Source of the DNA: Octopus bimaculoides
Lineage: Eukaryota
Reading direction: 5' to 3'
DNA: 55,953 nucleotides
NCBI RefSeq assembly: GCF_001194135.2
Contig: NC_068985.1
Coordinates: forward strand, 79,925,276-79,981,228
The notes under the pieces were generated by a model. It did not search any database. It worked only from the letters and a program-made list of their open reading frames with translations, and had not been told where the DNA came from. Positions 1-55,953 of the stretch are shown here, piece after piece; within the stretch, counting starts at the first letter, position 1; every line of letters starts with the position of its first letter. The position numbers were made by a program, and so were the translations under genes.

Positions 1-182
1 ATCTCCACCGTTTATATTTTCAAAACCTGTTAGAACAAATGGAATGCGTGCACACACACACACATCTTCGTTTACTATAAAAAGCATTAAATATATTATT
101 ATTTTAGTGTCTTTTGTGACAAAGGATACTAAATAATAATAATAATAAGGAGAATAAAGCTGAAGTGAAACAAAAGAGCATG

Positions 183-258
<76 letters not shown>
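183..258. repeat. Compound microsatellite (TG)n(TA)n(GA)n
   Basis: Directly visible dinucleotide runs; similar compound arrays recur at about 2430-2790, 14825-14915, 36065-36390, 40520-40770, 41475-41612 and 52865-52965. Confidence 0.95.
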
Positions 259-260
<2 letters not shown>

Positions 261-987
261 TTTAGTTGATAGCAACAGGTAAAAGAAACGAGTAAAGCAA
301 AATTATTTCTTGGAATTTGAAAAAATAAAAGATAAAGAAACAGTAGTATAATAATAATAATAATAATAATAATAATTACTACGTAAAGGGATTATACCTT
401 TGTTGATCACATTACAAAAATATTGTAAACATCGTTTATATCTTCGTTTCTGCATCTTTGACCAAGAGATCTTAAAAATCAGTGAGGAACTTGGGGATGG
501 GGAGAACATTCCTGCTATCAATAGTTTTGTGGGGTTTTTTTACTTTTCAAGTTAGAAACAATAAAGTTGGCAAAATAGCAAGGAAAGTGGTGTGCGGTTT
601 AACGAGAGAAATTTTAATTAGGACTGTCATTGCTCCTTGAAAATTTATGTAGAAGAAACAGGGAGCGCTCTTTCAGAATATTTGAGCGATTTATTCATAC
701 TTTATTATTGTTCAGACAGTCGTCCTACACTTCTTTTTCACGGAAAAAAACAAACCCCCAAGAATGTTTGATTTGGCAGAGAAGTAATTGTACGCAATAT
801 ACAAAAAGTTATGAACCATAACTTTTCTAGGTCTGTATATGTAAGAGAAGATACAGGTAGTTCAGCGAGGTTCAGTTGTGTTGTGAAAAAGTACTAATGT
901 ATTGTAATACATATTATTGTAATTACAATTAATAGTGTTTTTTTTTGGTGATTTTTTTTTGTATATATATATATGTATAGTGAAAAC

Positions 988-1539
988 TTAGAAATAATCT
1001 TTTTTAAATCCTCCAGAGAAGCGTAATTCCTGTTCGACTTGGTTGATCATCTGAGTGTGTCTTGAAGAAATAACTACGGTCATTGTGATGTTTGCTATAG
1101 TCCTGACTACCCAGTACAACCAAATGAATACAACGTAGGCCAGTCGGAAGGTGTACATGCGATAGTAAGAGAACTCAAAAATGGAAATGCCAAATTCGAT
1201 GAAAGTATAACAACCAAAGATGACAACGAACGCTTTTGTCCAGTTGAGGGTGATGAGAAAATGTCGACGTGAGGTGAGGAAGATCATAAACAAACTGAGA
1301 AACATTACGGCAATGTGACATATCACCATTATGACATCACAAGACAGGAAACTTTCCCAGGAATGTGACCTCCAATTGGTATGAAAACCTTTGCTAATTT
1401 CGAAGTCGGTGCCAATAGCTCCGAGATCTAGAAGACGCAAAATTAGAGCGAAAAATATTGTTATCAAAGCATAGACGTAACCAGCGAATGTGGCCGTCTC
1501 TAAACTCCAACAGAAGAAACGATTAATGAAAAGCGCCAT
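988..1539 (-). CDS. Intronless 183-aa predicted four-pass membrane protein, family unassigned
   Basis: Uninterrupted ATG-to-stop ORF with non-repetitive composition in AT-rich flanks. Four hydrophobic segments (about aa 14-37, 65-88, 101-121, 133-157). N-terminal FFCWSLETA resembles the Cys/SL start of LAPTM/DUF4728-like tetraspans (inference). A possible 93-nt 5'UTR intron lies at 1718-1626 (AAG|GTGAGC ... CTCAG), unverified. Confidence 0.8.
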   Translation of the reverse strand: MALFINRFFCWSLETATFAGYVYALITIFFALILRLLDLGAIGTDFEISKGFHTNWRSHSWESFLSCDVIMVICHIAVMFLSLFMIFLTSRRHFLITLNWTKAFVVIFGCYTFIEFGISIFEFSYYRMYTFRLAYVVFIWLYWVVRTIANITMTVVISSRHTQMINQVEQELRFSGGFKKDYF

Positions 1540-1872
1540 TTTGAATAGTTGTTACTTCGTTGTGATTGCTTTGAACGATTATTTAGGACACGTGAGATAA
1601 AAAGTTGTACACAGGTAATTACTTTCTGAGATATGAAACAATAATTATTTTATAGCGTCCTTCTTTCTTTTCCTCTAATAAAATTTGTAACACGGTGATA
1701 GGAGATATATTTGCTCACCTTTTTAAATGTGTATGCCTGTCTTAATAAACAGGTACGTTATTGACTGACACACCTGTAATTAAGAAAGTTGGTCAAACTT
1801 TCGACGACTAAAGAGCGTGAAACACAAGGGAGATCAGTGGCCTAAACTGTAAACTACTTATCTCCTCTAGGC

Positions 1873-2120
1873 CAGGGGTTTTCAAACTGGTCCGCGGACC
1901 ACAGGAGGTCCGTGGACAGCAAATACTTTTTATGGACAATTTGATTTTATATATGTTTTTTTAATTGAAATCTTTTAATTGACAAACCTATTTGTTAAAT
2001 ACTGTTAAATAAATAGATGTAAAAATATGTTATTTTAAGCAAATATTTATGTATAAATTTCATAAGCGTTTATAAGGGGTCCCTAAGATAAAGCCTGAAA
2101 TATAAAGGGGTCCGCAAGTC
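1873..2120 (+). mobile_element. hAT (Charlie-like) MITE, truncated by gap
   Basis: Starts with CAGGGGTTTTCAAACT, a typical hAT terminus, preceded by CTCTAGGC (Charlie-type target); right end lost in gap 2121-2340. Confidence 0.6.
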
Positions 2121-2463
2121 NNNNNNNNNNNNNNNNNNNNNNNNNNNNNNNNNNNNNNNNNNNNNNNNNNNNNNNNNNNNNNNNNNNNNNNNNNNNNNNN
2201 NNNNNNNNNNNNNNNNNNNNNNNNNNNNNNNNNNNNNNNNNNNNNNNNNNNNNNNNNNNNNNNNNNNNNNNNNNNNNNNNNNNNNNNNNNNNNNNNNNNN
2301 NNNNNNNNNNNNNNNNNNNNNNNNNNNNNNNNNNNNNNNNTACTGTTAATCATTTCGCCCGGCGTGCTAACGTTTCTATCAGCTCAAATTTTACATTTAA
2401 TAGTTAGTATAGCTCTCACCTACGAAAGCACGCGCATAATACATTGTGTGTGTCTCCCCCCCC

Positions 2464-2500
<37 letters not shown>

Positions 2501-2849
2501 GACAACAAAAGAATGAATGAATCCGCATATGCACACATATACACACAACATACCTGTACACACACACACATGTATGCATATATATCTATATACATACTCA
2601 CACGCGTGTACATATATAAACACACATATATGCGTATATATGTCTACGTATACACCCATGCACGCATCACTACGCTCATATATACATCTCCAAACGCACA
2701 CACACATACTCGGATATACAAAACGTAGTCTATACGCACATGCATACGCGGATAGACGTAAATACAAATAAATACACATACGCAGAAAAAACATAAACCG
2801 TAAAACATTCACCATCGCCGCAAAACTTGAATATGCAAATGATTTATAT

Positions 2850-3072
2850 ATTTCTTTATTGCTAAACATAGAGCGGACAAACAAGGACAGACAAAGGGAT
2901 TAAATCGATTACATCGACTCCAGTGCGTAGCTGGTAGTTTATTTATCGACCCCGAAAGGATGAAATTCAAAGTCGACCTCGGCGAGAATTTGAACTCAGA
3001 ACGTAACGGCAGGCGAAATACCGCTAAGCATTTCACCCAGCGCGCTAACGTTTCTGCCAGCTCGCCGCCTTC
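2850..3072 (-). mobile_element. tRNA-derived SINE, family C (Nin/Deu-like central domain)
   Basis: Minus strand has an A-box-like head (GGCGAGCTGGCAGAAACGTTAG), a B box (GAGTTCAAATTC) and the CATCCTTTCGGGGTCGATAAA core; related copies at 33700-33903 and 48075-48505. Domain assignment is from memory of the consensus. Confidence 0.75.
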
Positions 3073-6000
3073 NNNNNNNNNNNNNNNNNNNNNNNNNNNN
3101 NNNNNNNNNNNNNNNNNNNNNNNNNNNNNNNNNNNNNNNNNNNNNNNNNNNNNNNNNNNNNNNNNNNNNNNNNNNNNNNNNNNNNNNNNNNNNNNNNNNN
3201 NNNNNNNNNNNNNNNNNNNNNNNNNNNNNNNNNNNNNNNNNNNNNNNNNNNNNNNNNNNNNNNNNNNNNNNNNNNNNNNNNNNNNNNNNNNNNNNNNNNN
3301 NNNNNNNNNNNNNNNNNNNNNNNNNNNNNNNNNNNNNNNNNNNNNNNNNNNNNNNNNNNNNNNNNNNNNNNNNNNNNNNNNNNNNNNNNNNNNNNNNNNN
3401 NNNNNNNNNNNNNNNNNNNNNNNNNNNNNNNNNNNNNNNNNNNNNNNNNNNNNNNNNNNNNNNNNNNNNNNNNNNNNNNNNNNNNNNNNNNNNNNNNNNN
3501 NNNNNNNNNNNNNNNNNNNNNNNNNNNNNNNNNNNNNNNNNNNNNNNNNNNNNNNNNNNNNNNNNNNNNNNNNNNNNNNNNNNNNNNNNNNNNNNNNNNN
3601 NNNNNNNNNNNNNNNNNNNNNNNNNNNNNNNNNNNNNNNNNNNNNNNNNNNNNNNNNNNNNNNNNNNNNNNNNNNNNNNNNNNNNNNNNNNNNNNNNNNN
3701 NNNNNNNNNNNNNNNNNNNNNNNNNNNNNNNNNNNNNNNNNNNNNNNNNNNNNNNNNNNNNNNNNNNNNNNNNNNNNNNNNNNNNNNNNNNNNNNNNNNN
3801 NNNNNNNNNNNNNNNNNNNNNNNNNNNNNNNNNNNNNNNNNNNNNNNNNNNNNNNNNNNNNNNNNNNNNNNNNNNNNNNNNNNNNNCCCTGTCTGACAAA
3901 CACATCTACACACACATATGAGGCGTAAATATTCAAATGAATATTTATATAAATATTTTTCTTATTATTATCAGCAGAAAATTTCAATAATTAACCCGAT
4001 GTATTTTCAGTGTAACTCGGTGGTTTACTGGAGGATTTAGCTCTTCTTTCTAGCAGGTAGGTGCCCTGTATTATAATTATAGTTAATTATAATTATAAAT
4101 TTACAGAGTAGCTAAATTATAGTAGACTTAGTAAGATATCCATCATTCTCTAAATTCATTCTGCCACAAATATAACATAAGGAGACAATGTAATTATTTT
4201 GGTTTCTAGTACTGATATAAATTTGCAAAAAATGGTTTATCTTTTATGTTGGAAATCTGTAGGGTCATCTACTTCTGGGGAGAGTGGTTTCTTTCAAATT
4301 GATGTAAAGTTTTCATTGATCGATTAAATGGAGCCGCTTGTAACGGCCGTAATACATTGATACCTGGATATCCTTGTTACTTATTTGCATTTTGTTCACC
4401 TAACTTCGAGCTGCGTGGACTATACCGAACTGGCTTGGTGCCTCAATTCAAGTACCTAATTCAACTGAATGTTAATTATATTTTAATATATNNNNNNNNN
4501 NATATATATATATATATGCATATATGTATACATATGTGTAAACATGTATATGTGCGTCTATATACATAAAATATATACATATATCTCTATATATGTGTGT
4601 GTGTGCGCGAGCGTGCTTACATCGGTCTACAATAACTTTATTGCCATGGTAGTAAAACGCAGCGTTAATTTAACTTGCAATAAATAACTTAATGAAAAGC
4701 TATCCAAAATTAGTGGAAGTATGACTCAGTACTTTGGTCATCCTTTAACTAATATTACGACTTTCACCCGATTAAGTAGGGATTTGATTGGATTGTCCAT
4801 ATTTATCTACTCTATTTGGTGAATACAACTTTCAACTATGAAAATGATGTAATTTTCTACAATCGTGATTGCAACTTTCTATCAAGGTTCTCTTATACTT
4901 GTTCCATTGGACTGAGGCTTAGACCACCCATTTCTGAGAATCGATTCAGAGTTTATTTTCCAGTTGTATGGTACCTTTCTTGTATGATATGAGTGTCCCT
5001 TATCTTGAAAAAGAGTGGTCTTCTTAAAGATTCTTACATTGGAATAGATTGGTAATACATCATTCTTTTTGGAGTTTTTCGCAGTATTTCGATGCATTTA
5101 CATTTCCAACAAAAATGAGCTCTGGTTTGTTTATCTCTCAAGCAGCCCTCCATGCTGTCACATCGACTTCTCTGTGTTTCAATCTTTTGTTTTATTTATT
5201 ATTTATTTTATTTTAATTATTTATTTATCTATTTATTTGTGCCACCCATACATGTGTTTCGAACTGAGAAATTGGCATAGTATTGAAGACCAAAACTGTC
5301 ATGCTTGTAGCAGAGCTAATTCTCTAGGCCCCCTTAAACTGTTTGGTCTTATTAGCCTTTGAAATCATAAGCTTCTTTCTTGCAAGACTGTCCATATCCA
5401 AAGTCTTTAAATACTGTTATTGAGCAATACATATATAACATATCCATAGAATTTGTAACCTCTCTAACAGTTGCACATCGATAATTAATAACATCATTTT
5501 TCACTGCCCCTTTTTTTTCCATTTCGGAAACTTTTTGCTTCCTTTAGATCTTTTCTCACTTGGAAATGTTCTTCTTCGGTTTATCTTTTGATTATGTTAG
5601 TCATTGTTTGGTGATTAATTTCTCAAGTAAGCTTTCCGCATTGATACCAGTGGATTTTTAAAAATGCATCGCTATTTGTTTTTCCCCCCAATTGTTTTCA
5701 TTGTTGTGTTGTATGAAATTAATATTACAATAACTACTATATGTACCGGCAAACAAAGAACGAAAAAAAGACAAAAAATATTTAATTAGATCAAGAAAAA
5801 AAGAGAAAAGAAAAATCAACGGATGACTAAAGGTGTTCATATATATACGTAGGTATATATATGAACAGATACACGTACGTGTACGTACGTACGTACACAC
5901 ACTCACACATACATACACGAATACATACATGACGTTTGAAAAACTCGTATTCGAGTATTGCCCTCGCCTGGTCGAAAGCCCTACGTATGCAATGTTCGTA

Positions 6001-6368
6001 CATGACTCTTCAGTCTAGCCAAAGATCTACGTTAATTTCAATGATTGTTTTTGAAGGCAACGGCCAGCCATTTTTGTGACAAGTCTTACTTTTCCAAGTG
6101 ATGCCTGTTCATTATAATTTTATATAGTAGGGAAAATATTTGCACAGATCCAATCCCACTCTCTGAACATGGACAATATAAACTCGAAAAGAAGAACTAT
6201 TCCACATCATCGAATATTGTCAGTGTGGCAGGTTTTCTCTCAGAGTTTCCCTTTCCTAGAGAAATGTTGTGACAACAACAGAAGGGCCTCCCACTCCCAG
6301 TGGGCCAACCGCGCGCATGGACACCAACCTAGGTATTTCCACGTCAGGTTGCCCTTGGGCGCTACTGG

Positions 6369-6409
<41 letters not shown>

Positions 6410-6574
6410 ATGTTGTTTTTTTATGTCCAGTTATATATAAAAAGAAATTTAGCATCAAACTGAAGGATTACTCAATACTTTTAGCAGCGTACATGTTTAC
6501 TGAAGGTGAGCAAATCGAAACTTCGAAGTCACTATCGACATCATTGTAAAAATTTAATACACTCACACAAACAT

Positions 6575-7312
6575 ATATGTCATTATTCAGTTTTATCTCA
6601 AGATTTCTTGTCAATAGAGAAAGAGCTGGTTTCTAACCTAGATCCAAGGCTCCTTCATTGGAATTTCAACATCAACAATAGGGTATTTTTGTATGTATAT
6701 GTGAAGATTTGTATGCTTTGTTTTATGTATGTATTCTCATGTATATAGTTGCATATCTAGACATGCTCATATATACTTCAATGATAAACTTCTGGAAAGT
6801 TTTACAGATTTTTACAGTTCCAGTGATTGATTGAATTTGTAGTCTTCGAATCAGCTTTTTTCTTTCTGGCTTTGAGAAGCCTAATTTCTCAAGATTGGTA
6901 TTTTGGCAGTGTGCTACATATCTCAGGGCCCCGATAATTACAGGTATAAATCAGAACTTGTAATCTGGATAGAGTAACTTCAGATTTCTCAATAGCTCAG
7001 CATAGGTGTTCTCTTTTTCACTGATCTTCAGCTTTATGTTAACAACCGCTGGGCAGCTAATTTCCACAACTGTACACAATTTCTCTTCTCTATCCCAAAT
7101 CATTATACCAGGTCTCTTATGCTTACATTTTATTGGGGTTTTCACTGAGACATTCCACCAGTACTGCTGGTTCTTATTTATTTGTCCTCGGGGGTTACCT
7201 TTCCGACATATTTCATTATATAATGTCCTATCTACAACATCATGTCTCATCGGTAGATAATACCGTGATGACATTTTCGGACAACTGCTTATGATGTGGG
7301 TGATATCTTCGG
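6575..7312 (-). mobile_element. 3' fragment of an REL-endonuclease non-LTR retrotransposon (R4/Dong-like)
   Basis: Translates to EDITHIISSC...RHDVV (zinc-knuckle remnant), KRPGIMIWD and KENTY (REL motifs), then IIGAL...LGFS, followed by a 3'UTR. Confidence 0.8.
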
Positions 7313-7700
7313 TATGCATGTATGTATGTATGTATGTATGTATGAATACACCCACACATGTAACNNNNNNNNNNNNNNNNNNNNNNNNNNNNNNNNNNNN
7401 NNNNNNNNNNNNNNNNNNNNNNNNNNNNNNNNNNNNNNNNNNNNNNNNNNNNNNNNNNNNNNNNNNNNNNNNNNNNNNNNNNNNNNNNNNNNNNNNNNNN
7501 NNNNNNNNNNNNNNNNNNNNNNNNNNNNNNNNNNNNNNNNNNNNNNNNNNNNNNNNNNNNNNNNNNNNNACCAAGTTAAAGTGATACATTTTGAGAAGAT
7601 ATGGATAATAATAAATGGAGCAAAACGCATGTCAGTAAATGTTCCTTTAATTCCTACACATGTTTCGAAATAAATGAGAGCACTTTCACAAAGAAAGAGC

Positions 7701-8081
7701 TGTTGGGGTTCCTCATATATTTCTCTTCAGGGAGTTCATAATAAAACATGTAATAGCAAGACAAAAACGAAATGATGAGGTAACTTACGAGCAGAGATGT
7801 TACATGGTCAGTGACCGTTAGAAGGTTTGTTTACATAGAGATATAAAGGGGTCAATGATATTATTCCATGGGCTTTAGGAATTAGAACGCTTGTTTACAT
7901 AGAGATATAAAGGGAGGGGGTTTATGACGTGATGCTAAAGGTTAAACTCAGAGTTATTTAAATAGGGGGAGATAAATATGTTGTGGTTCTGTTAAATTAG
8001 AGAGAGCTAATTGCTGATTCAAAAAAGGGGGAGGAAGGGAGGGAACTAAGGTAGTACATCATATGAGGAAACCTAATAACA
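7701..8081. mobile_element. Putative solo LTR
   Basis: TGTT...AACA termini, subterminal 10-bp inverted repeat TTCCTCATAT (7709-7718 / 8061-8070), internal direct repeat TTGTTTACATAGAGATATAAAGGG twice; no TSD found. Confidence 0.35.
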
Positions 8082-8380
8082 TATTTATATGTAGCGAAGA
8101 AAGTGAATAAAAAGGAAAGTAAATGAAACATCGTAGTCTAGTGAAGGCTTGCATATGTGTGTGCGTGCGCGTATATACATGTGTACAAACATGTGCGTGC
8201 ACGTTCATGTACTCACACATATATATATATACATATATATATATACTTATGTATACATACCCATACACACACATACACGCACTGTCATCTACCACGCTAA
8301 ACTCTTGTGCCAATAACCAGATCAAATAACAGATTCAAATAATACCGTTCGTTTCAATGGTCAGTTGAAATAACGGATTT

Positions 8381-8579
8381 CGGTCACAGGAGTGAAACAG
8401 AAATGTGGGCACTGTCATGCTATTAGCTGTCAGAAGTGAAAGTGCTCACTGCTAGTGAAGTATCTGTCTGCCTGTCTGCCTGCCTGTCGATTGCTGGCCT
8501 GTCGATTATTTGGCTACTGACAGCTAATAGCATGATAGTGCCGAAGTATTAGATGATTTCTGTTTCACTCCTGTGACCG
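8381..8579. repeat. About 200-bp bipartite inverted repeat (MITE-like or structured element)
   Basis: Perfect 24-bp arms 8381-8404 / 8556-8579; inner 26-bp arms 8408-8433 / 8517-8542 with one mismatch. Confidence 0.85.
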
Positions 8580-10119
8580 GACGTTGAGATTTAGTGATCG
8601 GGTTGTGTGAATTTTCCGAGCCCTCTCCCCACCCCACCCCCTTTGGCAGCGCGCATTTTTTCCTTCATATTTATTTCATATACGGTGCACTTTAACTACT
8701 ACACTATTTTTTTTTTCAATTTTTCCACGGATCTATATAATAACTTAGAAAAAGTTGAGAACTTTCCGGATAATTAATAAGAACTAATTTCTGCATTTTA
8801 AATATTTTATTTATTTATTCCTAAGCATTCAAAATAAAGATTTTTTTTTAACCAACGTAATATCAGCTAAAAATGCGTCCAACATTTGCGTAAGATTTTC
8901 TGGAATTGCGGCGAACAAGTGGTAGCAAATAATTTAACAAAAACTATTGTCAAAGAGAAAATTATTGGTTTAGTTGCTAAGAGTTATCCCCCTTTAATAT
9001 CCGGTGTCCTTTACTGATTAAAGTTCGGCATGGGAAGTTAAGACGGTAACATTGTCTTTTAGTTTTTTTATTATGACTGTTTTTGTTTTTACTACTTCTT
9101 AGTATTGGTATTAAATAGCACTGTCATGCTTATGTGATTTTTTTATTATTATTATTTAATGCTGTACGTGTATAAAATTCCCGCTGTTTTTATTCTCATT
9201 AAGAAACTATGACCTCGAATGTATATGTATATATATATATATATATATATTCAGTGAGCCTGAGCCCATGAGGGTCATTTTACACGATGGCTCGACCTAC
9301 AACATACTGCTGCCAAATCTTCTTCTGGAAAGACACATCGGTTAATGTAGTCACTACCTAAAACAAAACACGCAGTGGAGCAGCTTCGATAGCATGTCTG
9401 TTAGGGGCAAGGATAATCAGGGATTAAACAGCGTCAGTTCTTTTCCAACGAAGAACCTGCTCCGAAAGGAATCCTAAAAAAACATAGAATTTCCTTCTTG
9501 CTGAGCATTTATTCGGTTTCATGAACTTTATATCCCTTTCAATATAGTTCGCTGACTTACGCAAATGTAAAAGAATATTGCATAAAAACAGTCACTTTCT
9601 ATATAATACACCAAAAAAGTTTTCGTTGTAACTCGCGCAGGTTATCATGTATGTATAGAAAGACATGTTTTCCAAGGCTGGAACATCATTGATCATAGAT
9701 CTGCTCGCTCTGGGCTAAACCTCACCCCACTGTTAACATTGTTACTGTTATACAGAGAATAGCCAAGAAAAAGACATGGCAGGGAGGGAATTCCTGAAGG
9801 CCAACATTCTAAGAAAGAACTAGACACAATAACTAACATGGGACCTAATGTTGGACACATGAGTGAGAGGACTAGTGGGTCGGGAATACCTGAATGGAGT
9901 GGACATGAACCCAGCCAACTTTGAGACGTGAAGACTATTATAGTTGCAGAGAGTCAATTATATGCTTGAGGCTAAGGTTTACCAGTGAGTGACTTCATGC
10001 CAATCAGTTGAGTGTGGTCTAGGATGTTTGTCTGTGCAATAGTAGTAGTAGCAACTGCACTACTTCAAATGTGAGAGAAGTTTTAAGTTGTGGGCTCCAT
10101 CTGTGCTTTGTAGAGTATT

Positions 10120-10470
10120 CTTTTACTGGTTTCAGTCATTTGACTGTGGCCATGCTGGAGCACCACCTTGAAGGGCTTTAGTTGAACAAATTGACAGTAG
10201 GACTTTTTTTTAAGCCTTGTACTTATTCTATCAGTTTCTTTTTGCCAAACCACTAATGTTACAGGGACGTAAACATGCCAAAACTGGTTGTCAAGTGGTG
10301 ATGGTGGGGACAAATGCAGGTACAAAGACACCAGTTTCTGTTTACCAAATCTACTTACAAGTCTTGCCCGAGGCTATAGTAGAAGACACTTGCCCCAGGC
10401 TGCCAGGCAGTAGGACTGAACCTGAAACCATGTTGGGAAATAGGCTTCTTACACACAACCACTCCTGCAC
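10120..10470 (-). mobile_element. tRNA-derived SINE, family B
   Basis: Minus-strand head GAGTGGTTGTGTGTAAGAAG with B box GGTTCAGTCC, 3' end GCATGGCCACAGTCAAATGACTGAAAC; many related copies in the window. Confidence 0.8.
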
Positions 10471-10628
10471 CCATGTATCAATAATTGTTGGGGCTGACTT
10501 CAATGTGGCTGCCAAGAGTTTACTTCTCTGAAGTAATTACTGATTTGGCTGACAAATACACTACTCACCTTGGTCTGCCTAGCTCACAAGTGATTATTTG
10601 CTAATAAGATATCAAGCTACTGGTCTTC

Positions 10629-11625
10629 ATCATCATCATCATCATCGTTTAACGTCCGCTTTCCATGCCAGCATGGGTTGGACGATTTGACTGAGGACTG
10701 GTGAAACCGGATGGCAACACCAGGCTCCAATCTAATTTGGCAGAGTTTCTACAGCTGGATGCCCTTCCTAACGCCAACCACTCAGAGAGTGTAGTGGGTG
10801 CTTTTATGTGTCACCCGCATGAAAACGGCCACGCTCGAAATGGTGTCTTTTATGTGCCACCCGCACAAGAGCCAGTCCAGGGGCACTGGCAACGATCTCG
10901 CTCGAAAACCCTACAAAGGCCAGTCAGGCGGTACTGGCAACNNNNNNNNNNNNNNNNNNNNNNNNNNNNNNNNNNNNNNNNNNNNNNNNNNNNNNNNNNN
11001 NNNNNNNNNNNNNNNNNNNNNNNNNNNNNNNNNNNNNNNNNNNNNNNNNNNNNNNNNNNNNNNNNNNNNNNNNNNNNNNNNNNNNNNNNNNNNNNNNNNN
11101 NNNNNNNNNNNNNNNNNNNNNNNNNNNNNNNNNNNNNNNNNNNNNNNNNNNNNNNNNNNNNNNNNNNNNNNNNNNNNNNNNNNNNNNNNNNNNNNNNNNN
11201 NNNNNNNNNNNNNNNNNNNNNNNNNNNNNNNNNNNNNNNNNNNNNNNNNNNNNNNNNNNNNNNNNNNNNNNNNNNNNNNNNNNNNNNNNNNNNNNNNNNN
11301 NNNNNNNNNNNNNNNNNNNNNNNNNNNNNNNNNNNNNNNNNNNNNNNNNNNNNNNNNNACACATGCATCATACAGTCTGCCTTTTACTCTGAGTGAGAGT
11401 CCCTTTGTCGCCAGCAGAGGTAAGAGCTCTAAACTTTGCCCAGGCTATTCTTATTCTAGCAGCTACACTTTCAGCGCACCCACCCCCACTACTAACTTGG
11501 TCACCCAGATAGCGGAAGCTATCGCCTACCTCTAGTTTTTCTTCCTGGAATGAGTTAGAAGTTGTTTCCTGTTTGTTTACAGTGTTTATTGCATCTGAAC
11601 ATCTGCCACATACAAAAACTAACTT
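10629..11625 (-). mobile_element. 5'-truncated RTE-clade LINE (ORF fragment 11359-11625 plus 3'UTR 10629-10941, middle in gap)
   Basis: KLEVGDSFRYLGDQVSSGGGCAESVAARIRIAWAKFR is post-RT RTE sequence; the same-strand 3'UTR ends in a GTTAAACGATGATG tail. Joining the two parts across gap 10942-11358 is inference. Confidence 0.8.
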
Positions 11626-11955
11626 CGTAGTTAATCTGCCTTTGATAACATGATAAAGTCCATATAAGAAATAAAGATGAGTACTTTGTTCGGAAAGCAT
11701 ACCTAAGGATGTTTCCTATGTCATTACATATTATATATATTTCACTCATGCTATTGTACTTTTTCTTCACTACAGATCACCAGAGTCTATCAAACTTTGT
11801 TGCTGCTGCTTTTATTCCAGAGTTTCAGTAATTTCTACTTGAGTGGATCCTTGATGAGGTGATAACTGTTTGGATGACCACCCATTGTGCATAGATTTCT
11901 CACAGCACGCTTAAATCTTATAAGCATATGACAAAGTGGATACCTATTTTTAAAC

Positions 11956-12418
11956 ATGATTCATCAAAATGTCTGGAAACTTTGCAGACCCATTTATATA
12001 TTGCATCAAATCAGATGTTTGAATACTCACACTCTTGGTAGATATTGGCACCATTATTTCAGGCTTGAGCTAAATCCTCGAACACAAACATTGTTTAACT
12101 TTAAATACTGGTCATCATTTCTATCACCATCTTCCTCTTCATCACCATTGTCATTGTTATCATCATGGACTTTTGTTCGCCACTTGGCATTTCAACAAGG
12201 TAAAAATAAAATCGATAGAAAAGTTTACATTGCTTACATTAAAAGCTTGTTGCAGGAATTCAATGATCTTCAGATGCAATATTTGACACCGAATGAAGAG
12301 ACAGGGATAACACATCATGAAAGTGAGAGGTACAAACAGCTAATGCCTGTTGCATCGAAAATTGAGGACATGTTTACAAAAGAGAAGGAACGGGAAGAAC
12401 TTGTAGAACTTTTACTTG
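11956..12418 (+). CDS. MTRF1L: Mitochondrial peptide chain release factor 1-like, coding exon 1 (presequence and N-domain)
   Basis: ATG 11956; Arg/Ser/aromatic-rich, acid-poor N-terminus; donor CTTG|GTAAGC, phase 1 (463 nt). The start codon is the least certain element. Confidence 0.8.
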
Positions 12419-13300
12419 GTAAGCAGGAATTTCCCCCTTTTGTGTATAATTCAAACAACTATTATTTGCTCATTCATCTCTCTCTCTCTCTCTCTCTCTT
12501 ATGACTGTGAAGTTAAGAAATTTGCTTTGCAACCATGTAGTTTCAGGTTCTATCTCACTGTACAACACTTCTACTATAGTTTTAGGCTGGTCAATATCTT
12601 ATGAGTGAATTTAGCAGCTGGAAACTGTACTGAAGCCATTGTGTGTGTGTGTGTGTGTTTATAAGAGTTGACATTCCATGGCATCACTTGTCACCATCTG
12701 AGCTAAACAATGACATGATATTTTCATTCCTAATCAACATCTGCTCCAAGTTATGGACTCTTTACTTGAAATTGCAAGACCAAATAAGGATTGTGACAGG
12801 AAGAGTATCTCCAACACATTGTCTTGTGATGTACAGCATTTCATTCTGTGGAATGTTGGCAAACCTCTTAATTTCTGACTCTCTCGTTGCAAAGTTCCCC
12901 TGACTTCTAGCTTTTTTCTAGCTGCTTGGTTTTGTTATCTATGGTCTCCATCTTCCTGTCTTTCTAGACTTGCCTCTTAGCTTTTGACCCTTTCTACAAT
13001 ACTCTTCCACCAGCATGGAAACAAGATCTGAGTTGAAATGTTCGTACATGTCCAGAATTACTGGAAGCTTTCCTGCATTCAGTTACAAGTAACAATCCAT
13101 TAATATATTAAGTCAGCTTATCCTAGTTATCACGAGCTGTATATAATGTATGGTATCCATCTACCTGTACTAATTAACATACTTCTCTCCCTTCTCATTT
13201 TTTGATATCTGCTGATATATTATGTGATTATAAGAGACTCCCTGCCAATGTGGTTGATTTAGTTTGTCCACTAATTTCTGTTGTCATATTCTTCTCTTAG

Positions 13301-13389
13301 ATGCTTCTGCAGAAGACAAAGACCTTGAAACAATAGTCAAAAGTGAGACTGCTCACTACAATGAAATCATTCAGCAACTTGATGATGAG
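13301..13389 (+). CDS. MTRF1L: MTRF1L coding exon 2
   Basis: ttctcttag|AT...GAG|gtaact; 89 nt, phase 1 to 0; DASAEDKDLETIVKSETAHYNEIIQQLDDE. Confidence 0.9.
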
Positions 13390-13424
13390 GTAACTATCAA
13401 ACACATATCAATGTACTAAAGCTT

Positions 13425-13845
13425 TTACAGTTTGCTTCCCAACCACATGGTTTTGGATTCTGTCCTACTGCATGCACCTTGGGCGAGTGTCTTCTACCGA
13501 AGACCCAGTCTGACCAAAGCCTTGTGAGTGGATTTAGTAGACAGCAACTGAAAGAAGCCTGGCATAATATATATATATATATATATATATATACATGCAC
13601 ACACATATACACATGTATGTATATACACACGCACACATATACACACACATGTATATATACAAATATGTGTGTGTTTATGCTTGTCCCCCCACCACTGCTT
13701 GACAACCTGTGTTAGTTTGTTTACATCCCCATAATTTAGTGCACTAGGTTTAGAAAGAAATAAGTACTGGAGTCCTTTTGCTTTACAAAACTCTTTAAGG
13801 CAGTACCCCAGCATGGCTGCAATCCAATGGTTGAAGCAAGATCTC
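13425..13845 (+). mobile_element. SINE family B with internal (TA/CA) microsatellite
   Basis: Colinear with other family B copies. Confidence 0.75.
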
Positions 13846-13991
13846 CATCCTTACACACATACCCCACCATACACACACCACCACCACCACTAAGTAAAGG
13901 GTTATCGTAACAATAAAAATAGAAAGCTATTGAAAGTTGTTATAGCTGTTGTTGTCTACATGTTTTTATGTGACTCTCTGTTTTCTTACAG

Positions 13992-14175
13992 ATAAAAAGC
14001 TTGTTGAGCTTCAGTTCAGGCAGTTCAGCTTCTGATGTAGTTGTGGAAGTCACTCCTGGAGTCGGTGGCCAGGAATCACAGCTATTTGCCAAAGAGATAA
14101 TCGAGCTGTACTTCAACTATGCACATTATAAAGGATGGGACTTCTCATTGGTTAGTGAAGACCGGAGTGATATTG
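13992..14175 (+). CDS. MTRF1L: MTRF1L coding exon 3 (helix alpha5 region)
   Basis: ttcttacag|ATA...ATT G|gtaggt; 184 nt, phase 0 to 1; EVTPGVGGQESQLF matches the RF1 PCRF domain. Confidence 0.95.
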
Positions 14176-14267
14176 GTAGGTTGATTAACTCCACTCAACA
14201 AATTCCGTACTACTGTTTCTATGTAATGTCTAACTTTCTCATGTGAATTATTGTAGCAGTGTATACA

Positions 14268-14449
14268 TGCAAGCATAGCTGTAATGTTTGAAATCTGATT
14301 CAAAACTACATGGTCACAGGTTCCATCCCAATGTATGGCACCTTCAACATGTGTCTTCTACTATAGCCTCAGGCTGACCAATGCTAAACAGAAACTATGT
14401 GGAAGCCTGTTGTATGTGTATGTATGTATGTAGGTATGTATCTATCTGT

Positions 14450-14486
<37 letters not shown>

Positions 14487-14700
14487 CATATATTTATGTG
14501 TGTGTGTCTTTATGTCTGTGTTTGTCCCCCTCCACTGCTTGACAGCCGGTGTTGGTGTGCTTACATCCTTGTAACTTAACAATTCTGCACAAATAAACTG
14601 ATAAAATAAGTACCAGGGTTAAGAAAAAAACGAACTAAAACCCTTCAAGGTGGTGCTCCAGAATGGCCAGTCAAATGACTGAAATAGATAAAAGATAAAG
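14268..14700 (+). mobile_element. SINE family B with internal microsatellite
   Basis: Colinear with other family B copies. Confidence 0.75.
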
Positions 14701-14821
14701 ATTTTGAAAAAAATAAATGCTAACAAGAAGGACATCTGGCTATCAAACAACAGATCAATGTTGTATATAACTCATTTCATCCATGCTAGCATAGAAAGAC
14801 ATTCATGAAAATGAATGACTG

Positions 14822-14914
<93 letters not shown>

Positions 14915-15319
14915 ATATGTGTGTGTGTTTATTTTCATGTCCACACATTGACAAGATTTAGGCAGTAGCAATGTTATATTTATATCTTCCATAAACAATA
15001 TGTCGTGTAGATCAGCAGTTTCATTGACTTCGACATGTGATGATCAGAGGAATAAAAATACCTTAGTAAATAAGGTAAATAAGTCTTGTCAAACATGTAT
15101 GGAAAAATCACCCTTTACCGCCCATTTTCCATACTGGTATGGGTTAAATGGTTTGGCAGGAGCTAGCAACAGAGGTCTGCAGCTAGTTCCAATGTTTGCT
15201 TTGGCATGGATTCTATGATTGGATACCTTTCCTAATGCCAACCACTTCTCAGGTGTACTAGTTTCTTTTTCATGGTGCTTGTACTAGTGAGGCCACTAAC
15301 TAACTCACAAAATAAGACC

Positions 15320-15710
15320 TCTCAACTGAGTTGGGTTGCAGTATTGAGAAGAGGTGTGGTCACTGGCAAACAGTGACCACATTTGTCAAGGAAACACTGG
15401 AAATGTAACCTCAGCACATATTTGCACATTATCAGCCATGGCATGCCCAGTCCACCATGCAGTGGGTGTTGGCAGTTGATGGATAGCCTGAACATGGGAA
15501 CACATCTCTTCCACAAAAAGCAAAAGCATTTACTCTCCAGTGTAACCAGATGGGAACTGGGACAGGGCATGTTGGTCAGGTGATGGTATCTGATAGAGAG
15601 GATGTATGCGTTAGCCACCTCTGCCCAGCCTTTTAGAGATAACTTCCTCTGGGCCCATTTCTGGGTGAGAGTAGCCACCTTGCTTGCTACCTCATCCTAG
15701 TTTTTGTCCC
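15320..15710 (-). mobile_element. Tx1/L1-clade LINE fragment (post-RT region)
   Basis: DEVASKVATLTQKWAQRKLSLKG...FLW...HPLHGGLGMP, typical of L1/Tx1 ORF2 after the RT domain. Confidence 0.8.
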
Positions 15711-16490
15711 CTTGTGCTTCTTTTAAAAATAATTATTATTATTTCCCAGACTTTTAACTTCATCTTTTGTCTTATGTTTAACATTACTTTTTCTATTGGT
15801 CATCTGTAAGTTTAATAGCTTATAGTTTAGAAAGCTTAAATGCTTCTTTTCGTGTTCCAGATCTTAAGATAGTATTCATTGAAGATGGAATGAAAAATGT
15901 GGCTTGTGGATGTTGATGGATTTAACCCTTATCCTTAATGCTAACCTCAACTTAAACCCTGACCTTAACCCTAACACTATTCAAAATATCATTGCAATCC
16001 TTTGTTAGACTTCTGTTCTGCAGAACTCCCAGCTAGTTGTTGTTTAGCCTCAGGTCAAACCTGATTATGTAAACCTATCATCAAAGGCATTCCAGTTGTT
16101 ACCACCCTGTTTAATTTTCAGATACACTGTATCCAAAACAGCAGCATCCTCCTGCTGATCTCTACCTAATGATCCTTAGGTGTCCTGCTTTCTTTTTCTT
16201 CAATCCTTGCTTTGCCAAATATCCCCATAGTGTCCTTAATGTATGGCCTGTCCACCTTCACTAATATTTTGCTATCTGTTGACCAACGAGTTCCTACTTG
16301 GCTTTAATCTAGAGGCCTTTCTGCTCACAGTTTCTGGATATCTAATGTTTGAGATGTGTCTGAGGCATTTATTTATGAATGTTTGGAACTTTCTGATCTT
16401 TCAAACTTCTCGGGAGAGGTTTGAAAGAGGTCACACATTAAAATTTCCACTTTTTATTCATGCCTAATTTATAAATTTATTTCCCTACAG

Positions 16491-16654
16491 GTGGTATACG
16501 TAAAGGTACTGCAATGATATCAGGAGATGATGCTTACAATTACATGAAGTTTGAAGGAGGTGTCCATCGGGTCCAACGAATTCCCAAAACAGAGAGAGGA
16601 GGACGTGTGCATACAAGCACAGTGACAGTTGCTGTATTGCCTCAACCAAAAGAT
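16491..16654 (+). CDS. MTRF1L: MTRF1L coding exon 4 (PxT codon-recognition loop)
   Basis: ttccctacag|GT...GAT|gtaagg; 164 nt, phase 1 to 0; [27 protein letters not shown] without the MTRF1-type insertion indicates mtRF1a/MTRF1L. Confidence 0.97.
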
Positions 16655-17199
16655 GTAAGGAAAAAAAATACCACTGTTATATGCTTTATATGTCTAATGT
16701 ATCAATAGTGTCTAAAATCTGTTTAAGAGTAGCTGCTGCTGAAGCATGGTGAGGATATTGATAGAAGTCTTTTTTTTTTTCTGGCTGTGTGGTAAGAAGT
16801 TTGCTTCCACATGGTTTCAGGTTCAGTCCCACTGCATGGCATGAGTAAATGTATTCTACTGTATCCTCAGGCTGACCAAAGCCTCATGAGTTGATTTGTT
16901 AGACAGAAACTGAAAGAAGCCCATTGTGTGAGTGTGTATGCCGATAGCATGTAAAAAGTACCCAGCACACTCTGCTAAGTGGTTAGCATTAGGAAGGGCA
17001 TCCATCTGTGAAAACCATGTTACAACAGACAGTGGAATCTGAACAGCTCCATGTTAAACCGTCCAACCCATGCCAGCATGGAGAGCAGACATTAAAGGAT
17101 GATCATGAGATATATATATAAAAGGTGCAGCAATATCAAAGGATGGTTAAATGGACACATAAAAGATGCGGCAATATCGAAGAAGGTCAACCAGGAAAA

Positions 17200-17751
17200 T
17201 AGTTCTTTTGTGTGGCAGATGCACCGGGGCAATAAACACTGAAGATGTACAGAAAACAGATTCCATCATATGCCAGGGGAAGAAACTAGAAGTAGTTAAT
17301 AGCTTTTGCTACCTTGGCGACCAAGTCTGTAGTGGGGGTGGTTGCTCTGAGAATATAGCAGCTAGAATAAGAATAGCCTGGGCAAAGTTCAGGGAGCTCC
17401 TACCTCTGCTGGCAACTAAGGGCCTCTCGCTCAGGATGAAAGGTAGACTGTCTGATGCATGTGTGCAAACTTCCATGCTACACAGCAATGAAACATGGGC
17501 CATGACTGCTGAGGACATGCGTGGGCTTGAAAGAAATGAAGCTAGTATGATCTGCTGGATGTGTAATGTCAGTGTGTATACATGACAGAGTGTAAGCGCC
17601 CTGAGAGAAAAGTTGGGCATAGGAAGCATCAAATGTAGTGTGCAAGAGAGATGACTGCGCTGGTGTGGTCATGTGTTACGTATGGATGAGTACAGCTGTG
17701 TGAAGAAGTGCTACTCCCTAACTGTGGAAGGAACCTGTGGAAGAGGTAGAC
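17200..17751 (+). mobile_element. RTE-clade LINE ORF fragment
   Basis: KLEVVNSFCYLGD...RIRIAWAKFRELLPLL...RLRWCGHVLRMD...EGTCGRGR; same family as 11359-11625. Confidence 0.9.
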
Positions 17752-19790
17752 ACACCTCTTCCACATCCTAGATCACATGGGACACACCTCAAAGCCTCCA
17801 ACTTCCACAGTAATGGTTCAAGAGTCAGTACATACAGAAGAGAGGAGAGAGGGCACACTTGACAAACTGAACATAAGATGCTGAATGACTCCAACAGGTG
17901 ATCATTCACACGAACAACTGAGCAGATGCTGCTGTACAAAGCAGAGATTGAACTGTGGAAAACTGGACTGAAACTGGCTGGCAAGTATTGATGGTCAACC
18001 CTATCAAAGGCTTTAGATTGATGTAGCACATATGATGGAGGTTATTGTGAATATTCCTAGTTGGTTTGAGCCTCACCAACCAGCTTGTCCATGACAAGTG
18101 CTAACCTCTTGGCCAAAATCTTCAACTCTGCATTGAGCAGAGTGATGAGCCTGAAATGTTCTATAATGCCCCTCAACAGACAAAATTGAGAATTCTCCCA
18201 TTCTGCTGCCAGTTGCAGTAGACGTTTGCTAAGAGGCCTGCAAGTGAGTCTGGAATCGTAGTATAAAGCTCGTAGAGCAGACCATCCAAACCTGCGGATC
18301 TACCTCTCATGCAACTCTTCATTCCCTCCACGGCTGGCTGTTATCGGCCTTTCACAGCAATCTGCCTCACTCACCGAGAGTTGTGGCAGTCCGTCCAGGT
18401 ACACACCAAAGTCTGCCCTGTTATCCATCCTACCATTCATCTCAAACAGTAAAGCAAAGTACCGCTGAAAAGCTGCACACATCTGTTTCGGCTTGAACAC
18501 CACACATCTGCTCTGGTCCACCAAAGACCAAATGGTGGCTTTATTGCCACTTTCGCCTCCACCATGTGGCCCATCATGATGCTTTCATTCCCTCCCCTCT
18601 TAGTGAACATGCCTTAGCTCTGACAACGCAGCCTTCATGTTTGACGTTGAAAAATTGGTTGAGAGCCAACCTCGCTGCCAACACATTGGTTGCAATGCTT
18701 GTCCTAAGCGCCTCATCTAACTTTCTAACTAAATCTCCCTCTGTTCTATTTCTCTCTACCACTAATTCCTTGCTAAACCTAATTGATTCTACTCTAATTG
18801 CCCTTTTAAGAGCAAACCACCAGTTGTTGTTGACAATTGCCCCCGACGACACCTGCTTAACTAGTTTGCTAATCTGGTCTCTGTAAGCTTGACACGCCAG
18901 TAGTGACGTGTTCAGCTTCCAGTAACTGGGACCCTCTCTATGAAGCCTATCTAAGTTGACTGTACAGATCACAAATTTGTGGCCTGTGTAGCCAATCATG
19001 TGAAATTGTGGACACCCTATGCTATCTTTGTCCGTTGGCCTACAAAATACCCTATCTAGATACAATCTAGATGACCTAATGTGGTTTGTTCACAGCCACC
19101 CTGGCACATTCTGGTAATCTAGTTGGTACATGTCAGACAACTGAAAACGCCTGAGCAGGTTTTTGAGGCTTTTGCACCCCGCTTTTCTATCAGATACCCC
19201 GAAACGTCCATCTAAGACAGCGTTCCAATCCCCTACTAATACCAAAGTCTGAGACATTCCCAGGAAAACCTCCAGACGCTTGAAGTAATCAGACTGCCCT
19301 GCCTCTGTTGGAGCATAGGCAGCCACCAGTCTGAAAACACCGCCATCACTGCTGTTCACATCTAGGACTACCAACTTACATTCTGGATCCAGGAAGACTG
19401 CCTTTATTTTCAAATCCAGACTGTTCTGGAAAAGTACAACAGTACAACCACCACCCCTTCCTAGCTGATATGGAGATAGAAAAATTTTGTACCCACTGCA
19501 AAAGGTGATAAGGTCCCATGGGTCATATAGTCTGGATTCATTAATGGCTGCAACATCTACACTAAGGGATCTCAGGTCATTTAAAAGGTGACCTTGTTTC
19601 CAAGGCAACCCAAGACCCCTGACATTTATAAAACCTATTCTGAGCATCACAATGGTAAAATAAATTTAAGATGGAGAAGAGCTCTACTTGGCACCGTTGT
19701 CTGGCAGGGGTGTCCCCCTGGTCATTGGTATGGGCGTTTCCACAAGGTTTTTGTATAATAAGTCCACAGCTTGCCCATACATTACATGTT
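17752..19790 (-). mobile_element. Tx1/L1-clade LINE (end of ORF1, APE endonuclease, first half of RT), degraded
   Basis: INVRGL...GDWNA (APE), LDRVF, YWKLNTSLL, PGLDG, KAFDRVDH, CPLSSLLY; several stops and frameshifts; truncated before the YADD motif. Confidence 0.92.
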
Positions 19791-19844
19791 TGTGTGTTTT
19801 TGTGTTTGTATAATTAGTTATTTGTATCATTCATTTATTTTCAG

Positions 19845-19962
19845 ATTGATATTGCCTTGAATCCTAAGGACCTACAGATAACAACATGTCGTGCTAGCGG
19901 TAGTGGAGGACAACATGTCAATACAACAGACAGTGCTGTACGGATTGTTCATGTCCCAACTG
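19845..19962 (+). CDS. MTRF1L: MTRF1L coding exon 5 (catalytic GGQ motif)
   Basis: attttcag|ATT...ACT G|gtaaat; 118 nt, phase 0 to 1; [25 protein letters not shown]. Confidence 0.97.
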
Positions 19963-20129
19963 GTAAATAACAACACTAACTTTCCCAAAGTAATATTATA
20001 ATAATCTCTTGAGACTAAGCAAAGAAGACATTTTTTTTTTACAACAGGAAAATTAAAAAATTAATTTACACATCCATTTTCTCATGTTTATATGGTGGAA
20101 TTGATTGGTTGAGTTTCTTCTTAATCAAC

Positions 20130-20460
20130 TGCAAGAAAAGTTTAGGAAAGGTGGGTATTTCATAAGATATTGTGCTCTTGAGAGAAAAGATTGGTGGTGA
20201 GTGTATTTGGTGTGAAGATGCAATATGCATGATAAGAGGAGAAAAGACTTGAATGGAGGTAGAACCTGACCAGCTAGCTCTGGTGAATAGAAGCCATTGT
20301 AGTAGATGCAGGGTGAAGACTCATCATATCTCAGGGCCAAAGGTTGAGGCGTATTGGTGACGACACCATCCAAATCAGTCAAATGGCTTTCTTTTAGGTG
20401 CAGCCCAAGATGTGGAAGTAATTTTTCCAATGCACTTGTCAGTTAAGCTTTGTAGACAGT
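20130..20460 (-). mobile_element. Degraded L2/CR1-type LINE 3' ORF fragment
   Basis: YYNGFYSPELAGQVLPP...HTKYTHHQSFLSRA resembles the C-terminus of CR1/L2-group ORF2. Confidence 0.5.
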
Positions 20461-21032
20461 TAGTAACTGGTTGAAGCTGAAGTATTTCCTGGCCCTGAAG
20501 CAAAAGGCTACATTTTGCTATGTTTTGAATGTATATAGATCACCAGTTGATATAATTCTTCTTTCTTTGCTGTGGTGATGGACAAGTTTAAAAACTTGTG
20601 GACCATCTTGATTTTTGTTAAACGGGGAAATTTCTCCTCTCCCTTTTCAATGCTCACAAGTCTCCTATGATGGAGTGATGCTCCTCTCCTATGTGAAGCA
20701 TTACAATATTGTACTAAGATACTATTGTTGTAATGTACTGTAGTACTAGTGAACTGTTGTACTGCATATTTCAGCCTTATATACCACTATAGTAATAATA
20801 GTAGTAGTAGTAGTGGTTGTGGTAGTAGTAGTAGTAGTAGTTCACACTGTAATTTTTGTAATATAAGCATACTATTTTTTTCTCATGCTGTCATTTTGTA
20901 ATGTACTCTGGTACTTCATACTGTTATTATGGTGTATTTTAGCCCTATTATTTTAGTCTACTTATAGAAATGCATCCTTTTATAATGTACTTTAACTTCA
21001 TACACTCTTTAGTTTCTTACTTTAATCTACAG

Positions 21033-21108
21033 GAATGGCAGCAGAAAGCCAACAGGAGCGGTCGCAGATGAAGAATAAAGAAATTGCAATGAAATTATTA
21101 CAGACAAA
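21033..21108 (+). CDS. MTRF1L: MTRF1L coding exon 6
   Basis: aatctacag|GA...AA|gtaagt; 76 nt, phase 1 to 2; GMAAESQQERSQMKNKEIAMKLLQTK. Confidence 0.95.
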
Positions 21109-21213
21109 GTAAGTGATCATTAATTCTTCAATTATTTCATTTTACTTTAAGTGTTTGACAGAAGATAAAATACTCCTCCCTTACTCAATTCCTTATATTC
21201 TTTTTCTTTATCT

Positions 21214-21689
21214 ATGTTGAGGCAAGTGAATCGAAATCGAACTAAATTTGACGACTGGCACCCATGCCAACGTCGTCTCCTTCATTGGACACGAAACTCA
21301 GTTTGCGAAGACTTATTGGGACAAGCGAAAACGAAATCGGGATGGCACCTGTGCCCAGCGTCGCCTTTCTGGCACTTGTGCCCGCAGCATGTGTAAGGAC
21401 TTTCGAGCGAGATTGTTGCCAGTGCCCCTGGACTGGCTCTTGTGCGGGTGGCACATAAAATACACCATTTTGAGTGTGGCCGTTGCCAGTACCACCTGAC
21501 TGGCCTTCGTGCCGGTGGCACGTAAAAGCACCTACTACACTCTCGGAGTGGTTGGCTTTAGGAAAGGCATCCAGCTGTAGAAACTCTGCCAAATCAGATT
21601 GGAGCCTGGTGTAGCCTTCGGGCTCCACCAGTCCTCAGTCAAATCGTCCAACCCATGCTAGCATGGAAAGTGGACGTTAAACGATGATG
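21214..21689 (+). mobile_element. RTE LINE 3'UTR copy (family A)
   Basis: Ends CCATGCTAGCATGGAAAGTGGACGTTAAACGATGATG; near-identical by eye to 10629-10941, 46322-46647 and 49098-49328. Confidence 0.85.
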
Positions 21690-21785
21690 TGTTTAGGGAA
21701 AAAAAACATATCACTGCATTTGTTAAGAGTTCAAAACTTTAGCTGATCCTGTTTTACTCTTGTTGATTTTATTTGTTACTTGCAG

Positions 21786-22065
21786 GTTATACCAAAAACA
21801 GTTACAACAACAGGAACAAGAGATCCAATCCAATCGTAAAACACAAATCGGAATGGCTGGTCGATCTGAGAAGATCCGAACATATAATTTCAACCAGGAC
21901 CGAATAACTGACCATCGACTTTCATATAACATACATAATTTATCACAGTTTTTCACAAATGGACAAATTTTGGACAATTTATTAGTGAATTTACTCTATC
22001 AAGAAAGAGAGGGCTGTTTGCACCAGAAATTAGAAGAGTTTTCGCTATCTATGCAAAAAACATGA
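21786..22065 (+). CDS. MTRF1L: MTRF1L coding exon 7 (to stop)
   Basis: acttgcag|G TTA TAC...; RSEKIRTYNFNQDRITDHRL; TGA at 22063-22065. Summed CDS is 1374 nt = 457 aa. Confidence 0.96.
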
Positions 22066-22187
22066 AAAAAACAATCCCTTTTTTTGATCAGAAATCATAT
22101 TTTTGATTCATGTTATTAGTAAGTTATTTTATAAATGCATTAAAATTCAATCCTTGCCTTATGTTAGATTATTAGGTGCATGCTGAA

Positions 22188-22520
22188 AGCACATGGCTTA
22201 GTGGTTAGAGCATTAGGCTCACAATCATGAGGTAGTGACTTCAATTTCCAGACCAAGTTGTGTGTTGTGTTGTTGAGCAAAACACTCTATTTCACGTTGT
22301 TCCAGTTCACTCATCTGTAGAAATGAGTTGCAACGTCACTGGTGCCAAGCTGTATCAGCCTTTTCCTTTCCCTAAGATAACATTGGTGGCATTGAGAGGG
22401 GAGACTGGTATGCATGAGTGATTGTTGGTCTTCCATAAACAACCTTGCCTGGACTTGTGCCTTGGAGGGGAACTTTCTAGGTACAATCTCATAGTCATTC
22501 ATGACTGAAGGGGGTCTTTA
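22188..22520 (+). mobile_element. tRNA-derived SINE, family E
   Basis: Head ATGGCTTAGTGGTTAGAGC, B-box remnant, TTGAGCAAAACACT domain; inverted relative at 38653-38950. Confidence 0.75.
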
Positions 22521-24145
22521 CTCATTTAGATGCATGCATAGCCATGTGCTTAAGAAGTTTACTGTACAACTACAAGGGTTTGGGTTATGATTTCATTGTA
22601 TAGCATCTTGGGTAAGTGTCTTTTACTGTGGCCTTGGGTTGAACAATGTCTTGTGATTGAAACTTGGTTGGTGACAATCATACAAGAAACTCATCCAATA
22701 TGTGTCTATGTGATTCTTATGGTATCAGTACTAGCCAAGACATTAACCTTCAAACTGTCTAGTTCACTTAATTGTAAATAAATAATGCAGAGTAGGAATT
22801 ATATGCCTCTCTAAGCAGTAGAAATACTGTAAAAACTTAATAAGCAAATTGTCAACTTGTGTATCAGAGGGTGACTTTCTAGGTGCAATCCCATGCTCAT
22901 TCAATTTAAAAATCATTAAAAAAAAAAAAAACTTAGTAAATCTGTTTGGATTATTAAATCCACAGACATTATTATCCTGTTAAACTGCATCTGTGGAAAA
23001 AAAAACTCAAAGAGTAGTTTCCAGTAGGCTGATTTTCTCAGGATACACTTCTTGTAGATTAACTTTTGTGTGATGCCCTAATGACTCAGTGGGTTAAGGG
23101 ATTTGCCATATGACATTGCTGCAAATCACAAATTTACAAGGGAAATGCATAATTAATTGAACCAGTATATGATGTCTTTTCAGTTATGAACTGAAAATTG
23201 TTGATATTTGTCTCGTTTTTGCATAACACAACTGAAATTGGTCCTGTTTGTTTCCAGTTGCAATGGACATATGTGAAGAGAGAGAGAAACTAGTCTGAAC
23301 CTCAAATAGAAATTCGTCCAAATCAAAGCAATCTGTTCCTCTCATTGTTAACCAAATTTCAGCTGTTAAAATGGTTTTTCACAATTCTCTGTGTTTTTTG
23401 ATAAGGGGCATAACAAATTGTTAGGGTAGGACTAAAGTCTACCATCTCTGGTCTACCTGTACTCTCAAACAGTCAGGTTAAATGCTGCTAGATAAACCGT
23501 ATGCACCTTCCTGGAAGGCAACAGCACATACTTATCATGTTCTATCAAAGACATAATCGTGGCTTTATTAACACATCACATTTCTTCCACCCCAGTCTAT
23601 TGGATAGCTTTTGCACCCTTTTGTTTAACAACATATATCTTACTCTGATAATGCAACTTCTAATTTCATTACAAAAAAAAATGATTGTGTACTTTTCCCA
23701 CTTCTAGTACATTGGTTGCAATATTTTTTCTAATTATCTGAGTAGCCAACTCTCTAATCTATTGTTCTTCATCACTAATTCTTTGCACTTCTCTATCATT
23801 CTCTAACAGTTCTTTCAACTACAGTTATAGTTATGATTGTTTCTAATTTAAGTACAGTGTGAGGAGAGGAGGTTTGTCAATTACATCAGTATCCACTACT
23901 TGACTGGTTCTTTATTTTATTGGTACCAAAAAAAAAAAAATGAAAGATAAAGTTGATCTTAAAAGGATTTGAACTCAGAATGTAAAGAGCCAGAAAACTA
24001 TTCAGTTTCATGTCCAACAAGCTAATGATTCTTCCAATCTGTGCCCTAGCCATAATTATAATAATGATTGCTAAGATAGGCACAAGGCCCACATCTTGAG
24101 GAAGGAGAAAAGTCAAAAGTCCATTAAATCAACATCAATGGTTAC

Positions 24146-24560
24146 TCTTTTACTTGTTTCAGTCATTTGACTGTGGCCATGCTGGAGCACCGCCTTTAGT
24201 CGAGCAAATCGACCCCAGGACTTATTCTTTGTAAGCCTAGTACTTATTCTATCGGTCTCGTTTGCTGAACCACTAAGTTACGGGGACATAAACACACCAG
24301 CATCGGTTGTCAAGCAATGTTGTGGGGGACAAACACAGACACACAAACATATACACACACATACATATATATATATACACACACACATATATATACGATG
24401 GGCTTCTTTTCAGTTTCCGTCTACCAAATCCACTCAAATGGCTTTGTTCGGCCTGAGGCAATAGTAGAAGACACTTGCCCAAGGTGCCATGCAGTGGGAC
24501 TGAACCCGGAACCATGTAGTTTGTAAGCAAGCTACTTACCACACAGCCACTCCTACACCT
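24146..24560 (-). mobile_element. SINE family B, well-preserved full-length copy
   Basis: Head GGAGTGGCTGTGTGGTAAGTAGC, B box GGTTCAGTCCC, internal (TA/TG) microsatellite, 3' GACTGAAACAAGTAAAAGA. Confidence 0.85.
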
Positions 24561-25219
24561 AGGATTAATATTTTATTTTATCAACCCCTGAAAGGTGAAA
24601 GGCAAAGTTGGTATCAGTAGGATTTGAACTCAAAATGTCAAAGAATGCAAAGGACTTTCTGTCTGATACTCTGCTGAATCAGCCAACACACAGTTCTAAC
24701 AATCACTATAATAATTCTAATTTTGGCACAAAGACAACAAAGTGACCACAATGTTATTTGAACCCAGAACATAAAGAGTTGGAACAAATGATGCAAATCA
24801 TTTTGTCCATTACTAAGTATTCTACTCATTTACTACCTAAATATTAATCATATTAATTTTGTTATTTTTCAAACTGTAAAGTAGAAAACAAAATTCTGAA
24901 GCATCTTGGGAGGGTCACTGAACCAATAATTAATTTTAAAACTGGCAAGAAATGAAACACTGAAAATTAATTGTCATGTAAAAGCATTATTCTTAAAAAT
25001 AATCAACAAATTCCTGTTTTATTTTGCCTTTGTTTTTTTTTTATGATAATAATTTTTATTTATTCTAGGAAGCATATAAAAATGGGAAATGGTTTACCAA
25101 TAAATTACTTTATAAGCTTCTCTGTGAGGAAATTATAAAATTATGAGTGGAACATAAAAACAATAACAACTTAGTAGAGATGCAGTTTCGTTACTTCTTT
25201 CAGAAAATAAATTCCATTA

Positions 25220-25631
25220 AATCGTGATGGCACCTGTACCAGTAAATCACTAAGAGCACCGTCCGAGCGTGATCGTTGCCAGAGCACCAGCTGTCTGGCT
25301 TCTGTGCCGGGGGCACATAAATAACACCATTTGAGCGTGATTGTTACCAACGTCGCCTTCCTGGCACATGAAAAGACATTCGAGTGAGTTTGTTGCCAGT
25401 ACCGCTGGACTGGCTCCTGTGCAGGTGGCACGTAAAATACACCATTTCGAGCGTGGCTGTTGCCAGTACCTCTTGACTGGCCTCGTGCCGGTGACATGTA
25501 AAAGCACCCACTACACTCTCGGAGTGGTTGGTGTTAGGAAGGGCATCCAGCTGTAGAAACTCTGCCAAATCAGATTGGAGCCTGGTGTAGCCATCTGATT
25601 CACCAGTCCTCAGTCAAATCGTCCAACCCAT
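25220..25631 (+). mobile_element. RTE LINE 3'UTR copy with internal ~65-bp subrepeats
   Basis: Repeated unit ...TTGCCAGTACC...GACTGGC...GTGGCACGTAAAA..., then the family A 3' end (tail truncated). Confidence 0.8.
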
Positions 25632-26356
25632 GGGCGCTTCTAACTTTAATATTAACTCAAATCATAAATTGTAATGCTAAATCCTAAACCCAAGGTTTAT
25701 AANNNNNNNNNNNNNNNNNNNNNNNNNNNNNNNNNNNNNNNNNNNNNNNNNNNNNNNNNNNNNNNNNNNNNNNNNNNNNNNNNNNNNNNNNNNNNNNNNN
25801 NNNNNNNNNNNNNNNNNNNNNNNNNNNNNNNNNNNNNNNNNNNNNNNNNNNNNNNNNNNNNNNNNNNNNNNNNNNNNNNNNNNNNNNNNNNNNNNNNNNN
25901 NNNNNNNNNNNNNNNNNNNNNNNNNNNNNNNNNNNNNNNNNNNATATATGAGGGTTCATGGCCTGGTGGTTAGGGTGTTTCACTCACAATCTAACGATTA
26001 TGATTATGATTTCAATTCCTAGACTGGTTTAGCATTGTTTTCTTGAGCAAAACACTTCATCTCACATTGCTCTGCAATCACTTCGACACCTGATGCATGG
26101 CATACTGTGCACCTGTTCAGACTACGTTAATTTGATGGAGAGAGTGAGTTAATGTGCGGTATGAGCATTTGATCACTATAAACAAATCATTTTTGCACTT
26201 CGTTCAGCAAAAAGCTGAATGCTCATATATCTTCTTTGATGGGGAAGTCCATCATAAATATATATGTATGTATATGCCATTTTGACCTAAGGCCAGCAAT
26301 TCTAATGGAAGGGATAAGTTGATAATATCAACTCCAACAAAGAATAAATCAATATC

Positions 26357-26990
26357 AGCAGAACAGGTTCTTCAGGAATAATAAAAGAAAATTTTTAGCA
26401 ACTGTTGAACCTTATGGAACTAACGTGCCAGATGCTGAAGGAGTAAGGAACTTCTGATCTGATATTTGGAGCAAAGAATTTAAACATAACAGTGATGCAA
26501 ACTGGTTATAAAAATTTGTAACCAGATGATCAGAAATTTTGGCTTAAAAATGTCTCAAGCATGCAGTTATATACAACCATTTTTAACTAACAGTATAGAA
26601 AATGGAACAACAACATGGATGAGAAAAGGAAGCGGGGATCAGTAATTCTAGGTTTATTACAGGATTACTATTACTCTACTAATTATAAACTGGCCTCATG
26701 ACAGGCGGATTGTATAGCTTTCTGCAAAAGGAGAATCTATTACCAGAGAAGTATAATGATAATGATAATGATGATGAGTTCACAAATTTTGTGGGAAGGT
26801 AATGTAAATAGAAGAGGACCTGTCCATTCCTTGTATGTTTTATGTTTTTCATCAATCTATGAAGTTTGAATAAAAATCCAAGGTGTAAATGGCATGCATA
26901 AACTCTTAGGTTTCTACAATATGTAAAAACTAGTTCACCACAAAATGGAATTGCTTTGGAATGATATGAATGTGAAATGATATGTCTACA
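26357..26990 (+). mobile_element. Degraded R4/Dong-like LINE, pre-RT and RT N-terminal fragment
   Basis: QQNRFFRNNKRKF...PDAEGVRNF*SDIWS...ANWL and FWLKNVSS...ENG..TWMRKG, matching R4-type ORF motifs from memory; many stops. Confidence 0.55.
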
Positions 26991-27169
26991 AGCAATACAT
27001 TTACAAAAGGTATGATGGATTTCCCCAAGTGAAGCTTACAGATACCATATTTTCCTTCTTTTTACCCACCCCACTTCAGTATTATATTACTGATTTCACC
27101 AAAATGTTATTTAGTCAGTTCTTTAAAAAAAATAATTAATCATTATTTGAACACTCATTTGAAGAGTAT

Positions 27170-27432
27170 TCAGAAGCGATTTGATGCTCTGTAATCTGCA
27201 GCCATTATTTCATCATACGGTGGTGGGGGAGGGGCTGAGCTATTTTCATATCTGTCGTATGGTGGTAGATGGGGTTGAATTACAAAATTTGGTCTGGTGA
27301 TGATATTACTTTGTGATCTGTTATTAACTGGTTCTTCCATTCCTTTCTTCCTTTTTGCATGAACTGCCATCAAAACACCAACAATCCCACCAAATATCAA
27401 GAAACATGCAACTGCCACAGACACTACAATAA
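27170..27432 (-). CDS. Cys-rich single-pass receptor-like gene, last exon (TM helix and cytoplasmic tail)
   Basis: cttctttttcag|TT ATT GTA; phase 1; IVVSVAVACFLIFGGIVGVLMAV-HAKRKK...LPPY..YEN..PPPPPYDEI...NRF*. Confidence 0.88.
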
Positions 27433-28094
27433 CTGAAAAAGAAGATGTATATATTGTTGAAATCATAAGAATTTAGAAAATTTGAGAAGGTGAAATAATT
27501 TTTTTTAGGAACAGTGACTCTTGAAGCAAATAATGCTATAAATAATAGTGTGTAAATATTTATTGATTTAATTATTTATAGCGAACAAGTAGAATTTTTA
27601 AAAATCCCTTATTTGTAAATCAAGAAGTTATGAAAGGGAGGGTGTTTTTCTGTAAATCCAAAATTTAAAGTATACTTATGAATTTGCAAAGTAAAAACTC
27701 ATTATTCTACTCAGCACTCAACCTTGGTTACTTAAAATGAGCTCAAGAATAAAATCAATTGCGGCACCACAGTTTTTCTAGTACCAGATTTTATCATGGT
27801 GTCAATGGCAAATTATAAGTTCTAAAAATTTGCATTAAAATAAGTGTGCTTCATTACAAATGGCCACATGTTTCACATTACATTTGCTTGAATAGTCCAT
27901 ACAGTAAAGCATGGCAATTTGTAAAAAAGCTGTTCAATAATAAATAACAAGTATTCAGCTAATCCATGCTAGCAAGAGAACATGGATATAAAATGAAGAA
28001 ATGAATCAGCAGTGTTTCAATACCTCATTCTCATGGCATTCTCACCTATACAAGGATATAAATTGAAAGAAAGTGTTAGAAGGTCATTACGTAC

Positions 28095-28300
28095 TACTAA
28101 ATGTATTGGATACTTTCGGAGGGGAGTCTTCAGTTGTGATTTCTGGTTTGATTGTGACTTTAGTAATATATGAACAGCCGTCTTTGAAGAAAGTGCTTTT
28201 CACACCATGTTCATAGATGTTTCTCATGAACTGATAATCTTTCAAATTACAGACTTTCCTAGTTAAATCCAAACTGCAGTGAATGGTTTCATCCAGAGAA
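28095..28300 (-). CDS. Receptor-like gene, domain 2 exon d plus Thr/Pro stalk
   Basis: ttttttactag|T TCT...AGT A|gtacgt; 206 nt, phase 2 to 1; SLDETIHCSLDLTRKVC...FMRN...DGC. The donor was chosen as the one that keeps phase with the next exon. Confidence 0.8.
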
Positions 28301-30171
28301 CTAGTAAAAAACAAAATAAAAATATGATACATCAATAGTGATCTGATATGAATGTGTGTATGTATGTTTAGTTTTACAAAGCATTTGTCAAACTTGTTAC
28401 AAGTTAGACAAGTATGTTGTCATGCAATTTTAGGCCTTTGTTTATCAGTTTATCAGTTCACATATGCAGAGTGCAAGTGATATTTGAAGACACTTGATTA
28501 TCAGTATATAACTCTCTTCAAACCAATTTTCATTCACACCCCATGACAGATAAAATGTTAACATGATAAATGAAGATATGCAATCATTTTCACCATAAGT
28601 GCAGAACACTGTGATTTAGAAAATACCAACTTTCTAAATGTTGCAAGATCTTTTGTACACAAAGTTCAGATGGAATTGCAAACCTCTGGTAAGAATGTTT
28701 CAACAGTATCAAAGAGAAAAACAAAAAGAAAAACATCTGGACACTCTAAGGACAGCACAATTCATTCAATGGATTCAAAACATTACACAGTGTAACACAA
28801 TTTTTGTCCTAGGATAGCAACTGTTATTTCTTACTTGCTTACCTCTAGAAAGTATGAAAAATGGCTAATATTTCCTTCAAACTTAGCTTTCGTTACATTT
28901 ATTCAAAGCCCAAAAAATCCCTCTCAAAATATGGTTATGATGCTCCCCTACTACTCCTGCTCATGATCAGAAATGCACATATTGTCAGCCACTATGGGAC
29001 ATGCTCAAATGGTTAACATCAAGTAACTGACAAGCAAATATATGGTATTGAGCAGAATATTTGCTATAGTGATAATTCTGCTGAAACTTTCTGAAATGTA
29101 ATGGAAGATAGGTCAGTTTCAAAACGATGTTCTGGTCACAAATGCAAAGTTCAGAGAGAATAGTAGTCATTTCCTTTGATTTCTAGATAGAAGCAAATAG
29201 GAAATAACACTGACCAAAAAAAAAAATTAAAATTTTGTTACACAGCATTTCCAGTGATGATCCTGGAAATTCAATGAGAGCCATCACCAAGAACTTAAGG
29301 ACATTTGATACATGTCAATATGTACTGAAGAGAGACCAATTCATGTCTGCAAAGACATGAAATGGCCTCCGATGGTGATGATAATAATGATATATAGTAT
29401 TGGGATTATTTTTTTAAAATTCTTATAATTTGCTGTTCTTTAACTAATATATATGAATTTGTCAACACGGCATTATTTGAACTGGAGAATAAGGAAGTAG
29501 TTTCCAGCAATCAAAACTTCATCATGGATGATGAAAGTAAAACAAAAATCTGAGAGGAGACAACAATTGTATAGTTTCATAAATTAGTAAATATNNNNNN
29601 NNNNNNNNNNNNNNNNNNNNNNNNNNNNNNNNNNNNNNNNNNNNNNNNNNNNNNNNNNNNNNNNNNNNNNNNNNNNNNNNNNNNNNNNNNNNNNNNNNNN
29701 NNNNNNNNNNNNNNNNNNNNNNNNNNNNNNNNNNNNNNNNNNNNNNNNNNNNNNNNNNNNNNNNNNNNNNNNNNNNNNNNNNNNNNNNNNNNNNNNNNNN
29801 NNNNNNNNNNNNNNNNNNNNNNNNNNNNNNNNNNNNNNNNNNNNNNNNNNNNNNNNNNNNNNNNNNNNNNNNNNNNNNNNNNNNNNNNNNNNNNNNNNNN
29901 NNNNNNNNNNNNNNNNNNNNNNNNNNNNNNNNNNNNNNNNNNNNNNNNNNNNNNNNNNNNNNNNNNNNNNNNNNNNNNNNNNNNNNNNNNNNNNNNNNNN
30001 NNNNNNNNNNNNNNNNNNNNNNNNNNNNNNNNNNNNNNNNNNNNNNNNNNNNNNNNNNNNNNNNNNNNNNNNNNNNNNNNNNNNNNNNNNNNNNNNNNNN
30101 NNNNNNNNNNNNNNNNNNNNNNNNNNNNNNNNNNNNNNNNNNNNNNNNNNNNNNNNNNNNNNNNNNNNNNN

Positions 30172-30204
<33 letters not shown>

Positions 30205-30207
<3 letters not shown>

Positions 30208-30950
30208 CTGTGCTTGAGAAGACTCATTAAGCCAAGTGATGTTGTAGTCATTGCCAGTGTCATGTAAATGGCACCTGTGAAATTGTAGTTGTGGTTGTTG
30301 CAAGTAGCATGATCTTCAAACGTTGGGCCTCATGGAGGCTAGGGATGAGGTGGTGAAGCATGATCATTGAATACTGGGCTTCAAGGAGGTGATGACAATT
30401 GACTGAGACCTTTGATGATATGCTGTGCTAGAGAAGACTCATCAAGCCAAGTGAAATCATAGTTGTCATCATCATCATCATCATCGTCGTCGTTTAACGT
30501 CCGCTTTCCATGCTAGCATGGGTTGGACGATTTGACTGAAGACTGGTGAAACCAGATGGCTACACCAGGCTCCAATCTGATTTGGCAATGTTTCTACAGC
30601 TGGATGCCCTTCCTAATGCCAACCACTCAGAGAGTGTAGTGGGTGCTTTTACATGCCACCGGCACAAAGGCCAGTCAGGCGGTACTGACATGGCACCCAT
30701 GAATCATAGTTGTGACATCCATGAAATCAGAGTTTCAGCCATCGCCAGTGTCATGTAAATGGCACCTGTGCCAGTGGCGCATAAAAAGCACCCATTACAC
30801 TCTTAGAGTGGTTGGTGTTAGGAAGGGCATCCAGCAGTAGAAACCATGCAAAATCAGTCTGGAACCTGGTGCAGCTCTCTAGCTAACCAGTTTTCAATCA
30901 AATCGTCTAACCCATGTTAGTATAGAAAGCAGGCGTTAAATGATGATGAT
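30205..30950 (+). mobile_element. Old RTE 3' end interrupted by a younger opposite-strand copy (30467-30701)
   Basis: The inner copy is flanked by the direct repeat AATCATAGTTGT (30455-30466, 30702-30713). Confidence 0.75.
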
Positions 30951-33524
30951 TATTAGCTATAGTGAATATGCATGATTAGAGCATAGCACCTACACTTGCA
31001 AGAACATGGTTTTGATTCCAAGACCCATAGTGCATTGTGTTCTTGAATAAAACACTCCATTTCACATTGTTCCATTGCTTCAGTTAACTCATCTGTAAAT
31101 GGGCAACTCTGCAAAGGATTGGCATTCTGTTCAAGGGGAATGTCAGCTTGTATGCCTAGCCAGGCGTGTGGCATCATTTGTAAACTACTACATTGTGAGG
31201 AAGCACATTGAGACCAGCAATGTACAACATCTGAAAATCTGGTTGATACAGTGCTAAAGTATTGACATGGAGTATGCTTCATAACCACATAGTTTTGAAT
31301 TGTATCTCACTGCATGGCACCAGGGACAAATGTCTTTTACTGTTGTCTTGGACCAGCCAATACCATGTGAACGGAATTGGTAGAAAGAAATTGTATGGAA
31401 TATATACCATATATATGCATGCATCTGTGTGTGTAGATGCTTACATTCTGTGTCTTTGCATGAAATTGTCTGAAAAAATATAGTGAAGTTATGATGGCAT
31501 TGTTAAATAGTCCTCTATCTCTCTGCTTTCCAAGGCACATAAAGCAGAAATTCCCATAAGCATCCAGCAGTAAAATAATGCTTGTCATAAGTATTCATCC
31601 AACTTAAGCTAGCATGAAAAAAAAATGAATGTAAAATCATAGGCTGAAAGTTTTGATAATAACAAAATAGGTTTGTTAATATTATATAGTCGAGAATACT
31701 TTTGAGGAATATGTGTCTAAATATAATGTATTCAAGACTTTACCATCCGAAACAAATAGTAAATAACCTGATTCATTTTGCTTGTTGATCGTGAGCTAGA
31801 AATATGAGTTATGAGCATAACCAAAGAAAGTTCATTATAAATGTAGCATTATAATTGTAATCATCCTATTCCTTAATTCCAAATCCTAAACATTCAGATC
31901 TAAACCCAGCCCTAAATCCTAATCCTAAACTCTAACTCCAAATCCTATCTGTAAACCTTATGCCCTAACATGAAACTTAAACATAATCCTAAATCTTAAC
32001 CTAAAAAGAAAAAAATTCCAACCAATAATACCAATAACAAATTGTACTAAATTTTATTAAATATCCATCCATCTATCTTTTCCACTCACAACTCCTAGGA
32101 GGTTCATGGGGGAAGAGTCCTCAGGTCCCTCCTCCAGAAGCAAGTGATAAAATATCAGCCCCCATTCTATTCTTTATTATTCATTCATCTTCTCTGCCCC
32201 TTATTCCTGGGAGGGTCATTGGGGTAAAGTCTTCAGGTGCAACCCCCATAGAGTCCTATCAGTACTAACTGTCATTGCACTTTCCAGCTGGATTCCCAAA
32301 CATGATCAACTGAAACTATGGATATCATCCAATCATCTTGTCCTTAGTCTACTCCTAGGCTCAGCTTGAAGAATCCATTTGGCAATTACTTCTTGTAGTA
32401 TTTTAGTCACATGTCCTTAGTCTGTGACCTCTCAATGTGGAGAAGTAGCAGTTCAATCTACAGAGACTCTGTAAAGTATAATGCAAATGCAAAAACAAAA
32501 ATAAATCAGTCTGTTAACTATTTGTTTTGAAAAATTTTCTCTTCCAGTCTGTAAAGCCTAGGTTTCTCTTAAATACATGAGAACAGTATTTCTCAAACAT
32601 TTTTTTTTTTTTTTTTTNNNNNNNNNNTTTTTTTTTTTTTTTTTGCTCATAACATCTTTCTGAATGTAACTTACCTCTTTGGTTCCCTTATGGATGTTAT
32701 TAGCGGGGAAAAAGTATTGCCACTGTCTTTATCATAACTTAAAAGAACAACCATTCATTTGCACATAAAACTGTGTATTAGCAAATTTCTCTGGCCTCTA
32801 CAGTTCCCATTCTTTATCATGTGTCCCCTGAAAGAAGTGGTAAAAATATGGGGCATCAAGCTAAACCCCATTTCAGGTTACCTTTAGGTATTCTGAAATC
32901 CTTACTATTACCCATGTGAGTATTCAGATTTTGATTCCTTATTTTCTTTACACAATTCCCATAAGACTTCTCCGTATCTCTAATTAAGCTAAAATGATAA
33001 ATGCTTATGCTGACATCTCATTCTACATTTATTGTGCAAAACATGTAAAACTTATAAGCTAGTCTGAAAATTTTCCTTTATAGTATCACAAAAAATGTCA
33101 GTTGTAATACAACCATTCATACTAATACAACCATTTCATACAAGCATAATATATACAATGTTTCATCCTAATTGAAGAACAAACTTCGAGGAATTCTTTT
33201 GAAAATGTCTGATCCTTGTTGGAGCTAGGGCACCCTGAATTTTGTCACAGAACCTATATGTGTACTTTTGATAATATATCTCTGCTCATCTCATCCACAA
33301 AACTTATATACATACATGTTTTTAAGAGGCTAATCTGAAACTGTAAAAGGTAAGATAAAATTAACTTCTAGTTACCCACTCACCTGAGTAATTTAAAATT
33401 GATATTATCTTGTCTCCAAGTAACCTGAATACAATATCAAATTACAGTGTGGTCAATCATGTCTAATTTGTAATTGTTACAGCAATTGAAAATCACTAAT
33501 TTAGAGAAATACTAATGAACTTAC

Positions 33525-33642
33525 CGACAAGCCTGCATGCTGGTTGTTGAATTGAGTATCTTCCTTCCTCCTTTAATGAAACAAGCTTTTCGATAATCAG
33601 AAAATGGTGTCTGAGTTAAGCAGTAATTGTGAATGAGGACAA
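33525..33642 (-). CDS. Receptor-like gene, domain 2 exon c
   Basis: catttcatcttgcag|TT GTC...TGT CG|gtaagt; 118 nt, phase 1 to 2; VLIHNYCLTQTPFSDYRKACFIKGGRKILNSTTSMQAC. Confidence 0.85.
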
Positions 33643-33699
33643 CTGCAAGATGAAATGAAGAAATTGGTTTTGTTATGATACAACTAATTCTTTCTTATT

Positions 33700-33903
33700 T
33701 TGGCACAAAGCCAGCAATTTTGAGGTGAGTTAGGGAAGTCAGTTACATCGAACCCCAGTGCTCAACCGGTACTTATTTCATCACCCCTGAAAGGATGAAA
33801 GGCAAAGTGAACCTTGGCAGCATTTGAATTCAGAATGTGAAGGTGGACAAAATGCTCCATAGCAGTTTGTCCAGTGTGCTAATGATTCTGCCAGCTTGCC
33901 ACT
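33700..33903 (-). mobile_element. SINE family C filling most of a 298-nt intron
   Basis: Colinear with 2850-3072. Confidence 0.7.
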
Positions 33904-33940
33904 TTCATAATAATAATAATAATAATATCATATTACTTAC

Positions 33941-34071
33941 CACTTCGATCTTGTTTACAGATGTAGGTTAAAAGTTTGTTATAATAAAAATGTTCGAATA
34001 ACATTAATTTGTTTGTGTGGTGGCATTCTCCTTTTATTCTCTGTAAGCATCTCTGGAATAGTCCTAAATTT
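33941..34071 (-). CDS. Receptor-like gene, domain 2 exon b
   Basis: gtattttcag|A AAT...AGT G|gtaagt; 131 nt, phase 2 to 1; NLGLFQRCLQRIKGECHHTNKLMLFEHFYYNKLLTYICKQDRS; same length as 49969-49839. Confidence 0.85.
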
Positions 34072-34407
34072 CTGAAAATACATGAGCACTAGGAATGTAT
34101 ACTCTATGGAATTATCTTTATTGAGTTTTGCATAGCTATGTACAATTTAATGTGAGTTACACCTGAGCAAACAGACCTACGATCAAAGTTATTCCAGCCA
34201 TGACAATCCTGATGATATTTTTATAAGTTTGTTCAAGAGGATTCTAGGACTACATTGACTGATGCAACCTTTTTCTTTAATGACAACAGGATATGAATAC
34301 AGGATGATTTGGCTGATAAATCTAAGAAGCTGGACAAAACATCATTGAGGCTGCTATGCTAATCAAGGGTGTTCAGTATTATTCCAGGGACCTCCTGACT
34401 GATCATT

Positions 34408-34830
34408 TAAAGTGGAGGAAGTTGTGGAAGAGGGAGACCCCGGAAGACATGGGACAAAGTACTGAATGCTAATCTCAAAACACTGAACCTTACAAAGGAG
34501 ATGACAGAGGCTGAGAAATGTGGTGCATTGCTATACTCAAGAAAACCTGCCCACCACAAAAGAGTTGAGATCCTAAAACCAAGGAGCCACATAACGTGCA
34601 TTGGTGTGGATGCTGGAGCCATGTAAAAAAGCACTCATGATGGTGCTACATAAAAAGCACCCAGTATACTGAAGAGTGGTTGGTGTTCAGAAGAGCATCC
34701 AGCCATGGAAACCAAGCCAAAGCACACTACGGAGCCTGGTGAGGCCTCTGGCCTTGCCAGTTCCTGTCAAGTTGTCCAACCTATGCTAGCATAGAAAATG
34801 GATGTTAAATGTTGTTGCTGATGATGATGA
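34408..34830 (+). mobile_element. RTE LINE 3' end: ORF C-terminus contiguous with family A 3'UTR
   Basis: Frameshifted ...CGRG.PRKTWDKVL...EMTE runs directly into the family A sequence and a GATGATG tail. Confidence 0.75.
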
Positions 34831-35153
34831 TGGATGGGATATGTTGCTGTATCTGTTCTGGTCCTTTGTGTTCTTACAGCAGCACACTTGTGATGACAAC
34901 AGTGCCAAATAGAAATAAACCCACTATCCAAGATCCAGGTTGATAAAGTGGATAAATCTACTAGCTATAAGTTGACAGTTTGCATCCTGTTTAAAACCTA
35001 GATATTTCATTTGCACTGGCTCAAGACACTTAACTGCAAAGAGTACCTAGGCTGTAGTGACAGACAAAAAAACCAAGTTCATACAAGGTCAGAAAGTAAA
35101 AGCAGTGTACATATGAGTATTGTGTAATTGAGAGCATATTGTAAGGAGTGTGA

Positions 35154-35460
35154 AAGCATGCAGTTTAGTGGTTGGGGTAATAAGCTTACAATCACCCGGT
35201 CATGGGTTCAATTTCTGGTGGCGCATTGTTTCCTTTTAGTAAGACAATTTATTTCACATTGCTCCAATCCACTCAGCTGGTAAAAATCGAATCGTACATG
35301 TAATTCAAAGAGCTGGCCTTGTCATGTTGAATCTCCCTGAGAACTATGTTAAGGGTATATGTTTCTGTGGTGGGCTCAGCCACTTGTATGTTAATTTCAT
35401 GAGTAGGCTGTTTCATTGATCAGATCAACTGGAACCCTCGTTGGTGTACCCAATGGGGTA
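35154..35460 (+). mobile_element. tRNA-derived SINE, family D
   Basis: Head GTTTAGTGGTTGGGG, B box GGGTTCAATT, CAATCCACTCAGCTGG domain; partial relative near 52530-52720. Confidence 0.65.
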
Positions 35461-36228
35461 TTTGTTTAAAAAAAAGTGTAGGGAGCATCTCTAAGGTTCA
35501 GCATTATTTTTCAGTAATTTTTTTATTAATATCCAGTCAACCATGAAGTTAAAAAAGACTGAGGTCCACTACTCTATTGTTTTAAAACAAAGAAAGAATA
35601 CAACACATTGCAAAATATAGTCCAAGTTATAGAAAGCTATGGGAGGGCCACAGCTGGAAAGCTTTTGATTATATGTCTGCTGAATCAGTCATGAACTGGA
35701 GATAAATAACAATATAAAAGCATACATGAGGAATACTATAAACTATATTTCATTTACCATGACCTGACAGAAGTCCAAAATACTGGACATTCATACTACT
35801 CCAAGGATATTAAGAATATACCTCATGTGAACAATGGAAACAGTCATACACTTGGTTACCTAGGAGCATACTTACCTCTTGATCACGTAATAGGCACTTA
35901 GTATTGGATCACTGAATAATTTACAAGTGTTGCATTAGCCAGATTGTGACAGAGGTGCCAACATTCACTGCAGTCCAGTTTCAGTTCCAGCAATCAACAT
36001 ACTGAAGTGAATATGAACTTAAAAAAAGACTTTAAAATAAAAAAAAAAAGAATGTGGTAACGACTTAACACACACACACACGCACACACACACACACACA
36101 TACACTCACATGCACGCATGCATGCATGTGTGTATGTGCTTGTGCCAATGTGTGCATGTGTATGTGTGTGCATGTATATATATATATATATATACATACA
36201 TATATACACACATGTATATGCATATGTA

Positions 36229-36276
<48 letters not shown>

Positions 36277-37111
36277 TGTGTGTGTATGTATATATGTGTG
36301 TATACATGTGTGTGCATGGGTGTAGGTGTGTGGGTATGTGTGTGCATGTGTATATATATGTATTTATATATATATGTATATATATATCTACTCCGCGTTT
36401 CGAAGGCAGCGGAGTAGATGGAACAGGGACAACTGACGAAGGGATATACTCTTTATGCTGCATGTCTCGTTTGTTTTTTTCGTTGTTCAAAAAAAGTTCG
36501 TTTTCTGTTTTCGTTTCTCATTGTGTTTAACATTTCTTTTGATGTCCTGTACCCATATATACATGTATATATACATATAGATGTAGGTATGTACATATAT
36601 GTATGGATATATGCATATATCTATATATTATTTATATTATTATATGATCGAATGCCATGCATCCTTTTCCAAGTTTTATATATATGTATATATCATTTAA
36701 TGTTCATTTCCCACACTAGCATGGTTTAGATGGTTTGACAAGTGCTGGTAAGCTAGAGACCTACACCAGTCTCCAGTTATCTGTTTTGGCTTGGTTTCTG
36801 TGGCTGGATTCCCTTCTTAACACCAACCACTCTACAGAGTATATTGGTTGTGATTGACACAGGTGCCTTTTATGTCACCAGCATGGGTACTCTTTACATG
36901 TTACCAGCACAGATGCCTTTTACTTGTCAGCTTTTTATCATAATGGGTGTCAAAAATCACCCTCCTCACAAGCAAATTTAGTGAAGTTACTGGTTTAATT
37001 GTTAATGGCCTGACGAAACTCAAGTTGTGCTGACTTACAGTGTTACCTGTAGCAGACCTCTGATTATCAGATCAATACTATATTTTCTTCTCTCTTTGAA
37101 AACCTGGCAAC

Positions 37112-37178
37112 TTAAATTATCATACATTAAATTATCATACATTAAATTATCATACATTAAATTATCATACATTAAATT
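37112..37178. repeat. Tandem 15-mer TTAAATTATCATACA x4 plus partial unit
   Basis: Four perfect units (37112-37171) read directly. Confidence 0.95.
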
Positions 37179-37207
37179 TTTATCAATAACAGTGTTGTAT
37201 AACTTAC

Positions 37208-37355
37208 TTGCAAACGAAATTTAGTTTTTCTTTATTCAGTTTTGGTAAAGGATTCAACATTAACTGCTTAAGATCTTTGTTAGAGAATCCAATCTGAGAT
37301 GCACAGACATTGCTTTCAGTTTCAACATTATGCAAAGAACATTTGTAATCTTTTC
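37208..37355 (-). CDS. Receptor-like gene, domain 2 exon a
   Basis: tttcctttcatttgcag|GA AAA...TGC AA|gtaagt; 148 nt, phase 1 to 2; KDYKCSLHNVETESNVC...KLNFVC; same length as 54908-54761. Confidence 0.88.
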
Positions 37356-38150
37356 CTGCAAATGAAAGGAAAAAACAATAAAAATCATTAGTGACTTATA
37401 GGGACATTATGCAACCATAATATACTACAAAGTATATGAAATGTTTTTATAAGTCAATACCATGTATTTCTGTGTTAGCAGTGCTATTACACCACTTATT
37501 AAGGTTATTTCTGCAGGTTTTCCATAGAAATTATAACCAGTATTGATTTTGTTATGATGTCTTGTATCTGAGATACCTGATGTAAACAACAATTAGATCA
37601 AAGAGGAAATGTGCGTATATGACACATTTTAGTTTTTGCTCTTTCAACAGCACCCATCCTAACCATTAGAGATAACCTTAACAAGTAATAAAGAAACAAT
37701 ACATATAAAGTATGAGCAAGACAGGGCCTTCTGAACCATCTGGGAAGGGCAGTGTCTCCGAATAACAACATACTTAGACTGTGACAACTTGTCCAACTCA
37801 TGTCAGTGTAGAAACCAGATGTAAAATAATGATGATATTGGTGATGGTTATGGTGGTGGTGGTGGTGGTTGTGGTGGTGGTGAGATTGATGATGATCATA
37901 AAACTAATGATACTAATGACAGCATGCCTGTGTGCTAAGAAGTTTGCTTTCTAACCACATGGTTTCAAGTTCAGTCCCACTGCCAAGCGCCTTTTGCAAG
38001 TGTCTTCTGCAGCTCTAAACTGACCAAAGCCAGCCTTGTCAGTGCATTTTTTAGAGGAAAACTGAAAGAAGCCCACCATATATAATTATATATATATATA
38101 TGTATATATATAATTATATATACTCTATTAAAAAGCAGCAAAAATATAAC

Positions 38151-38200
38151 AAAAGCTGTTACTCAGAGTTTCACATTCCCGTTCGTCGGACAGTTCTTTT
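38151..38200 (-). ncRNA. Minimal type I hammerhead-ribozyme-like motif (U4C variant)
   Basis: Minus strand reads AAAAG-AA-CUGU / CCGACGA / AC-GGGAAU-GU / GAAA / CUC-U-GAG / UA / ACAG-CUUUU: stem I, core (CUGANGA with U4 changed to C), stem II, GAAA, short stem III, GUA cleavage triplet. Confidence 0.5.
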
Positions 38201-38334
38201 ATTTTAACAAAAGGAATCGATGTTACTGCCATTTTAACCCCAGGAAGATGCTTTGAACAATTGCAAGGATCTAAAGTATATAAATATAAATATATTCATA
38301 TATCATATATCCAAGAAAAAAAGACACTCCAAAG

Positions 38335-38533
38335 CAGGAGACTCTAAGGTAGTTGCTATCGAGTCCTGGAGGTCGATGGGACTATTCAAGGGGTTGATAA
38401 ATGTCTGGAAAACTTCACATCTGCTTAATTATTACTATTATTTGTTTATTTTCTTGTACATGGCTGGTGGGGTCAATGAGGGGTCAAGGATTCCATGAAG
38501 GGGTCGATGGTGTAAAATGTTTGGGGAACCCTG
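38335..38533. mobile_element. hAT MITE with 8-bp TSD
   Basis: CAGG...CCCTG termini; flanks CTCCAAAG (38327-38334) and CTCTAAAG (38534-38541), 7/8 identical. Confidence 0.65.
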
Positions 38534-38652
38534 CTCTAAAGCATAGAGCAGTAAGGTATTTAAACAAATAAATAAATATATATATATAAAATTATAATTG
38601 AGGGTGTCTAAGATACCACCATGCTAGAAACGGCAGCCAGAGCCTGACTCCA

Positions 38653-38950
38653 AAATCCCCTTCGGTCATGACTGAACATGAGATTGCACCTAGAAAGTTA
38701 CCCTCCCTGGCACAAGTCCGGGCAAGGTTGTTTATGTAAGACCAGCAGTCACCCATGCATACTGGCCTCCCCTCTCCACGCCACCAGTGTTATCCAAGGG
38801 AAAGGCAAAGGCCGATACAGTTTGGCACCTGTGATGTCGCAACTCATTTCTACAGCTGAGTAAACTGGAGCAATGTGAAATAAAGTGTCTTGCTCAAGAA
38901 TGCAACACGCAGCCTGGTCCGGGATTCGAACTCACGATCATAAGCTCAAC
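38653..38950 (-). mobile_element. SINE family E
   Basis: Inverted relative of 22188-22520; B box GAGTTCGAATCCC. Confidence 0.8.
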
Positions 38951-39455
38951 ATATATNNNNNNNNNNNNNNNNNNNNNNNNNNNNNNNNNNNNNNNNNNNN
39001 NNNNNNNNNNNNNNNNNNNNNNNNNNNNNNNNNNNNNNNNNNNNNNNNNNNNNNNNNNNNNNNNNNNNNNNNNNNNNNNNNNNNNNNNNNNNNNNNNNNN
39101 NNNNNNNNNNNNNNNNNNNNNNNNNNNNNNNNNNNNNNNNNNNNNNNNNNNNNNNNNNNNNNNNNNNNNNNNNNNNNNNNNNNNNNNNNNNNNNNNNNNN
39201 NNNNNNNNNNNNNNNNNNNNNNNNNNNNNNNNNNNNNNNNNNNNNNNNNNNNNNNNNNNNNNNNNNNNNNNNNNNNNNNNNNNNNNNNNNNNNNNNNNNN
39301 NNNNNNNNNNNNNNNNNNNNNNNNNNNNNNNNNNNNNNNNNNNNNNNNNNNNNNNNNNNNNNNNNNNNNNNNNNNNNNNNNNNNNNNNNNNNNNNNNNNN
39401 NNNNNNNNNNNNNNNNNNNNNNNNNNNNNNNNNNNNNNNNNNNNNNNNNNNNNNN

Positions 39456-39707
39456 AACCTGCTTCTCCAACATACTGAGAATTCAGAAATAGCAGTCAAA
39501 GAACTACTGATTTCAAAACTACAAATTATTACTCCAGATTGATAGCGATATCAATGTATATATATGTATGCGCGTGTATATGTTTGTGTGTCTGTGTATG
39601 TCCCCCTCAACATATCGCTATCAATCTGGAGTAATAATTTGTAGTTTTGAAATCAGTAGTTCTTTGACTGCTATTTCTGAATTCTCAGTATGTTGGAGAA
39701 GCAGGTT
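39456..39707. repeat. Perfect 96-bp inverted repeat with 60-nt spacer
   Basis: 39456-39551 is the exact reverse complement of 39612-39707; a diverged third copy lies near 39980-40050; the left arm abuts a gap. Confidence 0.85.
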
Positions 39708-39731
39708 ACTGTCAATCCCTATATATTTATG

Positions 39732-39765
<34 letters not shown>

Positions 39766-40223
39766 TACACACACATATGTATATATAAACATGGTGCCAC
39801 ATAAAAAGCACCCAGTCCACTTTGTAAAGTGATAGGCATTAGGAAGGGTACCCAGTTGTAAAAACCATGCCAAAACTGACATTGGGGCTTGGTACAGTCC
39901 TCTGGCTTGCCAGCTGTTTACGCTTTTCCCTCCGGTTTTTTGTTCTATGTGTGCCATAAATATCGCCATCCACTTTAGAGAAAATTTGTAGTTTGGAATC
40001 AGTAGTTCTTTGACTGCTATTTCTAAATTTTCAGTATGTTGGAGAAGCAACTCAATTGCTAATCCCTGTATATTTATATATATANNNNNNNNNNNNNNNN
40101 NNNNNNNNNNNNNNNNNNNNNNNNNNNNNNNNNNNNNNNNNNNNNNNNNNNNNNNNNNNNNNNNNNNNNNNNNNNNNNNNNNNNNNNNNNNNNNNNNNNN
40201 NNNNNNNNNNNNNNNNNNNNNNN

Positions 40224-40518
40224 TGGAAGCCTAGTACTTATTCTATCGGTCTCTTTTGCCGAACCGCTAAGTTACAGGGACGTAGACACACCACCATCGG
40301 TTGTCAAGCGATGTTGGGGGGGACATACACAGACACACAAACATATACACGCGCATACATATATATACATATATACGACAGGCTTCTTTCAGTTTCAGTC
40401 TACCAAATCCACTCACAAGGCTTTGGTCGGCCCGAGGCTATAGTAGAAGACACTTGCCCAAGATGCCACGCAGTGGGAATGAACCCGGAACCATGTGGTT
40501 GGTAGGCAAGCTACTTAC

Positions 40519-40522
<4 letters not shown>
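40224..40522 (-). mobile_element. SINE family B
   Basis: Colinear with 24146-24560; 3' part lost in gap. Confidence 0.8.
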
Positions 40523-40568
<46 letters not shown>

Positions 40569-41473
40569 TATATATATTCATATATGCATATACATCTATC
40601 TATCTATATTTATATATATTATATTATATTATATATATATATGTATATATATATTTATATATGTGTGAGTATGTGTATGGGTAAATATATATATAGATAC
40701 ACATATATACACACACACACACATGTGCGCTCACATGCACACACACATACACATACACACACACACACATTCTCTCCTCTTTTGCTGATTGTCTATTTCT
40801 TTTCAGTTTTTACTATTTTTAGATATATTTTTAAACCTCTTTGTAATATTCCATTATAATAATTACATTTTGCGCTATCTATCAAAATCTATGTGTATGA
40901 AGATACGAACTCTTCTTTCCATCTTTCCTAGACATCATTCAATGAAACTGATCGATTCAGTGTGCATTTGAATTTAATTATAGCACCATGCAATGTCTTT
41001 AGTAGGTAGTTAGACCAGTGTCGATTACCTCCTGTCTATGTGTGCTTAGCCATTCGTTTTTCTCTGAAAGGATCTTCTGCTCTTTAGCAACTTTTAGTCT
41101 GTGTTTGTTACTTTAATTTTTTTTTTTTTTTTTGCAGTATATTTTATATATAATCTTGATTTCAACAACAATATTTCAGGAAAACAGCTTAAATTTTTGG
41201 TCCTATAAATGTAGCATGCTTCCTTACTGTGTGAAATTGTTATAATTTTTTAATGTTTTATCTCTAATCTCCATCAGTTATCATTGCTAAATTACATTTA
41301 TTTGTATGGGATTTGTATTACTGTAAAAACCTAATAAATTCTCTAACTATGGTCTGTCTGTCTGAGTAGCTATCAATCTATGTTTTGTAAATTGATAATT
41401 CCTGGAACTTTAAGTTAAATAATTTGATATAAATAAATTCTATGCATCAATACATCATTCCATATTATACACA

Positions 41474-41528
<55 letters not shown>

Positions 41529-41564
41529 ACACACACTTACTCCACTTTCATGCACAAAGTATAT

Positions 41565-41611
<47 letters not shown>

Positions 41612-41617
<6 letters not shown>

Positions 41618-41926
41618 GTTGACAAAAAGTTTGTAGCATTTTTCAATAGGTAATGTTTAATCATGTGATCTGTTTTATCACATGACAGAAACATATGACA
41701 TATATTTTCTGAAAGAGATCTCAACGTATTTTCCTGTTTGAATTTTGTGTAGATTATTTACTTCTACTGTTCTTGTGATTAAATTGAAAATGAAGGAAGT
41801 GAAATACATTTTCATCATTTAATGCTCTTTTATTTCCGGTAAGGCAAAAATGCTGCACAAACAGCAAAGAAGATATGTGCTGTTTATGGAGATGGTGTCA
41901 TAGCTGAAAGTACTGTTTGTAAGTTG
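41612..41926 (+). mobile_element. Mariner 5' fragment
   Basis: TA|TTGGGTTG terminus in a TA run; degraded N-terminal HTH HFHHLMLFYFR*GKNAAQTAKKICAVYGDG. Confidence 0.75.
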
Positions 41927-42762
41927 TATTGAGTTGATCTGTGACCAAAGATATTTCAACTATGACCATCCCTTATTTAAATGTATGTAGGCCTACATCA
42001 TCTAATGTGTCCTTCACTCATTTAAGTCAGTCAGGTGTCATTTGACTGATATTTCTAATGGGTAAGTGACTATGTAGAAGATAGCTCATTGGTTTGAATG
42101 CATCTGAAATGTGTCACTATGGTGAAGTTCATCTCTAACATCAAATTCAGAATTCATCCATGATTGGGACCCCATGCCATATACACTTTACATAATTTAG
42201 GGTCACAGCACATAAGAAATACATTGCAACACAATTACTTTTCCTCAACACGACTGCTCTGTTTGACATTAATCCCAAAACAAATCAAAGAAGAAAAGGA
42301 TCACATCCCCTGCAAACAATATCTGAAAAATTTCTTCAAGGGATATCAGACAAGCTACCGATACCTGAATACATCTTAATCAGCAACTTTCTACTTGAAT
42401 GAGTCATGATACCACAAAACTTGACTTAAAAATGACTCAACAGGTGCTGTTATTAAGTTGCACAAGGCCTGAATCAACTTTTGGCCAGAATATACCTAAG
42501 TTTATCCTAGTTTATCTTTCACTTGTTTCAGTCACTGGGGCCATGTTGGGGCCATGATGAACCACTGTGTTGAAGGATCTCCAGTTGAATGTATCAGCTC
42601 CAGTACTTTTGTTAAACCTGGTACTTATTCTATTGGTCTCTTTTGCTGAACTGAGGATATAAAGCTATGAGGATATAAATACACCAATATCAGCCAACAA
42701 GCAATGAGGTGGTGGTGGTGGTGGTGGTGGGGGAGTCAAACACAGGCACAAAAACCACAAGC

Positions 42763-42797
<35 letters not shown>

Positions 42798-42982
42798 TAT
42801 ATATATACATACGTATATACCTCAATTGTTACCTTTGAATAGTGAGGCATTTTCCCCTCCATATTTTNNNNNNNNNNNNNNNNNNNNNNNNNNNNNNNNN
42901 NNNNNNNNNNNNNNNNNNNNNNNNNNNNNNNNNNNNNNNNNNNNNNNNNNNNNNNNNNNNNNNNNNNNNNNNNNNNNNNNNN

Positions 42983-43019
<37 letters not shown>

Positions 43020-43609
43020 TATATATATACATACGTATATACCTCAATTGTTACCTTTGAATAGTGAGGCATTTTCCCCTCCATATTTTTAAGAGGTCAT
43101 GGGCCAACAGGTTTTTGGGATCTGATGATACGCCATAAAGCTAAACCCTCTATCGATAGGAAATCTAAGGTAATCCTATACGCCGGCCTTCCTCATTTTT
43201 AATATATATATATATGCACACAATGAGCTACTTTCAGCTTCCGTCAACCAAATCCACTCACAAGGATACAGTAAAAGAAACTTGCCCAAAGTGACATGTA
43301 GTGGGACTGAACCCAGAACCATGTGGTTAGGAAGAAAGCTTCTTACCCCTACACCTATTTTTATCTCTGTTTTGCTTACAAAAAGATTTGAACACAGCAT
43401 TTACCAATTAAACAAAACATTGAAATACATACATATCTTAGCTGCTTGCTGTAGCGAATCGTACCACTCAGAATACATATTTGGTACTATGTAGACTGGG
43501 ATTTTGCAGCACTACTGATGGAAGCCAGATTGTGGACTCTGTACAACCAGTCCAATATTTCATTGACTTCAGTAGTGCAGCTAAATTCAGCAGTGGGGGT
43601 GGGGGGCTC

Positions 43610-44049
43610 TGATTATCACCTCTTTGAAACTTTGAAGCAGAAATGATGTGGCAAGCTGAGCCATGATGTCCTGTTTTTGTAGGACAATGCACCAACACAC
43701 ACAGTACAATGAAACTCTGTGGAAAATATGCAACTCTGGCTTCGAATTTGTAGACCACCCACCTTACTCTCCTGACTTGGCCCTCTCCAACTATCACCTC
43801 TTTCCACAACTGAAGAAACATCTCAAGGGAACAGAATTTCACTCCAATTTGGGAGTGATCGCTGCTACAGAGACACAGGCCTGGTTGGAGGCTCAACATT
43901 ACGAATTCTTTTACAGGGCTTAGAAAACTGAAGGGCTGCTGCAATATGTGCGAATCTGAGAGGGGCATATATTGAATAAACTCATAATTAACTGATCCTC
44001 CTGTGTTTTCTTTTACTCAAAGCCAGGAACTTTTCAGCACCCCTTCATA
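43610..44049 (+). mobile_element. Mariner 3' fragment with TIR
   Basis: DNAP and HPPYSPDLA motifs; ends AAGCCAGGAACTTTTCAGCACCCCTTCATA. Confidence 0.88.
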
Positions 44050-44072
44050 GTCTAGTATCTCTNNNNNNNNNN

Positions 44073-44133
<61 letters not shown>

Positions 44134-44257
44134 CTTTCTGTCTGCCTGTCTGTCTGTCTCTGTCTCTATCTCTGTCTCTCCGTCTTTTTCTCTTATATAA
44201 AATTTCTTGTATACTCTGTTAAAAGACATAAAGACAGTGTGATAATTTGAAATTTAC

Positions 44258-44400
44258 CTTTGTTGGTGAATTTACATGTTCCTGGGGGCAGAGGCAAAGC
44301 AAGTTCAGTCTCCAGCAATACTTTCATAAAACCTGCTGCCTTTGGACCACACGATCGCTCTATCCAGTTAGCTACACATGTAGTCAACTTATCAATTTTA
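44258..44400 (-). CDS. Receptor-like gene, domain 1 exon d
   Basis: ctttttcatatttcag|T AAA...AAA G|gtaaat; 143 nt, phase 2 to 1; KIDKLTTCVANWIERSCGPKAAGFMKVLL...PGTC. Confidence 0.88.
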
Positions 44401-44644
44401 CTGAAATATGAAAAAGACAAAAATGAACATAACAAAAATCATAATAAAAGTAAAAATGAACAAAAACATCTACATTAAAACTGGCAATGTTCAGCATTGG
44501 AAAAACTGAGTTGGTAGAAATATCAGACAAAGTGCCCTGCAGTATTAAGTTACATCTCTTTGTGTTCTGTGTTCAAATCTTGATGAAGTCGATTTTGATT
44601 TTCATCCTTTTGCAGTAAGTACCAGTCTTATATAAAACTGATGA

Positions 44645-45010
44645 ATGGATGAATGGATGAATGAACACCACCTTCCCAAGATCTGTCTCTACGGTGAACT
44701 GTCTGAAGGAAAACGTCCTCATGGAGCCCCCTTGAGGCGGTACAAGGACCAACTCAAATCAACCTTGAAAAGCACCAACATCGACCCCGCACACTGGGAG
44801 GATATCTTGGCAAACAGACCCCTCTGGAGACACACCATCAAAATGGGTTCAGCGGACTTTGAGAAAGCCTGAGTCGCAAGAGCTGAACTCAAGAGACAGG
44901 AAAGAAAGCAGCGCCTTCTCCTTCCGAAACCAACCCCTTCTATCCCTTGTCCACAATGTCCCCATATGTTTCATGCAACCCTTGGCTTGTGGAGCCATCT
45001 GCGGTTCAAA
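44645..45010 (+). mobile_element. RTE-clade LINE 3' ORF fragment (second family)
   Basis: LPKICLYGELSEGKRPHGAPLRRYKDQLK...WRHTIK...CPQC. Confidence 0.85.
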
Positions 45011-45172
45011 CACCCAGGAAAATGAACTGGATTGCAAGCTCGGAAACACGAGACGCAGCCAACTATATAAAACTCATATTTCTAGATGTGTTTTGAGTAA
45101 CTGCAATCATCCACAGAGTGGTGCACTACTACTAGGGTTTTGTTGTCATCCATTTGTTGCAAATAGCTGATA

Positions 45173-46097
45173 AGTGTGGCTGTGTAGTAAGAAGCTTGCT
45201 TACCAACCACATGGTTCCAGGTTCATTCCCACTGCATGGCACCTTGGGCAAGTGTCTTCTACTAAAGCTTTGGGCCAACCAAAACCTTGTGAGTGGATTT
45301 GGAAAAACAGAAACTGAAAAAAAAACCCATTGTATATATGTGTGNNNNNNNNNNNNNNNNNNNNNNNNNNNNNNNNNNNNNNNNNNNNNNNNNNNNNNNN
45401 NNNNNNNNNNNNNNNNNNNNNNNNNNNNNNNNNNNNNNNNNNNNNNNNNNNNNNNNNNNNNNNNNNNNNNNNNNNNNNNTGTGTGTTTGTGTCTGTGTTT
45501 GTCCCCTCACCATCACTTGACAGCCAATATTGGTATGTTTATGTCCCTGTAATTTAGCAGTTCAACAAAAGAGACCGAAAGAATAAGTACGAGGCTTACA
45601 AAGAATAAGTTCTGGGTTCAATTTCTCTGACTAAAACCCGATAAGGTAATGCTCCAGCATGGACCACAGTCAAATGATTGAAACAAGTTAAAGAATAAAA
45701 GAATAAAAATAATTCTTAAAAGTAAAGGAATTGTTAAATAATGTAAGACATAGGTGCAAGCATGACTGTGTGGTAAGAAGGTTCTGGGTTCAGTCCCACT
45801 GCGTGGCACCTTGGACAAATGTCTTCCACTACAATCTTGGGCCAACCAAGTCCTTGTGGGTGTATTTGGTAGACAGAAACTGAAAGAAGCTTGTTGTATA
45901 TGCATATGTACGTGTGTGTGTGTCTGTGTGTCTGTGTTTGTTCCCCACCACCACTTGACAATTAGTTTTGGTATTTTAGTGGTTCAGTACGAGGCTTTAA
46001 AAAAAGTATTAGAGTCAGTTCATTTGACTAAAAGTTCTTCAAGATGATGCCCCAGCATGGCTGCAGCCTAATGACTGAAGCAGATAAAATATAAAAG
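45173..46097 (+). mobile_element. Two head-to-tail SINE family B copies (about 45173-45708 and 45753-46097)
   Basis: Each has a head, B box, internal microsatellite and GACTGAA 3' end. Confidence 0.8.
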
Positions 46098-46321
46098 ACA
46101 TATCAATATATGTATGCTGAAGAAGGGAGTATACTGAGATGATGTGACCTCTCCACACAGCTCCTGGCATACTCTTATGTAATTTTTCAGAAGTTTGACT
46201 TGTTTTCAATATTTCATTATTGTACTTTGTAGATTTATACACTTCTAACTTCTTAGTTTATGGTGCTCAGTCTCCTAACAATAATACAGTTGCATTAGAC
46301 ACAAGAAAATGTTTGGGCACT

Positions 46322-46647
46322 TGTAAAGTGGCATGTGAAAAGACATTCGAGCGAGATCGTTGCCAGTGCCGCTGGACTGGCTCCTGTGCAGGTGGCACGT
46401 AAAATATACCATTTCGAGTGTGGCCGTTGCCAGTACCGCCTGACTGGCCTTCGTGCTGGTGGCACATAAAAGCACCCACTACACTCTCTGAGTGGTTGGC
46501 GTTAGGAAGGGCATCCAGCTGTAGAAACTCTGCCAAATCAGATTGGAGCCTGGTGTTGCCTTCGGGTTCCACCAGTCCTCAGTCAAATCGTCCAACCCAT
46601 TCTAGCATGGAAAGCGGACGTTAAACGATGATGATGATGATGATGAT
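46322..46647 (+). mobile_element. RTE LINE 3'UTR copy (family A)
   Basis: Ends GGACGTTAAAC(GAT)n. Confidence 0.85.
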
Positions 46648-47868
46648 ATGAAAATAGAAAAAAGTGTGTCATATATGCCAGTAAATGCAGTAATTCAGAG
46701 GTATGCTATGACATCAGCTTTTTCTTTCCACATGAAATAGATACAAAGTCAAGTATCAGCTTATTTAAGCTTCCAGATATATGTCCCATAGTAATAACCT
46801 ATTGATAATTTCATACAAACTAAAAGGTGATGCTTACAGGATCTAGGGTACTAAATAATGGCCTGGACCTGCTTTGGGGTACTAGGATGTGTGTCCTTTG
46901 TGCTCCTCCTATTCCACACACCTGAGAACAAGTTGCAGGTTCATTGCTGGTTGGACCAGTATTGGGTGGAGACTGCAATATATTCTTTGAATGGATCCCT
47001 CTACCTAAGATCCAAATGCATCCCATGTTAACCTACATAATGGACAATGTGGCATGGTTATTCTTTGAAGCATTTTTCATATTCCAACTTCTACTGGTTT
47101 TATTTGTACCAGGTACCAACCTGGTATTTGTATTGGATTTGCAGGTTATTATATAGTCTTGAAATTTATTTCTCAATCATTACCATTATAAAGTTCCAAG
47201 CTAAGGATTAACTTTATGAAATCCTTACACTCCTGAAAACATTTATTTATAAAGTTCTTGGATATTTGAAATTATCCCTAACAGTCAAAAACAGACAACT
47301 CTCAATTAGTTTGACCATTTACCCATTGTCTTGGGAGAAATTCTAGTTTAATTTAATTACAACTTCCTCTTTGTCATACAATAAAAATCATATATTTTTA
47401 AGATAAAAGAAGCTTGTATTTAGTTGTTTGACTTAGTAGAAATATCAGCCAAACTGCCTGCAAATATAATCCTTGGTATCATAAACATAGAAAGACAATG
47501 AAAAATATAGTTCTAAATATCCCCCCAAAAGACATCATGAGTTGTTTTTGTTCCCGATATAGTTTAGTCTCAGGTTAGCTCTGACTGAGTAGACCCCACT
47601 GAACAAGAGCATTCTAGCTATGAGTTTCCCATTGCTTTTAATCCATGTACATGGAGCCCAAGATCACATTGTCTAATGTATCCTTTCCCTGTGAAGGTGA
47701 GTATGATTTGACAGAGATTTAGTTGCTGTTGTTAGCAGGTCATATGATCCTGTTATGATGCTATGAGTCTCTTATTGATTTGGAAGGGTGATCATGTGAT
47801 GTGCTTGCTGGATCAGGATTTACCTTGTGAGAACAACAACTAGTTTTAATGACATTAAGTTAACTTAC

Positions 47869-47965
47869 CTGCATTCATCAACACGTGGTAGAATAATGCT
47901 TTCACAGCTTTTCATGGCAGGGAGTGTTTCAATATATTTCAAACAAGGCTGTACATCAATGTAAG
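47869..47965 (-). CDS. Receptor-like gene, domain 1 exon c
   Basis: ttttacttgtctttag|CT TAC...TGC AG|gtaagt; 97 nt, phase 1 to 2; YIDVQPCLKYIETLPAMKSCESIILPRVDEC. Confidence 0.85.
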
Positions 47966-48074
47966 CTAAAGACAAGTAAAATGGTTGGAAAAAGAACATA
48001 AAGACATGAAATTAATTATTTTTCTTTATTATCATAAAACAATTCATTATTATAACATAATAATGGTTTCTAAG

Positions 48075-48505
48075 TTTGGCACAAGGTCAGCAAGTTCAGG
48101 GGAGGGATAAGTTGATTACATCAACCCCCAGTGCTCAACTGGTACTTATTTTATCAACCCAAAAGGGAAGAAAAGCAAAGTCGACTTTGATGGAATTTGA
48201 ACTCAGAACATAGAGATGGACAAAATGCTACTAAGCATTTTCCTCAGATGCAAATTATTTTGCCCATTCACAGCCTTATAATATAAGCCTTTCTACTATA
48301 GGCACAAGGCATGAAATTTGAGGGGAGGGGTTAAGTCTATAACATCAACCCCAGTACTCCACTAGTACTTAATTTATTGACCCCCAAAAGGATGAAAAGC
48401 AAAGTCGACCTTGGTGGAATTTGAACTTGGAATGTAAGGATGGATGAAATGTTGCTAAGCACTTTGCCCAGCAATGCTAACGATTCTGCTAGTCTGCCGC
48501 CTTAT
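48075..48505 (-). mobile_element. Two tandem SINE family C copies
   Basis: Both contain AAAGTCGAC..GGAATTTGAACT and end near the tRNA-like head. Confidence 0.7.
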
Positions 48506-49097
48506 TACTGTTATAATAAAATAATAATAATAAAATATAATTATATCAAGAGAGTATTGTAGTTCGCTTGAAACATTGTGTATTGTTTGTAAAGAATAAA
48601 AAGTTTTGAATGGTACAACAATGCACTATAATTTAAAAAATGGACTATATACTTGTTGTAATTTAGTTATCTATAGTCTGATGATATTTCGGAATACAAT
48701 TCCTTCTTAGATGGAGTCTCTGCTATAAACTGTTTACTAACGGCTTTTTTTTTTTTTTTTTTTTNNNNNNNNNNNNNNNNNNNNNNNNNNNNNNNNNNNN
48801 NNNNNNNNNNNNNNNNNNNNNNNNNNNNNNNNNNNNNNNNNNNNNNNNNNNNNNNNNNNNNNNNNNNNNNNNNNNNNNNNNNNNNNNNNNNNNNNNNNNN
48901 NNNNNNNNNNNNNNNNNNNNNNNNNNNNNNNNNNNNNNNNNNNNNNNNNNNNNNNNNNNNNNNNNNNNNNNNNNNNNNNNNNNNNNNNNNNNNNNNNNNN
49001 NNNNNNNNNNNNNNNNNNNNNNNNNNNNNNNNNNNNNNNNNNNNNNNNNNNNNNNNNNNNNNGTGGGTGTAGGATTGGTGAGCTGATATTTGCAGAG

Positions 49098-49328
49098 CCG
49101 TTGCCAGTACCCCCTGACTGGCCTTCGTGCTGGTGGCATGTAAAAGCACCCACTACACTCTCAGAGTGGTTGGTGTTAGGAAAGGCATCCAGCTGTAGAA
49201 ACTCTGCCAAATCAGATTGGAGCCTGGTGTAGCCATCTGGTTTCACCAGTCCTCAGTCAAACCGTCCAACCCATGCTAGCATGGAAAGCGGACGTTAAAC
49301 GACGATGATGATGATGATGATGATGATG
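49098..49328 (+). mobile_element. RTE LINE 3'UTR copy (family A)
   Basis: Ends GGACGTTAAACGAC(GAT)n; 5' part in gap. Confidence 0.85.
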
Positions 49329-49334
49329 GTGCTA

Positions 49335-49770
49335 TTTGACTCATCAGAAGGTGATCTTCAGCATGCACTGAATATAGCTTCACTGCTTAATTCTGTAAGG
49401 CAGGGATGGGAATAAATGTTGTAAAGACTGAGGCATTGGTCCTCTCAAGAAAGTCTTCCCAGTGCACTCTGCATGCTAGTGGAACATCACTGAGACAAGT
49501 GGAGAAGTTGAAGAATCTCAGGGATGTATTCAGAAGTAATAGGAATCAGGAGGATGAATTGGATGCGAGAATTGTAGGTGCTGGTAAAATAATGTGTTGG
49601 CTGCAACATTCGATCCCCAGAAAAGAGGTTGGTAAAACAGCCAAACTTGCTATATTCAATTCGATTTTCAGGCCTAATCTCACCTAGGGACATGAATGAA
49701 AGAGTTCAACCACAAATACATGTGGCTGAAATGGGGTTCTTCCTGGGGATCTCTGGTGCAAAGGTGAACC
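49335..49770 (+). mobile_element. RTE (Rex3/Expander-like) RT fragment
   Basis: SSEGDLQHAL...KTEALVLSRK...QVEK...LDARI...IFRPNLT*GHE. Confidence 0.7.
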
Positions 49771-49838
49771 TCCAGCCAGGAGGTTCAATGACTGAAACAA
49801 ATGAAACATAAAAGATGATAAATTAATTATATACTCAC

Positions 49839-49969
49839 TTTGAATCCTTCCATTGCACAGATAATTGAAGGTGTCATGTATGTATTCTAACTTGAGTTGT
49901 ATTTCCCTTTGATGCATAGGACATTCAAGCATTATTAACTGGTAGCACAGCTCAAGTTTATATTTATAT
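49839..49969 (-). CDS. Receptor-like gene, domain 1 exon b
   Basis: gtttcattacag|A TAT...CAA A|gtgagt; 131 nt, phase 2 to 1; YKYKLELCYQLIMLECPMHQREIQLKLEYIHDTFNYLCNGRIQ. Confidence 0.87.
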
Positions 49970-49980
49970 CTGTAATGAAA

Positions 49981-50019
<39 letters not shown>

Positions 50020-50453
50020 TGTAATTGTTGTCATTATTTTCATCGTTTTAACATCTACTCTTCCATGCTTTACATAGATCAGATGTCCTGCAGCCAAACA
50101 TATTTTCACAGAAGACTGGGAATGAACAACACCACTTGTGATATGGTGATGTTCATTTACAATTATCTTGCAATGTCTAGACAGACACACACATACACAC
50201 ACATGCATGCACACATACAAAAACATGCATGCATATACACACATGTACACATGCTTGCACACACACATATTCACACACACACTCACACACATACGTAGGA
50301 TTCCTTCAGCTTCCATTTATTGAATCTACTTTCAAGGCTTTGTTCAGCCCAGGATATAGTAGCAGGCAATTGCTCAAATTGTCATGCAGTGGAACTGAAC
50401 CTCAAACTACATGATAGGGAAGCAAATTTCTTAACCACACAGCCATGCTGATA

Positions 50454-50674
50454 TACGAGGCAGTGCTGAAGAGCTCCTGGCTTAAAGGGTAACTCAAAAG
50501 ACCTGATTGGATGCCCAACATTCCAAGTTCTTTTACAAGGCTCAGAAAATCTGAAGGACCAATGCAATAAGTGTGTGAGTCTGAGAAGGAAATATGTTAA
50601 ATAAAATTATAATTAATTGATCCTCCTGTATTTTCTTTTACCCAAAGCCAGGAACTTTTCAGCACCCCTTCATA
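50454..50674 (+). mobile_element. Internally deleted mariner (MITE) with both TIRs and TA ends
   Basis: Terminal 30-mers match at 24/30; the right half is homologous to 43925-44049. Confidence 0.8.
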
Positions 50675-52864
50675 TAATATTATTATTATCTAATTGATTA
50701 CAGTCATATAAATATGAGCAAAAGACACTCAGTAAAACAGGGGATGCTATGCAATGGTACAATGAAAGTACTGTGATAAAAGCTGATATTGTTCATGAAC
50801 ATTAAAACATTAAACAAAACTGTTTTGGTTTTCTGTTTTCAGATCTGAACCAACAAATTAAATTTTTTTTTTTAATGAGGTGACTTTGGTAACTGGTACA
50901 CAGACATAGATTATTGGTTATACAAAAATTGAGGAATTACAAAATGGATGATTTTATCATACTTTAGAATTGCAAAATCTATGAAATGAGTTAACAAGTG
51001 ACAGAAGATTTTTATTCTATAAAAAAAAAAAACTGGTGAAATGATTCTCAGGCACAACAGAAAGCAAAATTATTGCTGTTTTTTTTTTGTCTTTTCTCAT
51101 TCAGTCAGGACGAAAGGAATGTTCCTGACTGGAAAGAGAGAGATAGGGAGAAAGATATCATCAAACTGGTTTGAATGCTTGCAGCGGCGTGGATTCCACT
51201 ATAGGCAGCCAAGGTACCAGCTAATAGTGTTACTTTGGCAATGGATTGCATCACCCACCTAAGCAGACCATGGTAGAATTTGAGCACAAAGAACTGGAAC
51301 AAGAACTGCAAGTCACATGGTCTGACGTTGTTACAGTTTTACCAATCCATCAACTTAGTACCAAAAGGATAAAAGGCAAATTTCACCTTAGTAGGATTTG
51401 AAATTAAAGCACAGAGAGTCAGAACAAATACCATGAGGCATTTTGTCTGATGCTCTAACTGACCAGCCAATTTGCAGCAGTAGCCATTTATATTAGAATG
51501 TAAATTTTAGGAAATAGAGTACAAATGATTGCAGTGCTGGAACTCTAGCTTCTCTTCCTTCCCTACCAGAAAATAAATGAAAACAATTAAAAAAAAAACA
51601 AAAAAACTTATGGCTTATTTCTCAACAAATGTTAAAAGGACAAACAACTGGAGATGCTGAATGTAGCAAACATATTCAAGAAGAATATTGTCCATAACAT
51701 TCATTCTCTTTCAAATCCTCATGAAAATCACAATGCTATTGTGGACTCAATCAGATGAAACATGATAAATCAATGATCAGAGCAGCATATAAACCAATCT
51801 AGAAATTTAGTAAGGTTTCTAACTGTAAAGCTATAAAGGTAAATCCATAGTTAAAGGAAAATCTAAACAAAGAATACTCTATGGACACAGCATGGCCAAC
51901 TGACTAAGAAACTCACTTTGCAATTATCAGGTCCAAGGTCCAATTCCACTGCATGGTACCTTGGACAAGTGTCATTTACCATAGCCCAAGGGTCAGTTGT
52001 GAGTGAAATTGTGTAGATTAGAACTTGTCCTGGGTATCACTTTAATGTAGTAGTGAGGTTTGGTGTGAGGCTCAGGAGTTCCAGGTTTTTGAGGAGCGTG
52101 GAACCACCTCTTAGCTACTATTCTTCACAAGTGGCACCTATTTGGGTCCCACCTATGGGTTAATTAGCATATTATAGCTTGCCTACCTATGCATGTAAAG
52201 ACTGAATCTAGCAGACTCTGCACAAGGAACCTACATGGTTCAATGCAGTGGAAAGCAACAACAGCAGCAATGCATTGTAGAGTGTAGAGAGCAAGAGGAG
52301 GCAAGTAAGAAGACATCTTGGTAATCCACTGCTTCTGTCGCCATCCATAGTTGTTTTGACCTTATTTTGTCACTGGATTGAAGCTGGTTACAGACGAGAG
52401 AGAGAGAGAGAAAGAAAGAGAAAGAGTGAGGTTGAAGATGCACAGCTCTTCTTCAGTCATCTTCCTCAGTCATCTCTAAGGATGGTTGATAGTCCTCACC
52501 ACTTCGATGGACAAACATGAGATTGAAACTGTATGGAATGTAATGTAATGTTGGATGAAATGCATCTGTAATTCAAAGCCTTGTTATTCAGCCACAATGA
52601 TCTTTATTGAAGATTACATTGATGGTATCTGTGTCTGAGAAATACTCAGCCACTTATATGCTAATTCAATGAGCAGCTAATTCAGTTGATCAAGCAACAA
52701 GAAAAATCATCAAAACTGACAGAGACCCTTTTAATTTCATAAACTGAATGTTCAAAATAAGAGACTATATTTGTTCTCCATCTATATAATTATCTGCTTG
52801 TTTGTTTGCCCATTATACTTTAGTTGGTTAGAGAGTGAGTGAGAGGTGGAGTAAAAGTGTGTAT

Positions 52865-52906
<42 letters not shown>

Positions 52907-52916
52907 NNNNNNNNNN

Positions 52917-52956
<40 letters not shown>

Positions 52957-54042
52957 GAGAGAGGAGTGTGAGTAGAAAAGAAAGAAGTGAGGAAGAAGTA
53001 GAGAAAGAGGTATAATAAGGCCAAATGCATCATGTGGTCAGTTGAAGGGAGAAGCGAAGAGCAAGACAAAAAAAAAGAGAGTGAGAGAGAGAAAAGTGCT
53101 AATGACGTGCTGTTAGGTGGGGAGGGAAAGGTAAAGAGAAAGAGATATGTTTAGGATACAATATTTAGCAGAAGGTAATGTTCTGGTGGTGAAGTTAAAG
53201 AATGGCAGGTAAAAAAGAGATGGGCAGGAGAGTTAGCAGAAGAGAGAGGTGAAGAGAAAGAGAGAAATGTTAAAGACATGAAGACAGGAATTACATGATT
53301 AAAAAGCTTGCTGAAGAGGGAGAGAGAAAGAGAGAAATATTAAGTGCTTAGTAGAGGGAAATTTTAAAATTTAATATATTATTGTGAATGGAAGTGAAAT
53401 ACTTAGCAAAATAAAAATAAAAATGCAACATCCTTTCTTTCTTAAATAGCTTCTCTTAATCTTTTATGTTCTGTAGAATTTCTACGGGTCCTACTAGTAG
53501 TTTTAAATGTATTAAAACTAACTTAACTGTTGGTCTTTCAAACAGCTGGCACCTAACAATAATTTATTTCCAGAATATTTCTACATTTTTATACCTACAA
53601 TTGTACATCTACTTAGAGGATTTCTTAGCTCCTGAGACAAAAAAAGAAAAAAAGAAAGAGAAAAAGAAAGACAGAGAGTAACAAGAAAAAGAGAGACAGT
53701 GTGTGTGTGTGTGTATGTATATTCATAGAGAAATGCTTGGAATTTTTACTCATAGTTGCCAAACAACTCAACTGTTTTTAGTTAACATGTTTTACACTCC
53801 TTGAAATAATTATGTTAAAACTAACTCAACATATGAGAAAATGCTTTACTTGAGTGGAAAGCAAACTCAGCCAAAATTGTGCAACAATTGTAATATTTTC
53901 CACACAGAAACAGGCTTAAGCTGGCAGATACACTGAGAGTTGAATATTATTTCAAATCTAGTGAAGGATCAATTTTGTCATTCATCCTCCTGGACAAGCA
54001 TCCCATTCAATGCAGACTGTTTTATACTTTCAGGTTTTAAAA

Positions 54043-54372
54043 CAGGCGTTCTCATCCATATCTTATCTATGGGCCCCTTTGATTACTATTTTATTCTTGT
54101 TGACTCCCAGAGCCATTCGATGTTTAAGAACTAGTTCTATAATAACTTCCTTCAAAATTCTTATTTTGCTTTTCACACTTTAACTTGTGTCAGTTGAACT
54201 ATGTAAAATGTTAGAGAAAGAGACCTAGCTGTTTTTTACAATACATACATCTTAAGCAAAATTTTTTCTGGGGCCCTGAAAATACTATTTTGGACCCCTA
54301 AAAATCTCATATGGACCCTCAGGGGCCATATGGACCCTCAGGGGCCATATGAACCCCGATTGAGATCCACTG
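54043..54372. mobile_element. hAT MITE with perfect 8-bp TSD
   Basis: CAGGCGTTCTCA...TGAGATCCACTG; TTTTAAAA at 54035-54042 and 54373-54380; internal 19-bp tandem duplication. Confidence 0.8.
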
Positions 54373-54760
54373 TTTTAAAATATCAAGTTCCAGTCTAATG
54401 AATCTGGATACTTCTGAGGTAATTAAGAAAGTGAAAGTAAAACAGCTTTGCATTGAATGGGATGTTTGTCCATCACAGTAATAAACTCTAATTGCTGCTA
54501 TGAGTCAGACAAGTCAGACTGTAGCAATGTGAAATGAAGTGCCTTGCTCAAGGACACAATGCACTGCCTGGTACCAGAATTGAACTTGTTATCTAATGAT
54601 CATGAGCCCAGCACCCTACACTAGGCCACAATACCTTCATTTAAAAGTTTGAGAGTTATTAAAATTGATAATCTTTGACAGTCACTTACAAATATCTCCT
54701 TTATCCTGTAGTGGACTATAAATATTCTGATAAGAAAATAACTTCAAAAAATTTAAGTAC

Positions 54761-54908
54761 CTGCAAATGTTCACCATATCAGATGCCATCCATGAATTCA
54801 CTGTCTTGGTTATCTGGGAATTAATGTCGAAGTGTGTTAACTGTAACAGACTCTCACATTCTTGGATTCTCATTGTCTGATATTCCTTGTTACATTGCCC
54901 TTGGACAC
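54761..54908 (-). CDS. Receptor-like gene, domain 1 exon a (first exon seen; signal-peptide exon missing)
   Basis: ttcatgtttctcttaaag|GT GTC...TGC AG|gtactt; 148 nt, phase 1 to 2; VQGQCNKEYQTMRIQEC...MVNIC; xVQG-Q resembles a signal-peptidase site. Confidence 0.87.
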
Positions 54909-55700
54909 CTTTAAGAGAAACATGAAAACATAACTTGACTTTAGCCAAACAAACTTCACCAAAAATTATACATAATTTTTTTTTTTGTTTTTTAAATATT
55001 AGAGGAGAAAGGACAGGGATGATAAACCCTTTTAAGGGCTTGTGTGATTGGTAAGAGGAAGTTATAAAGAGCATCATTGTCACAATAGCACAATTGTTCA
55101 TTTCCAGTCATCATGGGAACTATTGCCTAACTTGGAAACAGGTGAGGATTGATGACAGGAAAGGCATCCAGCTGTAGAAAAATCTATCTCAACAAATTCC
55201 ATCTGACCCATGCAAACATAGAAGAGCAGATATTAAATGATCTAAGTGCAGAATAAAACACGAGATTTAGTTTGTCATTTTATTATAACATAAATCATAA
55301 AAAGAATTTTTTGTTATCAAGGTCCAGGCATTTCTGTGTGACCAAGAATTTGCTTCCCATCTGCATGGTTTTGGCTTCAGTCCCACTGCATGACACCTTG
55401 GGTGAGCATCTATTATACCTTTGATCAACCTGTTGTGTACATACATACATACATACATACATATGATGTACTGTTTGGTGATGGTAAGATCAAGAAAAAA
55501 GTATTCCATCTGGTGAGAGATAAATATTATTTAACAGAGACACCACATGTTTTCATGTGCTATTAATAATTTCATATGTTGAGAAATATCTCAAGCATAT
55601 TCATCAGGCATAAACCACATATCATAACGAATTAAAAACTGAATGTGAGAAAAACGTGAAAAGTTGAGAATTTTTAGATGTTTCCCTATATATATATATA

Positions 55701-55800
55701 TACTAGCAGAAATACCCGGCTTTGCCCGGGTTAAAGAAAATAATGAAATCTAAAAACGCCGTCTAGACTACGCAACACTCAACTGTTAGTAGCTACGATA
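55701..55800 (+). mobile_element. Possible Helitron/HINE-type terminal fragment in a TA run
   Basis: TACTAGCAGAAATACCCGGCTTTGCCCGGG, a short subterminal palindrome typical of such ends (from memory). Confidence 0.4.
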
Positions 55801-55953
55801 CCATATTTCTACATTAATAACTCTCCAATCCATGCCAGCATGGAACATAGACATTAAGTGGAATGCCAGTTTCTCATCTAGGAGGGCCTTGAAATCAATG
55901 TTACCAACTGGGGACTATGTGTGTCGTAGTGATAATAAAAAGACCCAAGGAGG

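Follow-up and report, generated by a model that had tools for sequence, protein, structure and literature searches.

A tandem-domain CPG4/DUF19-type membrane protein of Octopus bimaculoides with a PY-motif tail and a probable origin by cassette duplication

The stretch of DNA analysed here (the window, 55,953 nucleotides) contains the body of Octopus bimaculoides gene LOC106876533, namely coding exons 2-10 of a full protein of 481 amino acids. Nine minus-strand exons between positions 54908 and 27170 are joined by GT-AG splicing into a stop-free product of 460 amino acids (Table 1). At every acceptor a polypyrimidine tract precedes the AG, and all donors have GT, six of them as GTAAG or GTGAG. 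The exon model was rebuilt without using the exon coordinates of an earlier, preliminary description of this DNA, and its product agrees at every residue (100% identity) with positions 22-481 of XP_014780606.1, a RefSeq protein annotated as 'uncharacterized'. The nine-exon gene given in that description, with GT-AG sites, alternating phases and no stop codons, is thus real. The first exon in the window opens with two nucleotides that complete a Ser codon split with the signal-peptide exon outside the window, and with this residue the product agrees with the approximately 461 amino acids given before. All nine exons were placed in the window by tblastn with the product, which detected no second copy of the gene within the window. 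The gene had also been called hidden, but it is already catalogued in RefSeq and in UniProt (A0A0L8IAX8) with three isoforms, and orthologues exist in O. sinensis and O. vulgaris. The gene catalogue therefore gains nothing from its detection.

Table 1. Exons and protein features of LOC106876533 in the window (positions counted from the first letter of the window; D1 and D2, first and second ectodomain repeat)
Feature	Position	Strand	Remarks
Exon E1	54908-54761	-	148 nt; start of D1, Cys 1-3
Exon E2	49969-49839	-	131 nt; D1 Cys 4-6
Exon E3	47965-47869	-	97 nt; D1 Cys 7-9
Exon E4	44400-44258	-	143 nt; D1 Cys 10-12 with family motif SCGPKAAGFM, and linker
Exon E5	37355-37208	-	148 nt; D2 Cys 1-3
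Exon E6	34071-33941	-	131 nt; D2 Cys 4-6
Exon E7	33642-33525	-	118 nt; D2 Cys 7-9; insert of 7 codons relative to E3
NST sequon in E7	33545-33553	-	only N-glycosylation sequon of the ectodomain
Exon E8	28300-28095	-	206 nt; D2 Cys 10-12, then stalk
Thr/Pro/Ser stalk in E8	28096-28155	-	20 aa
Exon E9	27432-27170	-	263 nt including TGA; TM helix, KRKK stop-transfer, cytoplasmic tail of 57 aa
GGIVG (GxxxG) inside TM helix	27377-27391	-	
PY motif 1, LPPY	27257-27268	-	residues 450-453; aligned with LPPQY/HPPY of paralogue
PY motif 2, PPPYDEI, followed by MA	27206-27226	-	PPPY is residues 464-467; overlaps YxxPhi

The gene is interrupted by nine assembly gaps, all of them intronic; the nearest lies 186 nt from an exon and the others at least 777 nt. 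The chromosome-level O. bimaculoides assembly is the same sequence with the same gaps, which are therefore not closed there. In the O. sinensis orthologue, also 481 amino acids long, each of the nine exons keeps its length, the splice sites are conserved and the introns contain no N bases. The gaps therefore conceal no exon, and the reading frame runs through without a break. A disrupted orthologous frame, named in the preliminary description as counter-evidence, does not occur in O. sinensis, where the nine exons are intact. The signal-peptide exon was sought in the window and is absent from it. As had been supposed, it lies beyond: the O. sinensis exon precedes E1 by 17.6 kb, and that of O. 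bimaculoides sits past a 2.4-kb gap that abuts the end of the window.

The ectodomain is composed of two tandem repeats of approximately 175 amino acids with 12 cysteines each. Cysteine spacing is 11,30,8,7,21,12,12,10,8,8,24 in D1 and 11,30,8,7,21,12,12,17,8,8,24 in D2, with a linker of 10 residues between them. These spacings match those reported earlier exactly, the exon structure of the two domains also matches, and residue identity is as low as was claimed (16-17%; pairwise BLASTP E = 1e-4). D1 measures exactly 519 nt (173 codons). AlphaFold2, run on D2 with the family alignment, gave a model of eight helices (pLDDT 86.6, pTM 0.80), and the CPG4/DUF19-type domain of octopus is thus predicted to be all-alpha. 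A Foldseek search of the PDB with this model returned no similar solved structure (best E = 0.49, TM <= 0.28) and a PDB sequence search with the native protein gave no match; neither Foldseek nor the PDB profile search found an experimental structure of the CPG4/DUF19 family for comparison. GFR-alpha/GDNF-receptor, RGM N-terminal and neuritin domains were considered and rejected as identities for these repeats; the native protein has no Pfam match to them, and Foldseek and PDB profile results were non-significant.

Assignment of D1 and D2 to a family depended on profiles. Pfam gathering cut-offs are 23.2 bits for DUF19 (PF01579) and 32.7 bits for CPG4 (PF15481). The whole native protein had no Pfam match at E <= 10. 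D1 alone matched only DUF19, below the cut-off (12.7 bits, E = 0.11, profile positions 1-142 of 157), D2 matched neither DUF19 nor CPG4, and CPG4 was matched by none of the whole protein, D1 and D2. Since the native octopus domains fall below every Pfam gathering score, they are assigned to the family transitively and through profiles. A profile built from octopus D1 and D2 sequences only was searched exhaustively against 1.84 billion proteins and retrieved 41 proteins at E <= 1e-3 from molluscs, annelids, nematodes and insects. Pfam matches among these relatives were to CPG4 in 23 (E < 0.01), DUF19 in 12 and DUF1397 in nine. One of them, P0015, matches the octopus profile at E = 2.4e-6 and scores 38.6 bits on DUF19, above the cut-off. 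The close-clade consensus scores 23.8 bits on DUF19, which reaches the cut-off, and 26.2 bits on CPG4; the consensus of the family scores 26.5 and 35.4 bits, the latter above the CPG4 cut-off, and the octopus paralogues score 20-21 bits on CPG4. All 12 cysteine columns align across phyla, as do the Y-x-C-x2-G and C-G-x2-A motifs, and the 12 cysteines of D1 and of D2 align with these columns; Pfam defines DUF19 by 12 cysteines, and the domain length expected is approximately 150-175 amino acids. A profile from which the target was left out recovers both of its domains, D1 with 84 bits and D2 with 83. On this evidence D1 and D2 appear to belong, as very divergent members, to the CPG4/DUF19 (12-Cys) superfamily, whose proteins are secreted or membrane-tethered and occur in protostomes, and the resemblance that had been put forward tentatively is upheld.

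With Pfam DUF19 and CPG4 proteins, such as C. elegans DUF19 proteins and CPG-4, the octopus domains share a length of approximately 160-175 amino acids, the 12 aligned cysteines, the two motifs, a predicted all-alpha fold and the secretory pathway. The octopus protein differs in its tandem domain pair, TM helix and PY-motif tail and in the lack of GAG sites. We know of no function for any CPG4/DUF19 domain, and the role of the octopus ectodomain is therefore a guess. One study (PMC3534327) lists DUF19 only as a large set of proteins that C. elegans secretes; the nematode members are small (140-220 aa) and have a single domain.

Two kinds of relatives were compared with the target. LOC106871567 (UniProt A0A0L8HCJ5, 'CPG4 domain-containing protein'), on the same chromosome at a distance of 30 Mb, shares with the target the type of ectodomain and the placement of introns inside the domain. 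Basic residues come after its single TM helix, and in its tail, as in that of the target, a PY motif further upstream is combined with PPPxY[DE]x[IV]MA near the C-terminus. It differs in having one domain, in lacking a stalk and in a tail that is longer and rich in Ala/Thr. Its conservation extends through the cephalopods (63% in Argonauta, 43-44% in two transcript clusters), whereas the target was detected in Octopus alone: a word-indexed search of a database that included Argonauta proteins found no orthologues outside this genus. LOC106879919 / LOC115232070 and the transcript-derived P0006 and P0007 also have two tandem family domains and a TM helix (starting with GAIVG or GAIIG), but their tails are short and without PY motifs, and at approximately 20% identity to the target they form a separate paralogous lineage. 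In BLASTP against paralogue P0065, D2 (2e-6), D1 (5e-6) and the tail (0.028) aligned in order, and the introns of the paralogue match those of each target repeat in position relative to C3, C6, C9 and C12. Taken alone, the tail alignment is weak at that pairwise E = 0.028. The existence of a single-domain paralogue with matching introns, TM type and PY tail argues that LOC106876533 arose by an in-frame duplication of four exons; a single-domain ancestor like LOC106871567 would have undergone tandem duplication of the domain cassette. The gene seems to belong to a molluscan subfamily whose members link the CPG4/DUF19 domain to a TM helix and to a tail carrying two PY motifs.

The TM helix IIVVSVAVACFLIFGGIVGVLMAVHA covers residues 395-420 with a mean hydropathy of 2.8 and is followed by KRKK. 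At the other end, residues 3-24 of RefSeq isoform X1, whose first exon lies outside the window, form a hydrophobic N-terminus. With this signal peptide, a single TM helix and a basic stop-transfer, the product is a type I single-pass membrane protein; helix, GGIVG, KRKK and topology are all as previously described. GGIVG corresponds to SGIVG in O. sinensis and to GAIVG, GAIIG and GITVG in TM-anchored relatives. In the tail, LPPY, PPPY and YDEI are kept in three Octopus species. PPPYDEI aligns with PPPSYEQVMAE of LOC106871567, of P0036 and of the transcript-derived P0028, and PY motifs are also present in relatives P0012 and P0026. Among the 41 profile relatives, 11 have a TM helix with a tail and 14 a GPI-like hydrophobic C-terminal end, and membrane tethering is a trait of the family.

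We consider it probable, though well short of certain, that LOC106876533 is a two-domain CPG4/DUF19-type membrane protein from a duplicated cassette, for which we propose a role as trafficking receptor or adaptor. Its rigid helical ectodomain would bind an extracellular partner and the TM helices may self-associate through GxxxG. LPPY and PPPY could recruit group-I WW-domain proteins, either Nedd4-family HECT ligases or Yorkie/YAP-type proteins, and together with the overlapping YDEI sorting signal would direct the protein and its cargo to ubiquitin-dependent endocytosis and lysosomal sorting. The preliminary description called the protein a candidate receptor or adhesion molecule, an assignment that is still inferential. 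The protein might work as Commissureless or PRRG4 do. Precedent exists in single-pass PY-motif adaptors that recruit Nedd4 ligases: Commissureless, PRRG4 and Ndfip-type adaptors are short membrane proteins that engage Nedd4-family ligases for endosomal sorting through LPxY/PPxY motifs on their cytoplasmic side (PMC12101832, PMC5578492). The octopus protein shares cytoplasmic PPxY/LPxY motifs with them as a functional analogy only, with putative WW binding and no relationship in sequence or ectodomain.

PPxY motifs bind YAP-type WW domains too, with PRRG proteins as an example (PMC5578492). The protein could instead be a signalling co-receptor, in which the ectodomain captures a soluble ligand like the GPI-anchored neuritin, RGM and GFR-alpha and the PY motifs couple to Yorkie/YAP or another WW protein. 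Many relatives look GPI-anchored, NRN1 and RGM_N give weak Pfam matches in four and five of the 41 relatives, respectively, and RGM appears in the PDB profile search. However, every NRN1 and RGM_N match is below its cut-off, the RGM result is non-significant (E = 0.99) and Foldseek shows no structural similarity to RGM or GFR-alpha. The overlap of PPPY with a YxxPhi sorting signal moreover favours trafficking, and we regard the co-receptor role as unlikely.

Sequence divergence raises another question, namely whether the gene is drifting, as a recently duplicated copy with relaxed constraint and weak or no expression that is en route to a pseudogene. Between O. bimaculoides and O. sinensis dN/dS is 0.70, which is not significantly lower than 1 (Fisher p = 0.16), and in the stalk and TM segment omega exceeds 1, at few sites. 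The confinement to Octopus also fits drift, as does a protein cluster with no transcript-assembly members (a relative's cluster has 136 contigs). Within Octopus the protein changes rapidly in sequence. Identity between the two species is 94.0% in exons and 89.4% in introns. Against drift, the exons contain no indels in 1385 nt, where the intron rate of 8.8 gap openings/kb predicts 12.2 (P = 5e-6), and in a neutral simulation with the 83 observed substitutions the probability of no stop and all 24 cysteines kept was 9.5e-4 (about 1e-3). Furthermore, both species retain every splice site (16/16), the PY and YxxPhi motifs are maintained in three species and three RefSeq isoforms are modelled. Decay toward a pseudogene seems improbable to us. 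The selection on the disulfide scaffold proposed earlier holds at depth; between the Octopus species, however, the dN/dS of approximately 0.7 is not significantly lower than 1.

The preliminary description had viewed the protein as an orphan. In its strict form this reading makes it a receptor particular to the lineage, without relatives and with a new kind of Cys-rich fold. This would agree with the failure of the native protein to match Pfam or PDB sequences, with the restriction of word-indexed hits to Octopus orthologues and with the lack of a resembling solved structure in Foldseek. It is contradicted by the 41 significant profile matches, most with CPG4, DUF19 or DUF1397 signal, by the cysteine columns and motifs aligned across phyla, by the recovery of the target with a target-free profile and by at least two octopus paralogues (LOC106879919, LOC106871567) besides remote homologues across protostomes. 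The superfamily profile evidence refutes the orphan view, which we hold to be very improbable; since the duplicated 12-Cys domain belongs to the known CPG4/DUF19 superfamily, LOC106876533 is an ordinary, though fast-evolving, member. A matrix or proteoglycan core protein with chondroitin chains like C. elegans CPG-4, although of the same domain superfamily, is just as hard to credit, with no Ser-Gly dipeptide (GAG attachment) in the whole 460-aa product, one ectodomain N-glycosylation sequon and a clear TM helix with cytoplasmic tail.

An 'uncharacterized' octopus protein without recognized domains can now be placed in the CPG4/DUF19 superfamily, and its origin traced to a single-domain paralogue found throughout the cephalopods, whose cassette of four exons was duplicated. 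More tentatively, and with considerable doubt on our part, a CPG4/DUF19 ectodomain, a GxxxG-type TM helix and a PPPxY[DE]x[IV]MA tail that recruits WW ubiquitin ligases might define an undescribed mollusc or cephalopod receptor class, of which LOC106876533 would be a fast-evolving, domain-duplicated, Octopus-specific member. If this were true, the protein could have adapted to a ligand particular to the lineage, for instance in immunity, chemotactile sensing or reproduction. The conserved PY-motif tail is the first feature through which function could be tested in the membrane-anchored members of the CPG4/DUF19 superfamily, a large protostome family, and if the tail recruits Nedd4-type ligases, these proteins would offer a route into CPG4/DUF19 biology generally.

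The gene LOC106876533 was reassembled from the minus strand of the Octopus bimaculoides window by listing stop-free segments with cysteines and then AG...GT-bounded segments of the lengths quoted in the preliminary description, which supplied no exon coordinates; the remaining boundaries were set by eye before the nine exons (E1 to E9, see table) were joined. Every acceptor consists of a polypyrimidine tract followed by AG and every donor is GT, and the joined exons form one open frame of 460 residues plus a split first codon. The nine-exon, GT-AG, stop-free model was in this way rebuilt independently. The Cys spacing reported for the two tandem ectodomain halves, D1 (E1 to E4) and D2 (E5 to E8), was matched exactly: 10 of the 11 intervals are identical, and the remaining one is longer in D2 by 7 inserted residues. 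D1 is exactly 173 codons long, so the repeat unit is in frame. The halves are about 10% identical outside the cysteines and 16-17% overall (pairwise E = 1e-4). The earlier observations on the sequence are confirmed in every detail and their interpretation was right in part.

Exons of LOC106876533 and other features of the window (window positions)
Feature	Position	Strand	Length or remarks
E1	54908-54761	minus	148 nt
E2	49969-49839	minus	131 nt
E3	47965-47869	minus	97 nt
E4	44400-44258	minus	143 nt
E5	37355-37208	minus	148 nt
E6	34071-33941	minus	131 nt
E7	33642-33525	minus	118 nt
D2 insert in E7	33530-33580	minus	7 codons; E7 118 nt vs E3 97 nt
E8	28300-28095	minus	206 nt
E9	27432-27170	minus	263 nt, stop included
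ORF segment, exon of release-factor gene	21760-22065	plus	C-terminal RF-1 motif (IRTYNFNQDRITDHR); Pfam RF-1 E = 1e-7
LINE-type retrotransposon remnant	17166-19650	mostly minus	
ORF with Exo_endo_phos match	19090-19650	minus	30 bits
ORFs, apparently parts of the LINE remnant	18574-19065, 17718-18029	minus	no Pfam match
ORF with conserved segment	17166-17585	plus	...YLGDQVSSGGGC...IAARIRIAWAKFREL
ORF with the same segment	11368-11700	minus	...YLGDQVSSGGGC...IAARIRIAWAKFREL
Mariner/Tc1-like transposase fragment	43663-43923	plus	intron 4; PPYSPDLALSNYHLFPQLKKHLKG; weak Pfam DDE_3, E = 0.028
SINE-like repeat	30546-30758, 46267-46572, 48737-49246	either	ORFs starting MKPDGYTRLQSDLAEFLQLDALPNANHSESVVGAF...
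SINE-like repeat, further copies	10701-10940, 21242-21628, 25171-25497	either	ORFs starting MKPDGYTRLQSDLAEFLQLDALPNANHSESVVGAF...
SINE-like repeat, copies compared	46331-46633, 21387-21689		93% identical
ATG-initiated ORF	988-1539	minus	183 aa; no Pfam match

The gene had been described as hidden, but it is already in public annotation: its product is identical to XP_014780606.1 from residue 22 to residue 481. That entry (uncharacterized protein LOC106876533 isoform X1; UniProt A0A0L8IAX8) has no name, domain or function. Two more isoforms differ in the first exon only. A literature search found no papers mentioning the gene or protein identifiers. Orthologues were seen in Octopus alone in the protein database search, namely O. 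sinensis XP_029637192.1 (88% identity) and O. vulgaris CAI9722438.1. The 90%-identity cluster of the protein holds genome-derived models only and no transcript-assembly (Logan) member, while one member of the cluster of a relative, P0028, was seen on 136 transcript contigs. The missing Logan members may mean that expression is low or limited to few tissues.

The window is AT-rich (37% GC), with numerous microsatellites and 15 runs of N. Nine of these gaps lie within the gene, all of them intronic; one comes within 186 nt of an exon edge, and the others stay at least 777 nt clear. The chromosome-level assembly (GCA_001194135.2, CM046605.1, ~79.94-80.00 Mb) matches the window base for base, every gap included, and therefore cannot close them. 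In the orthologous O. sinensis locus the eight corresponding introns are free of N, the nine exons have identical lengths with conserved splice sites, and the protein is also 481 aa long, so no exon is concealed in a gap. The signal-peptide exon had been placed beyond the window; it and the alternative first exons were looked for within the window and not found, and in O. sinensis the signal-peptide exon is 17.6 kb upstream of E1. At its upstream end (55953) the window adjoins a 2,367-nt gap in CM046605.1. Microsatellites of the (TA)n, (CA)n or (GA)n type border most of the 15 window gaps and are the probable reason for the assembly breaks.

Introns differ strongly in size between the two species (intron 4, 6.9 kb in O. 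bimaculoides versus 1.8 kb in O. sinensis; intron 7, 5.2 versus 1.9 kb), largely because of repeat insertions. A second short repeat (translating to ...CPRCHAVGLNPEPCGW...) is scattered among the introns, besides the SINE-like one. The segment common to the ORFs on either strand at the LINE remnant and further left indicates two copies of that piece. The RF-1 segment belongs to a convergent neighbour encoding a 457-aa PCRF + RF-1 peptide-chain release factor, probably mitochondrial, which is called downstream of LOC106876533 in the chromosome assembly. The 183-aa ORF has several hydrophobic TM-like segments and could be a gene for a small multi-pass membrane protein or a chance ORF. No tRNA or Rfam family was found anywhere in the window.

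Comparison of O. bimaculoides with O. sinensis gives dS 0.082, dN 0.058 and omega 0.70; the shortfall of omega from 1 is not significant (Fisher p = 0.16), so substitution rates alone show little purifying selection. It is evident from other measures. Exons are 94.0% identical without a single indel, whereas introns are 89.4% identical and have 8.8 gap openings per kb; 12.2 exonic indels would be expected at the intron rate (P of none = 5e-6). When the 83 observed substitutions were scattered randomly, the open frame and all 24 ectodomain cysteines were kept in 0.1% of trials, and neither species has lost any of the 16 splice sites. LOC106876533 is being maintained as a coding gene, with surface residues that change fast.

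The native 460-aa product matched nothing in Pfam or among PDB sequences, even at E <= 10. We then built a profile from the D1 and D2 sequences of two Octopus species and searched it exhaustively against 1.84 billion representative proteins, which gave 41 matches at E <= 1e-3 (best 2.3e-18). Named matches in molluscs are Octopus paralogues and proteins of Patella, Mytilus, the oyster Saccostrea and the snail Gigantopelta; those outside molluscs come from the tubeworm Lamellibrachia, one nematode and one aphid, and many others from unnamed transcript assemblies. With these matches and the Octopus paralogues the protein is no orphan, as it had been called. The limpet Patella match carries the UniProt label 'DUF19 domain-containing', and the Mytilus match is a 1,127-aa protein with Fz and EGF domains besides. 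A Pfam scan of the 41 matches detected CPG4 (PF15481) in 23, DUF19 (PF01579) in 12, DUF1397 in nine, RGM_N in five and NRN1 in four, and two relatives, P0015 and P0014, each exceed the DUF19 cut-off on their own sequence. One match, P0018, is a false positive (a WD40 protein by Pfam scan); P0037 and P0038 appear to be false positives too, with weak multi-stretch matches only. These three and P0022 (short match only) were left out of a 35-sequence domain alignment, in which all 12 Cys columns are in register, a Y-x-C-x2-G motif lines up after Cys 6 and a C-G-x2-A motif at Cys 11 (SCGPKAAGFM in octopus D1). A word-indexed search with this alignment collected 348 candidates, returned a single protein and added nothing.

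Against a profile made without the octopus protein, D1 scores 84 bits and D2 83 bits. Native D1 has DUF19 as its sole Pfam match (12.7 bits, E = 0.11, 142 of 157 profile positions; cut-off 23.2 bits) and none to CPG4 (cut-off 32.7 bits), and native D2 matches neither. The consensus of the close clade scores 23.8 bits for DUF19 and 26.2 bits for CPG4, and that of the whole family 26.5 and 35.4 bits. From these profile comparisons we conclude that D1 and D2 are homologous to the CPG4/DUF19 superfamily, yet too divergent for the Pfam models to call. The resemblance to these domains, tentatively proposed before, was correct, as shown by the profile searches and by the relatives passing the DUF19 cut-off. 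In C. elegans, DUF19 comprises 51 genes that encode small secreted proteins, and infection induces 14 of these genes (PMC3534327). Narrowed literature searches on DUF19 and CPG4 gave catalogue mentions only and no function for any such domain.

Single-sequence AlphaFold2 prediction of the O. sinensis orthologue was unusable (pLDDT 44). With the family alignment, octopus D2 reached pLDDT 86.6 and pTM 0.80 and is confidently predicted to be an eight-helix all-alpha domain. Foldseek comparison of this model with 350,542 PDB chains, suggested earlier as a check, gave nothing better than E = 0.49 and TM 0.28, the matches being generic helical bundles and designed proteins. The PDB sequence profile search gave nothing below E = 0.17, with RGM at E = 0.99. 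Both results indicate that there is no solved structure for the CPG4/DUF19-like fold. Kinship with GFR-alpha, RGM, Frizzled-CRD or saposin-like proteins was dropped, since neither search supported it.

At least two paralogues are present in Octopus. LOC106879919 / LOC115232070 likewise combines two domains with a TM helix, but its tail is short. LOC106871567 ('Chondroitin proteoglycan 4 domain-containing protein' in UniProt), on the same chromosome 30 Mb apart, has a single domain together with a TM helix and a long tail. BLASTP aligns LOC106871567 in order with D2 (2e-6), D1 (5e-6) and the C-terminal tail (0.028). Its introns, compared by position from frame translations and not by exact exon length, sit at the same four places as in both LOC106876533 repeats: two in the codons that follow Cys 3 and Cys 9, and two at five residues beyond Cys 6 and Cys 12. 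It follows that the two-domain ectodomain originated when a four-exon cassette was duplicated in tandem and in frame. Conservation across cephalopods is seen for the single-domain paralogue (63% in Argonauta hians, 43-44% in two transcript clusters). Within a superfamily that is known but functionally dark, LOC106876533 is a divergent, fast-evolving member with a duplicated domain, and it appears to be restricted to Octopus. The ectodomain has one N-glycosylation sequon (NST), inside the 7-residue insert, so D2 may have gained a glycan after the duplication that D1 does not have. The product has no Ser-Gly site and so is not a CPG-4-like proteoglycan core.

In a hydropathy survey of the 41 matches, 11 have a TM helix and tail, 14 end in a GPI-like hydrophobic stretch and the others look secreted; these predicted anchors show membrane tethering to be a trait of the family. 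A small-xxx-small motif in the helix is common to the TM-anchored clade: GGIVG in O. bimaculoides, SGIVG in O. sinensis, GAIVG in the relatives P0006 and P0008, GAIIG in P0007 and GITVG in P0009. The cytoplasmic tail contains LPPY and, overlapping with the YxxPhi signal YDEI, PPPY; all three are kept in three Octopus species. The C-terminal PPPPYDEIMAA of the tail aligns with PPPSYEQVMAE of LOC106871567 and P0028, and PY motifs are present in P0012 and P0026 too. Together, the data show a type I membrane protein with two helical, disulfide-rich domains that belong to the CPG4/DUF19 superfamily; its GxxxG-type TM motif and its PY/YxxPhi tail are both conserved.

PPxY and LPxY motifs are ligands of group-I WW domains. 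From this, and by analogy with single-pass PY-motif adaptors such as Commissureless and PRRG4 (PMC12101832, PMC5578492), we infer that the tail would recruit Nedd4-family ligases (or Yorkie/YAP-type proteins) and AP-2, and that the protein, with any partner on its ectodomain, would then be endocytosed and sorted. The conserved PY-motif tail is the most useful product of this analysis, as it provides an experimental handle on the CPG4/DUF19 family.
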